A DNA stretch of 64,000 bases, taken from assembly GCA_036555275.1 (NCBI GenBank), contig DATBLR010000041.1, positions 1,711-65,710 of the forward strand, read 5' to 3'. Under the pieces are notes generated by a model. It made no database searches. It saw nothing but the letters and a program-made list of their open reading frames with translations, and was not told where the DNA came from. Both the position numbers and the translations under genes were made by a program. Below, in pieces: positions 1-64,000 of this stretch; positions within the stretch are counted from its first letter, which is position 1, and each line of letters opens with the position of its first letter. The stretch comes from Gemmatimonadales bacterium (GTDB taxonomy: Bacteria > Gemmatimonadota > Gemmatimonadetes > Gemmatimonadales > GWC2-71-9).

Positions 1-2226
1 CTGGGAATCTTCAGCGCACTGTGGTCGGAACACTGTTCCTACAAGCACTCGAGACCGGTGCTCAGGACCTTCCCCACCCAGGGCCCGCAGGTGGTCCAGG
101 GTCCGGGTGAGAATGCCGGCGTGCTGCGGCTGCCGCAGGGCTGGGCGGTGGCGTTCAAGATCGAGTCGCACAACCACCCTTCCGCCGTGGAGCCCTATCA
201 GGGCGCAGCGACCGGGGTGGGCGGGATCCTGCGGGACGTGTTCACCATGGGCGCCCGTCCGGTAGCGGTCCTCAACAGCCTCCGTTTCGGCCCGTTGGAT
301 CAGCCGCGCAACCGCTACCTGTTCGCCGGTGTGGTGAAGGGAGTGGGCGACTACGGCAACTGCGTGGGGGTGCCGACCCTGGGCGGCGAGGTGGACTTTG
401 CGCCCGGGTACAGCGGCAACCCGCTGGTGAACGCCATGTGTGTAGGGCTCCTCAAGGAGAAGGACCTCACCCTGGCCAGGGCGCACGGCGTGGGCAATGT
501 GCTGCTCGCCCTGGGCTCGCGCACCGGGCGGGACGGCATTCACGGGGCCAGCTTCGCGTCGGAGGATCTGTCCGAACAGAGCGAGGCCCGGCGGCCCCAG
601 GTGCAGGTCGGCGACCCCTTCACGGAAAAGCTGCTGCTCGAGGCCACCTTGGAGCTGATCGAGAAGCGGCTGGTGGTTGCCCTCCAGGACATGGGCGCCG
701 CCGGCCTCACCAGCTCGTCGGCGGAGATGGCCGCCCGCGGCGGCGTGGGGGTGGAGCTCGAGACCGACCTGGTGCCGGTGCGCGAGCCGGACATGACTCC
801 CTACGAGATCATGCTGAGCGAGTCGCAGGAGCGGATGCTAATCGTGGCGGAGCCGCAGCGGGTGCCGGACATCCAAGCGGTGTGCGCCAAGTGGGAGCTC
901 ACCGCAGTCCCGATCGGCCGGGTCACGGACGATGGCATGTACCGGATCCGGCACAACGGGGTGACGGTGGCCGAGATCCCCGGCCGACGGCTGATCGATG
1001 AGGTGCCGGTGTACGAGCCCGAGGCAACCGAGTCCGAGGAGGCCCGTGCGCGCCGGGCACAGAGGCCCGGCGCGACTCCTCCTAAAGCGGACCTCCAAGG
1101 CGCCCTCCAGCTCCTGCTCGACGAGCCGAGCATCGCCTCCAAGCGCTGGGTGTTCGAGCAGTACGACTCCACCGTGCAGGCCGCGACCCTGACGGGGCCA
1201 GGAGGCGATGCGGGTCTCCTCCGAGTGGCGGACACCGATTTTGGCCTCGCGGTCACGGTGGACTGCAACAGCCGGCTGGTCGCACTCGATCCCTATGAAG
1301 GCGGTAAGGCCGCCGTCGCCGAGGCGGCCCGCAACATCGCCTGCACCGGCGCGGTCCCGCTCGGCATCACCGATTGCCTCAATTTCGGCAACCCGGAGCG
1401 GCCCGAGATCTTCTTCCAGTTCAAGGAAGCCTGCCGGGGCATCGCCGATGCCTGCCGGGCCTTCAATACCCCGGTGACCGGCGGCAACGTCAGCCTGTAC
1501 AACGAGAGCCCGACCGGCGCGGTCGACCCTACCCCAACCATAGGAATGGTGGGCCTGCTCGAGAAACTCGCCCACCGGGTGCCCAGCCATTTCCAGCGGC
1601 CGGGAGACCGGATCGTCCTGCTCGGCGGCTCGGCAGCCCGGCGGCTGGGCGACCGAGCGCCCCTCGGGAGCGCGCCAGCGCGACCCGGGCGCGAGGGAGT
1701 TCCTCTGGGCGGCTCCGCGTATTGGGCGTATGTGAGGGATTTCGTCGGCGGGGAGCAGCCCCAGGTGGATCTCGCGGCGGAGCTGACCCTCCAGCGGGTC
1801 CTGGCGGAGGCAGCCCGGCGTGGGTTGTTGCGCTCGGCCCACGACTGCGCGAGCGGAGGCTTGGCGGTCGCACTGGCGGAGGCCGCCATTGGTGGCCCCT
1901 ACGCCACGGTCGCATACGGAGCGGAGGTGGAACTCGGCGGCTCCGCGGCTCGGCGGCCCGGCGCCTCGGCGCACGAGGATGAGGAAGCCCCGCTGCTCTA
2001 TGGAGAGGAGCACGGGCGGGCGGTGGTGTCGTGCGATCCGGCCAAGGAGGCAGCGCTCCTGGCCCTGGCCCTGGAGTTCCACCTGCCGGCCCAGTCGGTG
2101 GGCCACGTCGGCAAGGCCGGCGGGAACGTGGTGATCGCGACGACCGGGGGCCGGTATAGCTGGGTCAGCACCAGGCTGCGGGAGATTTATCTTTCAGCTA
2201 TCCCGCGGAGGATGGGGGCTGGCTAA
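1..2226 (+). CDS. purL: phosphoribosylformylglycinamidine synthase subunit PurL (5' end outside window)
   Basis: Frame 1 is open from base 1 ([22 protein letters not shown]) and runs into ORF 58..2226. Motifs [21 protein letters not shown] and DCLNFGNP are typical of PurL. Confidence 0.95.
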
Positions 2227-2322
2227 GCGTCCAGCGTACAGCGTTCAGCGTACAGCGCCCCTGCACGCTGCACCCTGTACGCCGAACACCCAACCCCGCA
2301 GGTTGGCTCAGGAGGTCGTACC

Positions 2323-3717
2323 ATGTGCGGGATCTTCGCCGTTTCCGGAGTTCCAGACGCGGCCCGGCTTACATATCTCGGGCTCTATGCCCTGCAGCAC
2401 CGGGGTCAGGAGTCGTCCGGGATCGTGACGGTTGACGAGCACGGCTACGCCCGGGCCCACCGGGGCATGGGGCTGGTCTCGGAGACCTTCGACGACGCCA
2501 CGCTCTCCCGCTTGATCGGCGACGTCGCCGTCGGCCACACCCGCTATTCGACGGCCGGCAGCTCGGTGCTGGAAAATGCCCAGCCGCTGCTCAAGGACCT
2601 GCGCGGCACCCCGATCACCATCGCGCACAACGGCAACCTCACCAATGCGCCGGCGCTCCGCCGGGAACTGGAGGACCAGGGGTCGCTGTTCGACACCACC
2701 ACCGACACCGAGGTGATGCTGCACCTGATCGCCCGCTCGCGAAAGCAGACGCCCGAGGAGCAGATCCGGGACGCGCTGGAGAAGTGCGAAGGGGCCTTCA
2801 CCCTGCTCATCAGCTACGGCCGGACCGTGTTCGCAGTGGTGGACTCGCGCGGGTTCCGACCGCTGGTGCTGGGCCGGCTCTCCGGGGGTGTGGTGGTGGC
2901 ATCGGAGACCTGTGCCCTGGACCTGGTGGGCGCGAACATGAGTTGCGAGCTGGTGCCGGGTCAGTTCCTCAAGATCGAGGAGGGTCACATCACCGAGCTG
3001 CCCCGGCTCCGCAGCCGTCCGGAGAGTCGCTGCGTATTCGAGCTGGTGTACTTCGCCCGCCCCGACAGCCGGGTCTTCGGCGAGTCGGTGGATCGAGTGC
3101 GCCGGGAGCTGGGCCGCGAGCTGGCCCGGGAGCATCCGGCGCCGGGCGCGGAGGTCGTGTTCAGCGTCCCGGACAGCTCCAACGCCATGGCGCTGGGATT
3201 CGCGGAAGCATCGGGGATCAAGCTGGAAAACGGCCTCATCCGGAATCACTATGTCGGCCGGACCTTCATTCATCCGACCCAGGCGCTCCGGGTCGCCAGA
3301 GTGAAGATCAAGTTCAACCCGGTCCGTGGGGTGATCGAGGGGAAGTCGGTGGTGATGGTGGACGACAGCCTCGTGCGGGGCACCACCAGCAAGGGCCTGG
3401 TCCAGATGATCCGGGCTGCGGGGGCGCGAGAAGTCCACCTGCGGCTGGGGAGTCCGCCGATCACCGGTCCGTGCCATTACGGCATCGATACGCCGACTCA
3501 TGAGGAGCTGATCGGCGCGACCCACTCGATCGACGAGATCAAGGACTACCTGGCAGTCGATTCGCTCGGGTACCTGTCCCTCGACGGCATGCTGCGGGCC
3601 GCCGGCGAACGGAGTCGATTCTGCCATGCCTGCTTCTCGGGTCGGTATCCGACCGAGATCTCGGGCGAGCTGGTGGCCCGCCGGTATGCAGCCCCTCCCC
3701 TCGCGACCTCGGCATGA
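2323..3717 (+). CDS. purF: amidophosphoribosyltransferase
   Basis: ORF 464 aa. MCGIF N-terminus (Ntn Cys), PRTase motif VVMVDDSLVRGTT, AGGAGG upstream, 4-nt overlap with the next gene. Confidence 0.95.
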   Translation: MCGIFAVSGVPDAARLTYLGLYALQHRGQESSGIVTVDEHGYARAHRGMGLVSETFDDATLSRLIGDVAVGHTRYSTAGSSVLENAQPLLKDLRGTPITIAHNGNLTNAPALRRELEDQGSLFDTTTDTEVMLHLIARSRKQTPEEQIRDALEKCEGAFTLLISYGRTVFAVVDSRGFRPLVLGRLSGGVVVASETCALDLVGANMSCELVPGQFLKIEEGHITELPRLRSRPESRCVFELVYFARPDSRVFGESVDRVRRELGRELAREHPAPGAEVVFSVPDSSNAMALGFAEASGIKLENGLIRNHYVGRTFIHPTQALRVARVKIKFNPVRGVIEGKSVVMVDDSLVRGTTSKGLVQMIRAAGAREVHLRLGSPPITGPCHYGIDTPTHEELIGATHSIDEIKDYLAVDSLGYLSLDGMLRAAGERSRFCHACFSGRYPTEISGELVARRYAAPPLATSA

Positions 3718-6380
3718 CCGGGACCTACAGCCAGCCGTCGGTCTACTTCTTCGGTCAGGGTCGTGCCGACGGCACGGCCACCATGAAAGACATCCTGGGC
3801 GGCAAGGGTGCCGGCCTGGCAGAGATGACCAACATCGGAATTCCGGTTCCGCCGGGGTTCACAATCTCCGCAAGTCTGTGCATCACCTACCTCGAGACCC
3901 GGCAGTTTCCACCCTGGCTCCGTTCCCAGGTCGAGACCAGCCTGCAGCGGCTGGAGGCGGCGACCAACCGGCACTTCGGCGGCAAGGACCGGCCGCTCCT
4001 GGTGTCGGTGCGCTCGGGTTCCGCCGTGTCGATGCCGGGAATGATGGACACCATCCTCAACCTGGGCCTGAACGACAAGACCGTGGAAGGCCTCACCGCG
4101 GAGACCAACAACCCGCAGTTTGCCTGGGACTCCTACCGCCGTTTCGTGCAGATGTACAGCACCGTGGTGCTGGACCTGCCCAAGTCGCCGTTCGAGCAGA
4201 TGCTGGAGAGGCGGAAGCACAAGGCCAAGGCCACCAGGGACATCGATCTTCCCGCCCCCGAGCTCAAGCTGCTGGTAAAGGACTTCAAAGCCCACGCCGA
4301 GAAGGAGACCGGCAAGCCTTTCCCCGAGGATCCCCTCGAGCAGCTGTGGGGCGCCATCGCCGCGGTGTTCGAGAGCTGGAATACCCGCCGCGCCATTGAT
4401 TATCGGAAGCTGCACAACATCCCCGACACGATGGGCACCGCGGTCAATGTCGTCACCATGGTGTTCGGCAACCTGGGCGAGGACTCGGGGACCGGCGTCG
4501 CCTTCACCCGCGACCCGTCCACGGGGGAGAAGCGGCTGTACGGGGAATACCTGCTCAATGCCCAGGGCGAAGACGTCGTCTCCGGCACCCGGAACGTGGG
4601 GGAGATCTCCCGTCTCAAGGAGGAAATGCCCGCGGCTTACGCGGAGCTCGACCGGATCTCCCGGCTGCTGGAGCGGCATTTCCGCGACGTGCAGGACATG
4701 GAGTTCACCATCGAGCGGGGCAAGCTGTACATGCTGCAGACCCGACGAGGCCAGCGGTCCGGCCATGCGGCGGTTCGGATCGCCTGCGAGATGGTGGACG
4801 AGGGGCTGATCGACGAGAACGAGGCGGTGGCCCGGATCCCGCCTAACGACCTGAACCAGCTGCTGCACCCTACCATCGATCCCGACAGCCAGGTGGACCT
4901 GCTAACCAGCGGTCTCCCCGCCTCACCGGGGGCAGCGTCGGGAGCGGCGGTGTTCGATGCCGACCTGGCCGAGCAGCTGTCCCGGAAGGGCGAAGCGGTG
5001 ATTCTGATCCGGCGAGAGACCAGCCCGGAAGATTTCCACGGCATGGTCGCCGCCAAGGGCATCCTGACGGCGCGGGGCGGCATGACCAGCCACGCCGCGG
5101 TGGTGGCCCGGGGCTTGGGCAAGCCCTGCGTCGCGAGCGCCCAGGCCCTGAACGTGGACGAGGAAAAGCACGACTTCTCGGTAAACGGGCGCGCGGTCAA
5201 GCAGGGAGAGTGGATCACCATCGATGGCGGCACCGGCCGGGTTTTCGCAGGGAAGGCTGTGCTCAAGGAACCGGAGTTGTCTGACTACTTCACCCGTCTG
5301 CTGCAATGGGCCGACAAGGTGCGCCACCTCCGGGTCCGGGTCAACGCCGATACCCCGGCGGACGCGCATCGCGCTCGGGACTTCGGCGCCGAAGGCATCG
5401 GGCTCTGCCGCACCGAGCATATGTTCTTCGAGGGCGACCGGCTCACCGCCATGCGGGAGATGATCCTGGCACAGGATGTGGAAGGAAGGAAAAAGGCGCT
5501 GGCTAAGCTGCTGCCGATGCAGCGCGGCGATTTCGAGGCGATTTTTCGCGCCATGGAAGGCTATCCGGTCACCATCCGCCTGCTCGACCCGCCGCTGCAC
5601 GAGTTCCTCCCCAAGGAGCGGGAAGAGATCGAGGAGATGGCCAGGGCACTGGGCACCCCGGTGGAGGAGGTCCAGCGGATCGTCGTCGGCATGCAGGAGG
5701 CCAACCCGATGCTCGGCCTCCGCGGCTGCCGGCTGGGCATCATCTACCCCGAGATCACCGCCATGCAGGCCCGGGCGATCTTCGAGGCCGCGTGCGCGGT
5801 GGCCCTCCGCAAGGGGCGGGTCCAGCCAGAGGTCATGACGCCGCTGGTGGCCAACGTGGTGGAGTTTCGCAAGCAGGCACTGATCGTGCGCCAGGTCGCG
5901 GAGGAGGTGTTCCGCGAAAAGCAGATCACCGTGCCCTACCTGCTCGGTACCATGATCGAGCTGCCCCGCGCGGCGCTCACCGCGGACGAGATCGCCCGGG
6001 AGGCGCAGTTCTTCTCCTTCGGCAGCAACGACCTGACCCAGACAACCTGGGGCCTCTCCCGGGACGATGCCGGCCGGTTCCTTCCCTATTATCTCGACCA
6101 GGGCATCGTCGAGGACGATCCCTTCCAGGTGCTGGACCAGCACGGTGTCGGCAAGCTCATCGAGATGGCCTGCCAGCTGGGCCGGAAGAGCCGGGCCGAT
6201 CTCAAGCTGGGCATCTGCGGCGAACATGGCGGTGAGCCGAAGTCGGTGGCCTTCTGCGACAGTCTGGGCATGAACTACGTCAGCTGCTCGCCGTTCCGGG
6301 TCCCGATCGCCCGCCTCGCCGCAGCCCAGTCGGCCCTGACCGAACGGGGAACGATGGATCGGACAAGGGCGACGGTGTAG
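3714..6380 (+). CDS. ppdK: pyruvate, phosphate dikinase
   Basis: ORF 888 aa. GGKGAGLAEM ATP-grasp start, phosphohistidine motif GGMTSHAAVVARG, C-terminal CRTEHMF and GICGEHGG PEP-utilizer motifs. Confidence 0.95.
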   Translation: MTGTYSQPSVYFFGQGRADGTATMKDILGGKGAGLAEMTNIGIPVPPGFTISASLCITYLETRQFPPWLRSQVETSLQRLEAATNRHFGGKDRPLLVSVRSGSAVSMPGMMDTILNLGLNDKTVEGLTAETNNPQFAWDSYRRFVQMYSTVVLDLPKSPFEQMLERRKHKAKATRDIDLPAPELKLLVKDFKAHAEKETGKPFPEDPLEQLWGAIAAVFESWNTRRAIDYRKLHNIPDTMGTAVNVVTMVFGNLGEDSGTGVAFTRDPSTGEKRLYGEYLLNAQGEDVVSGTRNVGEISRLKEEMPAAYAELDRISRLLERHFRDVQDMEFTIERGKLYMLQTRRGQRSGHAAVRIACEMVDEGLIDENEAVARIPPNDLNQLLHPTIDPDSQVDLLTSGLPASPGAASGAAVFDADLAEQLSRKGEAVILIRRETSPEDFHGMVAAKGILTARGGMTSHAAVVARGLGKPCVASAQALNVDEEKHDFSVNGRAVKQGEWITIDGGTGRVFAGKAVLKEPELSDYFTRLLQWADKVRHLRVRVNADTPADAHRARDFGAEGIGLCRTEHMFFEGDRLTAMREMILAQDVEGRKKALAKLLPMQRGDFEAIFRAMEGYPVTIRLLDPPLHEFLPKEREEIEEMARALGTPVEEVQRIVVGMQEANPMLGLRGCRLGIIYPEITAMQARAIFEAACAVALRKGRVQPEVMTPLVANVVEFRKQALIVRQVAEEVFREKQITVPYLLGTMIELPRAALTADEIAREAQFFSFGSNDLTQTTWGLSRDDAGRFLPYYLDQGIVEDDPFQVLDQHGVGKLIEMACQLGRKSRADLKLGICGEHGGEPKSVAFCDSLGMNYVSCSPFRVPIARLAAAQSALTERGTMDRTRATV

Positions 6381-6466
6381 CGGGCGGGCGGGTGGGCGGG
6401 TGGACGGGTGGACGGGTGGGCGGGACGGCGGGACGGCGGGACGGCGGGACAGCGGGACAGCGCGAC
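6381..6466 (+). repeat. G-tract tandem repeat (GGGCGGGC / GGGTGGAC / GGGACGGC / GGGACAGC units)
   Basis: Directly after the ppdK stop: cgggcgggcgggtgggcgggtggacgggtggacgggtgggcgggacggcgggacggcgggacggcgggacagcgggacagcg. More than 12 GGG runs separated by 1-5 nt. Confidence 0.8.
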
Positions 6467-6479
6467 GAGCGTGCCTCCT

Positions 6480-6582
6480 CATCCCGAGCGCAGCGAGGGA
6501 TCTACTCTCCGATTCTCGGAGCCCAGGGCGGGCACCCAGGACGGCGGAGTAGATCCCTCGGTCGCTTCGCTCTGTCGGGATG
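6480..6582. repeat. long imperfect inverted repeat (REP/MITE-like hairpin)
   Basis: Left arm catcccgagcgcagcgagggatctactc (6480-6507) pairs with right arm gagtagatccctcggtcgcttcgctctgtcgggatg (6547-6582). Confidence 0.7.
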
Positions 6583-6644
6583 ACGAGTGTCACTGACGAG
6601 GCAGGCCCTTCCCCGGCGACTGGAGGGTATCGGCGAAGATAGTG

Positions 6645-6989
6645 TCAGTTCCGCTGATCCAGCGGGTTTCGGCATCCCGAGCGAATGATCGGCATGTCCG
6701 GGGCGGCGGTGGCGGGGTTGGTCGTGTCTGGCTGCGCGGGGCGTGCGTCGCGCGGGGGTGTGCTCGGCGCTCCGGGAGAGGCGGGGCCTGGCTGGGGATT
6801 TCCGGGGCGTAACACCGGCATGGGGCAGACGGGGAGTGGGCGTGCCAGCGGCCGCTCACCGGTGTCGGCCCGAAGCCGGTCCCAGACCCGGAGCGGATCC
6901 CATTTCAGCTCCGCCGGGCTAGCCGGCGGCTGGGACCCACCGGGGGCGATGAGCAGAAGCAACGGGACGACAAGCGCCTTGGCCCGCAT
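6645..6989 (-). CDS. hypothetical secreted Pro-rich protein
   Basis: Last 114 codons of ORF 6645..7784, starting at ATG 6987-6989 with GAGGA 5 nt upstream. Signal-like MRAKALVVPLLLLIAPGG. No family recognised. Confidence 0.45.
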   Translation of the reverse strand: MRAKALVVPLLLLIAPGGSQPPASPAELKWDPLRVWDRLRADTGERPLARPLPVCPMPVLRPGNPQPGPASPGAPSTPPRDARPAQPDTTNPATAAPDMPIIRSGCRNPLDQRN

Positions 6990-7087
6990 CGGATCCTCGG
7001 GAGGGTGTTCCAGAGGAAGATGCGGGGGCCGGGGCCACCGTCGCGCCCAAGCTTGCCCGGACGCCGAGCCCCGGCGAAATACTCCTG

Positions 7088-7237
7088 CTACTTCTCCTTC
7101 TTGCCCTTGCGTTTGATATCGGCCCCGTGGGCCCGCTTGAACGTCTGGATATCGAGGAACCGGCCTTTGGCATCCCGGACAGCATAGAGCTTGGTGCCGG
7201 ACACACTGCGATGGGTGGTGCGGCGCTTGCCAGCCAT
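7088..7237 (-). CDS. small basic protein, 49 aa (below the ORF-track cutoff)
   Basis: My translation of the minus strand gives MAGKRRTTHRSVSGTKLYAVRDAKGRFLDIQTFKRAHGADIKRKGKKEK. GGAGG lies 5 nt upstream of the ATG at 7235-7237, stop at 7088-7090. Confidence 0.6.
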   Translation of the reverse strand: MAGKRRTTHRSVSGTKLYAVRDAKGRFLDIQTFKRAHGADIKRKGKKEK

Positions 7238-7339
7238 GAGGCCTCCGGTGGCATGGTGGGTGTAATTGGGAGAATAGGAGTGAAAATGGAGCCGGCTCGG
7301 CGAAAAGCAAGCAGAACCGGCATCGCCGGGCCGGTGCTG

Positions 7340-7649
7340 CTACCGCGTCATCTCGCTCTGGTGTTCCCTGCCCCGCCCGGCAACTTCGAGGGTGCACTCT
7401 CCATCTGTGTGATGCCACCCAAGCTCGTAGACCAGGTCTGCCAAGCAGCCCGCCTACGGCACTACAGCCCGGCTCGCCCGAGGCTTCAGCTTCCGCCACT
7501 CCTCCGCCACCCATTTGCTGGATGACGGCTACGATATTCACACCGCGCAGGGGTTGCTGGGGCACGGGGACGTCGGCACCACCATGATCTACACCCACGT
7601 GCTCAACCAGGGTGCGTTCGGGGTGCGGAGTCCGGCTCACTGGGTGTGA
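7340..7649 (+). pseudogene. intI: integron integrase (IntI) 3' remnant, 5'-truncated and frameshifted
   Basis: Frame ending at TGA 7647-7649 reads [52 protein letters not shown], matching the IntI C-terminal pattern [38 protein letters not shown]. An in-frame TAG sits at 7428. Upstream similarity ([18 protein letters not shown]) continues in another frame. No N-terminal two thirds is present. Confidence 0.8.
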
Positions 7650-7677
7650 ACCGGGCGAGTCGCCTAGATTGGGGGTC

Positions 7678-8295
7678 ATGGATCTGAGGTCCTTCACCGT
7701 CCAGGCGGAACTCAGGGATGGGACGCCTGTGGTGATTCGCGCGATACGTCCAGAGGACAAGGGCGCGCTCCGCTGGGGGTTCACCCGGCTGTCGCAGGAG
7801 GCGATCTATCAGCGGTTCTTTCAGGCCAAGCGCGAGTTAACCGACGACGAGCTCCACTACCTCACCGACGTGGATTTCCAGGATCACGTGGCGCTCGTCG
7901 TGGAGGCGGCGGTTGAGGGCACGGCCCGGATCATCGGCGTAGGCCGGATGGTGCGCCTCGCCCGGCGCGGAGCGCCGGACCGCGCGGAGGTCGCCTTCAC
8001 GGTGGGAGATCCGTTCCAGGGGCGCGGGGTGGCCACGCTGTTGCTCGAGCAGCTGGTTCGACTTGCGCCGGCGCTTGGGGTGCACGTCTTCGAGGCCGAG
8101 GTGTTGCCGCACAACCGGCAGATGCTGGAGGTCTTTGAACACAGTGGGCTGGGGATTACGGAGCGGGCGGGCGAGGGAGTGGTGCATGTCGAGCTCGCGC
8201 TACCTGGCTCGACCGTAGCTGGTGGGGTTCAGGAAGGACCCCGAGCGGGTGCGGGTGATGCGGGGGCTGGGGCTGGGGACGGCGGCGCGGGGTGA
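7678..8295 (+). CDS. GNAT family N-acetyltransferase
   Basis: ORF 7612..8295 trimmed to ATG 7678 (GGGGG upstream). FQGRGVATLLLEQL acetyl-CoA motif. Gly/Ala-rich tail. Confidence 0.8.
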   Translation: MDLRSFTVQAELRDGTPVVIRAIRPEDKGALRWGFTRLSQEAIYQRFFQAKRELTDDELHYLTDVDFQDHVALVVEAAVEGTARIIGVGRMVRLARRGAPDRAEVAFTVGDPFQGRGVATLLLEQLVRLAPALGVHVFEAEVLPHNRQMLEVFEHSGLGITERAGEGVVHVELALPGSTVAGGVQEGPRAGAGDAGAGAGDGGAG

Positions 8296-8586
8296 CGCTG
8301 GGCGGGAGCGGTGCGGGAGCTCCTGGGACCGGTGCGTCGCGGTCCGTGCGTCACAGTGGGAGGTGGCGGGGGCGGATCCAGGCCGGGCTGGGCAATGGAG
8401 GCGCAGGAGGAATACCGTAGTCGCCACTGTTGGCGCGTTCTTCTCACCCGATCCTCTACCGCTCCCAGCCGGCGGGAGCGTCCCCGCACGTTGTGCGTTT
8501 TATTACACTGCCGGCGAGCACTTGTTGCGCAGGAGAAGTCGGGGGTCTCGAGGGATTAGGGGGCCTTATGAGCCGTTGCGAATATC

Positions 8587-8638
8587 GGTGCGAGGTGCGG
8601 GTGCTTGCGGGTGTGGCAAGGCGCAGTACTAGTTAGGC
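8587..8638 (+). other. candidate attI: GGTGCG-type direct repeats plus core GTTAGGC
   Basis: ggtgcgaggtgcgggtgcttgcgggtgtgg (8587-8616) is followed by GTTAGGC at 8632-8638. No matching RYYYAAC partner or palindrome lies upstream, unlike the downstream attC sites. Confidence 0.4.
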
Positions 8639-8667
8639 AGCGGGCCCCGCTCACCCCCACGTAGCGT

Positions 8668-8976
8668 TTGCGAAGAGTCACGTCAGGAACCGCCGTTTGC
8701 GCCCTTTGCCGCCAGGTCGTTCGGCCTGACGATGATGTCGTCATAACGCCCGACTTCCTAGCCGATCACACCGACCCACTCTGGCGCTACACCGACGCTG
8801 TTGTGCACCGCCCCTGCTTCCTGGTTTGGGATCAGCGCAAGATATTTATCGCCCGCTACAACCGCGTTGCGCGTCGCATGGTGGCCGAGGACGGCTCCTA
8901 CCCCCAGATGACCGGGGAGGGCGCGATTGTGCAGCGTCGCGGTGGTCGTGGGTCCCGGCGGGGCCCCGCTGCCTAA
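8668..8976 (+). CDS. hypothetical protein (cassette ORF)
   Basis: ORF 102 aa with TTG start. Its TAA stop lies inside the GCCTAAC heptamer of the following attC. Confidence 0.55.
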   Translation: MRRVTSGTAVCALCRQVVRPDDDVVITPDFLADHTDPLWRYTDAVVHRPCFLVWDQRKIFIARYNRVARRMVAEDGSYPQMTGEGAIVQRRGGRGSRRGPAA

Positions 8977-9093
8977 CCGCGCATGCACCAGCCAGGGCGC
9001 GGCCGTCGGTTCTCGACGGTCTGGCCCTACCAGGTGTCGTCCGGTAGGTTCCCAGTCCTAGCCGCGGCCCGCAGGTGATGCGCGGTCGCTAGC
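8971..9093 (+). repeat. integron attC site, family 1
   Basis: 5' GCCTAACCGCGCATGCACCAGCCAGGGCGCGGCCGTCGG ... 3' CCGCAGGTGATGCGCGGTCGCTAGC. The arms are complementary; the last heptamer is degenerate. Confidence 0.75.
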
Positions 9094-9098
9094 TGGCG

Positions 9099-9572
9099 AT
9101 GTCTCAGATGCGCATCTACCCTCTGCTGACTCTCCCCCTAGCCTGCTTCATCACCTCCGCACAGGCGCAGGTGGTCTCGCAGGACTCGCCCAAGCACTAT
9201 CGCCTGCCACAAGAATTCCTGTTCGCACCGCATGCCGTTGTGGCGGCTCTCCAAGACCGTGGCTGTCAGATCCCGCAGTACGACCGCTCGCCTGCGCCCA
9301 ACAATCTGGTCGCGAGGCATTTCCTTGCGCCTGCCTCGACCGACTGGGCTGCGCTGTGCTCGCGAGCCGGGGTTTCCACACTCCTCGTCCTTCATGGTCC
9401 GACCTGGCACGACCTCGACTCTGTGGCGGCGGCCCCTGATCTCCCAGGCCATGGCATCTTCGTGGCGGCGCCGGAGTGGATCCGGCAACGTGTCGGCTCC
9501 GTTCGGGCTGATTCCCTGGACCCACCCATCACTCACGACGGTGTCGAGACGGAGCCGGCTGCTGCTCCGTGA
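9099..9572 (+). CDS. hypothetical secreted protein
   Basis: ORF 157 aa. Signal peptide MSQMRIYPLLTLPLACFITSAQAQ. Confidence 0.6.
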   Translation: MSQMRIYPLLTLPLACFITSAQAQVVSQDSPKHYRLPQEFLFAPHAVVAALQDRGCQIPQYDRSPAPNNLVARHFLAPASTDWAALCSRAGVSTLLVLHGPTWHDLDSVAAAPDLPGHGIFVAAPEWIRQRVGSVRADSLDPPITHDGVETEPAAAP

Positions 9573-9627
9573 TCCGCTATCACACCTCATCAGGCTGGCG
9601 TGTGTATCCTGGGGCTCAATGATCGCC

Positions 9628-9763
9628 AGCGAACCAGCGCATGCACTTCCCAGGCGCGGCATACCCCGTCGGCCGTGCCAAGCGGCTTTGCGGCGTCGTA
9701 GCAAGGAACGTAAGTTCGTTCAGGTTTGAGCCTGCGCCCGCAAGTGATGCGCGGGCGAGCCGG
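9628..9763 (+). repeat. integron attC site, family 1 (degenerate cores)
   Basis: 5' AGCGAACCAGCGCATGCACTTCCCAGGCGCGGC ... 3' GCCCGCAAGTGATGCGCGGGCGAGCCGG. Confidence 0.6.
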
Positions 9764-9800
9764 GCACAGCAGTCATTGGCATTCCCACTACGAGGCCCAA

Positions 9801-10097
9801 ATGGTCGCCGCAACTCGCACAACCGCCGGCGCTAAGAAGCGGAGACTTGCCGCGAAGAAGGCCGCGGCGAAGACCAAGCGGCGTCGGGCGGCTAAGAAGG
9901 CTGCTCTCACTCGCAAGCGAGGCACTGCTGCTCGGAAAGCGGCCGTCACCCGCAAGCGTCGGGCAGCCGGGAAGAAGGCGGCCCTTACGTCCAACCGTCG
10001 GCGTGCTGGTCGCAAGGCCGCCGCCACTCGACGCGAATCCCTGGAGGCCCAGGTATCGGCCCAAGCAGCGACGGGCATCATCCCGATCGAGCCCTGA
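9801..10097 (+). CDS. histone H1-like / Ala-Lys-Arg repeat basic protein
   Basis: ORF 9726..10097 trimmed to ATG 9801. AKKRRLAAKKAAAKTKRRRAAKKAALTRKRGTAARKAAVTRKRRAAGKKAA repeats. Confidence 0.6.
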   Translation: MVAATRTTAGAKKRRLAAKKAAAKTKRRRAAKKAALTRKRGTAARKAAVTRKRRAAGKKAALTSNRRRAGRKAAATRRESLEAQVSAQAATGIIPIEP

Positions 10098-10118
10098 GAC
10101 GTTGTCCGGTCTGGTGCC

Positions 10119-10243
10119 GGCTAACCAGCGAATGGACCAGCCGGGGCGCAGCCGTCGCCTTGTTAATGGCTGGCACCACCCGCAGCGGCGGGTAGGTTCT
10201 CCGCGACGAGCCGCGCCCCGCAGGTGATGCGCGGGCGTTAGGC
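10119..10243 (+). repeat. integron attC site, family 1
   Basis: GGCTAACCAGCGAATGGACCAGCCGGGGCGCAGCCGTCG ... CGCCCCGCAGGTGATGCGCGGGCGTTAGGC. 125 bp. Confidence 0.85.
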
Positions 10244-10276
10244 AGCAGCCTGGTTCGCATATAAGCCCTTCACGGA

Positions 10277-10729
10277 TTAGCTGTTGCGGCGCTTCCCGGT
10301 CACAGACTGGGGTCCTTGGGAGCCATCCTGCACGCCCTCGAGCTTGCGCTCTACGGTCCCCTCGAGGCTGTCGCCCCTGACGCCCAGCGTCCAGGTGCTC
10401 GTCACCCCGGCCTCGGTCTGCCCCCCGTTCCGTATGATGGTGGCCTTCGTCCGCGACACGAACGTCGCCTTGCCCTCGCCCACCAAGGCTGCGAGGCGTA
10501 ACGGAGGTCGCGCGGGACCCTCCGGCGCCAGGTCAATGATGAGGTTACCTATTAGCGAATCGCCTTGCGCTACGACCGTCAGCACACCCGACGCCGCAAT
10601 GGGCGTCGCAATCCCGTTCTCGAGCCGCACGCCGGCCGGCAAGCTCACCTGCCAGGCCCCCACGAGGGGGTGCTGAGCGACCAGTGGAGACGCACTCAGG
10701 ACAAGTAGCAACGTGATCGCGCGGGTCAT
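10277..10729 (-). CDS. hypothetical secreted protein (lipocalin-like start)
   Basis: ORF 10277..10897 trimmed to ATG 10727-10729. Signal MTRAITLLLVLSASPLVAQ followed by LVGAWQV. Reverse orientation within the array. Confidence 0.6.
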   Translation of the reverse strand: MTRAITLLLVLSASPLVAQHPLVGAWQVSLPAGVRLENGIATPIAASGVLTVVAQGDSLIGNLIIDLAPEGPARPPLRLAALVGEGKATFVSRTKATIIRNGGQTEAGVTSTWTLGVRGDSLEGTVERKLEGVQDGSQGPQSVTGKRRNS

Positions 10730-10907
10730 TGGGGAGGGCTCCGAGGGAACAATGGTCTTGGCTGCCACGTGATAGGTCCGTGGGCTGAGATGCCCGAAGG
10801 CCGCTTGTCGTCGCCAGACTCTCCACGGCTGCGGCCCGCGTCCGGGCCCTACCCGTCCGCCGAGGTCCCCGCCCCAGACTCTGCCAATGCGGAGCAACTA
10901 ACACTTC

Positions 10908-11495
10908 AGACCGGGTACATGGGTGACAGTGCCGCGGTCAGTCATGCAGGATGTACTCCCGTTCATCGAAGCGGGCGAGCAGGACTCGGTTGAAGTAGAC
11001 CGACCAGATCCCATCCCCCACTTCCTCGAGCCCGACGGGCAGCTGGCGCAACGGATTGGCCAGAAACCGCAGTTTGCGCTTGAAGCGAATCGTGCCCGCG
11101 TTGGTCACGCGCTTGACGAGATAGTGGCCGCGGTACTCGATCGGGGGCAGGCGCTCGGGGAACGGCCGTGGCGAGGGGCGGTAGCGCGACGCCGGCGTCC
11201 GACCCCGCAGGGTCTCATGGGGCCGCTCTTCATTGTATTCCTGCCAGAACCGATTGAACGCCCGCTGCTGGACGGCGAGACTCCCGCGGGGCGGGCGGAT
11301 GGCGCCGGCCTTCAGGGTCTTGCGCATCCGCTCATGGGCGCCGTTCTCCTGGAGGCGCGCGGGCCGAATGCGCTGATGCTGAATGCCGAGGTACATCCAC
11401 CTCCAGCCAGGGCAAAGCTCACCTCGAAGAAGGTGACCGAGTCTAGCAGTGTTACCCATGTCCCCGGTCTCTTGTGTTACCTATCTACCCGGTCT
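10908..11495 (-). mobile_element. IS481-like insertion sequence, internally deleted (non-autonomous)
   Basis: Terminal inverted repeats: AGACCGGGTACATGGGTGAC (10908-10927) versus the reverse complement of GTTACCCATGTCCCCGGTCT (11451-11470), 18 of 20 matching. A second tandem copy GTTACCTATCTACCCGGTCT lies at 11476-11495. The element encloses a transposase C-terminal fragment. Confidence 0.7.
10938..11459 (-). pseudogene. DDE transposase (rve integrase-core, IS481-type) C-terminal fragment
   Basis: 173 aa: LGIQHQRIRPARLQENGAHERMRKTLK...FWQEYNEERPHETLRGRTPASRY...VGLEEVGDGIWSVYF. The N-terminal HTH and the first part of the catalytic core are absent. The apparent ATG lies inside the inverted repeat. 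Confidence 0.75.
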
Positions 11496-11507
11496 GTACC
11501 GGCGGAC

Positions 11508-11635
11508 ACCTAACTACCGCATCAACCTGCCAGGCCGTGGCCCTCGGTTTTCTACAAGCCGGCACAACCGGGGGGTGCACAGGCCAGGCTTGCCGTGCTC
11601 ACCGCCGCCCTCCAGCTTATGCGGGACCGTTAGGT
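11508..11635 (+). repeat. integron attC site, family 2
   Basis: ACCTAACTACCGCATCAACCTGCCAGGCCGTGGCC ... GGCTTGCCGTGCTCACCGCCGCCCTCCAGCTTATGCGGGACCGTTAGGT. 128 bp. Confidence 0.85.
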
Positions 11636-11666
11636 CGCCACCCCACTCACACGCCAGACTCCGCCA

Positions 11667-12218
11667 ATGCCCCTTCCTGACCCAGAGCTCTGGCCCCGCA
11701 AGCCGCTCGATGGAATAACGCCCCTACTCCAGCCCGTGGCTCATGTCTTGAGTCACGCGAAGAGGGAACTCCCCAGGGTCCTCGCCGACCTGTCCGCCGA
11801 CGAGCTTTGGTCTGAACCAGCTGGCGTGCCCTCGCTTGGCTTTCAGCTGGCGCACTTGGCCGGGAATATCGACCGCCTCTTCACGCATGCTCGCGGCGAG
11901 CCCCTTACTCTGCTTCAACGTGCACAGCTGGCCCAGGAAGGCGCGGCGTCCAGTCTGCGCCCTCCACTGGCCGACCTCCTCGGCCGCCTGGACGTGATCC
12001 TCGACAACTCCTTGACTCAGCTCCAGGAACTACACCCAGAGCGCCTGCTTGAGACACGCGACATCGGAACGGGCGACGCCTATCCGACGGTGTTCGATCT
12101 CCTCTCGAGCGCGGCTGAACATACCAGTCGCCACCTCGGCCAAATCGCGACCACTGCACAGGTGCTCCGAGATCTCGGCGCCAAGCGACGAAGCCCAGGC
12201 GGCCAAAGCACCGCATGA
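11667..12218 (+). CDS. DinB family protein
   Basis: ORF 183 aa. LQPVAHVL...GFQLAHLAGNIDRLFTHARGE...AAEHTSRHLGQI pattern. Paralogue of 43150..43671. Confidence 0.8.
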   Translation: MPLPDPELWPRKPLDGITPLLQPVAHVLSHAKRELPRVLADLSADELWSEPAGVPSLGFQLAHLAGNIDRLFTHARGEPLTLLQRAQLAQEGAASSLRPPLADLLGRLDVILDNSLTQLQELHPERLLETRDIGTGDAYPTVFDLLSSAAEHTSRHLGQIATTAQVLRDLGAKRRSPGGQSTA

Positions 12219-12301
12219 AGCTGCCAGGCTACGGCCGTCTGAATGTGGCTGGGCTGGCATTCACGCGCCGGGCCCTGCACCTTAATGCGGGGACGTTAGG
12301 C
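12202..12301 (+). repeat. integron attC site, family 2
   Basis: GCCAAAGCACCGCATGAAGCTGCCAGGCTACGGCCGTCTG ... CCTTAATGCGGGGACGTTAGGC. The ORF's TGA stop lies inside the left arm. Confidence 0.75.
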
Positions 12302-12407
12302 CGCAGCACCAAGGCTTTGTCGTAAGCGCCCCGCAAGGGATCGCGGACCACCATCACCCACGGGGTAAGCGGCCAGACGTATCGAAGGGACCGTTTGGAG
12401 CCTCCCC

Positions 12408-13988
12408 ATGCACGAGCACGTCACTCTCGAGCGCCCCGACGCGCGTGACCCGACCGCTCGCGGCATCTCGTCGGGATTCCCGACCGATCTCCTCAGCCAG
12501 TCTGCCGCCCGCCTCCGCATCCTCGCCCTCCTGTACGCGTTCGTCTTCTTCATGGCCGGGATCTTCCCGGCGCTGCTGTTCCCGGGCGATCGGGCCCGAT
12601 TCCTCGGGAGCTTCGTGCAGTGGGGTCCCAGCGTGATCGGGATCGTGGCAGCGTTGCTCGTCGCGGCGGCGATCCGGAACGTGCGTCTTCCGCTTCCCAC
12701 GGCGATGAACATCGGCCTGGCATTCGAGATCGCCAGTAGCTACGCCATCGCCGCGGCCGAGTTCGCCGATCCGCTGGGACTCGAGATGCACCGTGGCATG
12801 ATTGGGCTCTCGTGGGTCGCCGTATGGATCGTGCTGTTCACGGTCGTCGTGCCGACCTCGCCTCGCCGGGCGCTGGTGGCCGCCCTGGCATCGGTCAGCT
12901 CGGTCCCCGTCGTCATCGGGCTCATGATCGCGTCCGGCGCCACCTCATTCAGGCTAGACCCGGCACAGTTCTTCTTCGGGCTCGTGTTCCCTTACCTCCT
13001 CGTGGTGGGCATGGCCTATGTGGGTGCCCGCGTGGTCTACCACCTGGGCACCGAGGTCAAGCGCGCGCGCGAGCTGGGCAGCTACCGCCTGGAGGAGCGA
13101 TTGGGGCGGGGCGGCATGGGAGAGGTCTGGCGGGCACGGCATCGCATGCTGATTCGTCCCGCCGCGATCAAAGTCATTCGGCCCGCTCTCGCAGGAGGTT
13201 CACCCTCCGCATCGGAAGAGGCGGTGCGCCGCTTCGAGCGGGAAGCACAGACGATTGCCCGCCTCCGGTCGCCCCACACAGTCGAGCTCTATGATTTCGG
13301 GATCGCCGCTGACGGCGCCTTTTACTACGTCATGGAACTGCTCGATGGCCTCGATGCGGATGCGCTGGTGCGGCGGTTCGGGCCGATTCCCGCTGGGCGG
13401 GCGATCTATCTATTGCAGCAGGTCTGTCATTCCCTCTCGGAGGCGGAGTCCCAGCGCCTGGTCCATCGCGACATCAAGCCAGCGAACATCTTCCTCTGCC
13501 GGTATGGGGAGGATTGCGACTTCGTCAAGGTATTGGATTTCGGCCTGGCGAAGGCCATCGGCACTTCGGATGCGACTGCGGAGCCACCACTCACCGGCGA
13601 GAACATAGTCCCCGGCACCCCAGCCTTCATGGCCCCGGAGCAGGCGCTTGGCAAGGGGGACCTCGATGGCCGGGCCGACATTTACGCCACCGGCTGCGTG
13701 GCGTACTGGTTGCTGAGCGGGCACCTTGTGTTCACCGCCGACACCCCGATGGAGCTGCTCCTCCACCACGCACGGACCCCACCGACGCCTGTATCGGCCC
13801 GCACCGAACTGCCAATCTCCCCGGCCCTCGACCGGGTTGTCCTGTCGTGCTTGGCAAAGGACCCCGCAAATCGACCACAGTCCGCACATGATCTGTCGCG
13901 CCAGCTCGCAGAGATCGATGGTGCGGACGACTGGACCCAGCATCAGGCGCGAGAGTGGTGGGCTACGCACTATCCGATGCGGTCGTAA
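12408..13988 (+). CDS. membrane-anchored Ser/Thr protein kinase
   Basis: ORF 526 aa with GGAG upstream. About 220 aa of polytopic hydrophobic N-terminus, then kinase motifs GRGGMGEVW, AIK, HRDIKPANIF, DFGLAK, GTPAFMAPE. Confidence 0.9.
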   Translation: MHEHVTLERPDARDPTARGISSGFPTDLLSQSAARLRILALLYAFVFFMAGIFPALLFPGDRARFLGSFVQWGPSVIGIVAALLVAAAIRNVRLPLPTAMNIGLAFEIASSYAIAAAEFADPLGLEMHRGMIGLSWVAVWIVLFTVVVPTSPRRALVAALASVSSVPVVIGLMIASGATSFRLDPAQFFFGLVFPYLLVVGMAYVGARVVYHLGTEVKRARELGSYRLEERLGRGGMGEVWRARHRMLIRPAAIKVIRPALAGGSPSASEEAVRRFEREAQTIARLRSPHTVELYDFGIAADGAFYYVMELLDGLDADALVRRFGPIPAGRAIYLLQQVCHSLSEAESQRLVHRDIKPANIFLCRYGEDCDFVKVLDFGLAKAIGTSDATAEPPLTGENIVPGTPAFMAPEQALGKGDLDGRADIYATGCVAYWLLSGHLVFTADTPMELLLHHARTPPTPVSARTELPISPALDRVVLSCLAKDPANRPQSAHDLSRQLAEIDGADDWTQHQAREWWATHYPMRS

Positions 13989-14247
13989 CCGTGCGCCGGT
14001 GGCGGAGTTCAACCGGGCCCTCGCGCGCGTGAAGTCCGGAAGCCTCCCCTTCTCGCGAGATGCCATCACTCCGGAACACCGAACCTCAAGGAAGGGGACG
14101 CCCCGCAGGTGCAAGGCACCAATGCCAAAGCGGCCTTGTATGGTGGAGCTGAGCCGTTGAAGTAGCTTGGGAGTGCGGCAGACCGATCGGCCCGGCGCTG
14201 GCGCGCCCGCCGAGGCTGCGCCCGCAGCTCATGCGCGGGCGTTTAGA
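13984..14247 (+). repeat. composite / rearranged attC region
   Basis: CGTAACCGTGCGCC at the kinase stop. A family-1 right arm starts at GACGCCCCGCAGGTG (14098) but breaks off. A second complete right arm CTGCGCCCGCAGCTCATGCGCGGGCGTTTAGA ends at 14247. Confidence 0.4.
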
Positions 14248-14266
14248 CGTCTTCAGAGATCATCCA

Positions 14267-14728
14267 ATGGCAACTCCGGCCGCACGCTCGCTCTGGACCT
14301 GCCCCAAGTGTCGGCACCGCTTCGTCACCAAGAATCTCTGGCATTCCTGCGTCCGCGTCCCGCTCCGCTCCCATTTCCGCGGTCGCGCAGCCGCCCTGTA
14401 CCCCACCTATCGCGCCTGGGCGGCGCTGGCTCGGGCCTGCGGACCCGTCACCATCTATGCTCAGAAGACGCGGATTGTCTTCCAGGCCCGCGTGCGGTTC
14501 GCCGGCGCCGTCGTCCGCGCGGGGTACCTGGATGCCGGCTTATGGCTCCGGCGGCGCGTCCATCATCCGCGCCTCCGCCGGACCGAGTCCTTTGGTTCCC
14601 TCGGCTACGGACTGCACTTCCGGCTCACCCAACCCAGCGATATCGATGGCGCCTTGGGCCAGTTGATGCGGGAGGCGTACGGGCTGGCCCGCAGCGGACT
14701 GCCTACCGCTCGGCGCAAGGACGTGTAG
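14267..14728 (+). CDS. hypothetical protein (DUF5655-like by recollection; N-terminal CxxC...HxC)
   Basis: ORF 14231..14728 trimmed to ATG 14267. MATPAARSLWTCPKCRHRFVTKNLWHSC. TAG stop lies inside GTGTAGC of the next attC. Confidence 0.6.
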   Translation: MATPAARSLWTCPKCRHRFVTKNLWHSCVRVPLRSHFRGRAAALYPTYRAWAALARACGPVTIYAQKTRIVFQARVRFAGAVVRAGYLDAGLWLRRRVHHPRLRRTESFGSLGYGLHFRLTQPSDIDGALGQLMREAYGLARSGLPTARRKDV

Positions 14729-14848
14729 CCAGCGCATGGACCAGACGGGGCGCGGCCGCCGGGTTGCCCGGCTCTGGCAGGACTGAACGTCTCGGCATAT
14801 GGTTCCCAGACCGCGCCGCGCCCCGCGGGTCATGCGCGGACGTTGGGT
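14723..14848 (+). repeat. integron attC site, family 1
   Basis: GTGTAGCCAGCGCATGGACCAGACGGGGCGCGGCCGCCGGG ... CGCCCCGCGGGTCATGCGCGGACGTTGGGT. 126 bp. Confidence 0.8.
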
Positions 14849-15148
14849 GGCACGTACCCAGGGGCATTTACGATCGACGACCCTTCAGACCAGTCACGTG
14901 CGCAACGAGACTACCGCGGGCTCATCATTCTGGCGGTGCTGGGCGGGCTTGAGGTGGCGATTCTCTATGCCCTGATCGCGCTCGAGACTCCGTTGACGCC
15001 GCTAGTGCACCGCTTGTTGGAGAGTGCCCTGGGTGTCTTCCTGCTCGTGATTTGGGTAACGGGTCTCCTCAGTGCTGGCATGTGGGGGTTTGCGTCCTGG
15101 GCGGAGTGGTACCACAAGAAGCAAACAGGGAGCGCGCGGCCACGGTGA
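14843..15148 (+). CDS. small membrane protein
   Basis: ORF 101 aa. The only in-frame start is TTG 14843, inside GTTGGGT. Two hydrophobic helices (LIILAVLGGLEVAILYALIAL, GVFLLVIWVTGLLSAGMWGF). Confidence 0.45.
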   Translation: MGGTYPGAFTIDDPSDQSRAQRDYRGLIILAVLGGLEVAILYALIALETPLTPLVHRLLESALGVFLLVIWVTGLLSAGMWGFASWAEWYHKKQTGSARPR

Positions 15149-15324
15149 GGTCGACCGGTGGCTGGCTCGATCTGCACAAGCGGAAGCGCGTTGCGCCGAC
15201 CGACTTGCTCGCGGTCTTTCAACAGGTTCCCCGCGCCCCCGCCTTTGTCGAACTGCCTCTTCTCCGCGGCAGCCCGGAGGCGGCGGCTCAAGGTCCTGCG
15301 GCGCGCGGCCGCGGCGCGGTCTAA
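15145..15324 (+). CDS. possible 59-aa ORF translationally coupled to the preceding gene
   Basis: GTG 15145 overlaps TGA 15146-15148 (GTGA). Its TAA stop lies inside GTCTAAC (15319-15325). No family recognised. Confidence 0.25.
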   Translation: MRSTGGWLDLHKRKRVAPTDLLAVFQQVPRAPAFVELPLLRGSPEAAAQGPAARGRGAV

Positions 15325-15365
15325 CCAGCGCACGAAGCTCTCGGCGTTCCCGCTGGCGGTTGCCA
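15319..15365 (+). repeat. very short attC-like site
   Basis: GTCTAAC CAGCG cacgaagctctcggcgttcc CGCTG gcg GTTGCCA. AACCAGCG and CGCTGGCGGTT are complementary. Confidence 0.4.
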
Positions 15366-15368
15366 CCC

Positions 15369-15896
15369 ATGTCAAGATCCTCTGCCAGGCGACCGCCCTC
15401 CACCCCCATCGCCCTTCACCCCTCTTTCCTGGCCGACGCCATGCTGGAGCGATTGGCGCGCTGGCTTCGCGTCCTCGGCTACGACGTCCTGTCCGCAAAC
15501 CTTGCCGGTCCAGAAGCTGAGGCCCTCTTGGCCAAGGCCGCCTCCCAGGGCCGCATTATTCTCACTCGCAACCGCCAGCTCGCCGTGCCCGGGCTCGAGG
15601 GCGACATTCTCTTCGTCGATGCCTCCTCTCCCCTCCATCAGCTCTCCCACGTCCTGGCCCAGCTCCATCTTCACGGCCCGTGGAGGCTCTTCACCCGGTG
15701 CCTGATCTGTAACGCTGCCCTCCTTCCGGCTCCGACGTCTCCGCCGACCTCGGGCTCCCCTGCGTCCCCCTTAGACACCGCCCCGCGCCATTGTCCTCAT
15801 TGTGGGCGCCAGTACTGGGAAGGGGTCCACACTCGGCGCATGAGGGCCGCCCTGAAACGAGCGCTCGGCCCTGGTTTTGCCGAACTCGCCGGCTGA
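15369..15896 (+). CDS. Mut7-C RNase domain protein (DUF82, PIN-like plus zinc ribbon)
   Basis: ORF 15072..15896 trimmed to ATG 15369. FLADAMLERLARWLRVLGYD, RIILTRNRQL, RCLICN...CPHCGRQYWEGVHTRRM. Confidence 0.75.
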   Translation: MSRSSARRPPSTPIALHPSFLADAMLERLARWLRVLGYDVLSANLAGPEAEALLAKAASQGRIILTRNRQLAVPGLEGDILFVDASSPLHQLSHVLAQLHLHGPWRLFTRCLICNAALLPAPTSPPTSGSPASPLDTAPRHCPHCGRQYWEGVHTRRMRAALKRALGPGFAELAG

Positions 15897-16018
15897 CCAC
15901 CGCCCGAAGCTAGCAGGGCGCGGCCGTCCGGTCGTCTGTAACAGAGACGGACGGATGGTGCTCGGGCCGAGCTTGCCGTGCTCGCCGGCACGCCACAGCT
16001 TAGGCGGGATCGGTATGT
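15891..16018 (+). repeat. integron attC site, family 2 (degenerate cores)
   Basis: GGCTGACCACCGCCCGAAGCTAGCAGGGCGCGGCCGTCC ... GAGCTTGCCGTGCTCGCCGGCACGCCACAGCTTAGGCGGGATCGGTATGT. TGA stop lies in GGCTGAC. Confidence 0.65.
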
Positions 16019-16069
16019 GGCCCACCGCGTGCTAATCGTGTCCTCCGATCAGCCAGAGAGGGATCTCTG

Positions 16070-16714
16070 TTGAGACTCCGGGTCCACAGTTTCTCGGTCT
16101 CCATCGACGGCTACGGTGCCGGGCCGAACCAGGATCTTCAGAATCCGCTTGGCGTCGGAGGTCCCAGGTTGATGGAGTGGTTCTTCCACACACGTACGTG
16201 GCAACAGATGCACGGCACTACAGACGGCGAGACGGGCGTCGACGAAGATGTTGCGGCGCAAGGCTTCGCCGGGATCGGCGCGTGGATCCTTGGGCGCAAT
16301 ATGTTCGGCCCGATCCGGGGGCCGTGGCCCGATGATAGCTGGAAAGGATGGTGGGGTGACGAGCCGCCATATCACACGCCCGTTTTCGTGCTTACCCACC
16401 ACGCGCGGCCCCCCCTGAGAATGGCAGGCGGCACGGAGTTTCGGTTCGTCACCGATGGTATCCACGCCGCACTGAAGCAAGCGAAGGCTGCCGCCGGCGG
16501 CCGAGACATCCGCCTGGGGGGCGGCGTATCCACGATTCGACAGTACTTGCGGGCCGCACTTATTGACGAGCTGCACCTGGCAATCGCACCAGTCCTGCTG
16601 GGTGCTGGGGAACATCTGCTGGCCGGCATCAATCTGCGCGAGCTGGGTTACGACTGTGCTGGGCACGTCGCGGGCACTCGCGCCACTCATGTCATCTTGC
16701 GCAAGCTTGGATGA
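16070..16714 (+). CDS. dihydrofolate reductase family protein (RibD C-terminal domain)
   Basis: ORF 214 aa with TTG start. SIDGYGAGPNQ...ILGRNMF...VFVLTHH...LGGGVSTIRQYL...DELHLAIAPVLLGAG. Confidence 0.8.
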   Translation: MRLRVHSFSVSIDGYGAGPNQDLQNPLGVGGPRLMEWFFHTRTWQQMHGTTDGETGVDEDVAAQGFAGIGAWILGRNMFGPIRGPWPDDSWKGWWGDEPPYHTPVFVLTHHARPPLRMAGGTEFRFVTDGIHAALKQAKAAAGGRDIRLGGGVSTIRQYLRAALIDELHLAIAPVLLGAGEHLLAGINLRELGYDCAGHVAGTRATHVILRKLG

Positions 16715-16799
16715 CTTTCACCTCCAGATTGCCAGTGGGATCCGCTGGGCCAGCCAACTGCGCGTTGAAGCTGCCGGACGCGGACCTTCAGGAGGGAGA

Positions 16800-17180
16800 A
16801 TGAGGCGCAAAGTCGGTGGAGTCGGCAGCGAGGGGAAGAGCGGAACGGTAGGGTTGCCCTTCCTTCGCTTCTACCATTCAAAGGCTCTTCGCACGAAGAC
16901 CCTTTCAGTGCTCCATGCACTGGAAACGGCAGACGACGCGACCAGTCAGAAAGAGGCACTGGCAGAGCTGGTTCTCGAGCTGAGCGAGGCCGGTCTCGCC
17001 TACTACTTCCTCAAACCGGTTCGGGCCGCGAAGGTCGGCTTCATGGCTGAGCAATCCACCACGTTGGGCCTTAACGGCATTCTGCAGGTCATGGGTCCGG
17101 TTGCCCGGCGCGTCATCGGTGGGATGGCCCCACACCAGCTTCTGGCGGTCAGCAAGCATATTCGTCACCTCATGGAGTGA
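16800..17180 (+). CDS. hypothetical protein
   Basis: ORF 16563..17180 trimmed to ATG 16800, preceded by GGAGGGAGA. 126 aa. No family recognised. Confidence 0.5.
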   Translation: MRRKVGGVGSEGKSGTVGLPFLRFYHSKALRTKTLSVLHALETADDATSQKEALAELVLELSEAGLAYYFLKPVRAAKVGFMAEQSTTLGLNGILQVMGPVARRVIGGMAPHQLLAVSKHIRHLME

Positions 17181-17184
17181 CCCT

Positions 17185-17454
17185 AGGCAAGCCACATATC
17201 CCGACCTCACGCTAGAGGTAATACGACAAATCGCGGAAGGTGACTTGGTGGTCTCGCAAGTCACCATGCGCGGCACCCACAAACGCGAATGGCTGGGTAT
17301 CGCACCCACGGGAAAGGCCGTCGCCGTCACCGCCCTCAATATCGACCGGGTCGTGAATGGCCGGATTGTCGAGCATGGAAGAGCGGCCAATCTCTTGGAA
17401 CCGCTGTTGCAGATTGAGGCCATTCGTGTTGGGGGAGAACGGTCATCTGCATGA
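17185..17454 (+). pseudogene. SnoaL-like ester cyclase, C-terminal fragment
   Basis: YPDLTLEVIRQIAEGDLVVSQVTMRGTHKREWLGIAPTGKAVAVTALNIDRVVNGRIVEH matches the C-terminal two thirds of the family. No N-terminus or start codon is present. Confidence 0.6.
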
Positions 17455-17516
17455 CCCGCCCCGCACGGCAAGGTCCAGCAACCTCACCGCGTCTCCGCGA
17501 TGCGCGGGCGTCAGGC
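17449..17516 (+). repeat. short integron attC site (family-1 type arms)
   Basis: GCATGACCCGCCCCGCACGGC ... CCGCGATGCGCGGGCGTCAGGC. The arms are complementary. TGA stop lies in GCATGAC. Confidence 0.6.
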
Positions 17517-17701
17517 AGGCCCCCGTCTGGAGTCCGGCTCATGCCGTCATTCCATTTCGCATCGCCAATCCCGACGCGCCCTTCCTCTTGGTCCCCGCCG
17601 GCATCAGTGGCCGAGGCCCGTTCGACTTCGTCGCCGATACCGGCAATGGAGCCCCATATCAGGTCCTGCTAGCTCCTTAGCTGATACGCGATATTGTACT
17701 C

Positions 17702-18271
17702 ATGCGCACGGACAACCTCTATTCAGTCCCACCAAACCTCCCCGCCCCTCAGGATGACGGGGCCTGCGCCCACCTCGTCGGCCTAGACCTTCCCTCGATT
17801 TCCCTCCCGGCGACGACCGGCGGTGAGGTCACACTGGCGGCAGGCACAACGCGCTGGACGGTAGTCTACGCCTACCCCCGAACCGGACTCCCTGACCGGC
17901 CTTCGCCCCCCGGCTGGGACGATATCCCGGGAGCGCGGGGATGTACCCCTCAGAATTGCGCATTCCGAGACCACTTCACCGAGCTCCAGAACCTAGGGGC
18001 GGCCGTGTATGGGCTCAGCACGCAATCCACGGCCTACCAGCAAGAGATGGCGGCTCGCCTCCACCTGCCCTTCCCCGTCCTCAGCGACGAACGGCTCGAG
18101 TTCACTCAGGCTCTGGACCTGCCCACATTCCGGTACGGAGAGTGGACCCTGCTGAAGCGCCTGAGCCTGATCGTGGAGGGCCGACGCATCGTCCACGTCG
18201 TATACCCGGTTTTCCCTTCCAACGCGGATGCGCCCGCGGTTCTGTCATGGCTGCGTGCGCGTGTCAGCTAA
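17702..18271 (+). CDS. peroxiredoxin (AhpC/TSA, Bcp-like)
   Basis: ORF 189 aa. VVYAYPRTG...PGARGCTPQNCAFRD...PFPVLSD. Confidence 0.8.
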   Translation: MRTDNLYSVPPNLPAPQDDGACAHLVGLDLPSISLPATTGGEVTLAAGTTRWTVVYAYPRTGLPDRPSPPGWDDIPGARGCTPQNCAFRDHFTELQNLGAAVYGLSTQSTAYQQEMAARLHLPFPVLSDERLEFTQALDLPTFRYGEWTLLKRLSLIVEGRRIVHVVYPVFPSNADAPAVLSWLRARVS

Positions 18272-18392
18272 CCACCGCTCGAAGGTGCCGGGGCGCGGCC
18301 ATCGGGTTGCTTGGAGCTGAGGCAGGCCCGGCCGTGCCTGGGAGGCTTGCCGACCTGGCCGCGGCCCTACAGCTTCCATGAGAAGGCTAATG
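18266..18392 (+). repeat. integron attC site, family 2 (degenerate right arm)
   Basis: AGCTAACCACCGCTCGAAGGTGCCGGGGCGCGGCCATCGGG ... CTACAGCTTCCATGAGAAGGCTAATG. TAA stop lies in AGCTAAC. Confidence 0.55.
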
Positions 18393-18606
18393 TGTCAAGG
18401 CCGACGTGGCGGCCGCCCCTCCCGACTCCCCGACTCGCTTCCATCCGCGCTCGAATCGCTGCACTCGGCACCTGGTGCACGGTGAGGTTCGCCCGGTCCG
18501 GTGCTGCTGATCTTAATGCACGGCCTCGAGGACCCAAGCTGCAAGCCGCAGTCACCGACCCGGGCGGTGGAGTTCGAGGGAGCAGGGGTCGCCACCGGCC
18601 TCGGGA

Positions 18607-19357
18607 TCAGGCCGTGCTGCGCAGGGGCTCGTAGACGGCCCCAGTGATCCAGAGACGATGGAGCAGCGTCGCCAGCTGGCGGGCGACCCCCACCACCGCG
18701 CGCTTCTTGCCGTTCTTCCCCCCGCGGGCTGCCACCTGGAGCCCCCAGCGCCGGAGCGTACAGTCGGGCCCAAAGGGTCCGAGCACATACGGCGCACCGT
18801 TCACCAGCAACCGGCGGAGCATCGCATCGCCCTGCCTGGTAATTCGGAGCGGGGATGGCGGTCCCCAGAGTCCGCCTGCTTCGGACAGAGTCCGAGGTAC
18901 GCCCCCACCGCCCGGCTGGTTCGGAAGCGGGCCGGGTCCTCCAGCGTCAGCACGTAACAGAGACTCGTCAGCGGGCCGACCCCGGCTACCTGGCGGAGGC
19001 GAGCGGTCTCGGGATAGCGGGTCCGCGCCACTTGGGCCAGCGCCCGCTCCGCCGCGAGGATCTGCACGGTAAGCGCCTCGATCAAGGCGAGCAGCGGCTG
19101 CAGCGCTGGCTGGAGTGGCGTGGGGACCTCAGGCGCCACCCGCCGTGGGAACGCCGGGGCGGAGCTCGCGGGGAGGCGGCCGCCGACCGCGTTCACCGCG
19201 CCCCGGACATGATTGATGAGCTGGGTGCGCGCCCGCACGAGGCAGTCCCGCGCCCGCAGCTGGGCCAGGTCGGCCTGCGCCTGGGCGCTGCGGTGCTGGA
19301 TCGGCGCCAGGAGTCGGACGTCCAGGCGGCCATCCGGGCCAGGGCTTCGGCATCGAT
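18607..19357 (-). mobile_element. IS110-family transposase gene remnant (5'-truncated, at least 2 frameshifts)
   Basis: Read in three frames: IDAEALARMAA / LLAPIQHRSAQAQADLAQLRARDCLVRARTQLINHVRGAVNAVGGRLP...LRQVAGVGPLTSLCYVLTLEDPARFRTSRAVGAYLGLCPKQADSG / LRRLLVNGAPYVLGPFGPDCTLRRWGLQVAARGGKNGKKRAVVGVARQLATLLHRLW. Confidence 0.75.
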
Positions 19358-19648
19358 CCAACTCGCGTAGCCAGCGATACGAACAGACTTCGTCTGCGCG
19401 CGATAGTCCAGGAATTCGGGCAGCGAGAACGGCGCATCCGGTCGCTCGGGCGTCACCGAAGAGACCCACACCAGCTGGTCGGGATGGTCGAACGGCAGGC
19501 CGCGCACAAGGACCACGTCTGCTACCGAGTACACCGCGGCAACCGCCCCGATGCAGATGGCCAAAGTGCCCACACTGAAGCAAGACGTCGATGCGGAACG
19601 CCGAAGGGAGCGGACAGCGTAGCGGAGTTGCTGACGAATGGACGGCAT
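19358..19648 (-). pseudogene. MacB/FtsX-type (ADOP-like) ABC permease, N-terminal 97 codons only
   Basis: MPSIRQQLRYAVRSLRRSASTSCFSVGTLAICIGAVAAVYSVADVVLVRGLPFDHPDQLVWV... The reading frame runs directly into IS110 sequence at about 19357. Confidence 0.65.
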
Positions 19649-19662
19649 CGAAGGTCTCGCGG

Positions 19663-20175
19663 CTAGGATCGTTGCGTGCGAGTGCGCCGGGCTTCGCGCG
19701 ACGCTGCGGACGGGGCCCTGGATGCGCCCGTGGCGCGGTGTACCAGCTCCCGCAGGATGCTGATGGCAGCCTGCCGGGCCGGCGGCGGGTACGTCGCGAG
19801 CAGTCGCGCGTTGTCGCGTAGGATGGCACGACGGAGCCGCCCGTAGCGGCGCCGCCCTTCAGGCGAGGCGACAATCAGCTTGGCTCGCCGGTCATGCGCA
19901 GGGCGCGACCATTCCACAAGGCCATGCTGCGTCATGCCCGAGATGACCCGGCTTGTGGTGCTCTTGTCGAGCCGAAGGGCCAGCGCGAGCCCGGTCAGGC
20001 TTTGTCCACCGCTGGATAGCAGGATGTCGAGGGTGTACGCCTGGACGACGGTTAACCCATGCCTCAGTGCGTGATCGCGGTTCCGGAACTGGTAGATGCG
20101 AATGAACGCCGTCGCAGCGTCATAGAGGTCTGCGGCATCCCGCTGAAGCAATAGCGGCCGTATTCGTGAGACCAT
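19663..20175 (-). CDS. MarR family transcriptional regulator
   Basis: ORF 170 aa. LTVVQAYTLDILLSSGGQSLTGLALALRLDKSTTSRVISGMTQHGLVEWSRPAHDRRAKL winged-helix pattern. Confidence 0.85.
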   Translation of the reverse strand: MVSRIRPLLLQRDAADLYDAATAFIRIYQFRNRDHALRHGLTVVQAYTLDILLSSGGQSLTGLALALRLDKSTTSRVISGMTQHGLVEWSRPAHDRRAKLIVASPEGRRRYGRLRRAILRDNARLLATYPPPARQAAISILRELVHRATGASRAPSAASREARRTRTQRS

Positions 20176-20206
20176 CTGCCCGGCGCTCCGGAAAGTAATC
20201 CCAAGA

Positions 20207-20225
20207 TAGTTGCCATTGACAACTA
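20207..20225. promoter_or_regulatory. palindromic operator candidate (MarR box)
   Basis: TAGTTGCCATTGACAACTA, with 8 of 9 matching arms. It lies 32 nt upstream of marR in a divergent intergenic region. Confidence 0.5.
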
Positions 20226-20289
20226 AACAAGGGGGATAGGCAACTCTTGGTCACCGCTGCGCCCGGGCCTGTCCTCAGCCCGCTCCCGC

Positions 20290-20520
20290 CGGAGCCGGTG
20301 ATCCAGGAATGGGTCCATAGCGCCTTCATCGGGACGGACCTGGATGCCCACCTGCGGGGTGCAGGCATTCACCCGCCTGCTCGGGGGTGGCCTCACCACG
20401 GACTACTGCGTCTCGACCACAGGATCGCTGCGAACCGAGAGGTCGCCCTGACCACCATGCATGAGGAGTTCGCCGCTGGCCGCCTGGCGAAGGACGTGCT
20501 CTCAGAGAGCCCCCTCCGGA
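20290..20520 (+). pseudogene. isochorismatase-family hydrolase remnant (5'-truncated, frameshifted)
   Basis: VIQEWVHSAFIGTDLDAHLRGAGIH, then in another frame LLGGGLTTDYCVSTT, then MHEEFAAGRLAKDVL. The N-terminal half is absent. Confidence 0.55.
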
Positions 20521-20524
20521 GGCC

Positions 20525-20566
20525 GGCTGACCAGCGCATCGACCGGTCGGGCCGCGGGCGTCAGAC
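20525..20566 (+). repeat. internally deleted attC (family 1 ends only)
   Basis: GGCTGACCAGCGCATCGACCGGTCGGGCCGCGGGCGTCAGAC. 42 bp. Confidence 0.45.
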
Positions 20567-20612
20567 AGACGCAGTATCTTTCAGGTATGCTTCCCTACTT
20601 CGCTGAGGCTGT

Positions 20613-20897
20613 GTGACAACACCCGATTCCGCCGCCACCGTTTACGCTCTCTTGGAAGAAATCACGCTCCGCCCCCGCAGCGACCTCCGCGGTGCGGTTC
20701 GTCTCGGCCGAGATCTGCAGGTACATCGTGAGGCCCACAGTCTTCGCCTGGTGCCGGAGCTGGAGCGGCGCCTCGGGATCCGTCCTTCCCCTCTCGAGTG
20801 GGGCCAGGTCGAAACAGTACAGGATCTGCTCGCTCTGGCTCAGGCACACGTGCTGCGTGGCCAGTTCTCGGTTGCCGCGCCGCGACCAGCTGTCTAG
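20613..20897 (+). CDS. possible carrier-protein-like ORF (PCP/ACP-type HSL motif)
   Basis: ORF 94 aa with GTG start. VRLGRDLQVHREAHSLRLVPELERRLGIRPSPLEWGQVETVQDLLAL resembles a phosphopantetheine attachment helix bundle. Weak call. Confidence 0.35.
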   Translation: MTTPDSAATVYALLEEITLRPRSDLRGAVRLGRDLQVHREAHSLRLVPELERRLGIRPSPLEWGQVETVQDLLALAQAHVLRGQFSVAAPRPAV

Positions 20898-20925
20898 GTG
20901 GCAAGGCGCCGTCTCCCTTTCGCAA

Positions 20926-21429
20926 ATGCCCATCCCATTGACCCCCGATATGCGGGCACTCATTCAGGTTGCCCATCTTTGCTTCGCGGCGACCGTGACC
21001 GCGGAGGGCCGTCCGAACCTCTCTCCGAAGGGAACCATTCGCGTCTGGAACGACACCAGCGTTTTCTTCCTGGACATCGCCTCTCCTGGGACCCGGGCCA
21101 ACCTGGCTGCGCGCCCGTGGATGGAGCTCAACGTTGTCGACCAACTCTCGCGGCGCGGATATCGGTTTGCCGGCCCGGCCGTGCTCCACACCCAAGGCAC
21201 TGTGTTCGACGACGCCTGTCGGCGTGTCCTTGGCGAGGACCAGGCTACCTATCCGGTAGCGGCCGTCGTCCTCCTCGAGATCGCCAGCGCCGCGCCCCTG
21301 ATCTCCCCCGGCTATCTCCACACCCCCGACGAGAACGCGATGCGGTCCCTTTGGCGAGGCCGTCGAGCCGCTCTGGATCAGCAGTTAGATGCCTTCATCG
21401 CGACTCAGCCGCCGTTTCCCAGGGCTTAA
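20926..21429 (+). CDS. pyridoxamine 5'-phosphate oxidase family (FMN-binding split barrel) protein
   Basis: ORF 20692..21429 trimmed to ATG 20926. LIQVAHLCFAATVTAEGRPNLSPKGTIRVWNDTSVFFLDIASPGTRANL. Confidence 0.7.
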   Translation: MPIPLTPDMRALIQVAHLCFAATVTAEGRPNLSPKGTIRVWNDTSVFFLDIASPGTRANLAARPWMELNVVDQLSRRGYRFAGPAVLHTQGTVFDDACRRVLGEDQATYPVAAVVLLEIASAAPLISPGYLHTPDENAMRSLWRGRRAALDQQLDAFIATQPPFPRA

Positions 21430-21438
21430 GGCCTTGCC

Positions 21439-21523
21439 ACCTAGCCGGCGCGTGCACCTGCCAACGCGCGGTCTTACCGCTATTTTGAGTCCGACTTCAC
21501 CAGTCGCGCGGTGCACCTCAGGC
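21439..21523 (+). repeat. integron attC site, family 1 (mutated cores)
   Basis: ACCTAGCCGGCGCGTGCACCTGCCAACGCGCGGTC closely parallels the family-1 left half. Right end is GCGCGGTGCACCTCAGGC. Confidence 0.55.
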
Positions 21524-21557
21524 GCAGGACAGCAGGGGGCCGCGACAGGAACTTGCC

Positions 21558-21878
21558 ATGATCTTTAAGCGCGCCATCTGGTACCCGATCGCCGTCGTGT
21601 TGAGCGTCGTTAACGTTGCCGCAGTCTGGTTCGCAGCCCGGCCTGCCGAGCCGTGGCATGCCACGATTCACGCAGCGCTCGCTGTGGCGTTCGGGTTATG
21701 GGCCCAGCGCCTCCGGCAGGGCCCGGGCGGAAGCGAGCTCCAGGCTGGGCTCGAAGCACTCGAACTCGAGATGAACGCGCTGCGCCAGGAGCTGGGCGAG
21801 ACGCAGGAGCGCCTGGACTTCGCCGAACGCATGCTTGCGCAGGGACCCGAACCGCGCCGAGTGGACCGGCAGCCTTAG
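21558..21878 (+). CDS. small membrane / coiled-coil protein
   Basis: ORF 106 aa. Two hydrophobic helices, then LEALELEMNALRQELGETQERLDFAERML. TAG stop lies in GCCTTAG. Confidence 0.6.
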   Translation: MIFKRAIWYPIAVVLSVVNVAAVWFAARPAEPWHATIHAALAVAFGLWAQRLRQGPGGSELQAGLEALELEMNALRQELGETQERLDFAERMLAQGPEPRRVDRQP

Positions 21879-22198
21879 GGTCGGAAGCGAGCAGGGAAGC
21901 CGGGGTGACCACGCACCATCATTGGGCGACCGCGGTCGGATGCGTCCGGCTTGCCCTGCTTGGGCTCGCACACGGAGCCGGGGGCCTATCGGCGCCCTCC
22001 TCTGATTGGGGGGCCGCGCTACTCGGGCGCTCCGGCCGGCAATGCATGAGCTCCATTGGTCATGCGTGACCCGCGTTCCAGGGTCCGGCTCAGGCGGTTA
22101 TCCTCCCGCAGCGCATGGACTCGGCAGGGCGTAGCCGCCCCACCGGCCCCTAGTCGATCCCGGCTCCTCCAGCACCCGCTCTGTCCCCAAGGTTATCT
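21872..22198 (+). repeat. cluster of three attC-like elements without intervening ORFs
   Basis: (1) GCCTTAGGGTCGGAAGCGAGCAGGG...GGCTTGCCCTGCTTGGGCTCGCAC (family 2-like). (2) Right half GGTCATGCGTGACCCGCGTTCCAG ending at 22081. (3) CCGCAGCGCATGGACTCGGCAGGGCGTAGCCGCC...CCAAGGTTATCT ending at 22198. Confidence 0.45.
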
Positions 22199-22287
22199 TT
22201 CTACATCGCAACCACCGGTTGCTGATGGCGACTCACCTGGAAAGCGCAGTTGCGGCCGCCGTCCCATCCCCAGCGCGGGAGCCTTGT

Positions 22288-22602
22288 GTGTCAGCTGCCA
22301 GTCCCACCCAGCACCGTATCACCCTGCACGGCCGGGTTCTGCATTTCGTGGCCTACGAGGCCGAGCCGGCCGAGCCGCGACGTGGCGAGCCTTCCCGGCC
22401 ACCCATGTGGTACCTGATGAGCGAGGGGAAGCGTCATCCCGTTATGGAGCACCTCGTGGGTCAATCACTTGCGGCTCTCGACAGGACCCTGCGCGAATGG
22501 GCCGAGGCGAATGCCTTCGGGCCAGTCGCTGCCCCCACCATGCGAGCGCAATTCCAACGTCAGACGGCTGACTTGCGGCAGGGCGATTGGTGGGGTGCCT
22601 AA
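22288..22602 (+). CDS. uncharacterised cassette family, paralogue 1 (HFV.YE / MWYLM / WWG motifs)
   Basis: ORF 22219..22602 trimmed to GTG 22288 (GGGAG upstream) by alignment with paralogues 2 and 3. VSAASPTQHRITLHGRVLHFVAYEAEP...PPMWYLMSEGKRHP...WAEANAFGPV...DWWGA. TAA stop lies inside GCCTAAC. Confidence 0.65.
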   Translation: MSAASPTQHRITLHGRVLHFVAYEAEPAEPRRGEPSRPPMWYLMSEGKRHPVMEHLVGQSLAALDRTLREWAEANAFGPVAAPTMRAQFQRQTADLRQGDWWGA

Positions 22603-22723
22603 CCAGCGCATCGACCAGTCGGGGCGCGGCCGTCGATTGTCTCCGCTCAGACACTGCTTGGCCGTTGCGGCATCGGGTTCCCAGACCGCGCAGCGCCCTC
22701 CAAGAGGTGCGCGGCTGTTAGCC
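22597..22723 (+). repeat. integron attC site, family 1
   Basis: GCCTAACCAGCGCATCGACCAGTCGGGGCGCGGCCGTCG ... CAGCGCCCTCCAAGAGGTGCGCGGCTGTTAGCC. 127 bp. Confidence 0.9.
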
Positions 22724-22744
22724 AGCCCGAAAGACGGCCCTGAC

Positions 22745-22978
22745 ATGAACCTCGCCGACATCCGCGGCCTTTTCCCCGGACTGAAGGACACGATTTACCT
22801 GAACACCGCCACCATGGCCGTAGGGTGCGCACCTGCGAGAGAGGCGTACGAGCGTGCGCTGGACCGCTGGTCGGCCGGCCGGTTTGACTGGCTGGAGGCC
22901 GAACGGGCTGGCGAGGACGCCCGAGGCGTGTTCGCGCAGATCGCTGAGGAACACCCGATGCCCCCCCACCCTCGATGA
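22745..22978 (+). pseudogene. class V aminotransferase / cysteine desulfurase-like N-terminal fragment
   Basis: MNLADIRGLFPGLKDTIYLNTATMAVGCAPAREAYERALDRW... Only about 70 family-like codons are present before the sequence diverges and stops. Confidence 0.5.
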
Positions 22979-23493
22979 GATCCGCTACCCCATAGGACGA
23001 CTCCAACTCGACCCAAACCCCACCGAAGCAAAGCGAAGCACTTGGATCACCCGCTCGCCCCCCTGCCTGACCAGCTCCGTGCCGCCGTCGCCGGCCTCAG
23101 TGATCGGCAACTCGATCAGCCGTATCGTGCCGGCGGCTGGTCCCTCCGGCAGATCACACACCACGTGGCGGACGAGCACTTGAACGCGTTCGCCTACTTC
23201 AAGATGGCCCTCACCGAGGTCGAACCGGCCTCAAGAAATACACTGAGCCGCTCTGGGCCGAGACCACCGACGCCCGCCAAGCCCCGCCTGCACTCTCATT
23301 GACCTTGCTGTCCGGCCTCCATGCGCGATGGGTCACTCTTCTTACATCCCTTAGCCCGGCCGACTTCGAGCGCATCTACCTTGACCCCAGCCGTGGCAGG
23401 GTGTCCATTGCCGAGGGAACCCAGCTATACGCCTGGCACGGGCTGCACCATACTGCCCAAATCATGGGTATGCGAAGGCGCGAAGGCTGGTGA
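22975..23493 (+). pseudogene. YfiT/DinB-superfamily metal-dependent hydrolase, two frameshifts
   Basis: Three frames: [18 protein letters not shown] / [52 protein letters not shown] / LLSGLHARWVTLLTSLSPADFERIYLDPSRGRVSIAEGTQLYAWHGLHHTAQI. Confidence 0.7.
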
Positions 23494-23512
23494 ATGAAGT
23501 TGCCCACTTGGG

Positions 23513-23639
23513 TGCTGTCGACCGCATGAAGCTGACACGCCCTCGGCCATAGGTTGTCTCAGGCGAGCCGCAACCAGCCGTAGCCGTGTTCGCTTGCGCG
23601 AGTACACCTCGGGCTGCAGCTTATGCGGGGCCGTTAGGT
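23513..23639 (+). repeat. integron attC site, family 2
   Basis: GCTGTCGACCGCATGAAGCTGACACGCCCTCGGCC ... CTGCAGCTTATGCGGGGCCGTTAGGT. 127 bp. Confidence 0.8.
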
Positions 23640-23671
23640 GGCAACAACCTTCGCCGTGGCCGAGGAGCACG

Positions 23672-23905
23672 ATGTCGCCTGTGGCGCATACCTGTCCCTT
23701 CTGCCACACCGCCATGCACGCGGGCGTCATCATCGACCGCATCTCCGGGTCGAACACGCGACCGATCTGGATCCCAGAACCAGCGCTAGAGTCCTGGTTT
23801 GGTGGCTTGCGCGAGCCCGTGGGCCCCGAGATGTTCGTCAGCACAGACCGGTGCCCCTCCTGTGGCTACCTTGCGTCCTACGCCAACCCCCGCCCCACTC
23901 CCTGA
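23672..23905 (+). CDS. small zinc-ribbon protein
   Basis: ORF 23594..23905 trimmed to ATG 23672 (GAGGAG upstream). 77 aa. CPFC...H and CPSC pairs. Confidence 0.6.
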   Translation: MSPVAHTCPFCHTAMHAGVIIDRISGSNTRPIWIPEPALESWFGGLREPVGPEMFVSTDRCPSCGYLASYANPRPTP

Positions 23906-24227
23906 ACATGGGTGCAGGTAGCACCTAACCAGCGCGCCCCCCTCCATTCGGAGCACACGATGGAGGCCCACCCTAGGATGACTCCTCGAGCTGCCCTCGC
24001 GTTCATCCGTCGCCACGGCGTCGTGCTCGAAGGTAGGCGCGGACCGGTCCCGAACCTCGCAGAGGCCGTGGCGGCGGCACCCATACGCAAGAGCGGATGC
24101 AGTTGGACGCACGGCCCTTCTTCGAGTACTACCCGCGTGACTCGACCTTCGACCCGGCAACCGGGATGTTCACCTGTCAGTTGGGTGTTCCGGTCGGGCC
24201 GATCTAGAGCGCCCCACGCTCGGTGGT

Positions 24228-24318
24228 GACCTGAGCCTGCATGAAGTTGTCAGGATGCGGCCCTCGGCTCTCCAAGGGCCGCACACCCTGCTGCTGGCTA
24301 TGTAGTCCTGCGTCTGAC
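24228..24318 (+). repeat. attC-like site, family 2 (degenerate)
   Basis: GACCTGAGCCTGCATGAAGTTGTCAGGATGCGGCCCTCGG ... GGCTATGTAGTCCTGCGTCTGAC. Confidence 0.4.
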
Positions 24319-24434
24319 AGCTCGGTTCCGGTGTTTTCCAGTTGCCACAGCCGCCGCGTCTGATACTTCCATCGATGAGCGACCGCTAACATTGCCCGCG
24401 TTAGCGATCGATCCCATTCACGATGGAGTACGCG

Positions 24435-25118
24435 ATGAAACCGACGGTCCATGCCCCCTTCCTGAGCGTGATGGCATTGGCAGCGTGCAACAGCATCTAT
24501 TGGCCCAGCAACTCCAGACTCCCGGGCCCCCCCCACTTTCTCGGGGGAGGGCGATAGCACCACCATCGCCGCCAAGGTGGCCGAGTTTCAGGCCGCGCTC
24601 GGCGGCAGCCTGAACGCACCCAACGCGCCGCCTGCGGAGGGCGGCCGCCGTGAGATCAACTGGGACGGGGTCCCCCCCGCTCTGACTGACGTCGACACTT
24701 TCCCGGACGACGAGGTTGGGCCCGCTCTCGGACCTGTTGCGCGTCGTCCGCCGGGCCGGCGCTTTTTCTCGCGGTCGAGGCCGGGTGCAAAGGCCCTGCC
24801 CGTGGTCGCACCGGAGTCTTCCCGCAGCATGTAGTCCTCCGTCCAACAGATCTCTTCCGCCGCCTTCCAGCCGCCAACGGCGCTCCATCTGAGACGCCCA
24901 GCGATGGCCAAGCGCTTCCATTATCTGTGTCAGCGATCGCTCACACTCCGGATGAAGAGGAAGAGCTTTCCGGCTCGCCCCCGGGGATCTTCGGGAGCAG
25001 CGTGGTCCTGATCGGGCCCAGCTACACCTATGCCGTGACATTCAACACTCCAGGAACGTACGCATATGGCTGCGGGGTCCACGGGTCGGCCCTGACCGGA
25101 GTTATCGTGGTCCAGTAG
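24435..25118 (+). pseudogene. lipoprotein with C-terminal cupredoxin-like domain, multiple frameshifts
   Basis: MKPTVHAPFLSVMALAACNS (lipobox), then a stop. It continues in other frames: AEFQAALGGSLNAPNAPPAEGGRREINWDGVPPALTDVDTFPDD and GPSYTYAVTFNTPGTYAYGCGVHGSALTGVIVVQ. Confidence 0.55.
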
Positions 25119-25303
25119 GCGGCGCCAAGTAGCTCGGTCCGACGCTGGCCGAGCATCTGGGCAGCCGGCTCGATGGGGCGGACGGCGAACCTCCTCACGA
25201 ACTGCTGTTCTGATCGCGAGATGGAAGTCAGGCGCGGGCGTATCCCTCAGCCCGTGTCCCGGCTTCATCGGCTATATTGGGAGTGAGCCTCTCCGGAGCC
25301 AGT

Positions 25304-25534
25304 ATGACCAGCCTCTCGTATCACGGCTTCACCATCACGCCGCGCACCTTCCAAGTGCGGGGATCCGGGCGCTGGACCCGGGACGTGCTGATTGGCCGCA
25401 ACCATGCGCTCCGAGCGTTCTGCGATGCGCGGACGTACAGATCAGAAGAAGCCGCCACTGCCGCATGCTGCGAGCTCGCCCGACGTATCATCGACGGAAC
25501 CGCCCCGGGTTTCTCCGTCGTTGACTTGTGCTAA
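25304..25534 (+). CDS. hypothetical small protein, tandem paralogue A
   Basis: ORF 25277..25534 trimmed to ATG 25304. SYHGFTITPRTFQVRGSGRWTRDVLIGR...ARRIIDGTAPGFSVVDL. Confidence 0.6.
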   Translation: MTSLSYHGFTITPRTFQVRGSGRWTRDVLIGRNHALRAFCDARTYRSEEAATAACCELARRIIDGTAPGFSVVDLC

Positions 25535-25563
25535 CCTAGGACCGAGCCTTCCTGGAATCCACC

Positions 25564-25800
25564 ATGCACAGCATCTCCCACCGCGGCTTCCGAATCACGG
25601 CTCGCCCGTACCAGTTGCTGGCGACCGGGCACTGGACCATCGACATCGAGATTTCCCGCAAAGGTCACCTGCGTACCTTCAGCTCCGACGATCGTTACCT
25701 GAACGAACAGGAAGCAATCGCGCAATCATTTGCCTTTGCGCGCCGCATCATCGCCGGAGAGATCTCCGGATGCTCCGTAGCCAGCCTGCACCAGGGCTGA
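25564..25800 (+). CDS. hypothetical small protein, tandem paralogue B
   Basis: ORF 78 aa. SHRGFRITARPYQLLATGHWTIDIEISR...ARRIIAGEISGCSVASL, colinear with 25304..25534. Confidence 0.6.
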   Translation: MHSISHRGFRITARPYQLLATGHWTIDIEISRKGHLRTFSSDDRYLNEQEAIAQSFAFARRIIAGEISGCSVASLHQG

Positions 25801-25929
25801 GGTTCGCTTGGCTCGGCGGGCGCCAGCTCGTCACCGTCCTGCGGGATCTCGGACAACCAGTTAGATTTCCGCATCCGCCAATGGCTCGACAAGGCGGCGC
25901 GTGCATTCTATCCCAGAAAGTAGTGTCCC

Positions 25930-26325
25930 GTGCCCAACGTCCCAGACTTCTCCGACCAGTCCGCTGCGGGCCCGCCCCGGATCGCCATCGCTGATCGTCT
26001 CCGCCAACGTCTGGCCCTCGCTGGCCAGATAGTTGACCGTCGGCGTGGCGCGACGCGCCCACGGAGCCGAATGCCCAAGGAACCACCGGCCGCGGTGCCC
26101 CCTCGTCCAATTCCGGCCGACCCAGCCCTCGCGCGCGAGCGGGCCTGCCTCCGCATGATCTTTCGCGAGTTGGGGGACGCTCACCGGCGCTACCGCCTCC
26201 GGACCCGGATTCCGGGAACGCCCGCCCTTCGGGCGGCGGCGTACGCCTTCAAGCAGGAGCCCAGCGTGCTCTCACTGGTGCCAGTGGCGGCCTTCTTGGA
26301 CGACCTCGGTATCCTGCCCTGGTGA
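25930..26325 (+). CDS. hypothetical protein (start uncertain; ATG 26071 with GGAG is an alternative)
   Basis: ORF 131 aa. GC-rich third positions. TGA stop lies inside GGTGAC of the following short attC. Confidence 0.4.
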   Translation: MPNVPDFSDQSAAGPPRIAIADRLRQRLALAGQIVDRRRGATRPRSRMPKEPPAAVPPRPIPADPALARERACLRMIFRELGDAHRRYRLRTRIPGTPALRAAAYAFKQEPSVLSLVPVAAFLDDLGILPW

Positions 26326-26372
26326 CTGGCGCGGAGCAGGGCCTGTCGCGCTCCCGCAGGTAATCGTCAGGC
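26321..26372 (+). repeat. short attC-like site
   Basis: GGTGACTGGCGCGGAGCAGGGCCTGTCGCGCTCCCGCAGGTAATCGTCAGGC. GCGGAGC and GCTCCCGC are complementary. It ends with GTCAGGC. Confidence 0.5.
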
Positions 26373-26392
26373 GGCTTACTCCCTTCCCGGCC

Positions 26393-26977
26393 ATGGACCG
26401 AGGTCCAACCCACTTCCCCGCGGGCGGCCTTTCGTGCCTGGCTCCGAAGGCACCACAAGACAGCCGATAGCCTGATCCTCCAGATTGCCAAGAATCACGC
26501 GGCATCACTGGGGATCACCTATGCCCAAGCCCTGGACGAAGCCCTGTGCTTTGGCTGGATCGACGGAGTGCGCCGGCGCCTGGACAAGGCAGTTTTTCCA
26601 TCCGCTTCACCCCCAGAAAGCTTCGTAGCATCTGGAGTCGAGTGAACGTTCGCCATGTGGAGCGCCTCATCCAGGAGGGGCGCATGGCCAGGCGGGCCTC
26701 TTTTCAGGCACGGGAGGACAGCCGGACCGGCGTCTACTGCTTCGAGCAGCGTCCGACCCAACTCGGCAAGGCACACTTAGCGGCGTTTCGAGAGAATCGG
26801 CGGGCGTGGGCCTACTTCCAGCAGGAGACCCCCTGGTACCGGCGGACCAGCAGCTTCTGGGTACTGAGTGCCAAGCGCGAGGACACCCAGCGCAAGCGCC
26901 TGGTAATCCTGATCGCATGTTCCGCAAACGGCGAGCGCGTCCCTCCGTTGCGGCGGTCATCGCCCGGCGCCACCTAA
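26393..26977 (+). pseudogene. YdeI/OmpD-associated family protein, frameshifted
   Basis: AAFRAWLRRHHKTADSLILQIAKNH...YAQALDEALCFGWIDGVRRRLDK, then a frame change to SFSIRFTPRKLRSIWSRVNVRHVERLIQEGRM...WVLSAKREDTQRKRL. A further shift lies near the ATG. Confidence 0.65.
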
Positions 26978-27023
26978 CTACCACATGAAGGACAGTGGCG
27001 CGAGGCTTCATGCGATGTACCAC
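26972..27023 (+). repeat. short attC-like site, family 2 arms
   Basis: ACCTAACTACCACATGAAGGACAGTGGCGCGAGGCTTCATGCGATGTACCAC. TAA stop lies in ACCTAAC. Confidence 0.5.
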
Positions 27024-27143
27024 AGGCTCCCCCCCGAGTCGCTCGCCCAGCGTCAGGACCGCCACCCCGCTATCTTAGATACAGACGCCTAGCTCCCTTC
27101 CGGCGTCCCCTCTTGCCGCGGGCTCGCCGCCCCGGGAGCACTC

Positions 27144-27503
27144 ATGGAGACCTCGACCCAAGCTCAGAAACGCGAGCGGGCAACCGCTTTTCCTCCCCCC
27201 AGTGGCGCCGCTCCGACCTGTGGGCTCCTCGACGTACACTGGGACAGCCCGTTTGATCGCCTGTGCTTTCTGGTCTCGGCGCCAGATCTGGCGATCAAGA
27301 ACAACCGCCGATATACCAGGTTGTTGGCCGAGCTCATGACGGGATCCGGGTGTACCGAGGAAGAGGTCTTGGCCCATGGCAACAAGGTCCGCGCCTATCT
27401 CTTCTTCGCCCAGGATCGCCTGAGAAGAGAGGGGCAGCTCGACCGGCTCACTGGCAAGGAGAAGTACTCCTATCAGCTCCCGCCGGTAGCTCCCGCCTTC
27501 TAG
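27144..27503 (+). CDS. hypothetical protein
   Basis: ORF 119 aa with ATG start. No family recognised. Confidence 0.5.
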   Translation: METSTQAQKRERATAFPPPSGAAPTCGLLDVHWDSPFDRLCFLVSAPDLAIKNNRRYTRLLAELMTGSGCTEEEVLAHGNKVRAYLFFAQDRLRREGQLDRLTGKEKYSYQLPPVAPAF

Positions 27504-27585
27504 TGGGCCGAAGGTGCACAGGTGGCGGCGCTCCGGCAGGCCGCCGCCACGGTCTCGCCCTCCAGCTCATCCGCGGGCGTCTGGC
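27497..27585 (+). repeat. attC-like site, family 1 right arm
   Basis: Central perfect stem GGTGGCGGCG/CCGCCGCCAC. Right arm CTCCAGCTCATCCGCGGGCGTCTGGC is nearly identical to the arm ending at 14247. Confidence 0.55.
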
Positions 27586-27621
27586 CGCATCCGCGCGGCT
27601 TAACCGACGTTTCCTTCCAGC

Positions 27622-28272
27622 GTGACCCAGGGCCGACCTCAGTCTCGCCGCGAGGAGCTCGCGAATGTCTTGACCCACGGCTCCGGACTCGCCGCCAGCC
27701 TCGTGGGGCTCCCGCCGCTCGTTTGGGTGGTGAGTGCCCACGGCGACGCCCGGCAGATTGTGGCCTGCTGGGTGTTCGCCACCAGCCTCGTGACCCTCTA
27801 CACCGCCTCAACCATCTACCACGTGCTCCCGACCTCGCCAGCCAAGCAGGTCCTGCGAATCATCGATCACGTGGCGATCTACCTTCTCATTGCCGGGAGC
27901 TACACCCCCTTCACCCTCGGTGTCTTGCGCGGAGCCTGGGGTTATACGCTGTTTGGGCTGATCTGGACCCTAGCCGCCGTCGGGGTCCTCCACAAAACCC
28001 TTCTCGGCTTTCGCTTCCCGCGGGTGTCCACGCTTATGTACCTGGGAATGGGCTGGTTAGCGGTCGTGGCCGTCGCGCCACTCGCCCGGGCCCTCCCGGC
28101 TGGGGGCCTCGCGTGGCTTCTGGCCGGTGGCTTGTGCTACACCGCCGGGGTCGCACTTTTCGTCCGGGACCACCTCCCCTACCGGCACGCCCTTTGGCAT
28201 GTCTTTGTGTTGGCCGGAAGCACCTGTCACTACGCGGCCGTCCTACTGTATGCTACGGGTCCGCTCCCGTGA
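27622..28272 (+). CDS. hemolysin III family (PAQR) membrane protein
   Basis: ORF 216 aa with GTG start. EELANVLTHGSG...STIYH...IIDHVAIYLLIAGSYTPF...HALWHVFVLAGSTCHY. Confidence 0.85.
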   Translation: MTQGRPQSRREELANVLTHGSGLAASLVGLPPLVWVVSAHGDARQIVACWVFATSLVTLYTASTIYHVLPTSPAKQVLRIIDHVAIYLLIAGSYTPFTLGVLRGAWGYTLFGLIWTLAAVGVLHKTLLGFRFPRVSTLMYLGMGWLAVVAVAPLARALPAGGLAWLLAGGLCYTAGVALFVRDHLPYRHALWHVFVLAGSTCHYAAVLLYATGPLP

Positions 28273-28345
28273 CGGACCATTCCTGGAAGCAGCCTGTCCG
28301 TCGCATGGAGCTCGCAGAGAGCGGCTCAGGCGCAAGTCGTTAGAC
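28267..28345 (+). repeat. attC-like site (degenerate)
   Basis: CCGTGACGGACC...GTCCGTC...CAGGCGCAAGTCGTTAGAC. TGA stop lies in the first heptamer. Ends with GTTAGAC. Confidence 0.45.
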
Positions 28346-28488
28346 CCTCCACGACAAGCTGTCTCCGACCCTTCCCTTATAGCCAGCGTGCAGCTGGTTC
28401 CCAGGTTAGCTTTCTCTTGTCGACCTCCGATCCCGCTGCTGGTGCCCAGCACCATCTCCGGTTCGTCTTTCCCCGACCCGGAGCTTTT

Positions 28489-28809
28489 ATGTCCGCCTTC
28501 AAGCCCCAGCAGCGCCATCTTACCATCCGCGGCCGCGCTTTTCATTTCGTTTCATACGAAGGGCGCCCCACTAATCGCCGCCGCGCGCAGCTGCCGTACC
28601 CTGCCATGTGGTACCTCATGGTCGAGGGCCGCCGGTGCCCAGTGCTCCCGTGCGATACCACCTTGTCCCTGCCTCAGCTGGATGCTGCCTTGAGCGCCTG
28701 GGCTGAGGACAATGCCCTGGGCCCCGTAGAGTCGACACCAGTCGCGCCGACCATCAGCCGGGCCGCTGGCAACAACCCCCGCTACGAGAACTGGTGGGGG
28801 CCTAACTAG
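28489..28809 (+). CDS. uncharacterised cassette family, paralogue 2
   Basis: ORF 28417..28809 trimmed to ATG 28489 (GGAG upstream). MSAFKPQQRHLTIRGRAFHFVSYEGRP...PAMWYLMVEGRRCP...WAEDNALGPVE...NWWGPN. The last two codons are the GCCTAAC heptamer. Confidence 0.7.
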   Translation: MSAFKPQQRHLTIRGRAFHFVSYEGRPTNRRRAQLPYPAMWYLMVEGRRCPVLPCDTTLSLPQLDAALSAWAEDNALGPVESTPVAPTISRAAGNNPRYENWWGPN

Positions 28810-28926
28810 CGCATGGACTAGTCGGGGCGCGGCCGCCGGTTGTCTCGGCTCTGGCACGCCTAGCCGCCCTCGATCTATGGTTCCTGGACGTGCCCGCGCC
28901 CCGCAGGAGATGCGCGGGCGTTCAAC
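28800..28926 (+). repeat. integron attC site, family 1
   Basis: GCCTAACTAGCGCATGGACTAGTCGGGGCGCGGCCGCCGG ... CGCCCCGCAGGAGATGCGCGGGCGTTCAAC. 127 bp. Confidence 0.9.
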
Positions 28927-28958
28927 GGCCTCCCACGGCCCTTGCCTCGACCCACTCT

Positions 28959-29558
28959 GTGGCCAGCCCGCTCGATTCCTTCATCCCGACCTGTGATGCC
29001 CGAGAGCGCTTTCAGCTCCGGGTCCGGGCCCCAGCTGCCTTGCTGTATCAGACGGCCGCCGAGTTCGATTTCCAATCCTTGTCCCTCGTCCGGGCCATCT
29101 TCTGGCTCCGGACTCGTCTTCTCGGCTCCAAGCCCGGTCCGCCAACCGCACCCTCGCAAGGGTTTCTCGCTGGGGCACCAAGCCTCGGATGGGGTGTCCT
29201 TCGGGAGGAACCAGGACGCCTCTTCATCGCCGGAGCCCACTGCCAGCCCTGGCTCCCCGACGTGGTCTTCCACCCGCTCACCGCGGTCAGCTTCGGCCCC
29301 TTCGCCGCGCCAAGCCAGGTCAAGATCGCGTGGACCCTCGAGGTCGAGCCACTGGATGAATCCCACTCTACCCTCGCGACAGAAACCCGGGCTGCGGCCA
29401 CCGACGCGGAGGCCCGCCGACTTTTCCGGTCCTACTGGCGCTGGGCCCGGTTTGGGGTCCATTCCATCCGCTGGCTCCTCCTTCCAGCGATCCGGCGCCA
29501 GGCGCAGGAACGCTACCACTCGACGCATCCCGCACCCACAAACCCAGATGGCACCTGA
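28959..29558 (+). CDS. SRPBCC-like hypothetical protein
   Basis: ORF 28890..29558 trimmed to GTG 28959 (start uncertain). RERFQLRVRAPAALLY...LATETRAAATDAEARRLFRSYWRW. Confidence 0.5.
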   Translation: MASPLDSFIPTCDARERFQLRVRAPAALLYQTAAEFDFQSLSLVRAIFWLRTRLLGSKPGPPTAPSQGFLAGAPSLGWGVLREEPGRLFIAGAHCQPWLPDVVFHPLTAVSFGPFAAPSQVKIAWTLEVEPLDESHSTLATETRAAATDAEARRLFRSYWRWARFGVHSIRWLLLPAIRRQAQERYHSTHPAPTNPDGT

Positions 29559-29564
29559 TCGGTC

Positions 29565-29641
29565 GCCTAACTACCGCAGGACGCCACCCGCGGGCTTGCC
29601 CTGCCGCCCTGCGGTCGGCAGCTTATGCGCGGCCGCAAAAG
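29565..29641 (+). repeat. integron attC site, family 2 (short)
   Basis: GCCTAACTACCGCAGGACGCC...CGGCAGCTTATGCGCGGCCGCAAAAG. Confidence 0.65.
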
Positions 29642-29663
29642 CGCATTCCCCTGCGAGGCTCGC

Positions 29664-30098
29664 ATGCCGACTTCCCAGAACTGGGCCGCCTGGGCCCTGC
29701 TCTCCGCTGCCTTCGCGGCACTGACGGCCATCTTCGCGAAGGTCGGCCTCGAGGGCATCGATTCCGACTACGCCACTCTCGTGCGCACCGGCATCATCCT
29801 GGTCGTGCTTGCCGTCCTCGTCGCAATGCTTGGGAAATGGAGGGACCCCACTACCCTCCCGGGGCGCTCGCTGACCTTCCTGACCCTCTCCGGGTTGGCC
29901 ACCGGAGCCTCATGGCTGTGCTACTTTCGCGCCCTCAAGGTCGGCGACGCAACGAGGGTCGCTCCCATCGACAAGTTCAGCGTTGTCCTGGTAGCCATCT
30001 TCGCCACGGTGTTCCTCGGCGAACGCCCGAGCCTCCGGGACTGGTCCGGCGTTGCCTTGGTGAGCGCCGGGGTTCTTCTGCTCAGCATCCGAAAGTAG
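29664..30098 (+). CDS. EamA-family (single-domain DMT) transporter
   Basis: ORF 29625..30098 trimmed to ATG 29664. 144 aa with four or five hydrophobic helices. ATGASWLCYFRALKVGDATRVAPIDKFSVV. Confidence 0.75.
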   Translation: MPTSQNWAAWALLSAAFAALTAIFAKVGLEGIDSDYATLVRTGIILVVLAVLVAMLGKWRDPTTLPGRSLTFLTLSGLATGASWLCYFRALKVGDATRVAPIDKFSVVLVAIFATVFLGERPSLRDWSGVALVSAGVLLLSIRK

Positions 30099-30341
30099 CT
30101 CCGGCCCTGTCGCCATTCGGGGGCTTTGACAAACTCCGCTACGGAACCGATTCTCCTGGCGGTCGGGCTCTTTCTGGGCTTCAAAGCCTATTCACCGGCC
30201 ACCGGTTCCAAGCATGATGGCGACTGACGGCTCCCGGTCGGCAGGGGCGCTGTGCCGTGCCCATCGCGCGCAGCGTCGGAAGCTGATGCAGAGGCCCCGG
30301 CAATCGCCACGCTCCATAGCTATGCCACCAGGAAAACGACC

Positions 30342-30479
30342 ATGACCGCCAGGACCGTCCGGGCCGTCGCCATCGGCATTCTGGTCACCGTCGCTGTCAC
30401 GACCCTCGTCGACATCGTTTGCCCCACAGGTCATCGCTGCTTGCCTGCCGCCGCCGCAGCCAGTGGCACGGCCAGCTAA
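30342..30479 (+). CDS. possible 45-aa membrane peptide
   Basis: ATG 30342 within ORF 30252..30479. MTARTVRAVAIGILVTVAVTTLVDIV. Followed by hairpin 30483-30508. Confidence 0.25.
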   Translation: MTARTVRAVAIGILVTVAVTTLVDIVCPTGHRCLPAAAAASGTAS

Positions 30480-30529
30480 GTTACACGGGAATCTCAGAGA
30501 TCCCGTGTGTCCCAACCCGGGTAGTTCCG

Positions 30530-30778
30530 ATGCCCAAGCGCCTCCAAGTCTACCAAACCCCGGAGATTACGGTCACCTTCGATCCCAATCTCTGCATCCA
30601 CTCAGGCAACTGCGTCCGGGGGCTCCCCGAGGTGTTCGACGTCCGCCGCAAACGCTGGGTTCGGCCGGAGCTTGCTTCGCCTGATGCCGTGGCCGCTCAG
30701 GTGGCCCACTGTCCCTCGGGTGCCCTTCAGTTTCACCGGCCCGCACAGCCAAACCCGCCGGCCAGTGCCAGCCAATGA
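30530..30778 (+). CDS. divergent 4Fe-4S mono-cluster (Fer4_19-type) protein
   Basis: ORF 30419..30778 trimmed to ATG 30530. ITVTFDPNLCIHSGNCVRGLPEVFD...WVRPE...CPSGAL. Confidence 0.7.
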   Translation: MPKRLQVYQTPEITVTFDPNLCIHSGNCVRGLPEVFDVRRKRWVRPELASPDAVAAQVAHCPSGALQFHRPAQPNPPASASQ

Positions 30779-30891
30779 CCGCATGAATCCATCACGGCGT
30801 GGCGATCGGTGAACTGGAGGCAGCCATGACCCGGAGCGGCCAGGCCCGGCGCACCAGCCGCCGCCATGCAGCTTCCGCGGGGACGTTAGGC
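30774..30891 (+). repeat. integron attC site, family 2
   Basis: AATGACCGCATGAATCCATCACGGCGTGGCGATCGG ... CATGCAGCTTCCGCGGGGACGTTAGGC. TGA stop lies in the left end. Confidence 0.75.
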
Positions 30892-30906
30892 ATCATAGGA
30901 GCCGCG

Positions 30907-31236
30907 ATGCGAATCACGGACATCCCGTTTCAGACTACCGATTGGGCCACCGTCGCTCCCACGGAGCATCCGGGCGCGGTGGGCACTGCCCTCTGGCGCA
31001 CCAAGAGCCACGGCCACCTCCGACTCCGGGTGGTGGACTACTCTCCGGGCTACCAGGCCGATCACTGGTGCGAGAAGGGGCATATTCTGCTCTGCCTGGA
31101 GGGCGAACTCCACACCCAGCTCCAGGACGATCGCGTCGTCGTCCTGCGGCCGGGCATGAGCTACGAGGTCGCCGATGGAGCGCAGCCCCACCGCTCCTCA
31201 ACTCCGACCGGGGCCAAGTTGTTCATTGTCGACTAG
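30907..31236 (+). CDS. cupin domain protein
   Basis: ORF 30799..31236 trimmed to ATG 30907. YSPGYQADHWCEKGHILLCLEGEL...GMSYEV. Confidence 0.7.
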   Translation: MRITDIPFQTTDWATVAPTEHPGAVGTALWRTKSHGHLRLRVVDYSPGYQADHWCEKGHILLCLEGELHTQLQDDRVVVLRPGMSYEVADGAQPHRSSTPTGAKLFIVD

Positions 31237-31247
31237 TAGCCTGCGGC

Positions 31248-31281
31248 CTGCCCCCCGACCCCTGACAAGCGACGGGGGCAG
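31248..31281. terminator. hairpin between convergent genes
   Basis: CTGCCCCC (31248-31255) and GGGGGCAG (31274-31281). 8-bp GC stem between the cupin gene (+) and the cysteine-synthase-like gene (-). Confidence 0.4.
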
Positions 31282-31304
31282 CCGTGGGCGATCGCCAGCA
31301 GTTC

Positions 31305-32228
31305 CTATCTCCTCATATACACATCGGTGCCCAGGTACTTCAGGCCAGAGTCGACCATCAGTGTGACCACCTTGGCAGCCGGCCCCAGCCGCTCTGCTAC
31401 CTGAATCGCGGCGATGACGTTTGCTCCGGAGGACGTCCCTGCGAAGAGGGCCTCCTCCCGCGCGAGGCGCCTGGCCATCTTCTTCGCGTCATCTGTCTTG
31501 ACCGGCAGGATGTCGTCCACGAGAGTCGGGTCCCAGAGTGGAGGAGTGTAGCCAATCCCGACACCTTCAATCTTGTGGGGCCCTGGCTGACCCCCCCGCA
31601 ACACCGCAGATTCGGCAGGTTCGACAACGACGATCTTGATACCCGGTTTGTATCGCTTCAGCACGGTGGCGACCCCGCGCGACGAAGCCGCCGTACCCAC
31701 ACAGTGAACGAACGCGTCGATCTCTCCGTTCGTTTGGCTCCAGATCTCCTCGCCCAGAGAGTAGTAGCCCGCGATGCTGTCATGGTTCTTGAGCTGGTCG
31801 GTCCAGTACGTGTGAGGCTCCAAGCTCAACACGCGGGCGGCCTCAATCATGTCCAGGATCAGTTTCTTGGTGGTAAGGCCTCCTTCACTCCGGACCAGCG
31901 TCAGTTCCGCACCCAGCGCCGCAATTTGATCCAGCTTTTCCCGGCTGAACGCATCAGAGCTGACGATCCGCAGGCGGTAGCCTCTGGCGGCACAGACCAA
32001 GGCGAGCGATGCCCCCGTGCTGCCCCCGGTGTACTCGACAACGGTGTCTCCGGGCTTCAGTCGACCATCCTCCTCCGCCCGGGAAATCACCGCCTGCGCC
32101 ATCCGGTCCTTGACACTGCCGGTTGGGTTCTCCCACTCGAGCTTGACGAAGATGTCGGCACAATTGGCCGGCACGACCTTGTGAAGGCGAACCATGGATG
32201 TGTTGCCAATGGCGTCGAGAATGTCCAT
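31305..32228 (-). CDS. PLP-dependent cysteine synthase family protein
   Basis: ORF 307 aa. LEWENPTGSVKDRMA, GGSTGASLA, GTSSGANV motifs. Reverse orientation in the array. Confidence 0.85.
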   Translation of the reverse strand: MDILDAIGNTSMVRLHKVVPANCADIFVKLEWENPTGSVKDRMAQAVISRAEEDGRLKPGDTVVEYTGGSTGASLALVCAARGYRLRIVSSDAFSREKLDQIAALGAELTLVRSEGGLTTKKLILDMIEAARVLSLEPHTYWTDQLKNHDSIAGYYSLGEEIWSQTNGEIDAFVHCVGTAASSRGVATVLKRYKPGIKIVVVEPAESAVLRGGQPGPHKIEGVGIGYTPPLWDPTLVDDILPVKTDDAKKMARRLAREEALFAGTSSGANVIAAIQVAERLGPAAKVVTLMVDSGLKYLGTDVYMRR

Positions 32229-32469
32229 GAGTCCGCTCTCCCTCTGCTGATTGTCAATCCTCGGACAGGCACGGCACTCCTGCGGTCTACCAATGATGCC
32301 AGAGCAAGGCCCGCTCGACTGAGCCCGCAGCCCATCGCGGCAGTGACCAGAGGCACGCTCCCTGTCCAGGATGGCTTGTCGCCGCTCACCCCGGCCTGCA
32401 GCTTATACAGGATCGCTGCGCAGACAAGTCGAGCGGCAATCAGTCATTGAGCCTCCAGGACCACAGGCC

Positions 32470-32937
32470 ATGGTAGCGAAACCGCGGACCATCGACGAGT
32501 ACCTTGCGCGCCTAAGCACGGAGAAGCGGGATGCGCTGGAGAGACTTCGCAGGGCCATCAGGTCTGCGGCGCCCGCTGCCGAAGAGTGCATCAGCTACCG
32601 GGTCCCCGCCTTCTTCCTTGGTGGAAAGATCCTCGTAGCCTTTGCTGCGGCCACGAACCACTGCGCCTTCTACGCCGGTGCTCACCCCGTGCAAGCTCAT
32701 AAGGACCAACTCAAGGCCTACGACACCAGCAAGGGCACCATCCGCTTTGAAGCAGACAGCCCCTTACCGGCCACCCTGGTCCGGAAGCTGGTAAAGACGC
32801 GGATCGCGGAACGCGCCGCCCGACCTTCACGTCACACACCGCGAACCCGCGGCCGATCTGCGGGTGAGCGGCGGCGTCGCCCCGCCCGCCGCAACACCAC
32901 CCCGCGTGCACATGCAGGCCACCGAGGAAAGCGCTGA
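32470..32937 (+). CDS. DUF1801 (YdhG-like) domain protein
   Basis: ORF 32371..32937 trimmed to ATG 32470. IDEYLARLSTEKRDALERLRRAIRSAAPAAEECISYRVPAF...KGTIRF. Arg-rich C-terminal extension. Confidence 0.7.
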   Translation: MVAKPRTIDEYLARLSTEKRDALERLRRAIRSAAPAAEECISYRVPAFFLGGKILVAFAAATNHCAFYAGAHPVQAHKDQLKAYDTSKGTIRFEADSPLPATLVRKLVKTRIAERAARPSRHTPRTRGRSAGERRRRPARRNTTPRAHAGHRGKR

Positions 32938-33016
32938 CCCGTCGGTCCAGCGCGCACTCGCGCCGATGGCAGCGGACCGGCTCGACGCCGCCACGGCATT
33001 CTCGCGCGCGCTTTGC

Positions 33017-33460
33017 TCAGTTCAGCCCTGCGACCACCCGCTCCAGGCCGCTGATGAACCGCTGCCAGCCGTAGCTAGCCCCCTGGTAGTTTTGCTCTTC
33101 TTCGGGCCGGAAGCCCGACTGCTCCATGCGCACGAGAACGCCGCTCCTGGTCGGCCTGAGCGTCCAGGTAACGACCGTCTTCAGTCCCCCCGCCGCCGCC
33201 TCTCCCGACGCGTTCCAGCTGTACGAGAGCCGTCTATGGGGTTCGACGACCAGGACCTGGCAGTCGGTTACCCCGTTCCAATGCGGCATGGGCGGGGCGC
33301 GGAACGTGAACCGGTGGCCAACGACCGGCTGGAAGTCGTTCTTCATCAGCCATTGCTCAATCAGCGGAGTTTGGGTGAGGGCGCGCCAGACCTTTTCCGG
33401 CGGATGCGGCAGCTCCCGTTCGATCACGAGGGAACGCGTGGCGGCGGTGTGTTGGGTCAT
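33017..33460 (-). CDS. SRPBCC family protein (AHSA1/Aha1-like)
   Basis: ORF 147 aa. IERELPHPPEKVWRALTQTPLIEQW...TWTLRPTRSGVLVRMEQSGF. ATGA overlap with the upstream arsR-type gene. Confidence 0.8.
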   Translation of the reverse strand: MTQHTAATRSLVIERELPHPPEKVWRALTQTPLIEQWLMKNDFQPVVGHRFTFRAPPMPHWNGVTDCQVLVVEPHRRLSYSWNASGEAAAGGLKTVVTWTLRPTRSGVLVRMEQSGFRPEEEQNYQGASYGWQRFISGLERVVAGLN

Positions 33461-33780
33461 GGGCCCATCCTGTTGAGCAGGGTTTCGAGGCGATCGAAGT
33501 GGTCGCGCCAGAAGGCGGCGTAGTGGCCCATCCAGTCGATCAGGGGCGCCAGGGCTTGTGGCCGGGCGCTGTAGTGGGTCTGGCGTCCCTCGCGCCGGCG
33601 GCGCACCAGGCCAGCGTGCCTCAGAACGCCCAGGTGCTTGGAAACCGCTGGTTGGGAGACGCCGGCCCGGTCAGTGAGGGCCCGCACGGTCTGTTCGCCG
33701 TCTCGGCTCAACCGCTCGAAGATCGCCCGACGGGTCGGATCGGCCAGGGTGCTGAAAAGCACGTTCGCCGTTGTGGCCAT
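33457..33780 (-). CDS. ArsR/SmtB family transcriptional regulator
   Basis: ORF 107 aa. FSTLADPTRRAIFERLSRDGEQTVRALTDRAGVSQPAVSKHLGVLRHAGLV. Confidence 0.9.
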   Translation of the reverse strand: MATTANVLFSTLADPTRRAIFERLSRDGEQTVRALTDRAGVSQPAVSKHLGVLRHAGLVRRRREGRQTHYSARPQALAPLIDWMGHYAAFWRDHFDRLETLLNRMGP

Positions 33781-33790
33781 GGGACAATCA

Positions 33791-33806
33791 ATAACCCCGG
33801 GGTTAT
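33791..33806. promoter_or_regulatory. perfect 16-bp palindrome, ArsR operator candidate
   Basis: ATAACCCCGGGGTTAT, 11 nt upstream of the arsR-type start. Confidence 0.55.
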
Positions 33807-33979
33807 GAATCTGTCAAGCCGTCGGCCCTGTGCGAGCGCGGTCCCTCGCCGGCCTCCACCCTGCGGCCATCGGTTGGTTCCACCCTGGCACCGCCAGGTA
33901 TCCCCGCGTACAGTTCTTGAAACCGCCGCGGGCCGCAGGGGATTTGCGGTCGTCAGCGAGCCCTTGCCCCCGGTTCCTC

Positions 33980-34771
33980 ATGCCTCGAGCTGACCTTCGC
34001 ATCACCTACATTGACGGCCCGACCGCGATTCTCGAGGTCGCGGGCCTGCGGTTCCTCACCGATCCGACCTTTGACCCCGCCGGTACGGCCTACCCCACCG
34101 CGGCCTACACCCTGCGCAAGACCCGGTCTCCGGCCATGGGCCCCCAGGCAGTCGGCGATCTTGCCGGCGTCCTCCTGAGCCACGATCATCACTTCGATAA
34201 CCTCGATCATCTCGGCCGAGCCCTCCTCGCCCAGGTGCCCGCGATCTACACCACCGTGGCTGGAGCCGAACGGCTCGGCAGGAACGCGATTGGACTGGCC
34301 CCCTGGCAGTCGGTGACCTGCGCGACCCCCGACGGCCGCGCCCTGCGAATTACCGCCACCCCGGCGCGCCACGGCCCCGCGGGCGGGGATCGGGGACCCG
34401 TGGTGGGCTTCGTCCTTGAGCCGGCGGCCGGCGCGGGCGCACCGGTCTACGTCTCCGGCGATACGGGGTGGTACGACGAGGTCGCTGAAGTCGGCCGCCG
34501 CGTTCCGGTCGCCGTCGCGCTCCTCAACCTTGGGGCCGCGAAGGTGGCGGTCGCCGGGCCGGCCCCGTTGACCTTCACCGCAGCGGAGGCCGTTGCGCTC
34601 GCTGACGCGTGGCCTCAAGCGCGCATCGTGCCGCTGCATTTTGAAGGATGGGAGCACTTCACGGAGGGCCGCAGGGAGGTCGACGCGGCCTTCCGCGCCG
34701 CGGGGCTCAGCGATCGGCTCCACTGGCTGGAGCCCGGGGTGCCGACCACCTTCCCCCAGCCCGCAGCCTAG
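33980..34771 (+). CDS. MBL-fold metallo-hydrolase
   Basis: ORF 33830..34771 trimmed to ATG 33980. LLSHDHHFDNLD metal motif. TAG stop lies in GCCTAGG. Confidence 0.8.
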   Translation: MPRADLRITYIDGPTAILEVAGLRFLTDPTFDPAGTAYPTAAYTLRKTRSPAMGPQAVGDLAGVLLSHDHHFDNLDHLGRALLAQVPAIYTTVAGAERLGRNAIGLAPWQSVTCATPDGRALRITATPARHGPAGGDRGPVVGFVLEPAAGAGAPVYVSGDTGWYDEVAEVGRRVPVAVALLNLGAAKVAVAGPAPLTFTAAEAVALADAWPQARIVPLHFEGWEHFTEGRREVDAAFRAAGLSDRLHWLEPGVPTTFPQPAA

Positions 34772-34881
34772 GCCCCGAGCGGCCGCCGGGAGCCGCATGA
34801 ATCCGCCAGGACGCGGCCATCGGCTTGTAAGGGGCCGGGCTCATTGCCTTGCATGTGGGCATCCACGGTGAGACGTTGACC
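34766..34881 (+). repeat. attC-like site, family 2 left half
   Basis: GCCTAGG...AGCCGCATGAATCCGCCAGGACGCGGCCATCGG parallels the left halves at 30774 and 12202. Right end is CTTGCATGTGGGC...GAGACGTTGACC. Confidence 0.5.
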
Positions 34882-35132
34882 GCCTCGAGCCTCGGCTGGT
34901 TCACCGAGGCGGGAGCCAGGAGCAAGTTCCGTGGTACCCCGGGCCCGGAGACCCTCGCGTGGCTGGCCTCGACGCGCCTGGCGGGTCGACTGCGTCGCTA
35001 CGTGACTCGACAGGCTGGTGCGGCACGGGTCGAGGGTCGCTCCGTGCTCCCTGGCGCCGTCGCATTCACCCGGACCGGGGGGACCCTGCGGCACCGGGCG
35101 CGCGCCCAGCACGCGTATGTTGTCGCGGAGCA

Positions 35133-35223
35133 CCCTGACTAGCGCCTGGAAGAGTCCCACGCGCTGAGCCTGCAGGCATCGCCTCCCAGATGCGGAGCTG
35201 GCCTGAAGGTGCGTGAGTTGACG
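35133..35223 (+). repeat. attC-like site
   Basis: CCCTGACTAGCGCCTGGAAGAG ... GAAGGTGCGTGAGTTGACG. It closes a roughly 340-bp unit (34882-35223) whose only ORF (34849..35142) is unconvincing. Confidence 0.5.
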
Positions 35224-35283
35224 TTCTCATTGGGCTTGCGCTCGCGACACCTGCAGTCGCTGGGCGGCAGCACGGGGGCTCAC

Positions 35284-35808
35284 ATGAAAGCATCCGTCTT
35301 CGTTGGCACCAGCCTCGACGGGTTCATCGCTCGATCCAACGGGGACCTCGACTGGCTCCCGCCTGGCGGAGGCGAAGAGCACGGCTACGAGACTTTCATG
35401 GCCAGCGTCGACGCACTGGTCATCGGCCGCAAGACCTTCGAGACTGTCCTGGCCTTCGACACCTGGCCGTATGGCCCGAAGCCCGTCTTTGTGCTCAGCA
35501 CTCGCGAACTGGCCCCTGCGCCTCCCGGAGCCGTCGTGGAGCGCATGGCAGGGCCCCCGCCCGAAATCGTCGCCCAGTTGTCTGCTCGCGGCATCCGCCA
35601 CATTTACGTGGATGGCGGCCTCACCATTCAGCGCTTTCTCCAGGCGGGACTCATTCAGCGCATCATTATCACGCGGGTTCCGGTGCTCATCGGTACCGGG
35701 ATCCCGCTCTTCGGCGCGACCGGGGGTGATATCCCCTTAAGGCACATCGCCACTCGGCAGTACGCCTCCGGACTGGTTCAAAGCGAATACCAAGTCGACA
35801 CCGGGTAG
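35284..35808 (+). CDS. dihydrofolate reductase family protein (RibD C-terminal domain), second copy
   Basis: ORF 35209..35808 trimmed to ATG 35284. VFVGTSLDGFIARSNGDLDWL...ALVIGRKTFE...VFVLS...IYVDGGLTIQRFL. Confidence 0.85.
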   Translation: MKASVFVGTSLDGFIARSNGDLDWLPPGGGEEHGYETFMASVDALVIGRKTFETVLAFDTWPYGPKPVFVLSTRELAPAPPGAVVERMAGPPPEIVAQLSARGIRHIYVDGGLTIQRFLQAGLIQRIIITRVPVLIGTGIPLFGATGGDIPLRHIATRQYASGLVQSEYQVDTG

Positions 35809-36014
35809 TTCAGATGGCACCCTGCGGCTGTTGTACCTGGGCCCCCGCGCCGCGGACGTCAACGCCGCCGGCCTGACTTGGAGACCCTTGCCTAGCCTTC
35901 ATCCGTGGCTGCCGATGCCAGCGGCAACGCGGCGAGCGGAAACCGATTATGTTTCCAGAGGTACAGAAGTTCTCAGCCCTCCCCACGTCCTCGACCGCCG
36001 AACCCAGGAGTTCC

Positions 36015-36170
36015 GTGCCCAAGCGTAACTATGGCTTTGAAAAGCGGCAGAAAGAGCTGGCCAAGATCCAGAAGCGCCAGCTGAAGCAGGAGCGGCGCGC
36101 GGACCGCGCCGCGTCACGGTCGGACCAGGCACCCGAGCCACCCCCACCACCGGCCCCCGAGCCAGAGTGA
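36015..36170 (+). CDS. small basic protein, 51 aa
   Basis: GTG 36015 with AGGAG upstream, inside ORF 35949..36170. VPKRNYGFEKRQKELAKIQKRQLKQERRADR, then a Pro-rich tail. Confidence 0.5.
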   Translation: MPKRNYGFEKRQKELAKIQKRQLKQERRADRAASRSDQAPEPPPPPAPEPE

Positions 36171-36233
36171 GCAGCCCCGTTGCCGGGGATCCTTCGGCCA
36201 ACGCTATCGCCGGCGACCCATCATCTCGGGCCG

Positions 36234-36269
36234 TTCGGGCCGTGACTTCGATTCGGGCCGTGACTTCGA
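36234..36269 (+). repeat. perfect 18-bp tandem duplication
   Basis: TTCGGGCCGTGACTTCGA occurs twice in tandem. Confidence 0.85.
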
Positions 36270-36335
36270 TCCTGCCCCACGGTCGGCCTGGCCCCCACGC
36301 CATCTGCGGCACGGCTCCCTCGGACCGGAGCCTCC

Positions 36336-36653
36336 ATGTCCGCGTTTAAACCCCAGCAGCGCCATCTCACGATCCACGGGCGCGTGTATCACTTCGTCTC
36401 TTACGAGGGCGAGCCGGCCAACAAGCACCATGACCAGCCGGCACGCCCCGCCATGTGGTACCTGATGGCCGAGGGACGGCGATACCCGGCAGTCCCCTCC
36501 GACCCAACGCAGAGCGAGCCAGAGGTTGATCGCGCTCTGGCGCGCTGGGCCGTGGCCAACACACAGGGCCCGGTTGAGCCACCGCCGCGCCCCGCAGCCG
36601 CGAAAGATCACCCCCCAGCCAAGCGACCGAGGAACTGGTGGGGGCCTAACTAG
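36336..36653 (+). CDS. uncharacterised cassette family, paralogue 3
   Basis: ORF 105 aa with GGAG upstream. MSAFKPQQRHLTIHGRVYHFVSYEGEP...PAMWYLMAEGRRYP...WAVANTQGPVE...NWWGPN. It ends in the GCCTAAC-TAG junction. Confidence 0.7.
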   Translation: MSAFKPQQRHLTIHGRVYHFVSYEGEPANKHHDQPARPAMWYLMAEGRRYPAVPSDPTQSEPEVDRALARWAVANTQGPVEPPPRPAAAKDHPPAKRPRNWWGPN

Positions 36654-36762
36654 CGCGTGCACCAGTCGGGGCGCGCCCGTCACATGTGGGCCGCCGCACC
36701 TTGCCGTGTGAGCGGAATCCGGCAGGCAGACCGCTCGGCCCCGGAGGATCGCATGACCCACG
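36644..36762 (+). repeat. integron attC site, family 1 (right arm degenerate)
   Basis: GCCTAACTAGCGCGTGCACCAGTCGGGGCGCGCCCGTC ... CCGGAGGATCGCATGACCCAC. Confidence 0.6.
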
Positions 36763-36956
36763 GCAAGTCGCATATCGCCCTCCTGCTGCTCCTGCCGGCC
36801 CTTTTCGTCCCACCACGCGCCGACGCTCAGTGGGCCACGCTCGTGACGGCCGGTTACGCCACGGAAGTGCACAATGGCGACTACGCCTCCTGAAGTGCCT
36901 TCTCGCTCCGCTCGCTGCGCGAAGCGCGGCCGCTCGCCACGAAGCACGGGCTCCCG

Positions 36957-37444
36957 ATGCGGATCACCAGCCTCCTGCTCCTGGCGTTGAACATCCCTCT
37001 GCATGCGCAAGTCGAGCCCGAAGACACTACGGGCTTCCGCATCATTCTGTCGTTTCCCGTCACCGATACCCAACCTCGGCACGACGCCGTCCTCAACCGC
37101 CGTCTGGTTCTCTGCCTGCACCGCCGACTCCACGCCAACGGCACCCAGATGGGATGGTACGCCGCGGTCTACCGCCGGCCTGCTCAGGATACGAGCCGCA
37201 ATCTCCTCTTCCACAGCCTCGCCTGGCACGGCCCTACCCAACCGACCTCCTCGCTTGGCTCCACGCGGAAGCATACTATCCCGATGACCGCGTACTCCCG
37301 GTCTATGGGGAACCCTTCGAGTTAAGGCTGGTGTGTCGCATCTGCCGAACGGCCGGGGACAGCACCTTCGTCCATTTCAGCTCGGGCACGGTCGAGGTTG
37401 GCGTCCGGCGCGCGAAGCCAGTGCCGGCCGTGTTGTCCAACTAG
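36957..37444 (+). pseudogene. hypothetical secreted protein, one frameshift
   Basis: Signal MRITSLLLLALNIPLHAQ (ORF 36957..37325). The sequence continues in the frame ending at 37444 (LLAWLHAEAYYPDDRVLPVYGEPFELRLVCRIC...). Confidence 0.45.
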
Positions 37445-37472
37445 GTCAGACGCTGGGGGTCCGTCCCGCACG

Positions 37473-37901
37473 ATGCGCCTCTGGACTCTTCACCCCAAGT
37501 ACCTGGACCCCCAAGGGCTGGTTGCGGCCTGGCGCGAGGCGTTGCTGGCCAAGGCCGTCCTCCTGGGTCGCACGCGCGGCTACCGCTCGCACCCGCAGCT
37601 CACCCGCTTTCGCGCGGCCCGGCGCCCTCTCGCGGCCCTGAATAGCTACCTCCTCGCCATCCACGAAGAGGCGCGGCGTCGCGGCTACACCTTTGATGCA
37701 CGGAAACTCGGCCGGGCAAGGGACCCGCGCCTTCTCCCGGCCACCACCGGCCAAGTGGACCATGAATGGCGGCATCTCCGGGCCAAGCTGCGTCGCCGGC
37801 ACCCGGGCTGGCTGGCCCGGTGGCGCAACGTCACGGTCCCGGACACCCACCCCAGCTTTCGGCTTCGGGCCGGTCCCATCGCGCCATGGGAGCGGACCTG
37901 A
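37473..37901 (+). CDS. pyrimidine dimer DNA glycosylase / endonuclease V family protein
   Basis: ORF 37398..37901 trimmed to ATG 37473. MRLWTLHPKYLDPQGLVAAWREALLAKAVLLGRTRGYRSHPQL. Confidence 0.8.
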   Translation: MRLWTLHPKYLDPQGLVAAWREALLAKAVLLGRTRGYRSHPQLTRFRAARRPLAALNSYLLAIHEEARRRGYTFDARKLGRARDPRLLPATTGQVDHEWRHLRAKLRRRHPGWLARWRNVTVPDTHPSFRLRAGPIAPWERT

Positions 37902-38007
37902 TGCCGCCCGCCTCCGTTTTGTTCGATCCCTATGGGCGCCTGGGGAGGCCTACCCCGCTTATCGACCCGAACGGCACGACGCCACTTTCGCCCCGTCCCG
38001 GTGATCG

Positions 38008-38460
38008 ATGACTCCTCCACCGTGGGACACGCACAATCCGGCCTTTGAGCACGCCGTCCGGGAGAGTTTCAGCCTGCAGGCGCACATGGCTACGCTGAAT
38101 GCTCGCATCACCCGACTGGAGCCCGGGATCGTGGATCTCACCGCCCCTTTCGACCCGCGCTTCGGACAGCAGAACGGCTTCTGGCATGCAGGCGCCGTCG
38201 CCAGCCTGGCGGACTCCGCCAACGGCTACGCCGCATTGACGCTCGCCCCTGCCGGCACGGACGTGCTCGCGGTGGAGTTCAAGATCAACCTGCTCGCCCC
38301 AGCCAAGGGGGACAGCTTCCGGGCGGCGGGCCGGGTGATTCGCCCCGGCCGCACGCTCACGGTGTGCCTGGCGGAGGTGTACGGAGTCTCGGCCGGCATC
38401 GGCACCCTGGTCGCCACCATGCTTTCTACCATCATCATCCGCCCTGTGTCGCGAACCTGA
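38008..38460 (+). CDS. PaaI-family hotdog thioesterase
   Basis: ORF 150 aa. NGFWHAGAVASLADSANGYAA...AVEFKINLLAPAKGD...GRVIRPGRTLTVC. Confidence 0.8.
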   Translation: MTPPPWDTHNPAFEHAVRESFSLQAHMATLNARITRLEPGIVDLTAPFDPRFGQQNGFWHAGAVASLADSANGYAALTLAPAGTDVLAVEFKINLLAPAKGDSFRAAGRVIRPGRTLTVCLAEVYGVSAGIGTLVATMLSTIIIRPVSRT

Positions 38461-38483
38461 GCCGGGAGTGGGGTTCGCGGCGT

Positions 38484-39191
38484 TCAAGATTCACCGCCTC
38501 GCGCTGCAAGCCGCCGCCGCACTACGGGACTGGTAAGCTCCTTGAGCGCCCCCTTCCCCACCCACCGCGCCGCGGGCTTCGACGACTCCGCCAACCGCCG
38601 TGACACCTCGACCGCAGCGGCGTTCAGCGCCTGGTTGCGCCGCCCGATGACGCGTAGCGCCCAGCTCACACCCTTCTTGACGAAATTCCGGTCATCGGCA
38701 GCGGCGCGTTCGACGAGCACCAGGGACCTCAGGAATGCCTCGTCACCGGCGCGCTTGTCGTGCAGGGAAAGGCCGGCCAGCAGCGCGAACGCCGCCCGCT
38801 TGACGAACTCGTCGCGCCGCCGGCTCCACTGCTCAACCTTCTGCCAGGCGTGGGGCGTCCGGTCGAACAGGTGGAAGCACACCGTATCGCAGATTGCCCA
38901 GTTGTCGAAGTCCCGGGCCCAGCGGTCCATCTGCGCAGGCGTGATACGGGCCGGGTCGTCGATGAACGAGGTCAGCATGCGGGCCTCGTACCAGCCGGTC
39001 TTCCAGAGGGCGGCGGCAAGATCGTGGTCCCGCCCAAGGCGCCTGGCCAGCTGTTGCAGCGTCGACACGGACACGCCGAACACCTTGTCTGCCACAATTC
39101 CGTAGCGAGCCATACCCTCACGGTTCCGCTTGCTGCCGCGGCGCTCCAGCCACACGAGCACCTCGCGGACCCTGGTGGCCTTCGAGCTCAC
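38484..39191 (-). CDS. DNA alkylation repair protein (AlkD-like HEAT repeats)
   Basis: ORF 235 aa. LWKTGWYEARMLTSFIDDP...WARDFDNWAICDTVCFHLF...NFVKKGVSWALR. Confidence 0.8.
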   Translation of the reverse strand: MSSKATRVREVLVWLERRGSKRNREGMARYGIVADKVFGVSVSTLQQLARRLGRDHDLAAALWKTGWYEARMLTSFIDDPARITPAQMDRWARDFDNWAICDTVCFHLFDRTPHAWQKVEQWSRRRDEFVKRAAFALLAGLSLHDKRAGDEAFLRSLVLVERAAADDRNFVKKGVSWALRVIGRRNQALNAAAVEVSRRLAESSKPAARWVGKGALKELTSPVVRRRLAARGGES

Positions 39192-39676
39192 ACCAGCGCC
39201 CTGAGCATCTCATCAAGCCGGGCGAAGCTCTGGTCGGATCCCTCCTTCATTCCGGTCTTGAGCGCGGCGTCGCGCGCCTCCTTCGTCGGGTAGGTGATTG
39301 TGAGCGTGATCGTCGTCTGCCCTCCCGACTCGGCGAGGACCAGCGAGTTGACGGTCTCGGGCCACTCGGGGCCCCACTTCTCGGTCGAGACCAGTCGCTC
39401 CGGAGGGACAACCTCACGATAGGAGCCGCCCATCGCCAGCTCGCTGCCGTCGGACTTGCGCCAAACGTACCGCCACGACCCCCCCGGGAGCAGGTCGATC
39501 TCACATACCGGCATGGTCCACCCCTCGGGGCCGAGCAGCCACTGCGACACGTGCCTGGGATTGGTCCAGGCGTCGAAGACGACACGGCGCGACGCGTCCA
39601 CGACGCGCGTGATCACCACCTCCCGATCCGTGGGGGTCGAATACGTCGTGACGCCGGTCTTAGCTCCGCTGGTCAT
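39188..39676 (-). CDS. SRPBCC family protein (AHSA1/Aha1-like), second module
   Basis: ORF 39188..39847 trimmed to ATG 39674-39676. EVVITRVVDASRRVVFDAWTNPRHVSQW...TITLTITYPTKEARDAALKTGM. Confidence 0.8.
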   Translation of the reverse strand: MTSGAKTGVTTYSTPTDREVVITRVVDASRRVVFDAWTNPRHVSQWLLGPEGWTMPVCEIDLLPGGSWRYVWRKSDGSELAMGGSYREVVPPERLVSTEKWGPEWPETVNSLVLAESGGQTTITLTITYPTKEARDAALKTGMKEGSDQSFARLDEMLRALV

Positions 39677-40016
39677 CGGTATTCCCCTCGTGCTTGAGTT
39701 GCTGGAGGTAGGCATCGAGCCGCGCGTAGCTCGCATCCCAGAAGCGCCGGAACTCCCCGGCCCACTCGGCCACCTCCTTGAGGGGCGCGGCGTCAAGGGT
39801 GCGGGGACGCCACTGCGCTTCGCGTCCTCGCTGGATGAGCCCCGCACGCTCGAGCACGCGAAGGTGTTTCGAAACAGCGGGGCCGCTCATCTCGAAGGGG
39901 GCCGAGAGCTCCTTTACCGTCGCTGAGCCGTTGGCGAGCCGGGTGAGGATCGCGCGCCGCGTCGGGTCGGCGAGGGCGAAGAAGGTGGCGCTAAGGGCAT
40001 CGGAAGTTGGTCGCAT
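39660..40016 (-). CDS. ArsR/SmtB family transcriptional regulator, second module
   Basis: ORF 39660..40031 trimmed to ATG 40014-40016. FFALADPTRRAILTRLANGSATVKELSAPFEMSGPAVSKHLRVLERAGLI. Confidence 0.9.
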   Translation of the reverse strand: MRPTSDALSATFFALADPTRRAILTRLANGSATVKELSAPFEMSGPAVSKHLRVLERAGLIQRGREAQWRPRTLDAAPLKEVAEWAGEFRRFWDASYARLDAYLQQLKHEGNTDDQRS

Positions 40017-40036
40017 CGCGTTGTGTAGCAATGTGG

Positions 40037-40067
40037 ATAACTATGAAGTTATTTAACCGTATGGTTA
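40037..40067. promoter_or_regulatory. two adjacent palindromes, ArsR operator candidates
   Basis: ATAACTATGAAGTTAT (40037-40052) and TAACCGTATGGTTA (40054-40067), in the only AT-rich stretch nearby. Half-sites resemble those at 33791. Confidence 0.5.
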
Positions 40068-40241
40068 TTTACACCTCGCCAAGCTCCTTGTCAAGGCAGT
40101 GCCGTTCTGACCAGCCCTTGTGCCGCGCTCTCCATTCGCACGCGGGTGGGTGCACCAGCGGGAGCGGCGGTTGACGCCCCATTTTAGGGCCGGCCGCAGA
40201 GCAGGTGCCGGCCGACTTCCCCGGCCTCTGGTCAGCCACCT

Positions 40242-40365
40242 GCCTAACTAACTCCCCGGCGCGGGCACGCCTCGGAGATCGATGGCCCAACGGCCGGCTC
40301 CAGCCGCGCCCGGGTGAGCTTGCCGAGACGGCTCATGGCCTGCAGCTTATGCAGAGTCCTCAGGC
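40242..40365 (+). repeat. integron attC site, family 2
   Basis: GCCTAACTAACTCCCCGGCGCGGGCACGCC ... GAGCTTGCCGAGACGGCTCATGGCCTGCAGCTTATGCAGAGTCCTCAGGC. 124 bp. Confidence 0.7.
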
Positions 40366-40416
40366 TGGCTCCGGTTGTCATTCACACTAGCCGTGGAAAG
40401 GGAGGGCCTCCCTGCC

Positions 40417-40956
40417 ATGCCCCTGCGCTCCGGTCTGTACATCGTCCCCACCGACCATTGGTACATCGAACGCACTGTATGGCTCGTCGCCGGGTGCGTC
40501 CTCCTCATCGCGACCGCGCTGGCTGCCCTCGTCCAGCCCTACTGGGTGCTCGTCGTCATCGCGACCGCCGGCGCCTCGATCGTGGTTGCGCTCACCGGCT
40601 TCTGCCTGGTCGGCAACCTGCTGGCCCGCCTCGGCTTCACGCCCAGGCTCGCCCGTCGGGGCTGGAAACCCGGCGACCTCTACCTCCTGCAGACGGACGG
40701 GTGGTACCTGGAACGCCGGATCTACCTGGCCGTCGGGGTCAATCTGACGATTGCCTCGGTGCTTTCCCTCGTCCACAGCCCCTGGTGGCTCCTGTTCACG
40801 GGGTTCGTCGGAACGGCCATGGTCTGGTTTGCTGCCACCGGCTTCTGCATCATGGCGAATGGGCTGTACTGGATGGGCGCCGAGCCGCGCCTGGCCCCCC
40901 GATGTGACCCTGCGCCGGGCGTCGACCCGGACGCCCACCACCACGCACCGGCCTGA
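40417..40956 (+). CDS. tandem double DUF2892 (YgaP-like) membrane protein
   Basis: ORF 40375..40956 trimmed to ATG 40417 (GGGAGGG upstream). Two repeats: WYIERTVWLVAGCV...ALTGFCLVGNLLARLGF and WYLERRIYLAVGVN...AATGFCIMANGLYWMG. Confidence 0.7.
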   Translation: MPLRSGLYIVPTDHWYIERTVWLVAGCVLLIATALAALVQPYWVLVVIATAGASIVVALTGFCLVGNLLARLGFTPRLARRGWKPGDLYLLQTDGWYLERRIYLAVGVNLTIASVLSLVHSPWWLLFTGFVGTAMVWFAATGFCIMANGLYWMGAEPRLAPRCDPAPGVDPDAHHHAPA

Positions 40957-41022
40957 GCGGGCTTGAGGGGCTGGGACATTGCCTGCCCAGCCACGCCGGC
41001 AGGTGATGTTCGGGAGCTAACT
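40951..41022 (+). repeat. short attC-like site
   Basis: GCCTGAG...GGCTGGG/CCCAGCC stem...CGGCAGGTGATGTTCGGGAGCTAACT. TGA stop lies in the first heptamer. Confidence 0.4.
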
Positions 41023-41102
41023 CGGGATCGTTCGACGCGGCGCCTGCTAACGGCCCTTCTGCGCTGCGGCCAACCCAGCCATCTCCCCGTGCGGAGCATC
41101 TC

Positions 41103-41297
41103 ATGGACAAATCTCGAGCTCGGCGAGCAGCCCCGTTCCTCCCCCCGCTCCTCATTGGCCTGGTCAGCGCCCAGCACGCCGCCGCAAACATCCGCACCGT
41201 CGACTTCCTCCTGGTCTTTGCCGCCGGGGCACTCATCGGCGTCGGTCTGATGGGTCTGATTCAAGTGCTCCGATCCCGAGACCCTCAGCACTCGTGA
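41103..41297 (+). CDS. small membrane protein
   Basis: ORF 64 aa with two hydrophobic helices. Confidence 0.5.
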   Translation: MDKSRARRAAPFLPPLLIGLVSAQHAAANIRTVDFLLVFAAGALIGVGLMGLIQVLRSRDPQHS

Positions 41298-41337
41298 GCC
41301 ACGTACCTTCCGGCTCAGCCAAGGCACACAGGGTTCC

Positions 41338-41988
41338 ATGCCTCTGCTGAAGCCGGGCTGGATGCGGCGCCGCTGGAAGCTCCTCCTCGGCGGTGGTGTT
41401 GTCGTTGCCTACGGCCTGAGCGGCGGCTGCTATGCCCAGCAGCTGCCGCCATCGCCATCGCCAGAGGAGGCCGCGGTCCTGCGCCAGGGGGCCCTCCCCT
41501 ACGCCGTCATCGTCGCTCCCTGGGACTCCATCGCCGCGGCTCGTCAGCACCAGGACCGGCAGGCCTACGCAGACGCCACGTTCCGCTGGCTGCGACACTC
41601 CGGCGCCTTTGCCACCGTCCGGCTCGGGAACGGCCAAGACAGCACGGCTGATTTCCTCGCCTTCCCAACCGGCGCCTACTGCAACACCGCCGTGATCCCG
41701 GTGTTCACGATTCTCTCCCTTGGGCTGATTCCCACGATCTTTACCGACACCAACTGCGAGGGCGCGGTCCTCCATCCACTGCACCCTCCCACCGGCCGGC
41801 CCGATTCCGTGGTGCTAAGCTCCGAACTTTCAGGCCGCGTGATCATGGGCTGGCTGGCACTCCCAGTCGGAGCATTCCCGGGATGGACTCATGGTGACGC
41901 GCGGGACCATACCCGGTATCGGAACCAGGTACGCCTGAGCATCCTGTCGCATCGCTCACGGCTTGTCGCGCTGGCGGGGTCACCGTGA
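41338..41988 (+). CDS. hypothetical lipoprotein
   Basis: ORF 216 aa. N-terminal LLLGGGVVVAYGLSGGC lipobox-like. No family recognised. Confidence 0.55.
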   Translation: MPLLKPGWMRRRWKLLLGGGVVVAYGLSGGCYAQQLPPSPSPEEAAVLRQGALPYAVIVAPWDSIAAARQHQDRQAYADATFRWLRHSGAFATVRLGNGQDSTADFLAFPTGAYCNTAVIPVFTILSLGLIPTIFTDTNCEGAVLHPLHPPTGRPDSVVLSSELSGRVIMGWLALPVGAFPGWTHGDARDHTRYRNQVRLSILSHRSRLVALAGSP

Positions 41989-42160
41989 AGGGTGCTGGCT
42001 CCCCGTGAAGCCGAGTTTTCAGGCCTTGGATCCACGTCGTTCGGCTCCGGCCTGACCGGCGGAAGCCGGCCGGCATTCCCTGTGCGAGTCTGCGCAGCCT
42101 GCGGACCCTGCCCTGACATCTGGCTATGCGGCTCGGGCGGAGGGCGCTATCCTACCAGGC

Positions 42161-42502
42161 ATGGATCGTCGCATCACTGGATTCCATCAGGACGCCGAGC
42201 TTCACTGGGTAGCCGAACTGGAGTGCGGCCATCAGCAGCACGTTCGCCATGATCCCCCCTGGCAGAATCGGCCGTGGGTTGTGGCGGAGGCATCCCGCCA
42301 GGAGCGGGTCGGGTCCTTCCTTGGTTGCCCGGGCTGTGATCTGCGGGCCAAAGACCCTGGCGCACTGACTGTCCAGAATCCCCTCGTCGGCCTCCTCGAC
42401 CCCTACCAGGATGGCCGCCTTCAGGGACTTTGCCACGATGGCGCCGTAGAGGCAGCCAGGCGGCGGGCGGTACCCGGTGCTCCCCGGCCGAACGAAGGTT
42501 GA
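42161..42502 (+). CDS. DUF3565 domain protein
   Basis: ORF 113 aa. ITGFHQDAELHWVAELECGHQQHVRHDPPWQNRPWV...GCPGC. Long C-terminal tail. Confidence 0.7.
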   Translation: MDRRITGFHQDAELHWVAELECGHQQHVRHDPPWQNRPWVVAEASRQERVGSFLGCPGCDLRAKDPGALTVQNPLVGLLDPYQDGRLQGLCHDGAVEAARRRAVPGAPRPNEG

Positions 42503-42549
42503 TCGGGTCTGCCGATTGCGCGGATGCGGCAGCGGAAAGCCACGACCCC

Positions 42550-43095
42550 TTGCAACCGCTCCCCGTTTCATCCGCCGCTGAACTCCGTCCCCTCGAGCTG
42601 GCGGATGCCCCCGCGCTGCTTGCTGCAATTACCGCGCACCGTGAGGAGCTCGATCCCTGGCTGCGATGGTCCCGGGCGATTCAGACCCCGGCCGACGCCG
42701 CTGCCTTCATCGCGCAGTTCACGGCGAAGCTCACCCGGGGTGAAGGATTTCATCTCGGCCTCCGGGCCGACCAGCGCCTGCTCGGCGGCGTCATCTGCTG
42801 GTCCATCAATCGCGACCACCGCAATGCCGAGGTCGGCTACTGGCTGATACCCGACGCTCGCGGCCAGGGATTGGCGACGGCGGCAACACGCGCCGTGGTA
42901 CAGCATCTCTTCCAGGTAGAACGGCTTCACCGGGTGGAGCTGCAGTGTGCAGTGACCAATGATCCGAGCCGACGTCTGGCGGAGCGCCTGGGCTTCCAGT
43001 TCGAGGGAGTACGGCGAGAGTCCCACTGGCTCAGTACCCGGTTCGTCGACCACGCGGTGTATGGCGCGTTGGCGACAGACTGGGACACGACCTGA
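42550..43095 (+). CDS. GNAT family N-acetyltransferase (RimJ/RimL-like)
   Basis: ORF 42430..43095. TTG 42550 is proposed as the start. LRPLELADAPALL...AEVGYWLIPDARGQGLATAATRAVVQHLF...RVELQCAVTNDPSRRLAERLGF. Confidence 0.75.
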   Translation: MQPLPVSSAAELRPLELADAPALLAAITAHREELDPWLRWSRAIQTPADAAAFIAQFTAKLTRGEGFHLGLRADQRLLGGVICWSINRDHRNAEVGYWLIPDARGQGLATAATRAVVQHLFQVERLHRVELQCAVTNDPSRRLAERLGFQFEGVRRESHWLSTRFVDHAVYGALATDWDTT

Positions 43096-43149
43096 CCGGC
43101 GCCCGAGGCCGTCTGGCCGCGGGGGCTGCCGGATAACTAGCTTCCGCGC

Positions 43150-43671
43150 ATGACCAAGTTACCCGAGGTCTGGCTCCGCGGGCCGATTTCAGGCATCGAA
43201 GCGGCGTTGCAGCCAGTCGCCCATGCCCTGCTGCAGGCGGCGGAGGAGGTGCCCACACTGCTCCGACCTCTCCACGCCGGTCAGCTCTGGGCTGCTCCGG
43301 GCGGGGCCGCGCCGATTGGATTCCACGTCGCCCACCTAACCGGTAGCCTCGACCGCCTCTTCACCTATGCCCGGGGCGAGCCCCTCTCGCCAACCCAGCA
43401 GACCGCGCTGGCCGCCGAGCGAACTGTAGTCAAGAGCCACCCGCCGCTGTCTCAGCTCCTCAACGAGTTTGAGCGGGTGCTGGAGCGGGCCCTCGAGCAG
43501 CTGCGGACGACGCGCCCCGACTCGCTCCACGAATCTCGAGGAGTAGGCCGGGCTCGGTTGCCCTCCACCGTCCTTGGGCTGCTGTTCCACGCGGCCGAAC
43601 ACACCACTCGTCACGCCGGTCAGATTGCCACCCTGGTCCGAGTGGTGAGCAGCGGGACGTCCGCCCGGTGA
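43150..43671 (+). CDS. DinB family protein, second copy
   Basis: ORF 173 aa. LQPVAHALL...GFHVAHLTGSLDRLFTYARGE...AAEHTTRHAGQI. Colinear with 11667..12218. Confidence 0.8.
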   Translation: MTKLPEVWLRGPISGIEAALQPVAHALLQAAEEVPTLLRPLHAGQLWAAPGGAAPIGFHVAHLTGSLDRLFTYARGEPLSPTQQTALAAERTVVKSHPPLSQLLNEFERVLERALEQLRTTRPDSLHESRGVGRARLPSTVLGLLFHAAEHTTRHAGQIATLVRVVSSGTSAR

Positions 43672-43806
43672 GGCGGCAAGGCGTGTCGAGCGCAACCTGG
43701 GAGCCGAAGCCTTGCAGGTGAAGTGACCCCTCAGGGTGGTGCACCTGTTCCCAACGCCAGAGCCTCGCGTGGCTGCCGTCCAGGCGGGACTGGCTTGAAA
43801 TGGTGG

Positions 43807-43850
43807 CCCTCACGGCGCGCCGAGGCTGCCGGGCGCGGCCGTTGACTCTC
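43807..43850 (+). repeat. orphan family-1 attC left half
   Basis: GCCCTCACGGCGCGCCGAGGCTGCCGGGCGCGGCCGTTGACTCTC parallels GCCTAACCGCGCATGCACCAGCCAGGGCGCGGCCGTCGGTTCTC (8971). No right arm precedes the next gene. Confidence 0.45.
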
Positions 43851-43884
43851 ATGAGGGCACAAGGCGCCTGCCCAAGGAGACCAC

Positions 43885-44373
43885 GTGCCAACTGCCGACC
43901 AATGGCACTTTGCCGTCACGCTCATGGCAGCACTCGGTTGCGGTCTCGTCGCCGGAGTCTTCTTTGCTTTTTCGACCTTTGTGATGAAGGCTCTCGCGCG
44001 CCTCCCCGACGGTCAAGGTCTCGCCGCGATGCAGTCTGTCAACGTCGTGGTCCTCCGCTCATCATTCATGGCCGTATTCCTTGGCTCGGCTGCGGCTTGC
44101 CTGCTTGCGCTGGTATTCTCCCTGTCGCGATGGCCGGCACCGGTCGCAGTCTGGCGAGTCCTCGGGAGCGTGCTCTATCTCGTCGGCAGCCTGTTGGTGA
44201 CCTTCGTGTTTAACGTGCCCAGAAACGACGCGCTTGTCTCGGTCGCCCCGTCCGACCCTGACCTCACGCGCCGCTGGTCAGGCTACGTCGTCGGGTGGAC
44301 GGCGTGGAACCACGTGCGGACGATTGCCTCGCTCGCGGCGGCGGGGGCGTTCAGCATGGCGCTCTCCTACTAG
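43885..44373 (+). CDS. DUF1772 (anthrone oxygenase-like) membrane protein
   Basis: ORF 162 aa. GTG start with AAGGAG upstream. Four helices. FNVPRNDAL...W.AWNHVRT. Confidence 0.7.
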   Translation: MPTADQWHFAVTLMAALGCGLVAGVFFAFSTFVMKALARLPDGQGLAAMQSVNVVVLRSSFMAVFLGSAAACLLALVFSLSRWPAPVAVWRVLGSVLYLVGSLLVTFVFNVPRNDALVSVAPSDPDLTRRWSGYVVGWTAWNHVRTIASLAAAGAFSMALSY

Positions 44374-44390
44374 GAGCGAGGCCCACCGCC

Positions 44391-44807
44391 ATGCCGACTT
44401 CCACCTTCGCACTTCACCCCATCGCGTATGTCCACTCCACCCTGAAGCATCCCGCGCTCGCCCCCAAGCAAGGCCGGGAGGCCGCTCCGAATGCGCGGCT
44501 CGCGGTGGCGCAGGATTTCGTCGACGGGTTGCAGGGCCTCCAGGCGGGACAGGAGGTCATCCTGATCACGTGGCTGCACCAGGCACGGCGCGACCTCCTG
44601 AAGGTGCATCCCCGTGATAACCCCAAGGCTCCCCTCGCAGGGGTTTTCACCACCCGCTCTGCCGACCGGCCGAACCCACTCGGGCTCCATCGAGTGAAGA
44701 TTCTCCGGATCACGGGCCGCGAGCTCGAGGTCGGCCCGCTGGAAGCCCTCGACGGCACTCCGGTCGTTGATATCAAGCCCGTCCTGGCACCGCCAGCGGA
44801 CTGCTGA
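44391..44807 (+). CDS. tsaA: TsaA/TrmO (YaeB) family SAM-dependent methyltransferase
   Basis: ORF 44295..44807 trimmed to ATG 44391 (AGGAG upstream). GVFTTRSADRPNPLGLHRVKILRI...LDGTPVVDIKPV. Confidence 0.8.
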   Translation: MPTSTFALHPIAYVHSTLKHPALAPKQGREAAPNARLAVAQDFVDGLQGLQAGQEVILITWLHQARRDLLKVHPRDNPKAPLAGVFTTRSADRPNPLGLHRVKILRITGRELEVGPLEALDGTPVVDIKPVLAPPADC

Positions 44808-45079
44808 CCCGGCTTCGTTGAGGCTCTCGAGCGTCCTTCACGGTCGCCCATGGCGCGCTGGCCATCGTCGCCCTGGTCTCTGCCTGAGAGTTCGCGTGAG
44901 GGCCCCCCAGCCGTCACCACAGTCCGTGCCAGTGGCCCGCGGCCTTCCCGGCTGCCTCGAGGAGACGTAGGTTAGGCCGGGCTTCGCCTGGCTGGGCTTC
45001 AGGTGCCGGCGGTGGCCGCTCCCGGGGGTGCCGGCGCCGCGGCCCGGTTTCCCACCACAATTCAATTGGAGCATTTCAT

Positions 45080-45331
45080 ATGAGCGGGCGTGGCATCATC
45101 TGGATACTGCTGGTGGGTCTCATCGCGGGATGGTTGGCGGGCAAGATCATGAAAGGCTCCGGATACGGCCTGCTCGGCGACCTGGTCGTCGGAATCCTCG
45201 GCGCCGTAATCGGCGGGTGGATCTTCGGCCTGCTTGGCATCGGGGCCTGGGGACTGGTCGGGAGCATTATCGTTGCGCTTGTCGGCGCCTTGATCCTGCT
45301 GTATGTGGTGCGGATGGTGAAGCGGGGCTGA
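45080..45331 (+). CDS. GlsB/YeaQ/YmgE family stress-response membrane protein
   Basis: ORF 83 aa. GIIWILLVGLIAGWLAGKIMKGSGYGLLGDLVVGILGAVIGGWIF. Confidence 0.9.
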   Translation: MSGRGIIWILLVGLIAGWLAGKIMKGSGYGLLGDLVVGILGAVIGGWIFGLLGIGAWGLVGSIIVALVGALILLYVVRMVKRG

Positions 45332-45575
45332 CCACCTTCGGGTTCTCCTGACGCCGGCCCGGACGGCCATCTTCTTCCCCGACGGGCGGCCCGCGACCGA
45401 ACTCGCGCTCTGCTCCGAACTGGCGCGCCTCGCCTACGCCCCGTTTGAGCGCGATCCGCAGGCCAAAGCGGCCGTTCAGGAGACCCTCGCGCGGATCGGC
45501 CTTCCCCGGTCCATCTTCATCAGTCACGAGGGCACCCAGGGGTACATCGCCGCGGATTCCGCCAAGAACCTGGCC

Positions 45576-46160
45576 GTGCTGACGTTCCGCGGCACCGAGC
45601 TCGAGCCGCGCGATTGGAGCACGGACCTCAACGCCTTGCCAACTGCCTGGCCGGCGGGCGGACAGGTTCACCGCGGCTTCGCTGACGCGCTTCGGGATGT
45701 CTGGGACGAGGTGGCGGCGGCATTGGTGGGCCTCCCCAGCCGTTTGCTCTACACCGGCCATAGCCTCGGAGCCGCTCTCGCGACGCTGGCCGCGTCCCTG
45801 CGCCAACCCACAGTCCGTTACACCTTCGGGTCCCCCCGAGTCGGCGATGCCGCCTTTGTACAATCACTCGCGGCGCTGCCCCACCATCGGTTCGTCAACT
45901 GCTGCGATGTCGTGTGCCGGGTCCCCCCGGAAGCCCTCGGGTACGCTCATCTCGGTCCGCCTGCCTACCTGGACGGGTATGGCCACCTGCATGTCGCACC
46001 GGATGACGAGCTGGTTGAGAAAGACCAGGCGCGCGCTCGCCGCGCCTACCTCTGGCGCTATGCGTGGCGCCTGGGAACGCTCTGGACCCGGGACGTGGCC
46101 GATCACACGCCGGCCAATTACGTCGCGGCCGCCGCGCAGCTCCCCGGCGGCGCACCTTAG
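45576..46160 (+). CDS. class 3 lipase family protein (family-like sequence continues upstream to 45321 without an ATG/GTG/TTG)
   Basis: ORF 194 aa from GTG 45576. GHSLGAALA nucleophile elbow. The same frame upstream reads AIFFPDGRPATELALCSELARLAYAPFERD...GTQGYIAADSAKNLAV. Confidence 0.7.
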   Translation: MLTFRGTELEPRDWSTDLNALPTAWPAGGQVHRGFADALRDVWDEVAAALVGLPSRLLYTGHSLGAALATLAASLRQPTVRYTFGSPRVGDAAFVQSLAALPHHRFVNCCDVVCRVPPEALGYAHLGPPAYLDGYGHLHVAPDDELVEKDQARARRAYLWRYAWRLGTLWTRDVADHTPANYVAAAAQLPGGAP

Positions 46161-46397
46161 CCACGGGGCGCGCCGATCTACTCGACCCGCGTGTTACACG
46201 CATGCACCGCCAAAGTGGGAGCTGCGTGAGCCCGCGGCTTGAGCACGGCCGCACTTCAGCTAACATCCACCGCGCACCCCATGTTGGAGGCCGAATGCGG
46301 CCCATAGAGTACTCCACGCCGCGGCGGCACGCACCATCTGAACGCTCGTCAGCCGCCGGCGCAGCACTGCCAGGCTGACCGTCCCAAATCCCCACGC

Positions 46398-46784
46398 ATG
46401 TGGTACCGCCTGCTGGCCGACGCTGTCGTCATGGTGCACTTCGGCTTTGTGCTGTTCGTCGTTTTCGGCGGGCTTCTCGTCAACCGGCACAGCTGGGCCG
46501 TCTACCTGCATGTGCCCGCGGCTGTCTGGGGAGCAGTGATCGAATTCACCGGGTGGATCTGCCCGTTGACGCCCTGGGAGCAGACCCTGCGCCGTCTCGG
46601 CGGCGAGGCCGGCTATGCTGGGGGATTCATCGAACACTACCTGCTCCCCGTACTCTATCCACCGGGGCTTACCACCACCGCTCAGACTGTGCTTGGGCTT
46701 GCCGTCGTCGGAATCAATGCAGTAGTCTACGGCCGGTTGCTGAACCGGCGCCGGCGTCAGCGATCGATGGCGTCCCGCCGGTAG
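46398..46784 (+). CDS. DUF2784 domain membrane protein
   Basis: ORF 128 aa. VMVHFGFVLFVVFGG...GWICPLTPWEQTLRR...YLLPVLYP. Confidence 0.7.
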   Translation: MWYRLLADAVVMVHFGFVLFVVFGGLLVNRHSWAVYLHVPAAVWGAVIEFTGWICPLTPWEQTLRRLGGEAGYAGGFIEHYLLPVLYPPGLTTTAQTVLGLAVVGINAVVYGRLLNRRRRQRSMASRR

Positions 46785-46800
46785 CGGCTCCGCGAGTGAC

Positions 46801-46903
46801 ACCTGTCTCATCGCGCCTGAAGCTGGAACCCGATGCCAGCCTGTCCCGGCCTCGGCGCCTTGCCCAAGGCAGCCTCGGCCGGCAGCTTACACGAGGCTTC
46901 ATC
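46801..46903 (+). repeat. attC-like site, family 2 (degenerate)
   Basis: ACCTGTCTCATCGCGCCTGAAGCTGGAACCCGATGCCAGCCTGTCCCGGCC ... GGCAGCTTACACGAGGCTTCATC. Confidence 0.45.
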
Positions 46904-46935
46904 TCTATGCTCGCTGGTGCAGCAGGTGGACCAGG

Positions 46936-47217
46936 ATGGTGCTCATGGCGGTGCTGGTTATCGCGGAGGTCCCGGGTCAGACCCAGCAGGGGTATGACGG
47001 AATGCTCGGCATGCTCACAGGCGCCTTGAAACAGGCCCCCGGGCTCATCCTGCACACGGCGCATCCGACCGAAGGGGGCTGGCGAGTAATCGAGATCTGG
47101 GAGTCGCAGAACGACGCGAATCAGTTCTTCGCCAAGAACGTCCACCCCCACCTGCCACCGGGCATCAAGCCAAGACGGTCGTTCCAGGAATTGCACAGCC
47201 TCGTGACCCCCGGATAG
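46936..47217 (+). CDS. small ferredoxin-fold (ABM/Dabb-like) protein
   Basis: ORF 93 aa. VIAEVPGQTQQGYDGML...GLILHTAHPTEGGWRVIEIWESQNDANQFF. Confidence 0.55.
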   Translation: MVLMAVLVIAEVPGQTQQGYDGMLGMLTGALKQAPGLILHTAHPTEGGWRVIEIWESQNDANQFFAKNVHPHLPPGIKPRRSFQELHSLVTPG

Positions 47218-47229
47218 GAGCACCACCCC

Positions 47230-47586
47230 ATGCCTCCTCGCTCCCTGGTTCGCGCCTTTCTCATCCTGTACGTGACCGTCGGCATCATTGTCTGCCTCGA
47301 GAGCGTCCAAACGGTCATCGCCGCCCTCCAGGGGGGCTTCTCTCCCAGCAACCGACCCCACGCGCTGTTGCTGGGCGCCCTCGAGACCGCCGCCGCGATT
47401 CTGTTTCTCATCCCCCGCACCATGCGCTGGGGCGCCGCTGGCCTCCTCACGATCTTTGTCCTCGCCTTCGGGCTGCACCTGGCCGGCGGACACCCCAACT
47501 TTGCCCTGCTGATCTACGCTGCGGCCGTCCTGTTCATCCGCGTCCACGGAGTGCAGGGCTACCGCTGGTCGGCGATGGCTGCCTGA
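47230..47586 (+). CDS. DoxX-like membrane protein (tentative)
   Basis: ORF 118 aa with four hydrophobic helices. TGA stop lies in GCCTGAC. Confidence 0.5.
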   Translation: MPPRSLVRAFLILYVTVGIIVCLESVQTVIAALQGGFSPSNRPHALLLGALETAAAILFLIPRTMRWGAAGLLTIFVLAFGLHLAGGHPNFALLIYAAAVLFIRVHGVQGYRWSAMAA

Positions 47587-47648
47587 CTCGCGCCCGGCCT
47601 CGAAACGAGCGACGGTCATGGGGACTGACCGGAGCGCCCCCGTTGCCG
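47581..47648 (+). repeat. short attC-like site (last convincing one in the window)
   Basis: GCCTGACTCGCGCCCGG ... CCGGAGCGCCCCCGTTGCCG. 68 bp. Confidence 0.5.
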
Positions 47649-47783
47649 AGCAGAGGGCATCGGCCGGTAATCCCCGCTTCGAGGCCCACCTCCTCCCCGA
47701 ATCCGGTCAGGCATGCTCAGGTACCCCCCTGACATAGGCCGGTGTGAGTCTCTGGCCCCAGGACAACCGATGGGGAGAGCCCC

Positions 47784-48251
47784 CTACTCCGCTCCGACCG
47801 CCGGTCGCCCCAGCCCGACCGTCCCGATCGAGCGTTCCAGCAGATACTCGTGAATCTGCTGCATCGCGCCGATATCGAGACCGATGGCGCACCACGCCGG
47901 CATGCCCTTGTCCACCCGGCCAGCGCAGACGGTCTGAATGAAGAGTTCACGGGTCGGAATCGTCCCCGTGGGCTTGACGGACTCGATCAATCCGGGCGCA
48001 AAGGAGGTCCCCACACCGAAATCGCCGTGACAACGGGCGCAGTTCAACGCGAACTGCTTGAAGCCGTCGTACACAGCAGCCGATACAGTGTCACGCGGAG
48101 GGGCATGGTAGGAGATGAAGTACGTGGAATCTGCAGCTTCCGTTCCCGGACTGCTCTGAGCTCTGACAGTCGTGGCAGTGCTGCCCACGGCCCACAGGAA
48201 GAGAGCCAGGCCGGCGATCCGGGAAGGGCCGCGTGGCACAGGAGAGTGCAT
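47784..48251 (-). CDS. c-type cytochrome
   Basis: ORF 155 aa. Signal peptide, CARCH heme-binding motif, distal GMPAW. Confidence 0.8.
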   Translation of the reverse strand: MHSPVPRGPSRIAGLALFLWAVGSTATTVRAQSSPGTEAADSTYFISYHAPPRDTVSAAVYDGFKQFALNCARCHGDFGVGTSFAPGLIESVKPTGTIPTRELFIQTVCAGRVDKGMPAWCAIGLDIGAMQQIHEYLLERSIGTVGLGRPAVGAE

Positions 48252-48390
48252 GGGACCGCTCCAATTCCGGCGCCCTCAAGCGGGCCGCTCGGGCGCCCCG
48301 AAGGTAGGATTACGTGGAAACACCCTAGGGGCCCTTGTATGAAGAGAGGGCCAGCATCGGAGTGAAGATTCGTCGGGGAGGTATCACCAA

Positions 48391-48864
48391 ATGCCCAAAA
48401 CTGCTGCCGGCCTTCTGCTCTTCCGTCACGCACCTGGCGGGCTGCAAGTCCTGCTGGTCCACCTTGGCGGTCCGTTCTGGGCGGGAAAGGACCTCGGCGC
48501 CTGGTCTCTCCCCAAAGGCGAGGCAGCGGCAGGGGAGGAGCTGCTTTCCGCCGCCCGGCGCGAGTTCCGGGAAGAAATCGGTCTCGACCCGTTCGGAACA
48601 CCTTTCCCGCTGGGGCAGGTGAAGCAATCGGGTGGAAAGGTCGTGCATGCCTGGGCCCTCGAAGGCGACTTCGAACCAGGCTCGCTCAAGAGCAATACCT
48701 TTGCGGTGGAGTGGCCGAAAGGCTCTGGTCAGGTACGCCACTATCCCGAAGTCGATCGCGCGGCCTGGTTCAACCTGCCCGAGGCGCGCCGTCGCATCCT
48801 GGCCTCCCAGGTTCCTCTGCTCGACGTGCTGGCGGCGGCCCCCCAGGTCCGCACTGAGCGGTGA
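48391..48864 (+). CDS. NUDIX hydrolase
   Basis: ORF 157 aa with GGGGAGG upstream. Nudix box GEAAAGEELLSAARREFREEIG. Confidence 0.85.
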   Translation: MPKTAAGLLLFRHAPGGLQVLLVHLGGPFWAGKDLGAWSLPKGEAAAGEELLSAARREFREEIGLDPFGTPFPLGQVKQSGGKVVHAWALEGDFEPGSLKSNTFAVEWPKGSGQVRHYPEVDRAAWFNLPEARRRILASQVPLLDVLAAAPQVRTER

Positions 48865-48911
48865 GACTACAACGGGGTCGCAGGTCGTTGCCACACGCGG
48901 GTGGTTCGCAT

Positions 48912-49334
48912 ATGAAACCACGCATCACCGTCATTACGCTGGGCGTCGACGATCTGGACCGCGCTCTCGCTTTCTACCGCGACGGCCTCGGGCTCGCCAC
49001 GAGTGGAATCGTCGGCAGAGAGTTCGAACATGGAGCCGTCGCGTTCTTCGAGCTGCAGAACGGTCTGCAGCTCGCCATATGGCCGCGAAACGACATTGCC
49101 CATGATGCCCGGTTGAGCAAGGGGGTGCCAAGCTCGACGGAGTTCACGATTGGACACAACGTGAACAGCAGGGCCGAAGTGGATGCGGTCATGGAACAGG
49201 CCGCCCGAGCCGGCGCCCGGGTAGTCAAACCGGCCGCCGAGACCTTCTGGGGCGGGTACGGCGGTTACTTCCAGGACCCCGACGGTCATGTCTGGGAAAT
49301 CGTGTGGAACCCGAAGATGACCATCGAGGAATAG
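48912..49334 (+). CDS. VOC (glyoxalase/bleomycin-resistance) family protein
   Basis: ORF 48861..49334 trimmed to ATG 48912. ITVITLGVDDLDRALAFYRDGLG...GYFQDPDGHVWEIVWNP. Confidence 0.85.
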   Translation: MKPRITVITLGVDDLDRALAFYRDGLGLATSGIVGREFEHGAVAFFELQNGLQLAIWPRNDIAHDARLSKGVPSSTEFTIGHNVNSRAEVDAVMEQAARAGARVVKPAAETFWGGYGGYFQDPDGHVWEIVWNPKMTIEE

Positions 49335-49483
49335 CTCGCTCCCCAGACTGAAGTCAGCACATGCCGAGGGGGCGGCCGGGAGCGGTGCATCGGCCGGGGG
49401 ATCGCAGATTACCTTTGGGCCTGCGCCCGCGGCTGAGCCAGCGCCCCGCCATGTACGCGCCTCCGAACGCGAGAGTCCAGCTC

Positions 49484-49963
49484 ATGAGTGCTCGGGATGA
49501 ACTTGCGGCGAAGGGAATCACACTCCCCTCCCCTCCCAAGCCGGGCGGCGCGTACGAGGCGGTGCGGATCATGGGCGGCATTGCGTACGTTGCCATCCAG
49601 TTCCCGATCCTGAACGGAGAGTGGGTGTGGCGGGGTCGGCTCGGTCAGGAGATCTCGACCGAAGACGGGTACCAGGCTGCTCGACTGTGTGCCCTCAACG
49701 TCCTGGCTCAACTCGATCGACTCCCGGGTCTGGATCGGATCGCCGGTCTCAACCGCATCGAGGCACATATGCTCACGGCGCCTGGATGGAATGACTTCGC
49801 CCGAGTGGTGGATGGGGCGTCGCACCTGTTTCTTGAGGCGCTGGGTGATGTGGGCTGCCATTCGCGGGCACTCTATGGCGTCGAGCGCCTTCCGGGAAAT
49901 GCGACCATCGCCCTGACCACAACTGCGACGCTGCGGTTCGGCGATGGCGACCGGGGGGCGTGA
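49484..49963 (+). CDS. RidA/YjgF family protein
   Basis: ORF 49361..49963 trimmed to ATG 49484. LAAKGITLPSPPKPGGAYEAVRIMGGIAYVAIQFP...HSRALYGVERLPGNATIAL. Confidence 0.7.
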   Translation: MSARDELAAKGITLPSPPKPGGAYEAVRIMGGIAYVAIQFPILNGEWVWRGRLGQEISTEDGYQAARLCALNVLAQLDRLPGLDRIAGLNRIEAHMLTAPGWNDFARVVDGASHLFLEALGDVGCHSRALYGVERLPGNATIALTTTATLRFGDGDRGA

Positions 49964-49994
49964 CCACCGGGCCCCACCACTCGTGACCTGACAC

Positions 49995-50465
49995 ATGAGC
50001 TCGCCTGCCACCGACCATCCCCACGTACTGGTGTTCCCGCCGGCCCTCTTCGGAGGTACGCTCCTGCTCGGCCTGGCGTTACACTGGCTTCGCCCCAGCC
50101 AACTGCTGCCGCCCCTGCCATCCCGTCTGCTCGGTGCCGCCCTGCTGGTCGGAAGCATGCTGCTTGCCCGGGCGGCGGAAGCCACGATGAAAAGGGCGGG
50201 CACCAACGTCAGGCCGGATCAGCCATCGCTCGTGCTCGTGACCGACGGACCATTCCGGTTCGGCCGGAACCCGCTCTACCTCGCCACGCTGGGCCTGTAC
50301 GGGAGCATCACCCTTCTCGTCGATGCCGTCTGGCCCGCCCTCCTTCTCATCCCGCTCCTGGCGATCCTGCGCTGGGGAGTGATCGCCCGGGAGGAGCAAT
50401 ATCTCGAGCAGAAGTTCGGCGACACGTACCGGGCGTACAAAGCCCGGGTGCGGCGCTGGCTGTAA
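49995..50465 (+). CDS. isoprenylcysteine carboxyl methyltransferase (ICMT/PEMT-like) family protein
   Basis: ORF 156 aa. LVTDGPFRFGRNPLYLA...REEQYLEQKFGDTYRAYKARVRRWL. Confidence 0.85.
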   Translation: MSSPATDHPHVLVFPPALFGGTLLLGLALHWLRPSQLLPPLPSRLLGAALLVGSMLLARAAEATMKRAGTNVRPDQPSLVLVTDGPFRFGRNPLYLATLGLYGSITLLVDAVWPALLLIPLLAILRWGVIAREEQYLEQKFGDTYRAYKARVRRWL

Positions 50466-50474
50466 GGGTCGCCG

Positions 50475-51149
50475 ATGACCGTTGCCGCCCTTTCCGCTGC
50501 GCAGGCTGATGCTGCGGTCACCGTGCTCTGCGAGGCTTTCCATGACTACCCCGTCATGCGACACGTCCTGGGCCCGGGACGTGACTATGACCGGCGGCTG
50601 CGCACGCTGATCGCCTTCTTCGTGAGCGCCAGGGTGCTGCGCGCCGAGCCCGTGCTGGGGATCGCCGACAATACCGGTGCCATGACGGCCGTTGCGCTGG
50701 TGACCCTGCCGGGAGAGCGGGCCTCACCGGAGCAGCTGGCGGTTCGCCGGGAGGCGGTCTGGGAGGAGCTGGGTGCCGCTGAGCGCGCGCGTTACGACGC
50801 CTTCGGCATCGCCAGCCACCGGTTCACGATCGACACTCCCCACTATCATTTGAACATGATCGGCGTGCGGCGGTCCCACGCCGGGCGTGGGCTGGCCCGG
50901 CAACTACTCGACGCCGTGCACAACCTGTCCCAGACCGATAGCTTCTCCTGCGGAGCGACCCTGAGCACCGAGAGCCCCCGCAATCTCGCCCTCTACGAAC
51001 ACTTCGGATACCGACTTCTCGGCCACGCCCGAGTCGCGGACGATCTGCAGACGTGGGGGTTCTTCCGGGCTGACACTCCGCATCCATCAATCGCGGCCGG
51101 GAATCGGCAGGCAACGCCCGGCCAGCCCACTGGGGAGTCGGCTTCGTGA
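50475..51149 (+). CDS. GNAT family N-acetyltransferase
   Basis: ORF 224 aa. HYHLNMIGVRRSHAGRGLARQLLDAV...NLALYEHFGY. Confidence 0.75.
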   Translation: MTVAALSAAQADAAVTVLCEAFHDYPVMRHVLGPGRDYDRRLRTLIAFFVSARVLRAEPVLGIADNTGAMTAVALVTLPGERASPEQLAVRREAVWEELGAAERARYDAFGIASHRFTIDTPHYHLNMIGVRRSHAGRGLARQLLDAVHNLSQTDSFSCGATLSTESPRNLALYEHFGYRLLGHARVADDLQTWGFFRADTPHPSIAAGNRQATPGQPTGESAS

Positions 51150-51523
51150 GCGCCTGGAAGCGCCACGCGATGCGGCTCCTCCCGGAGCGGGGCGGGCTCA
51201 TCGAGCAGGCCGACGGTCCGCTGGAGCTTCTCAGCAACCTGGCCCAGAATCTTGAGGAGGCCTACCTCCAACCCGACCCGCCCCGGGATTTCATCGAACG
51301 GCTCTGGGCCTTCGCCGCCTGGTGTGTTGCGCCCGAACGCCACGCCACCCTCCGCCGGGCGGCGATCGACTGCTTCTACGTTCCGGCCGCTCGATCCGGT
51401 CTTACCCGGCGGGAACTTCGCTGGCGCCTCTCGCACCCCGTCTTTGTCGAGTTCCGACAGGTCTTCATGGCCAATCTGCCGGAGCCCCTCTACCAGGATC
51501 TGGCGGCGCTGGTGCAACGCTGA
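51146..51523 (+). CDS. hypothetical protein
   Basis: ORF 125 aa. GTG start overlaps the preceding TGA (GTGA). No family recognised. Confidence 0.5.
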   Translation: MSAWKRHAMRLLPERGGLIEQADGPLELLSNLAQNLEEAYLQPDPPRDFIERLWAFAAWCVAPERHATLRRAAIDCFYVPAARSGLTRRELRWRLSHPVFVEFRQVFMANLPEPLYQDLAALVQR

Positions 51524-51714
51524 GCCGGGCAATGGCCAATCTGCCGCCATGGTCATGGCGTGAACCGGCCCCGACAGAGCGGGCCCCGATGCAGGGATGT
51601 CGAGGAGTGTTTCGCGGCCACGCGGCGAATCGTACATTAGGTGGGGGAGAGGGCCGGACTGCAGCGCTGCACCAGCCTGCCAATGCCCCTTTCGCTACTC
51701 ACTCGACTTTCTCG

Positions 51715-52608
51715 ATGCGCGCTTGTCATCTGTTCCTGGTCACCGCCACACTGTGTTCCGCCACGCCAAGGGCCACAGTCGCCCAGCGGGTTCAACCTAC
51801 CTCCGGCGATACCCTCCTCGTCCGGGAGGTATTCCCGGGACCGGGCCCGGACACCGTCCTGATCACGCTCCGGTTCCATGGGGAATACAGCATTCTGGTG
51901 AGTCCTGCTTCAGCCCGCCTGAGCCTTCACCCCATCGGCAAGGGCCGCGCCGCCTTTGTCGCTCTGGTTTCGACCGGTGCGGTCGACGGGTCGGCCCGGT
52001 TTGAGGTGCACCCGTACGTCAGCGGGCCCCATTACCTCGTCGTAAGCCCGACCGTGCCGACGGACACTGTCGAATTCTCGGTCTGGGGGAACCCGCTGCT
52101 GGAAGCGGCCAATAAGGCCGAACGGGAGCGCCTGTGGGGAATTGGTGTTCTGGTGGCTGCGGGCTATTTGTCAGGCTACGCCACCCAAGGGTCAGACCGT
52201 TTCCCGGCAACGGGCAGCGCCGATATCGAAGGAGGACTCCTGGTGGGCTCCAGCGCGCGACTCAGCGGCCTGCTTGGTGCCGGTTATCAGGCACGCTACT
52301 CCGGCTCCCAACCAATCGTCTGGGTCTTCATCGAACCTCGGGTCGCCGTGATCGAGACGGCCCTCGCTCATCATCAGTTCGTGACCGGAATCGGGCTTCG
52401 CCTCGGCCAAGGCAACTCCGCCAGGACGGCGGTAGACCCCAGTCTGCTCGCACCGGCGCTGTATACAACCTATGCACTGGACTCGCGTCCGGGCGCTCGG
52501 GGCTGGCGAATCGGCGGACAGCTCCTGTACGGACGCCTGGGTGACCTCCCCACCCATCGGGATCGGACCTTCATGCGGGCTGCCGTGAGTCTCTCCTGGC
52601 TTCCCTGA
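51715..52608 (+). CDS. hypothetical secreted / outer-membrane-like protein
   Basis: ORF 51322..52608 trimmed to ATG 51715. Signal MRACHLFLVTATLCSATPRATVAQ. The C-terminal half has alternating beta-strand-like sequence. Confidence 0.55.
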   Translation: MRACHLFLVTATLCSATPRATVAQRVQPTSGDTLLVREVFPGPGPDTVLITLRFHGEYSILVSPASARLSLHPIGKGRAAFVALVSTGAVDGSARFEVHPYVSGPHYLVVSPTVPTDTVEFSVWGNPLLEAANKAERERLWGIGVLVAAGYLSGYATQGSDRFPATGSADIEGGLLVGSSARLSGLLGAGYQARYSGSQPIVWVFIEPRVAVIETALAHHQFVTGIGLRLGQGNSARTAVDPSLLAPALYTTYALDSRPGARGWRIGGQLLYGRLGDLPTHRDRTFMRAAVSLSWLP

Positions 52609-52694
52609 GGGGAGTGGGACTCTCGTACCAGCCGACGTCGGGACGGGCACACCGTATCGCCGCGACGTCTCCCTCAACGGCGGAGGACACTGAA

Positions 52695-53159
52695 GTGCCT
52701 CGGACCGAGACATCGAAGTCACCCACCATACGTTTTGAAGTAGTCACCCCGATCCTACGTGTTCGAGACCTTGCGGCCAGCATCGCCTACTACGGGCACG
52801 TGCTCGGGTTCACTCTTGATTGGCACGACCCCGGGAACATGGCAGCGGTGTCGCGTGATCGCGCGGTCATCATGCTGTGCGAAGGCGACCAGGGGAACCA
52901 CGCGACCTGGGTCTGGATCGGCGTCAACGATGCCGCGGTTCTCTTCGATGAGTACACCGCGAAGGGGGCCACGGTACGGCTGGCTCCGACTAACTACCCG
53001 TGGGCGTACGAGATGCAGATCGAGGACCCCGATGGGCACGTACTCCGCTTCGGCTCAGAGCCGAAGGTGGATCGCCCCTTCGGTGAATGGCGGGACATGC
53101 GCGGCGACAATTGGGTCAGGTCGCCCGCTGGCGAGTGGACGCGGGTCGAGCGCGCCTGA
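52695..53159 (+). CDS. VOC (glyoxalase/bleomycin-resistance) family protein
   Basis: ORF 52614..53159 trimmed to GTG 52695 (GGAGG 8 nt upstream). VTPILRVRDLAASIAYYGHVLGF...MQIEDPDGHVLRFG. Confidence 0.8.
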   Translation: MPRTETSKSPTIRFEVVTPILRVRDLAASIAYYGHVLGFTLDWHDPGNMAAVSRDRAVIMLCEGDQGNHATWVWIGVNDAAVLFDEYTAKGATVRLAPTNYPWAYEMQIEDPDGHVLRFGSEPKVDRPFGEWRDMRGDNWVRSPAGEWTRVERA

Positions 53160-53225
53160 CACCTCACAAGCCGCGCGCGCCCAGTTCCAGGCAGTCACCT
53201 CCCCCCTTCTTCTGGAACGCCTGCC

Positions 53226-53708
53226 GTGACCCTGCAACTCACCCTCGAGATTGTCCTGGCAGCGACCGCCTTGGCGCTGCTGGCCCGTGGGGTCCACCGC
53301 GTCTGGCTGGACCAGCTGCGCCGCCCTGTCACACTTCTCGTCTGGGCCTTCCTGACGGCCATTCTCCTCGGCGCCATTGGCGGCGGTCAGCACCCTGATC
53401 CCTGGTGGTTCGTCCTGCCAGCGGCGGTCCTCGTCTGGGAAGCGCAGCGGGGATGGCGCCAGGCGCCCCGGTGCCACCTGTGGGAAGTGGGCATCGGGGC
53501 TCTCTCCGCGGCCCTGGCCCTCTACATCTTGAGTCTCGGCGCGGCCCCTGCCTGGCTCGCGCCCACGGCACTCAGCCTGGCCGTCGGACTGGCCCTGATC
53601 GGGGCGGGTCTGCTTTTCCGCTCGCGCCGGCGCGAGCCAACCATTTCGCGTTCGGACGATTGGGCCCACTACGAGCGCCGCGAGGAACGGCGACGGGGAC
53701 CACTCTAG
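53226..53708 (+). CDS. hypothetical membrane protein
   Basis: ORF 160 aa with GTG start and four hydrophobic helices. Confidence 0.5.
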   Translation: MTLQLTLEIVLAATALALLARGVHRVWLDQLRRPVTLLVWAFLTAILLGAIGGGQHPDPWWFVLPAAVLVWEAQRGWRQAPRCHLWEVGIGALSAALALYILSLGAAPAWLAPTALSLAVGLALIGAGLLFRSRRREPTISRSDDWAHYERREERRRGPL

Positions 53709-53782
53709 CCAAGTCCTCCTTCAGGCGGTAAGCTAGCCATCGCGCCGCCGGTCCCCAGCCTTCGGACCCGGCCCTGAGGCAT

Positions 53783-54307
53783 ATGACCGAACAGCAGGTC
53801 CACGATCCGCCCGCCCCACCCGATGAGGGCGCTCCGGAGCGCCAATCGGCGCGACGAGAGGGAGGAACGGCTTCAGGCAATCATCCGACCGCGCTGTTTC
53901 CCGAGCATCTCGGGCATCCGGGCCCCGCCCCGTCGCGCATACGCCGCCTGGCACGGGAGGCGGTGACCCTGCGCCGCAATCAGATTCCCCTCGGCCTGTT
54001 CATCGTCCTGTCGATCGTCGAGATCGGCCTCCTCATACAAGCGTACCAGCCTCCTCCAGAACCCCCACCGGACCCGTTTCTCGCCCACTTTTTCGTCTCG
54101 AGCGCTCAGTCGGGCACGAGCCTTTTCGGCAACGATCGGTACCTCGGTGAGATCGGTCCCGCAGGGCGCGAGTTCACCGTGTTGCCCGGGCAATTCCGCC
54201 TGCGCGTGATCCACAGTTACTGCCGCGCCACCGAGACAACCGTCGATTTCGGACCCGGCGAGCACCGCACCATCGGCAGGCTCGATCCCATCTGCAGCCA
54301 TCGTTAG
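53783..54307 (+). CDS. hypothetical single-pass membrane protein with PEGA-like C-terminal domain
   Basis: ORF 174 aa. TM helix IPLGLFIVLSIVEIGLLIQAY. C-terminus SGTSLFGNDRYLGEIGPAGREFTVLPGQFRLRV. Confidence 0.5.
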   Translation: MTEQQVHDPPAPPDEGAPERQSARREGGTASGNHPTALFPEHLGHPGPAPSRIRRLAREAVTLRRNQIPLGLFIVLSIVEIGLLIQAYQPPPEPPPDPFLAHFFVSSAQSGTSLFGNDRYLGEIGPAGREFTVLPGQFRLRVIHSYCRATETTVDFGPGEHRTIGRLDPICSHR

Positions 54308-54762
54308 GCGCCGAGACCCCCAGGCCCACCCGTTGCGTTGCGGCAGCAGCCATCGTCGGCCATTTGACAGTCTCGGCACCCAGTGGATTTGGCAGTCGAG
54401 GCCCTGTTCACGGTCTCAGGCCCGGCGTTCGGCTTGCGGGTCGCCCCGCTCCAGGTGCGCTTGCGCTCGCTGGCCCGGACGGCCGCGGCTGGGAGCACCC
54501 TGGGAGGAGGCGCTGTATCGCCGGCTGTCGCGCGGGTGGGAGCTGTCGGGCGTTCTTGCGATCATCACTCCACTCCTCGCGCTCGGCCTCATGGTCGCCA
54601 AGCCCGGTCCCTGAGGGATCCAAGCGTCGTGCCTGCGCCTGACCAGCGCTCCAACCCGCGCTTCAGAGGCCGAGGCTTTGCATGCTGCGGTGTTGCGGGG
54701 TTGTCATACGCCGGGTACGTTTGGCCGGCAGCCGATCCTTCCGCCGCTCTTTCTCCCGGACA

Positions 54763-55452
54763 ATGGTGCATCGAGAGCTTCATCGCACTGAGCGTATAGG
54801 CTGGCTCCGGGCCGCCGTGCTGGGTGCCAACGACGGCCTCATCTCCACCGGAAGCCTGGTTGTCGGCGTGGCGTCGGCCAATTCGGGCCGCGCCGAGATC
54901 CTCCTCGCCGCCTCGGCCGGGTTGGTAGCCGGGGCGCTCTCGATGGCCGCGGGCGAGTACGTGTCGGTCAGCTCGCAGGCGGCTACCGAGCATGCCGACC
55001 TGGCGCGGGAGCAGCGTGAACTCGCTGCGGACCCGACCGCCGAACGCGCCGAGCTTGCCGGGATCTACGTGGCGCGGGGCCTCACTCCCGAGCTGGCTGG
55101 TCAGGTCGCCGACCAGCTCATGGCCCACGATGCCCTGGCCGCCCACATGCGCGATGAGCTCGGACTGTCCGAGACGACTCGCGCCAGGCCCCTCCAGGCC
55201 GCGCTGGCGTCCGCCGCCGCCTTCGCCGTCGGGGCTTTGCCCCCGGTTGGGCTGGCCGCCCTGTCGCCAGGTCCTCTGCTGACTCCCCTGCTTGCGCTCA
55301 CTACCCTGCTGCTCCTGGCCGTCCTCGGCGCCGTCGCCGCTCGCCTCGGTGGCGCACCTCTTCTGAGCGGGGCCGTCCGGGTGACCTTCTGGGGGGCGCT
55401 GGCGATGGGATGCACCGCTCTGGTCGGGCGCCTCTTTGGGGCAAGCACATAG
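54763..55452 (+). CDS. VIT1/CCC1 family iron/manganese transporter
   Basis: ORF 54682..55452 trimmed to ATG 54763. [23 protein letters not shown]...[17 protein letters not shown]. Confidence 0.85.
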
Positions 55453-55624
55453 CCACGGCGGTCACCTGTCGGGGTGGCTGGCCCAAGGGCGGAGCGCTCA
55501 TGACGACCTTCCTGCGGCCCCCGGCACGATTCGTCGCATGCATCTGCCTCTGCACCGGCGTCGGCTCGTCGGCGCGGGCCAGGCCGCATCCACGACGCTC
55601 GCGAGGGTCCAGAAGGAGGCGCGC

Positions 55625-56023
55625 GTGCTGACCCACGCCACCGGAACGTTTGAAGTGAAACTGACTCCCCAACCTGTGGCCGATAGCACGGAGGGCACGG
55701 CCTTGGGCTGGATGTCAATCGATAAGCAGTATCATGGCGACCTCGAAGCTGTCAGCAAAGGCGAAATGCTTACCGCCTCCACCGACACCAAGGGCTCGGC
55801 CGGTTACGTGGCAATCGAGCGGGTGACCGGAACGCTGCATGGCCGCCACGGCAGCTTCATGCTGCAGCACAGCGGCACCATGACCCGCGGCGCGCCTCGA
55901 CTCGTCATTACAGTGGTTCCCGACTCAGGCACCGACCAACTCACAGGCCTTGCCGGAACGATGGTCATCACCATTGCGGACGGCCAGCATTCCTACGACC
56001 TCGAGTACACCCTGGGCCAGTGA
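55625..56023 (+). CDS. DUF3224 domain protein
   Basis: ORF 55436..56023. GTG 55625 with AAGGAGG upstream is proposed (ATG 55538 is an alternative). [14 protein letters not shown]...[22 protein letters not shown]. Confidence 0.7.
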
Positions 56024-56183
56024 GCGGTACGCGCGGACCCCGGTGCCCATTCCAGTCTGCAACTGAGTCCAGCGTGAACCCCCGCAATCGGGGTGCGTGA
56101 AACATGCGGATTGGTCGATCCGTCCGTCTCGCCTGACACTCGGGCCAGGCGATACTGACAATCCCAGCCAGCCACGTTGAGCC

Positions 56184-57530
56184 GTGTTGCGAGAGCGAGT
56201 CCCGGTCCTGACGGGCGAGGGCTCCGCCCGTCCCCGCGTCTCGGGCCGACACCGGTGCGCCTTGGCAGCCGCGCTCTACCTGGCCGGGAGCCCCGTCCGG
56301 CCGGGGCTTGCCCAGGCCCTGCCGGTCGCGAGTCCCGCCGACGTCGGACTCTCTCCAGCCGCGCTCGCGCGCATCGCCCCCGCCATGCAATCGTACATCG
56401 ATGCCGGGAAGCTGAGTGGCATCGTCGTCGCGATCGCGCGTCACGGGCGCCTCGCGTACCTTCAGGCCTTTGGCTTCATGGATCTCGCGCGTCGCACACC
56501 GATGCCAGCCGACGCGATCTTCCGCATCCTCTCGCTGACCAAGCCGGTGACGGCCGTGGCGGTCATGCAGCTCTACGATCGGGGACTGCTGCGCCTGGAC
56601 GATCCGGTGGCGCGATATGTTCCCGCGTTCAGGAAGGTGAAAGTCTACGACGCGGGCCCCGCGGACCATCCTTCCCTGCGTTCGCCCGACCGGGCGATCA
56701 CCATCCAGGACCTGCTGACCCACACGGCCGGGTTGACCTACGGGGGCTTCGGCGAGACCACGGTGGATTCGATCTATCGCCGTGCCAGGCTGCTCGGTCC
56801 TGGGCAATCGCTCGAGGAATTCGCCGACAGCGTCGCCCGGCTCCCGCTGCTCTTCTCACCCGGCACGGCGTGGAACTACAGCGTGGCGTTCGACGTCCTG
56901 GGTCGGGTGGTCGAAGTCGTCTCCGGCCAGCCCTACGACCAGTTCCTGGACGAGGAGCTGTTCCGTCCGCTCGCGATGGGTGAGACCACGTTCCATGCGC
57001 GGCCGGGAATGGCGGCCAGGGCGCCGACATTGTACGTCCAGGGCAGGGACGGCGGGCTGCACCCCGTTTCCGTTTCGCTGGACGGCGGCTACCGGCCTGA
57101 CTCACGGATGGTCGCCGGAGGGCATGGCCTGCTTTCCACCGTCGGTGACTACCTCCGGTTCTCTCAGATGCTGCTTAACGGAGGGGAGCTGAATGGCCGG
57201 CGGATCCTGAAGCAGACGACCGCTGCGCTGATGATGGCCAATCATCTCCCTTCCAGCCTCATCCCCATCGTGCCCGAGTGGCTGCATCAGTCCGGCTATG
57301 GTCAGGCCTTTGGCGGCGCGGTGCTGGTGGACTCGGCGGCGGCCGCCCCCGAGGCACCGGGGGCGGCGGGCATCTACCGTTGGACCGGATACGCCTCCAC
57401 CTATTGCTGGATCGACCCGCATGCCGATCTCACGGGCATTGTATGGAGCCAGCTCCTGCTTGCCGGCGGAGGGTACCCGCTCGACCTCGAGGTGCAGCGC
57501 ATCGTGTACTCCGGCATCACAACCCAATGA
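56184..57530 (+). CDS. serine hydrolase (class C beta-lactamase / PBP-like family)
   Basis: ORF 448 aa. SLTK active-site motif in IFRILSLTKPVTAVAVMQL. YSVAFDVLG, GGHGLLST. Confidence 0.85.
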   Translation: MLRERVPVLTGEGSARPRVSGRHRCALAAALYLAGSPVRPGLAQALPVASPADVGLSPAALARIAPAMQSYIDAGKLSGIVVAIARHGRLAYLQAFGFMDLARRTPMPADAIFRILSLTKPVTAVAVMQLYDRGLLRLDDPVARYVPAFRKVKVYDAGPADHPSLRSPDRAITIQDLLTHTAGLTYGGFGETTVDSIYRRARLLGPGQSLEEFADSVARLPLLFSPGTAWNYSVAFDVLGRVVEVVSGQPYDQFLDEELFRPLAMGETTFHARPGMAARAPTLYVQGRDGGLHPVSVSLDGGYRPDSRMVAGGHGLLSTVGDYLRFSQMLLNGGELNGRRILKQTTAALMMANHLPSSLIPIVPEWLHQSGYGQAFGGAVLVDSAAAAPEAPGAAGIYRWTGYASTYCWIDPHADLTGIVWSQLLLAGGGYPLDLEVQRIVYSGITTQ

Positions 57531-57709
57531 TGCCGAGGACGTCCGCCGCAGCGCTGCCGCGCCAGCGTCGGCTTCCAGGACCTGGCCGACTCCATAGCCA
57601 TCGCGGCGCTGGCTCGTGCACTTTGATGTCATGATCGAGGCGGGGTTCGGTAGATTGTGATGAGGCCCTCGACGCAGATAGAAGTTTCCCATTTTGCCCG
57701 GAGACCCCT

Positions 57710-58132
57710 GTGATCGCCCCACTCAGCGACCGATACCTTCCCGCCGCAAAGGCCGCGCTCCGCATCGCCGCCGGCCTGGCCTATTGGTCTCACGGTGCCC
57801 AGAAGCTCTTCGGATGGTTTGGCGGATCCGGACCCAACGGCGGCGCGGTGGATCTCATGACCCGCTACGGCGCCGCGGGCGTTGTCGAGGTGGTCGCCGG
57901 CGCCTGCATCGTCCTCGGCCTGGGCACCCGCCTCGCCGCCTTCCTGGCCTCCGGTGAGATGACGGTCGCCTATTTCTGGATCCACGTGGGCGGGAGCGGC
58001 CAGCTCTTCTGGTGGCAGAATCGTGGCGAGCTGGTGCTGCTGTATTCGTTCATCTGGCTGGTCTATGCCGCCTGGGGAGCGGGTCCGTTGAGCCTCGACG
58101 GATGGCTTGCCAGTCGCCGGCGAGGCACCTGA
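57710..58132 (+). CDS. DoxX family membrane protein
   Basis: ORF 140 aa with GTG start. LRIAAGLAYWSHGAQKLFGWFGG...GLGTRLAAFLASGEM. Confidence 0.8.
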   Translation: MIAPLSDRYLPAAKAALRIAAGLAYWSHGAQKLFGWFGGSGPNGGAVDLMTRYGAAGVVEVVAGACIVLGLGTRLAAFLASGEMTVAYFWIHVGGSGQLFWWQNRGELVLLYSFIWLVYAAWGAGPLSLDGWLASRRRGT

Positions 58133-58206
58133 GCCCCATCGGGGGCCGCCGGGACCCCGGCTCCTGTCTGTCGGAGCGACGAGACAGGGAAGCCAGGTCG
58201 GGAGGA

Positions 58207-58863
58207 ATGGTGGACCTGCGTCAAGTGTGGACATCCGTCGTGCAGGCAGCAGACCTCGATCAGCACATGGCCGCGAACGGGCAAGCGCCTGTTAACGCCT
58301 GTTTGCTGCTGCGCATGCTTGCCCATCTCACCTTGCCGCCGGGAGCCCGGATCCTCGTGCCGGGAGCCGGTACCGGTCAGCTCCTCGACTACGTGGATCC
58401 CGAGGAGCTGATTCCTTTTTCCTGGCTCTTCACCGACATCAACCCGGAGTTTCTCACGGTCCTGACCCGGCGCCTGCAGCGCTGTCCCGGCGTGACACAC
58501 GTCGCGATGGTCGACGATGCGGAGAATCCTCAGGTTCCCGGGCCCATCGAGGCTGTCCTCGCCGTGCTGGTCCTGGAGCACGTGAATTGGCACCGGGCCC
58601 TGGCGGCGTGGACCGAACGGGGAGTCTCCCGGATCGGCTGCATCATCCAGCGCAATGAAGCGGATTCCAGAATGCTGGCCCCCGGCCGGCCACTCACGCC
58701 TTCCATGGAGCGCTTCCGCGAGCTGGCTCGCCCCGAGCTCGTTCCGGAGGAGGCCCTGACCACCGAGCTGGCGGGTCGTGGTTACGAGCTTCACTGGCGA
58801 GCGGAGCAGGCAGTTCCGGATTCCAAGGCCATGATCGCCTTGCTGCACCGCCGCTCCGGATGA
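58207..58863 (+). CDS. class I SAM-dependent methyltransferase
   Basis: ORF 58012..58863 trimmed to ATG 58207 (GGAGG upstream). ILVPGAGTGQLL motif I. Confidence 0.7.
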   Translation: MVDLRQVWTSVVQAADLDQHMAANGQAPVNACLLLRMLAHLTLPPGARILVPGAGTGQLLDYVDPEELIPFSWLFTDINPEFLTVLTRRLQRCPGVTHVAMVDDAENPQVPGPIEAVLAVLVLEHVNWHRALAAWTERGVSRIGCIIQRNEADSRMLAPGRPLTPSMERFRELARPELVPEEALTTELAGRGYELHWRAEQAVPDSKAMIALLHRRSG

Positions 58864-59005
58864 AATCAGCCACTCCCGGCGTCAGTCGGCAGCGCATGGC
58901 GACCGGCGACATGACGCGCCGCCGATTGGCAAGGATGGAAAGCTGCTCATCTGCGGCGCAGGGTCGGGTGGAGTCACGGGGCAGCGGGCAAACCGGTGCG
59001 CCCGC

Positions 59006-59473
59006 ATGACCGCGACGCCGCCGTCTCAGGATCCGGCACCGGGTCGGGCTCGCCCCGCAGGGGTTGTCGCACTCTCGGCGTTCTTCGCTCTTGGCGCCGC
59101 GATCAGTTTGTGCACTGCCATCGCCCTTCTCTTTCCGGGCAGGGCGCTGGAGCCCATGTGGCGACTCAACCCGGATGCCCATGCCGCGTTTCTGGCCATG
59201 CGCGGCTGGGCCATCATGCTCATGGCCATCGTGTCCGCCGGCTGCGCCCTGTCGGCCATCGGCCTCTGGCAGCGCGCCCCGTGGGGCCGTTACCTGGCGG
59301 TGGGGTTGCTCGCCGTCAACCTGCTCGGGGACACTGCCAATGCAATCGTGCGGGACGACCGGCGCACACTCATCGGGCTTCCGATCGGGGGAGCGCTCAT
59401 CGCCTACCTGATGAGCGGGCGGGTAAAGGCGGCCATGACCGGCGGCCCGGCCAGCCCGGGGCGGCGTTCCTGA
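59006..59473 (+). CDS. hypothetical membrane protein
   Basis: ORF 155 aa with four hydrophobic helices. Confidence 0.5.
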   Translation: MTATPPSQDPAPGRARPAGVVALSAFFALGAAISLCTAIALLFPGRALEPMWRLNPDAHAAFLAMRGWAIMLMAIVSAGCALSAIGLWQRAPWGRYLAVGLLAVNLLGDTANAIVRDDRRTLIGLPIGGALIAYLMSGRVKAAMTGGPASPGRRS

Positions 59474-59570
59474 GCAATGTCACCTCACCTACCTTATATA
59501 CGAGGCGGGCGCTCGCTTCTCACCCAGGTTCTGGCGTGCCCGAGGTTCCCGGCTCCACAACGGACTCTCG

Positions 59571-59990
59571 ATGGATCTCAGCGCTGTCCCGGGGTACTCG
59601 GAGGAGGACTGGCATCGTGACCGGCAGTCTGAGGCCAGCGGCGTGCACCTCCTCTGCCCCAACTGCGGCCACGGAGAATGCTTCCACCCTCTCGGCATCC
59701 CTCCCCAGGATGGCGCCGAGCGGAAGTATCGGGCGTGCAAGGTCTGTGGCTTCTGGCAGGAAGCCGATGGCAGTCCCGCCTACCGTTGTGTGATGACCGT
59801 CCATACCTGCCTGGGCGCGCTCGCCTCAGGCCACCGCTGCGCCCACTGCGGGACAGCCGGGCCACGACACTGGCACCCCGGCTGCGTGCGCATGCTTCCG
59901 CCTCAGGACGTGGACAAGGCCTCCTGTGAGAATTGCGGCATCGTGCTCACCGCTGAGCACGTAGTGCCGTGGCCGGTCGCAGCCGTCTAG
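59571..59990 (+). CDS. Cys-rich (multi CxxC) hypothetical protein
   Basis: ORF 139 aa. CPNC..H..C, CKVC, C..H.C..C, CENC pairs suggest two or more zinc ribbons. Confidence 0.55.
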   Translation: MDLSAVPGYSEEDWHRDRQSEASGVHLLCPNCGHGECFHPLGIPPQDGAERKYRACKVCGFWQEADGSPAYRCVMTVHTCLGALASGHRCAHCGTAGPRHWHPGCVRMLPPQDVDKASCENCGIVLTAEHVVPWPVAAV

Positions 59991-60003
59991 CCGCGGGGAG
60001 CGC

Positions 60004-60609
60004 GTGGATTTTCCGCACCTCACCTACTCCGGGCCACCCATCGATGACCCTGCGATCCTGGCCAGCGTGCCCGAGACCTATGCCACCCTGCTGCGAGAGC
60101 GGAACGGCCTCATCGCGCTCTCCGGAGGGTTTCACCTGCGTGGCGCCTGCCGCAGCCCGGCATGGCACTCATTGCGCGCGGCCTGGGAGGGCTCTGCGGC
60201 GCTCTACCACCTCTTCCCCGCAATTCTGCCGACCGACGTCCCCTTCGGCGAGGAAGCCTGCGGCGATCAGTTTCTCCTCCGGAACGGAGAGGTTGTCCGG
60301 CTGTCCGCGGAGACTGGAGAGGTGAAGCCCGTCGCCCCCGACCTCGAGACATTTCTCACAAGGGTTCGGGATGACGGCATCGCCACCCTGGGGCTGGAGC
60401 CGCTGGTGGCCTTCCTCCGCGAAGGGCAAAAGCTGGAACCGGGGCAACTCCTGAGCGCTTTTCCCCCGTTCTGTGTCGAAGAGGCTAAGAACGGAGTTAC
60501 CCTGAAGGCAGTGTCCGGGGCCGAGCGGCTAGCCTTCCTCGCCGGCCTGGCTCGGCAGCTGAAGGACGTTCCGGACGGCGGCCACATCGAGCTCACGACA
60601 GGTCCCTGA
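60004..60609 (+). CDS. SMI1/KNR4 (SUKH superfamily) protein
   Basis: ORF 201 aa with GTG start. PETYATLLRERNGLIALSGGFHLRG...PFGEEACGDQFLL pattern. Confidence 0.6.
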   Translation: MDFPHLTYSGPPIDDPAILASVPETYATLLRERNGLIALSGGFHLRGACRSPAWHSLRAAWEGSAALYHLFPAILPTDVPFGEEACGDQFLLRNGEVVRLSAETGEVKPVAPDLETFLTRVRDDGIATLGLEPLVAFLREGQKLEPGQLLSAFPPFCVEEAKNGVTLKAVSGAERLAFLAGLARQLKDVPDGGHIELTTGP

Positions 60610-60649
60610 GACAGACTGCCGCCTCCCTCCCCGCCCTCTCGACAGCACC

Positions 60650-61018
60650 ATGCCCCCGAACCCGCTCCTTCGCGTCCGGAAACTGTGTCTGGCGTTGCCC
60701 GAGGCCTGCGAAGTCGTGGCGTGGGGCGAGCCGACCTTTCGCGTCCGCAACAAGCAGTTCGCCATGTACGCCAGTCCCCACAATCACCATGGAAACGGTC
60801 GCCCGGCGGTCTGGTGCAAAGCCGCGATGGGCAATCAGGGCCTCATGATCAAGGCGGCGCCGGACCGTTTCTTTGTCCCGGCCTATGTGGGACCCAACGG
60901 GTGGGTCGGAATCTGGCTGGACCGCCGAGTCGACTGGGAGGAACTGACCGGTCTCCTGGAGGACGCGTATCGCCTGGTGGCTCCGAAGGGGCTGCTGGCC
61001 CTGCTGCCGGCCCGCTAG
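60650..61018 (+). CDS. MmcQ/YjbR family DNA-binding protein
   Basis: ORF 122 aa. LRVRKLCLALPEACEVVAWGEPTFRVRNKQFAMY...GWVGIWLD...ELTGLLEDAYRLVAPK. Confidence 0.8.
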   Translation: MPPNPLLRVRKLCLALPEACEVVAWGEPTFRVRNKQFAMYASPHNHHGNGRPAVWCKAAMGNQGLMIKAAPDRFFVPAYVGPNGWVGIWLDRRVDWEELTGLLEDAYRLVAPKGLLALLPAR

Positions 61019-61059
61019 CCGACCGCAGCGAAATCCGCCTCACCTGGAGCGTCGCGCGC

Positions 61060-61485
61060 GTGGTCACCCTACCCCGAGTCATCGTCATCACAGGCGGTCT
61101 AATCCTCGTCGGGATGATCGCGGGGGGATTCGCCGCGGGCTGTGCCCTTGCCCTCTACGCCATCCTCCATGGCGACTGGCGCGGCGCTCTCGATCTCGAG
61201 CTGTGGGGGTTCGCCGGCGCCGTCGGGGCTGGCATCGGCGCGGTCGTCGCGCCGCTCACTTCGTGGCTGTTCCTCCGGCATGTCCCGCTTGGTCGGCTCA
61301 TTCTTCAGACGACGGTGGGCACTATCCTCGCGGGAGGAGTCGGCTTTGCCCTGGGCTTCAGTCCGCTCATCATGGCCACCCTGGGCTACCTGGCCGCTGC
61401 AGTCCGCCTGGCGGTTGTCACCCCGAGGCGCACCGAACTCCAAGGAAGCAAACCGGGCCAGGCCGGCAGCCGAAGGCCTGCCTGA
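61060..61485 (+). CDS. hypothetical membrane protein
   Basis: Second half of ORF 60685..61485, from GTG 61060. Four hydrophobic helices. Confidence 0.4.
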   Translation: MVTLPRVIVITGGLILVGMIAGGFAAGCALALYAILHGDWRGALDLELWGFAGAVGAGIGAVVAPLTSWLFLRHVPLGRLILQTTVGTILAGGVGFALGFSPLIMATLGYLAAAVRLAVVTPRRTELQGSKPGQAGSRRPA

Positions 61486-61553
61486 CAATGCCGGCCTCAC
61501 CGGGGGCCCAGGCGGGGCGGAGCAGCATCCAACCGTACCAAGCAGCTGACACC

Positions 61554-62069
61554 TCACTCCTTGGGGCGCGCCCCGCCATCAGACGGCGCCGCCCAGTCGC
61601 GGGCGAAACCGCGCTCCACTCGCGCCATGAAGCATCCTGCTTCGCCGTTCCGGAGGTGGGCGTAGGCAACGCCATCAACCTCGAACACGCGGGACAGGAC
61701 TTCCTCGGGGAGCTGGGTCCCCACTCGCTCCTGAACCAGCAGACGGCCGCCGACCCCGTACCCTTCGAAAACCAGCGGGAGAGCCTGCAGGTCGGGGGGC
61801 AATTCCGGCGCGTCGTACCGCTCACACGGCTCCATGTGGACGAAGATCGGCCCGGGAGCCGGCAGACTGCCCGGGTCCTGGAACGGTTGGTAGGTAAACA
61901 GAAGGCGCTCCTGCTCGCCGAGCACGAAGGTGCGCAGACAGAGACGACACGGTCCATACCCCGTAGCGGCCTCCCGGTGCGCTGGATGGCCGTACTGCGG
62001 GGAACGAAGGGTCCGGCGAGCCTCGCTCGCGATCGCCTCGGGGATTCCCATGAACCGGAACACCGCCAT
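61554..62069 (-). CDS. DUF1203 domain protein
   Basis: ORF 171 aa. GYGPCRLCLRTFVLGEQERLLFTYQPF...PGPIFVHMEPCERY. Confidence 0.75.
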   Translation of the reverse strand: MAVFRFMGIPEAIASEARRTLRSPQYGHPAHREAATGYGPCRLCLRTFVLGEQERLLFTYQPFQDPGSLPAPGPIFVHMEPCERYDAPELPPDLQALPLVFEGYGVGGRLLVQERVGTQLPEEVLSRVFEVDGVAYAHLRNGEAGCFMARVERGFARDWAAPSDGGARPKE

Positions 62070-62223
62070 GCCGCCTCCTCAGCTGGGGTTGAACCCTACG
62101 CTGGGCAGGCAAGGCGGGCCAGGCTATCCGGATCTTGTGGCCATATCAGGCGAACTGGGGGCCCTTTCTAAGGTCCTTCCTCCAGCATATCGTTGCGGGT
62201 GCCATTCTTCCTTCGAGGACCCT

Positions 62224-62688
62224 ATGCGCACCCTCACCGTTTCAGCCACGCTCCTGTTCACTACCGCGGCTCTATGGGGCCAAGCCTCGCCCGGCGCGAA
62301 GCCTGCAACCCTCTCGTGGGGACCCGCCCCAGCGGTGTTCCCGGCGGGCGCACAGATGGCAGTCGTCAGCGGCGACCCGGGCAAGGAAGTACCCTTTGTG
62401 GTGCGACTCAGGATGCCCGCGGGCTACCGGATCCAGCCTCATTTCCACCCGACCGACGAGACTGTAGAGGTCATCGAGGGCACTTTCCTCTATGGCATGG
62501 GCGATCACTTTGATCTCAGCAAGACCAAAACGATGAAGGTGGGCGACAAGGGGACCCTCCCGGCCAACATGCATCATTTCGCGACCGCCAAGGGGCCGAC
62601 GGTGGTCTCGGTGAGCGCGATGGGTCCCTTCGCCATGACCTACGTGAACCCGGCGGACGATCCACAGAACCAGGTGGCCCGACCGTAA
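62224..62688 (+). CDS. secreted cupin domain protein
   Basis: ORF 61930..62688 trimmed to ATG 62224. Signal MRTLTVSATLLFTTAALWGQA. PHFHPTDETVEVIEGTF...MHHF. Confidence 0.8.
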   Translation: MRTLTVSATLLFTTAALWGQASPGAKPATLSWGPAPAVFPAGAQMAVVSGDPGKEVPFVVRLRMPAGYRIQPHFHPTDETVEVIEGTFLYGMGDHFDLSKTKTMKVGDKGTLPANMHHFATAKGPTVVSVSAMGPFAMTYVNPADDPQNQVARP

Positions 62689-63150
62689 CGGCCGCCCCAA
62701 CCGAGCAGCTACGACACAGTTGCCGACGAGTACGTTCGCCGCATTGGCAACGAGCTCCAAGGCAAGCCGTTCGACCGCGCCCTGCTCGACCGGTTCGCGA
62801 CCCGCGTGGCGGGGCGAGGTCCCGTCTGGGACCTCGGCTGCGGACCTGGTCATGTCGCCCGGTACCTGTTCGACCGCGGCGTAGCGATGACCGGCCTCGA
62901 CCTCTCCCCCGCCCTGCTGGCTCATGCGAGGCGACTCAGCCCGGACATCGCGTTTCACGAGGGTGACTTCCGACAACCCCCCGCTCCGGCAGGGTCCTGG
63001 GCGGGGATCGTCGCTTTCTACTCCATCATTCACTTGCCCCGGGAACAGGTCGCTTCAACTCCGGTCGAATGGGCTCGCGTGCTGCGTCCGGGGGGCTTGC
63101 TCCTGCTCGCTGCGCACCTTGGGAACGACACCCTGCACCTGGATGAGTGA
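62689..63150 (+). pseudogene. class I SAM-dependent methyltransferase remnant (no start codon, C-terminally short)
   Basis: The frame opens directly after the cupin TAA. YDTVADEYVRRIGNELQGKPFDRALLDRFATRVAGRGPVWDLGCGPGHVARYL...LRPGGLLLLAAH. The first canonical start is GTG 62806, after motif-I upstream context. Confidence 0.6.
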
Positions 63151-63246
63151 TGCGGGGGCCCGACCGTGCCTGGCGCTTGGCGAGTGTCCGACGGGAGCGG
63201 CCGGTCCACCGCCTTGACCTTCCACTCCTTCATTCGGAGACCAACC

Positions 63247-63540
63247 ATGCCTACCTACATCTCCCTGCTCCGGTTCACTCAACAGGGCCTTGCCAATGCC
63301 AAGTCCGGCCCGGCTCGGCTGGATGCCGGCAAGGAGGCGTATCGCAAAGCCGGAGGGGAGCTCAAGGCCTTCTACCTTACGAGGGGCCAGTACGACACGG
63401 TGGTCATCGCCGAGTTGCCCAGCGATGAGGCCGTGGCTCAACTCGCCCTGACGTTCGGGGCAGCCGGGAACGTTCGCTCCGAGTCGTTCCGGGCCTTCAC
63501 CGAGACGGAGTACCGGAAGATTGCCGCCGGGGTGGGCTGA
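63247..63540 (+). CDS. GYD domain protein
   Basis: ORF 63166..63540 trimmed to ATG 63247 (GGAG upstream). MPTYISLLRFTQQGLANAK...GQYDTVVIAELPSDEAVAQL. Confidence 0.85.
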   Translation: MPTYISLLRFTQQGLANAKSGPARLDAGKEAYRKAGGELKAFYLTRGQYDTVVIAELPSDEAVAQLALTFGAAGNVRSESFRAFTETEYRKIAAGVG

Positions 63541-63646
63541 GCGGGCAGGTTTCCGGTCGCTTCGTGGCGGCGTCTGGCGCGCGGTCGGTGGTTGCTGCAT
63601 CCTTCGCTCGACTGATATTTTCCCTGCACCACTTCAAGGAGCGGGC

Positions 63647-64000
63647 ATGCTCTGCCGGACGTCAGCCGGCGCTCTGCTGGCTTTCACAGGGTTGCTTGTT
63701 GGCTGCAAGCCGGATCGACAGGCGTCCACCGGTGCGCCGTCAACCGGCACCCCGGTGCCCGCAACCGTGACTGTCACGGCGACCGATTATACCCTAGACC
63801 TCCCCGCCCAGCTTCCGGCGGGCAGCGTGACGTTGAATCTGGTGAACCAGGGAAAAGAGCTTCACCAGGCCATGGTGGTCCGGCTCGAGGATGGGAAGAC
63901 CGTCGCCGATCTCGCCCACGGCATGGCGGCGGAGGGTCAGACTCCGGCCTGGCTAGAGTTCATCGGAGGACCCAACGCAGCCGCACCGGGCATGGCGACC
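63647..64000 (+). CDS. hypothetical lipoprotein (3' end outside window)
   Basis: Not in the ORF track because it has no stop. ATG 63647 with AAGGAG upstream. MLCRTSAGALLAFTGLLVGC lipobox. The frame is open to the last base. Confidence 0.6.
   Translation, partial: MLCRTSAGALLAFTGLLVGCKPDRQASTGAPSTGTPVPATVTVTATDYTLDLPAQLPAGSVTLNLVNQGKELHQAMVVRLEDGKTVADLAHGMAAEGQTPAWLEFIGGPNAAAPGMAT

Follow-up and report, generated by a model that had tools for sequence, protein, structure and literature searches.

The window analysed here is a stretch of 64,000 nucleotides of chromosomal DNA from a Gemmatimonadales bacterium of soil type. The locus is anchored by a purL-purF-ppdK block of core genes, the last of which, ppdK (positions 3714–6380, + strand), was recognized by Pfam matches as encoding pyruvate phosphate dikinase. 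It is followed on the same strand by an intI pseudogene (7416–7650), a gene for a Pat-like GNAT acetyltransferase (7678–8295) and a putative attI core (8626–8638). The array itself comprises ca. 56 small genes, mostly on the + strand, with at least 26 attC-type sites over 38 kb, and a cassette-like gene row extends beyond 47.6 kb to at least 62 kb or the window end.

Repeat families were detected in the window and the attC-type family was far beyond chance. A covariance model (R1) was seeded with the 11 complete sites, all taken from the window itself, and gave 21 matches at E < 0.05, 10 of them non-seed and all on the + strand. Iterated half-site HMMs found 18 left and 15 right halves at E ≤ 0.01 and one more right half at E = 0.017; every one of them lies on the + strand, and the − strand of the window gave no match. 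The union of both searches contains 26 distinct supported sites between 8966 and 46896, without any on the − strand. Of these, 11 are complete with a length of 110–138 nt (99–110 nt is listed for the shortest) and the others are half-sites or degenerate. Some five further weak remnants occur at 23923, 26969, 27555, 40985 and 46255. An earlier note on this DNA had counted more than 30 sites, which is slightly generous because 26 are supported and ca. 31 are reached only by including the weak remnants. On 1.45 Mb of control loci R1 produced a single likely false match. Four other loci (L099, L100, L101 and L118) have independent intI genes, and R1 detected attC arrays next to these as well, so it acts as a general attC detector. 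A search of the sequence against Rfam, which has no attC family, returned no matches.

The complete sites belong to two subfamilies. Subfamily A includes attC 1 (8966–9099; 110.3 bits with R1, HMM E values of 8e-8 for the left and 4e-9 for the right half), attC 3 (10114–10248; 117.6 bits), attC 7 (14718–14853; 117.8 bits), attC 14 (22592–22728; 113.5 bits) and attC 17 (28795–28931; 115.7 bits), in which R′ is GTTCAAC. Subfamily B consists of attC 4 (11503–11640; 121 bits), the short attC 5 (12197–12306; 79.9 bits), attC 9 with degenerate R boxes (15886–16023; 100 bits), attC 10 with a degenerate R′ (18261–18397; 92.2 bits), attC 15 (23508–23644; 100.9 bits) and attC 20 (30765–30896; 92.7 bits). 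All these scores are those of seed sequences.

Degenerate sites are attC 2 (9623–9766; 25.3 bits, E 2.2e-4, non-seed; left HMM 2.3e-4), attC 12 (21434–21542; 22.7 bits, E 9.8e-4), attC 16 (24224–24347; 23.8 bits, E 5.2e-4; left HMM 1.2e-5), attC 22 (33832–33963; 28.9 bits, E 2.9e-5) and attC 25 (40261–40353; 17.4 bits, E 0.02; right HMM 0.017), the last with GCCTAAC at 40242. The short attC 18 has a decayed R′ (29560–29646; 16.4 bits, E 0.036; right HMM 1.5e-7) and attC 19 is weak (30352–30433; 18.2 bits, E 0.012). A left half with a degenerate remainder is present in attC 23 (34779–34875; 22.3 bits, E 0.0012; left HMM 9.5e-6) and attC 24 (36639–36725; 30.4 bits, E 1.2e-5; left HMM 3.4e-7). 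Only the left half is left of attC 8 (15320–15344, starting with GTCTAAC; left HMM E 1.1e-3) and attC 11 (20520–20571; 19.8 bits, E 0.005; left HMM 3e-6), and attC 13 is a left-half fragment (22109–22138; left HMM E 2.4e-4). Right halves alone form attC 6 (14211–14245; right HMM E 1.5e-4) and attC 21 (32374–32417; E 1.7e-6), and a right-half remnant, attC 26 (46859–46896; E 1.8e-4), is the last detectable site. The right boundary of 47648 drawn earlier fits this remnant. Small co-oriented genes run on to the end of the window.

All heptamers reported in the earlier note were found. RYYYAAC-type left ends are located on the + strand at 8971, 11508, 15319, 22597, 23923, 26972, 28800, 29565, 36644 and 40242, with GGCTAAC at 10119. 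The GTTRRRY type occurs at 10237, 11629, 12295, 14842, 23633 and 30885, with GTTCAAC at 28920 and GTTAGCC at 22717. By themselves the heptamers are weak evidence because 82 were observed where 60 ± 9 are expected, and both strict heptamers occur together in one site only, attC 4 (ACCTAAC … GTTAGGT). In the complete sites the R box is of the RYYYAAC/GTTRRRY type, the spacer is asymmetric and unpaired, and an L box and a variable centre are present. Covariation supports the R and L boxes, with compensatory changes at 8 pairs, and the proposed structure pairs 78% of cells compared to 31–39% after sliding the partner. When the arms were aligned, the R″-L″ arm proved to carry two extra bases and the spacer to be 2 nt longer on its R′ side. 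This anatomy is the canonical one of attC sites, and the R″-L″…L′-R′ architecture that had been proposed is borne out. At the first extra position the bottom strand mostly has C (top-strand G) where G would be canonical. Bottom-strand folds agree with the boxes and extra bases, as in attC 4, whose R box of 7 bp is visible along with the spacer, L box and bulged bases, but the energies of several sites are only marginally better than those of shuffled sequences. The z values range from +1.4 to −3.2, with −2.1 for attC 3 (−35.5 kcal/mol), −2.4 for attC 5, −3.2 for attC 7 and −1.9 for attC 15.

Such modest z values, and the position of imperfect palindromes after ORFs, would also suit REP/BIME-like genome-wide repeats or terminators that are dense here by chance and unrelated to integron recombination. 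We give this explanation next to no credence. The 33 significant half-sites share one strand without exception and occur only between 8.97 and 46.9 kb; neither the 8.9 kb of core genes nor the distal 17 kb of the window has any, and nothing was found at E < 0.01 across 1.49 Mb of control loci. The RYYYAAC/GTTRRRY ends, asymmetric spacer and arm-specific extra bases, without a T-run, also argue against repeats or terminators, as do the adjacent intI remnant and the occurrence of the same family downstream of an intact IntI gene in L118. The attC-type sites follow + strand ORFs in one orientation throughout.

The intI remnant that had been noticed at the upstream end is indeed present. Searches by tblastn with P0005, P0100 and P0093 showed that it holds the last ca. 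75 codons with an in-frame stop; the first ca. 250 codons are deleted. Its best NCBIfam match was TIGR02249 (positions 262–312 of 315), with 76 bits versus 52 bits for XerD, and no further intI-like sequence was found in the window. The remnant and the cassettes are not divergent and point in the same direction. The GNAT protein encoded next to it matched Pfam Acetyltransf_3/_1 and Pat/lysine acetyltransferase GNAT domains in the PDB with E values of about 1e-18 to 1e-21.

Related loci from metagenomes and MAGs show the platform in a more complete state. In seven to eight of them, including L102, L107, L114, L115, L116, L117 and L118, intI and a Pat-like GNAT gene ca. 30 bp after it share the same strand, and the GNAT proteins of L102, L114, L115, L117 and L118 are orthologues with 59–66% identity to that in the window. 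IntI is full-length in six to seven of these loci (L107, L114, L115, L116, L117 and L118), and in L102 only the 3′ end of intI is visible at the contig edge. The IntI protein of L107 scored 443.6 bits on TIGR02249 (cutoff 265) and aligned end to end with VchIntIA (PDB 2A3V). Three loci (L114, L116 and L117) share the position downstream of purL-purF-ppdK. The sequence TA(Y)TAGTTAGGC is kept in the window, L102 and L115 amid otherwise diverged spacers; L115 stops exactly at the TAGTTAGGC junction and L102 continues with a different first cassette. From this conservation we infer that the junction, represented in the window by ACTAGTTAGGC at 8626–8638 with a G|TT crossover at 8632/8633, is a putative attI core where the cassettes would begin. 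The intact platform of the relatives reads, on one strand, intI, ca. 30 bp, Pat-like GNAT gene, a spacer of 0.3–1.6 kb, the putative attI core …TAGTTAGGC and cassettes. In L118 an attC site of the same family (R1 116.8 bits) lies downstream of the intact IntI gene and is co-directional with it. No recognizable attI or attC was present in the 10 kb following the intact intI and GNAT genes of L114, and therefore the link from platform to array is not seen in every relative. A promoter search identified none.

The orientation of intI could alternatively result from a local rearrangement of a classical integron with intI divergent from the cassettes. An inversion or IS event would have turned the intI fragment around, and GNAT would simply be the first cassette or else a core gene with no connection to the integron. 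IS fragments do occur within the array, in L019, the closest GTDB genome, GNAT adjoins ppdK and neither intI nor attC is present, and the soil integrons L100 and L101 are classical. Such a rearrangement is nevertheless very improbable, given seven independent relatives with the same intI-GNAT arrangement and a conserved spacer, attC sites downstream on the same strand in L102 and L118, and the termination of L115 after GNAT, at the attI core. Because the relatives share the gene order, and L102 and L115 also the cassette-start junction after GNAT, intI faces the cassettes. The GNAT gene accordingly belongs to the conserved platform, with its place between intI and attI, and is no part of the cargo.

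Following general integron biology, IntI would fold the attC bottom strand into a hairpin with R box, unpaired spacer, L box and two extrahelical bases. The folded site would recombine with attI or a second attC, the crossover falling at G|TT in GTTRRRY, and ORF-attC units could in this way be inserted or excised in a single orientation. The array may have been assembled by past IntI action, and the later 5′ deletion of intI would have left it without an integrase in cis. With ca. 250 5′ codons missing and a stop in the stub, the locus itself no longer supplies an integrase in cis.

The array is decaying. Both arms are kept in only 11–13 sites, half-sites are numerous, and two IS fragments were found inside, both on the − strand: an rve_3 integrase core within a cassette (10938–11396; precomputed Pfam matches on identical contigs) and a Transposase_20 fragment (18840–19238; precomputed Pfam match on contig L007) that is disrupted in the window, where the mapped frame has a stop. 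Contigs from several samples were 99.6–99.9% identical with unchanged gene order, and the array looks frozen since it is the same across many contigs of the population. It could still be a working reservoir if an intact IntI encoded elsewhere in the genome or on a mobile element acted in trans on the 11–13 complete sites. Eleven sites do retain both arms and score 80–121 bits with R1, about half of CALINs are found in genomes that encode IntI elsewhere (Cury et al., PMC4889954), and intact IntI of the same clade is abundant in metagenomes. We consider activity in trans unlikely because no cassette gain, loss or reordering was seen among dozens of population contigs. The only structural polymorphisms were indels of 36 bp and 1197 bp, the latter without attC at its junction, and the many half-sites are consistent with relaxed selection.

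The attC architecture, the single orientation, the upstream intI remnant and the same attC family downstream of intact IntI in relatives support the integron reading, and the locus is very probably a large gene-cassette array representing a sedentary chromosomal integron that lacks its integrase. IntegronFinder terminology would make it a large CALIN that has an intI pseudogene next to it. [quoted passage not shown] 2016, PMC4889954). The window shares all of these features except size, its array being much larger than typical. When it is set against intact relatives at the same locus, a 5′ deletion of intI can be seen as the cause of its CALIN state. Sedentary integrons of the Xanthomonas type, described by Gillings and co-workers (summarised in PMC8618304), are similar in their fixed chromosomal position beside a housekeeping gene, tens of mostly unknown-function cassettes with fairly homogeneous attC sites, and an inactivated intI by which the array is frozen within the lineage. 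The present locus differs in belonging to Gemmatimonadota, in having intI facing the cassettes with GNAT between intI and attI, and in its two attC subfamilies with many sites cut to half-sites. In gene orientation, with intI pointing toward the cassettes, it resembles the ‘reverse’ integrons of the Treponema denticola type (PMC3607928; PMC9668308), but the host phylum is unrelated and a conserved Pat-like GNAT gene separates intI from attI. The large array and long (ca. 120–130 nt) homogeneous attC repeats recall the Vibrio cholerae superintegron and its VCRs, and IntI of the intact relatives aligns over the full length with VchIntIA (E 7e-90). The Vibrio system differs by its divergent classical intI-attI arrangement, functional integrase and far more cassettes, and the first extrahelical base on the bottom strand is usually C in the window, not G. 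The locus is a new variant within known integron types, and the platform of its relatives is unusual in that the genes for the integrase and for a conserved acetyltransferase face the cassettes alike.

The cargo classes proposed earlier (GNAT, DinB, VOC, SRPBCC/AHSA1, membrane proteins and unknowns) were recovered through precomputed Pfam matches on identical metagenome contigs. One cassette gene (12408–13988, + strand) encodes a 526-aa Ser/Thr protein kinase (Pfam Pkinase; PADLOC PD-T4-6, E 3e-78). From 47700 to 64000, gene calls and Pfam matches show a distal row of small, functionally unrelated genes, mostly on the + strand, in which neither R1 nor the half-site HMMs gave a match. These genes are probably fossil cassettes of an older array. 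Two of them, VIT1 and YjbR, fit cassette behaviour in that they have homologues with 79% and 67% identity, in shuffled order, in the gene row that follows GNAT in L114.

The attC sites of the window form a real array on the + strand. Every heptamer listed in the earlier note is present where it had been placed, although heptamers by themselves are weak evidence: RYYYAAC matches numbered 82 against an expectation of 60 ± 9. Strict pairing of RYYYAAC with GTTRRRY 45-170 nt apart recovered one true site only and was abandoned as a detector because simple patterns miss R boxes this degenerate. A direct-repeat search returned families of 31-71 nt, spaced at 0.5-8 kb, only between about 9 and 40 kb. 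Eleven complete copies of 99-138 nt, lengths inside the known range of attC sites, served as the seed alignment of a covariance model, R1. A search of the window with this model added 10 non-seed sites at E < 0.05, each of them on the + strand, and gave no significant match outside 8.9-40.4 kb. To account for the many truncated copies, the left and right arms were each modelled by an HMM of their own, and the HMMs were iterated. In the window these gave 18 left and 15 right arms at E ≤ 0.01, one further right arm at E = 0.017 and no match on the − strand, and they added one new right arm at 46859-46896. The union of the R1 and HMM results comprises 26 distinct sites (attC 1-26) from 8966 to 46896, spanning about 38 kb; complete copies account for 11 of them and complete but degenerate ones for about four, the others being left-only or right-only halves. 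About five further weak remnants, recognized by eye or at E 0.3-0.5, lie at 23923, 26969, 27555, 40985 and 46255. The original count of more than 30 sites was therefore slightly generous. The right end of the array had been put at 47.6 kb; the last detectable attC is the right arm at 46859-46896, and the row of small genes runs on beyond 47.6 kb.

In control searches covering 1.49 Mb of other loci the half-site HMMs gave no match at E < 0.01. R1, run against 1.45 Mb, gave only one likely false match, of 23 bits, which falls in the purL gene of L019 (a Gemmatimonadales MAG). R1 also detected attC arrays beside independent intI genes in L100 and L101 (soil contigs, the latter from a Vicinamibacterales MAG), in L099 (another Gemmatimonadota chromosome) and in the comparison locus L118. 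Since its matches in L100 and L101 lie beside intI pseudogenes, the model recognizes attC generally and not solely the repeat of the window. REP or BIME repeats are a very unlikely explanation of the palindromes, given the clustering of the copies on a single strand and their absence from the control sequence.

The window sites have the canonical attC layout, which consists of an R box, an unpaired central spacer, an L box, extrahelical bases and a variable terminal structure (PMC2727003). RNAalifold joined the two ends of the 11 aligned copies in a bulged stem. A hand-specified structure of 23 pairs, with a 7-bp R box followed by the L box and stem, has standard pairs in 78% of cells, compared to 31-39% if the 3′ partner is slid by 1-3 columns. 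Compensatory changes occur at 8 pairs; the first L-box pair, for example, is represented by 5 CG and 5 GC. When each left arm was aligned with the reverse complement of its own right arm, the well-preserved sites showed pairing of the R boxes (RYYYAAC with GTTRRRY) and of the L boxes (..CGCAT / ATGCG..), with two extra nucleotides in the spacer on the R′ side. On the R″-L″ arm there are two extra bases, the first immediately following the L box and the second about 6 nt further in, and the centre of the sites is variable (50-70 nt). The first extra base departs from canonical attC in that it is usually a G on the top strand, so that the bottom strand has C instead of G. Folding of the bottom strand, a check proposed in the earlier note, produced the bulged hairpin at 10119, 11508, 12203, 14723 and 23513 with modest z-scores (−1.5 to −3.2), and three other sites did not fold better than shuffles. 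Two sequence subfamilies alternate along the array, A (CAGCGCATGGACCAG...CAGGTGATGCGCGGGCGTTAGGC) and B (CACCGCATGAAGCTG...GCAGCTTATGCGGGGCCGTTAGGT).

Gene calls and precomputed Pfam assignments were taken from identical metagenome contigs and mapped onto the window. The region 8.6-47.7 kb contains about 56 genes, mostly of 60-220 aa, with 46 of the 56 on the + strand. The attC sites lie directly 3′ of + strand ORFs, and in several cases the TAA of R″ is the stop codon of the ORF, e.g. at 8974 and 22600. The array thus consists of gene cassettes, i.e. short ORFs, mostly in one orientation, followed by attC. Recognizable families are DinB_2 (two), RibD_C (two), an additional GNAT, HlyIII, EamA, 4HBT, Pyr_excise, Lactamase_B_2, PNPOx, Redoxin, SnoaL, Mut7-C, MarR, OmdA and DUF families, as well as two SRPBCC/AHSA1 genes, each with an ArsR-type regulator on the − strand; many genes have no Pfam match. 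Two IS fragments (rve_3 and Transposase_20) are also present. Apparent pseudogenisation of the Mut7-C and Redoxin genes was traced to differing gene calls on identical sequence. Several cassettes are paralogous: DinB_2 and ArsR occur in two copies each and a family of 104-106 aa in three (22288-22602, 28489-28809 and 36336-36653; 43-58% identical). Each member of the latter family is followed by a subfamily-A attC, with GGTGGGG preceding the attC. A single-gene cassette at 12302-14246, between attC 5 and attC 6, encodes a Ser/Thr kinase of 526 aa (12408-13988, + strand). Its domain at residues ~220-510 matches the PADLOC models for the PD-T4-6 anti-phage kinase (E 3e-78), and the N-terminal 220 aa gave no assignment. 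Among 77 proteins submitted to PADLOC, this kinase was the only match apart from generic wHTH matches to Csa3.

The intI remnant that the earlier note had placed at the upstream end of the array is present at 7416-7650 (+) and consists of the last ~75 codons with one in-frame stop. Its best NCBIfam match is to positions 262-312 of the 315 of TIGR02249 (76 bits; XerD 52 bits). No other intI-like sequence was found in the 64 kb, also when near full-length intI pseudogenes from elsewhere were used as tblastx queries. The extent of the stub and the lack of other intI sequence imply that about 250 codons were deleted, including the IntI-specific domain. This 5′ deletion destroyed the integrase and took with it the DUF4397 gene that lies between ppdK and intI in the relatives L114 and L116. 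The closest database relatives of the stub (P0002-P0120) are all 57-111 aa long, and their annotated hosts include Acidobacteriota and Gemmatimonadota. A conserved mini-protein was considered and rejected, since in L100 and L101 the relatives of this size prove to be the final ORF of intI pseudogenes that are frameshifted and near full length (L100 8700-10321; L101 8900-10228).

Relatives of the locus were found by a metagenome scan with the GNAT protein encoded directly after the stub (7678-8295) and by inspecting the gene context of IntI homologues, a group with 7992 members at ≥ 65% identity. In seven comparison loci (L102, L107, L114, L115, L116, L117 and L118) intI is followed on the same strand by this GNAT gene at a distance of 27-32 bp, and in six of them IntI is full length (325-345 aa). 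The L107 protein scores 443.6 bits on TIGR02249 (cutoff 265) and aligns end to end with VchIntIA (PDB 2A3V, E 7e-90). An intI with the IntI-specific additional domain, the mark of a complete integron, is lacking in the window and present in relatives such as L107. In L114, L116 and L117 the intI-GNAT pair is located directly downstream of purL-purF-ppdK, which is the position of the window's locus. The GNAT orthologues are 59-66% identical, have an intact acetyl-CoA motif and resemble the GNAT domain of Pat-type protein lysine acetyltransferases. In L019, ppdK and a DUF4397-like lipoprotein gene are followed by a GNAT of 62% identity; intI and attC are lacking, and 8.5 kb contain zero GTTRRRY heptamers. 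This arrangement suggested that the GNAT is a plain core gene, an explanation that we rejected because intI precedes it in seven relatives. For the same reason this first GNAT, originally counted as cassette cargo, is better described as a platform gene.

The window (8626-8638), L102 and L115 share a conserved putative attI core, TA(Y)TAGTTAGGC, in spacers that are otherwise diverged and 0.34-1.6 kb long; the L115 contig breaks off precisely at it. In L102 a 75-aa ORF, which is unrelated to the first cassette of the window, comes after the core, and next comes GCCTAACCAGC..., with which a subfamily-A attC begins. L118 has a subfamily-B attC (116.8 bits) on the GNAT strand, 5.3 kb downstream of that gene, and in L099 an attC follows an intI stub and is co-directional with it. 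The intI remnant, GNAT, attI core, attC top strands and most ORFs of the window all lie on the + strand, and the elements are likewise co-directional in L102 and L118. The orientation of the window's intI thus needs correction from the classical divergent layout, which is found in L100 and L101, where the R1 matches are on the strand opposite to the intI pseudogenes. A promoter scan of 6381-8700 found nothing. Two terminator-like hairpins with T-rich tails occur at 8422-8497 (+), between the GNAT stop and the attI core, at a count not above chance; as genuine terminators they would keep intI-GNAT transcription from reaching the cassettes. A motif conserved in five relatives, GCGTTTTCT(G/C)GCTCTGG (L107 ~575-592; L114, L115, L116 and L118 ~9945-9965), lies about 45 nt upstream of the start codon of the intact intI and is a candidate promoter or operator. 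The intI-GNAT spacer contains a conserved CTAGATTG. In L115, a locus with intact IntI, a ~100-bp repeat occurs in four tandem copies at 12200-12650, in the interval from the GNAT to the attI core.

The attC anatomy, the adjacent intI remnant and the intact relatives support the integron interpretation. The locus belongs to a Gemmatimonadales chromosomal integron lineage in which intI, GNAT, the putative attI and the cassettes run in one direction. [quoted passage not shown] A nearby intI pseudogene was reported for 15 of 279 CALINs (PMC4889954). The position shared by L114, L116, L117 and the window and the at least 26 sites over 38 kb are those of a sedentary chromosomal integron. Integrons have been recorded in Gemmatimonadota at the phylum level (PMC8618304). 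In the integrons of Treponema (PMC3607928; termed "reverse orientation" in PMC9668308) intI also points toward the cassettes. The likeness is one of orientation, and the Gemmatimonadales lineage differs by the conserved Pat-like GNAT between intI and the putative attI. The element is therefore of a known kind in a degenerate state, and its conserved co-directional intI-GNAT-attI platform is a variant of which we found no description in the searchable literature.

Cassette content at the locus, for which the earlier note proposed a comparison with close genomes, differs from that of L102 in the first cassette and from that of L114 in order, and is invariant within the window's own population, all contigs of which have the same cassette order. 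The many half-sites, the IS fragments and this invariant order fit an array that is no longer maintained by recombination; it is less likely that an integrase encoded elsewhere in the genome acts on it in trans. The region from 47.6 kb to the window end has small, mostly + strand genes of unrelated functions (NUDIX, glyoxalase/VOC, YjgF, PEMT, a GNAT-like protein, VIT1, DUF3224, a beta-lactamase-fold protein, DoxX, YjbR, DUF1203, cupin and a GYD protein). No attC was detected there by R1 or the half-site HMMs, and the intergenic gaps are often too short for one. L114 shares with the window, in different order, YjbR (67%), VIT1 (79%), HlyIII (74%) and two unknowns, drawn from both the array and the distal part, and its gene row after the GNAT has no detectable attC. 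From this attC-less row of reordered homologues we infer that the array in its older part extends through the distal region and is fully decayed there. Contigs of the population were seen to differ by one sizeable structural polymorphism only, a 1197-bp segment at 51524-52720 that holds a 297-aa gene of unknown function. It is present in the window and in comparison locus L018, and is replaced by the dinucleotide AA in L016 and L017. Cassette excision was rejected as its origin since the junction has no attC; an obvious inverted repeat was not found there either. In L019 the GNAT and a row of small + strand genes are kept (14097-22664), including a homologue of the HlyIII gene at 27670-28272 of the window, and this stretch is possibly the end state of integron decay at the locus. 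Within one clade a graded series is thus found, from an intact integrase (L107, L116, L117 and L118) via a stub with a recognizable array (the window) to neither (L019), a natural record of integron death and of cassettes turning into ordinary chromosomal genes.

Most of what is known of integrons outside Proteobacteria comes from automated surveys. In the present lineage the anatomy is directly legible, with a fixed chromosomal locus, a cassette-facing integrase and a conserved acetyltransferase between intI and the putative attI. A broader reading, which we regard as tentative and rather unlikely as a whole, is that the GNAT is a functional third component of a distinct Gemmatimonadales integron class and that the 47.7-64+ kb row is older array. 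The GNAT would then be co-transcribed with intI toward attI and might link the acetylation of a protein (IntI, a host factor or a nucleoid protein) to the recombination or expression of cassettes. That it was kept after loss of intI in the window and L019 would reflect a second, host-directed role, and the array would exceed 55 kb with the older distal row counted in. If the GNAT is functionally tied to the integrase, integron biology would gain a new level of regulation. The array also gives a sample of the cassette pool in a soil phylum that is poorly cultured; its cargo includes a PD-T4-6-like kinase, DinB, VOC, SRPBCC, a beta-lactamase-fold protein and many unknowns.

The purL, purF and ppdK genes form the left end of the window on the + strand. 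The ppdK product has its best GTDB match in L019 (87% amino-acid identity), followed by Gemmatimonadetes MAGs at 61-68%, which places the host in Gemmatimonadales. Many JGI and Logan metagenome contigs are 99.3-99.9% identical to the window and encode exact copies of its proteins, so the window stands for a well-sampled environmental population. A tRNA scan and a composition profile of the window revealed no tRNA genes and no island signature, the G+C content being 66-70% throughout. Rfam searches of the window at gathering and permissive thresholds gave no relevant match, which is not evidence against attC since Rfam includes no family for these sites. Immediately 3′ of the ppdK stop, at 6385-6560, the window contains G-rich tandem repeats of GGGTGGAC/GGGACGGC units as well as an inverted repeat of ~15 bp with perfect arms (GGGATCTACTCTCCG...CGGAGTAGATCCC), and four metagenome contigs terminate within this region. 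Similar GGGCGGNNNA decamer repeats are found in L107 just upstream of the intact intI.

Follow-up and report, generated by a model that had tools for sequence, protein, structure and literature searches.

The three short open reading frames lying between positions 22288 and 36653 of the window, by which we mean the whole 64,000-nt stretch of Gemmatimonadales DNA that was analyzed, were shown to be diverged paralogues within a Gemmatimonadota family of small cytoplasmic proteins. The family evolves under purifying selection, is restricted almost wholly to Gemmatimonadota, and was shown to match no annotated family, no solved structure, and no viral-predicted structure. Two further features are newly described here. 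One is the motif GGTTAKMTTT, located some 85 nt before family genes; the other is a conserved leader with two hairpins, the second of which is predicted to pair CUCCGG with the ribosome-binding site. Taken as a whole, the best explanation, which we regard as rather probable, is that of a lineage-restricted family that was captured into integron cassettes, whose genes are self-contained expression units and whose product is a binding or adaptor protein.

All three genes are located on the forward strand. Copy 1 (22288–22602) starts with GTG and encodes 104 aa with the C-terminus DWWGA, whereas copy 2 (28489–28809; 106 aa) and copy 3 (36336–36653; 105 aa) start with ATG and both end in NWWGPN. 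These colinear frames, with the translations described, were found where the original prediction had placed them; its shared motif string is reproduced by the 37 invariant columns of the three-way protein alignment, and the GGAG-type ribosome-binding site that it assigned to each copy is seen 5–7 nt upstream of the start codon in all three. Protein identity among the copies amounts to 42–58%. The view that they are old paralogues and not recent duplicates is borne out by a DNA identity of 52–62% and by saturated synonymous sites (pS 0.69–0.77). An orthologue of copy 1 in locus L004 is 77% identical to it. As had been proposed for two of the copies, the GCCTAAC heptamer itself supplies the terminal Pro-Asn codons of copies 2 and 3 (GGG CCT AAC TAG); in copy 1 it runs across an Ala codon and the TAA stop.

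A family profile retrieves the three window copies with E-values of 1e-50 to 1e-55 together with more than 200 further proteins, and the likeness among the copies is far above chance. The family comprises at least 220 clusters at 90% identity, all of them about 100–109 aa long and all annotated as “hypothetical”. At 50% identity, 105 clusters, all short, were found among 1.84 billion representatives, and of the longer homologues that were checked for fused domains none is fused to a Pfam domain. In species-representative genomes 194 family loci were identified, and 79 of the 80 loci that were kept belong to Gemmatimonadota. Searches for plasmid and phage homologues found none.

The original prediction had called the family unrecognized, and this holds for all collections that were searched. 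Pfam gave no match even at E ≤ 10, NCBIfam only a 14-bit match to RNase Y far under the cut-off, PADLOC and PHROGs nothing significant, and the best match among PDB sequences had an E-value of 0.067. The conserved core of about 80 aa was modelled as four strands followed by a helix, that is, two beta-hairpins and one helix (pLDDT 84.4, pTM 0.72). A Foldseek search with this core model yielded no structural neighbor, with best E-values of 1.1 in the PDB and 0.1 in BFVD. In many subfamilies the core is followed by a poorly conserved linker of about 25 aa that is predicted to be disordered (residues 79–106 have a pLDDT below 50) and that is capped by a short aromatic tip of conserved sequence, which is NWWGPN, WWGA(S), or ELWEE depending on the subtype. 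Beyond the variable tail, W102 and W103 show a conservation of 90% or more. The short subfamilies and an 84-aa sister family have no such tail. The two conserved Cys residues C50 and C55 were considered as a possible metal site, but these positions hold His/His in copy 1 and Tyr/Ser in copy 3, and the idea was dropped.

The claim that the family is under selection is likewise supported, and the selection is purifying: omega is about 0–0.3 for close orthologue pairs and 0.25 or less for the core of the window paralogues. Values of 0.4–0.8 from distant pairs were set aside as saturation artefacts. Neither homology to a known domain family nor a dN/dS near 1 without homologues elsewhere was found.

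The context of the genes was analyzed with an attC covariance model built from nine attCs of this array, the stems of which covary. Full-length sites on the forward strand follow copy 1 (22595–22725; 112 bits) and copy 2 (28798–28928; 116 bits), whereby both sites belong to the training set of the model. In the first, the R'' box GCCTAAC shares bases with the Ala codon and the stop codon, and R' is GTTAGCC. In the second, the same R'' box supplies the Pro-Asn codons and R' is GTTCAAC; the DNA fold of this site pairs both arms. Copy 3 is followed on the forward strand by a truncated site of 81 nt (36642–36722; 22 bits, E 0.004), which keeps R'' and the 5' arm but neither the 3' arm nor R', and its DNA fold shows no pairing between arms. 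The original prediction of an attC after each copy therefore stands for copies 1 and 2, whereas only the 5' half of a site is present after copy 3. The hallmark of an integron cassette is an attC directly 3' of the reading frame, in which an R'' box (RYYYAAC) and an R' box (GTTRRRY) enclose an imperfect inverted repeat with a hairpin fold. Such a site accompanies the first two copies and not the third, which is a decayed or fused cassette. Between an HlyIII gene and copy 2 lies the sequence TAGCCAGCGTGCAGCTGGTTCCCAGGTTAGC (28376–28410, forward strand), which from comparison with the intact attCs is probably an internally deleted attC remnant.

The family cassettes are about 0.5 kb in size and carry a single reading frame each. 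Besides the window copies, the family copies of loci L013 and L045 are housed in attC arrays. The covariance model is specific to the attC type of this genome and, among the other loci, recognizes only L013 and, weakly, L045. An ad hoc attC finder, which combined R''/R' complementarity with DNA folding, missed the window's own attCs, and its negative results were discarded. No tyrosine-recombinase domain was detected in the scanned window reading frames of at least 250 aa (18 of 35) or in those left of the first attC, nor was intI with an attI beside the array found within the window. Thus, the array constitutes an integrase-less attC cluster within the window, and an integrase may be located outside of it. 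A tRNA scan of the window found none.

The designation as a cassette protein family proved too narrow, since numerous members have conserved chromosomal surroundings outside of cassettes. Several subfamilies occur in fixed chromosomal synteny, one example being the grouping of DUF4230, an 84-aa sister paralogue, the family member, and MgtC. The sister family is distant (hhalign probability 95.6%, E 1.3e-8) and represents a well-conserved Gemmatimonadales gene. At several loci family genes adjoin cold-shock protein genes, and a ferritin-like gene and MgtC are further neighbors; no neighbor gene is conserved across the loci of the NWWGPN type. The presence of three copies in one array, which the original prediction had taken to make the family a good candidate for an undescribed cassette-borne function, is not in itself unusual for chromosomal arrays, as three paralogues in one array are nothing uncommon in the chromosomal cassette arrays of Vibrio. 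Overall, it seems that a native, lineage-specific family existed and that the array captured some of its members, which are the cassette copies.

The upstream motif, which is family-associated and resembles a −10 element of the form TAnnnT, occurs on the forward strand as GTTATCTTT (22192–22200) about 88 nt upstream of copy 1 and as GTTAGCTTT (28405–28413) about 84 nt upstream of copy 2; it is absent upstream of copy 3. The pattern GKTAKMTTT has three occurrences in the 64 kb compared to 0.33 expected, and at other loci most motif matches are located 79–94 nt upstream of family genes. The motif is distinct from the attC R' box, as shown by L013, where it is found 107 nt into the cassette. It was also considered as a general Bacteroidetes-type −7 box (TAnnTTTG). 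This reading was rejected, as the strict motif is missing upstream of the csp, ferritin-like, c5, c16, and sister genes; a ferritin-like gene carries a classical TTGACT-N17-TAATAG promoter instead, and a literature search on the motif as such a box found no match. A sigma-70 scan found no two-hexamer promoter, and a sigma-54 reading of a TGGCGC...GC block was dropped because the spacing of the block varies.

The leader of copy 2 (28436–28483, forward strand) was recognized by a leader covariance model with 39 bits and an E-value of 7e-4, although it was outside the seed. In its first helix (P1) TGGTGC pairs with GCACCA, and in the second (P2) CTCCGG pairs with the CCGGAG Shine-Dalgarno sequence; its minimum-free-energy fold has a z-score of −2.9. 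The leader of copy 3 (36279–36330, forward strand; 50 bits, the sequence being a seed) has the same architecture, whereby its anti-Shine-Dalgarno CTGCGG contains one mismatch. The leader differs in copy 1 and in several subfamilies. When 810 kb were scanned on both strands, all 21 matches with E < 0.1 immediately preceded a family gene and lay on its coding strand, and about 11 of them came from outside the seed. Three pairs of P1 show compensatory changes. P2 is paired in 99% of cells and five of its six pairs never vary, so that no covariation evidence comes from this helix. Of 43 family leaders, 30 have a fully paired Shine-Dalgarno sequence, compared to 77 of 281 control leaders; since the family leaders are mutually related, these 30 are not independent observations. 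In MAFFT alignments of the leaders the Shine-Dalgarno helix was shifted by one column and therefore escaped RNAalifold; the covariance model recovered it. Rfam gave no relevant match at E ≤ 1 over positions 22000–37000.

Our best guess is that the protein, judged from its architecture alone, is a non-enzymatic binding or adaptor module, and that it is under translational control. Each gene would be a self-contained expression unit, consisting of the −10-like motif about 85 nt upstream and a two-hairpin leader of about 75 nt. Given the predicted pairing of CUCCGG with the CCGGAG ribosome-binding site, hairpin 2 would hold translation off until it is opened. The folded core might bind a ligand, which could be a nucleic acid or a protein, and the Trp-Trp tip at the C-terminus might attach to a conserved partner in the host, in the manner of tethered adaptors such as SspB or SSB. 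The neighboring genes for cold-shock proteins, a ferritin-like protein, and MgtC give a hint of a role in stress response. A bolder version, which we consider rather improbable, would be that the family is a structurally new small binding domain and that a structured leader of a new class controls its synthesis. This leader would mask the Shine-Dalgarno sequence and would act as a sensor, be it of temperature, of a metabolite, or of RNA chaperones like the cold-shock proteins encoded nearby. If this were true, Gemmatimonadota arrays would stockpile autonomously expressed stress modules and not silent promoterless cargo.

About equally improbable is that the protein is of the PUR/Whirly type, in which a single beta-beta-beta-beta-alpha unit would dimerize into a PUR-like domain. 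Its targets would be single-stranded DNA or RNA, such as folded attC strands or, in the sense of an autoregulation, its own leader. Four strands followed by a helix in about 75 aa correspond to the order and size of the elements of a PUR repeat, repeat III of Pur-alpha (5fgo_D) is present in both Foldseek lists, and the family has conserved basic residues (K5, R16, H19, and R49); the cold-shock protein genes adjoining family genes at several loci and the structured, conserved leader would also fit. However, the match to 5fgo_D is not significant (E 1.9–2.8, TM 0.28–0.37, rmsd about 7 Å), so that topology alone resembles, and there is no sequence similarity to PUR-alpha or Whirly proteins. Moreover, the core carries just a slight positive net charge, and the sister family is acidic.

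It is less likely still that the genes represent orphan antitoxin-like or addiction cassettes that stabilize the array. Each would encode, under a promoter of its own, a small protein in which the N-terminal domain is folded and a disordered C-terminal tail neutralizes a partner. Such cassettes are likewise small and present in multiple copies, and in the arrays of Vibrio it is typically toxin-antitoxin systems that bear promoters within chromosomal integrons; the probable own promoter, the several copies per array, and the disordered tail with its conserved Trp tip would agree with this. Yet the cassettes of about 0.5 kb hold one gene only, the NWWGPN-type copies lack a conserved partner gene, no match to toxin, antitoxin, or defense models was obtained, and many members reside in stable core-genome synteny beside MgtC, the ferritin-like gene, and others. 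The idea that there is no functional protein family at all, but either constraint at the DNA level, be it from attC-linked sequence, from a repeat, or from a gene on the antisense strand, or else relaxed paralogues that drift within a silent array, is close to refuted. Long antisense reading frames do overlap all three copies, which is expected at 66% G+C, and in the window the final codons extend into the attC R'' box. Against this stand the low omega in unsaturated orthologue pairs, the use of all four Pro codons before the terminal Asn, the constant length across the 194 loci, and the confident AlphaFold model. In addition, L013 keeps the NWWGP tip although its attC begins 120 nt past the stop.

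The function of most proteins encoded by integron cassettes is unknown, and Gemmatimonadota are an abundant but poorly studied soil phylum. The present family offers a tractable cassette case, with a compact, confidently modelled domain, no structural neighbor, and a clear taxonomic home, and it merits a Pfam or DUF entry. Its leader may represent a new cis-regulatory RNA and is a testable candidate for one. Should the upstream motif prove to be a promoter, the cassettes would be expressed whatever their distance from the integron promoter, which bears on the debate about how large a part of a long array is silent. As in ROSE and fourU thermometers and in translational riboswitch platforms, a conserved upstream anti-Shine-Dalgarno sequence is predicted to form a hairpin with the ribosome-binding site just before the start codon. 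In contrast to the weak, mismatched stems of RNA thermometers, the predicted stem of the family is a perfect, G+C-rich helix of 6 bp. No ligand-binding aptamer is evident, no Rfam match was found, and the Shine-Dalgarno helix is without covariation. With the adaptors SspB and SSB the protein shares a conserved core, a variable linker of low confidence, and a conserved tip (WWG or LWEE), but there is no homology to them, the partner is hypothetical, and the short subfamilies and the sister family are tailless. A further parallel is offered by the paralogous cassettes of sedentary chromosomal integrons and of integrase-less attC clusters (CALINs), which likewise consist of a single short reading frame with an array-type attC, occur as several diverged paralogues, and encode unannotated products. 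The family differs from these in that one of the three window attCs is truncated, that its genes bring their own upstream motif and structured leader, and that it is also present in chromosomal synteny groups and has a sister family in the core genome; with cassette-borne and core-genome members together, the origin of cassette genes can be asked.

The three paralogous small ORFs of the window are all encoded on the + strand, at 22288–22602 (copy 1, GTG start, 104 aa), 28489–28809 (copy 2, 106 aa), and 36336–36653 (copy 3, 105 aa), with exactly the coordinates and translations of the original prediction, whose shared motif string is covered by 37 invariant columns in the alignment of the three copies. 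The GGAG-type ribosome-binding site described there is located 5–7 nt before the start in all three cases. Copies 2 and 3 indeed derive their terminal Pro-Asn codons from the heptamer GCCTAAC, which in copy 1 straddles an Ala codon and the stop. Within the window, which has a G+C content of ~66%, the copies show a pairwise DNA identity of 52–62% and saturated synonymous sites (pS 0.69–0.77; pN 0.22–0.35 in the 80-aa core) and are thus old paralogues, as had been suggested.

A search with a profile from the three copies yielded 220 protein clusters at E 1e-3 or better, all of them ~100–109 aa in length, named hypothetical, and devoid of a Pfam domain. When 1.84 billion representatives were searched exhaustively with HMMER, using a profile of 93 sequences, only 105 clusters at 50% identity emerged, which are all short and match profile positions 1 to ~80; no known domain was detected in the few longer homologues among them. 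Scanning one genome per species led to the identification of 194 loci, and the taxonomy of the 80 kept ones was Gemmatimonadota MAGs in all but one case, a 3-kb contig. Several genomes harbor at least two family copies, and plasmid and phage collections contained no homologue. Searches of Pfam, NCBIfam, PADLOC, PHROGs, and PDB sequences gave no match either. The finding is genuine, and this family is truly unrecognised. Overall, it constitutes a lineage-specific, selected, and non-annotated small protein.

In the alignment of 93 sequences, the invariant or near-invariant residues (Q8, R16, H19, F20, V21, W41, M44, G47, R49, and W71) cluster in the core, followed by a variable linker and a tip in which W102 and W103 are at least 90% conserved. 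The subfamilies end in different tails, namely NWWGPN, WWGA(S), ELWEE, or GGSEE directly before the stop, and members of 79–90 aa have none. At the NWWGP tip all four Pro codons are in use, and in L013 (a family-bearing locus of another species-representative genome, as are all loci designated L here) the protein ends in NWWGPS and the attC begins 120 nt past the stop. The constraint on the tip thus acts on the protein and does not stem from the attC.

A ~130-nt attC-like repeat recurs in the window from 8969 to ~40367, with all sites on the + strand. Nine of the repeats were used to build an attC covariance model, which represents 23 base pairs, those of R''/R' among them; it recovered nine strong and several weaker sites in the window and no convincing match on its other strand. 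It had been predicted that each copy is followed by an attC; this holds for copies 1 and 2, where the 3' sites are full-length (both belong to the training set of the model), whereas copy 3 is followed by a 5' half only (22 bits). On the 5' side of copies 1 and 2, the sites are degenerate or carry internal deletions. Among the 35 ORFs of at least 250 aa in the window, 18 were scanned and none contained an integron integrase or recombinase domain, so that the array presents itself, within the window, as an integrase-less attC cluster. Its left flank consists of housekeeping genes (purL-like, amidotransferase, pyruvate phosphate dikinase) and a GNAT gene (7612–8295). The cargo includes ORFs for a 526-aa Ser/Thr protein kinase (12408–13988) and a Mut7-C RNase-domain protein (15072–15896), both unusually large for cassettes. 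The window also contains two adjacent small paralogous ORFs (25277–25534, 85 aa; 25564–25800, 78 aa), one of which has a sub-threshold DUF6566 match. An IS110-family transposase ORF on the minus strand (18801–19874, Pfam Transposase_20), flanked by a weak attC (18264–18394, 41 bits) and a partial attC (20523–20568, 20 bits), looks like an insertion sequence in or beside an attC site.

The designation as a cassette protein family turned out to be too narrow, as the family is not cassette-specific and comprises subfamilies with fixed gene neighbours. In L073, L078, L083, and L084, the gene order is DUF4230, an 84-aa protein, a family member of 88–89 aa, and MgtC. The 84-aa gene, located at about 5580–5910 in these loci (MKQVDFEYRGKQI…PPMWYVTIGGTALTKLP…), lacks a Pfam domain; its product is distantly paralogous to the family (hhalign 90.5% with one sequence; 95.6%, E 1.3e-8, profile versus profile) and aligns colinearly with it, and W41, G47, and W71 are invariant in both. 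This unannotated sister family occurs in Gemmatimonadales and is well conserved there (65–100% identity). For the NWWGAS type, a ferritin-like gene is located 92 nt upstream, and in the PAEVSQ type an HlyIII gene regularly follows the family member. In L015, L041, L043, and L047, cold-shock protein genes lie 87–219 nt from the family gene; these neighbours, found in several unrelated loci, are of the CspA type and themselves carry long conserved 5' regions (…CTATCGTGAGGG…). Such neighbour genes may point to a connection with stress. The neighbours of NWWGPN-type copies vary, as is expected for cassettes, and outside the window an attC context was observed in L013 and, weakly, in L045. Just 5' of copy 2, the window carries an HlyIII-family gene (27622–28272), separated from it by a probable attC remnant of ~35 nt alone, preceded by an unannotated 119-aa ORF (27144–27503) whose neighbour-protein cluster, c16, recurs beside family genes of Gemmatimonadales in L004/L005, L007, and L008.

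Almost every family member, cassette-borne or otherwise, is preceded by GGTTATCTTT, GTTAGATT, or a close variant. The strict form GKTAKMTTT occurs three times in the window (0.33 expected), two of the three in front of copies 1 and 2, and 27 times in ~750 kb of loci, mostly 79–94 nt before a family start; it does not represent a general signal of the genomes concerned. The motif is not the attC R' box, as in L013 it lies 107 nt inside the cassette. It would fit a TAnnnT −10 hexamer, and each family gene might thus have its own promoter; a sigma-70 scan was negative. The third motif in the window (GTTAGATTT, 25860) is located 5' of an unannotated 131-aa ORF without Pfam match (25930–26325), and homologues of this ORF (cluster c5) recur no more than a few kb away from family genes in L007, L015, L041, L043, L045, and L082. 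Just 5' of the copy 3 leader, there is a perfect tandem duplication of 18 nt (2× TTCGGGCCGTGACTTCGA, 36234–36269), and a Lys/Arg-rich 73-aa ORF (…PKRNYGFEKRQKELAKIQKRQLKQ…, 35949–36170) lies 166 nt 5' of copy 3. A homologous ORF in L020 (…PKKPNYRFDKRRRELDKKQKK…, 5764–5994) stops 6 nt short of the family gene, and the two genes may form a unit in loci without the GGTTA motif.

Common to leaders of the NWWGPN and WWGAS types are two hairpins between motif and start, P1 (TGGYGC : GCRCCA) and P2, in which CUCCGG pairs with the Shine-Dalgarno sequence CCGGAG. A covariance model seeded with 10 leaders was searched against 810 kb and gave 21 matches at E <0.1, each of them on the coding strand and immediately 5' of a family gene, including the non-seed leaders of window copy 2, L003, L009, L018, L024, L037, L044, and a second L015 copy. 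In the alignment fitted to the model, which favours structure, P1 has three pairs with compensatory changes and a covariation above that of all 500 shuffles, and P2 is 99% paired and almost invariant. Of 43 mutually non-independent family leaders, 30 have a fully paired Shine-Dalgarno sequence, versus 77 of 281 controls, and in short PAEVSQ-type leaders this sequence is sequestered by another partner (GUGCUCC : GGAGCAY). Rfam yielded no match for the leader. The element is conserved and highly specific, and occlusion of the Shine-Dalgarno sequence might gate translation.

With regard to the protein itself, AlphaFold2, run on the full sequence, modelled the core confidently and the tail as disordered (pLDDT <50 at residues 79–106). 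The core-only model, based on an alignment of family and sister family (pLDDT 84.4, pTM 0.72), has predicted strands at 8–13, 16–23, 40–45, and 48–54 and a helix at 61–75. Foldseek gave no significant hit, either in the PDB (best E 1.1, TM ≤0.41) or in BFVD (best E 0.1, TM ≤0.47, all uncharacterised phage proteins). We suggest a non-enzymatic binding or adaptor role, in which the C-terminal tip would dock. That the ORFs are non-functional sequence is barely credible: close orthologue pairs with unsaturated dS gave omega values of 0–0.3 (copy 1 versus its L004 orthologue: dS 0.67, omega 0.22), which supports the selection claimed originally. An orphan antitoxin would be a rather improbable assignment for these small proteins. 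Somewhat better placed, albeit still unlikely, is a PUR-like nucleic-acid binder: the PUR repeat has the same topology as the predicted core, but repeat 5fgo_D appears among the Foldseek listings at E ~2 only, so that the resemblance may serve as a lead and does not indicate membership.

For a cassette array, the discovery of such a family is of an ordinary kind. What it adds is a confident model for which no structural neighbour was found, a connection of the cassette copies with those in the core genome, and a candidate regulatory leader.
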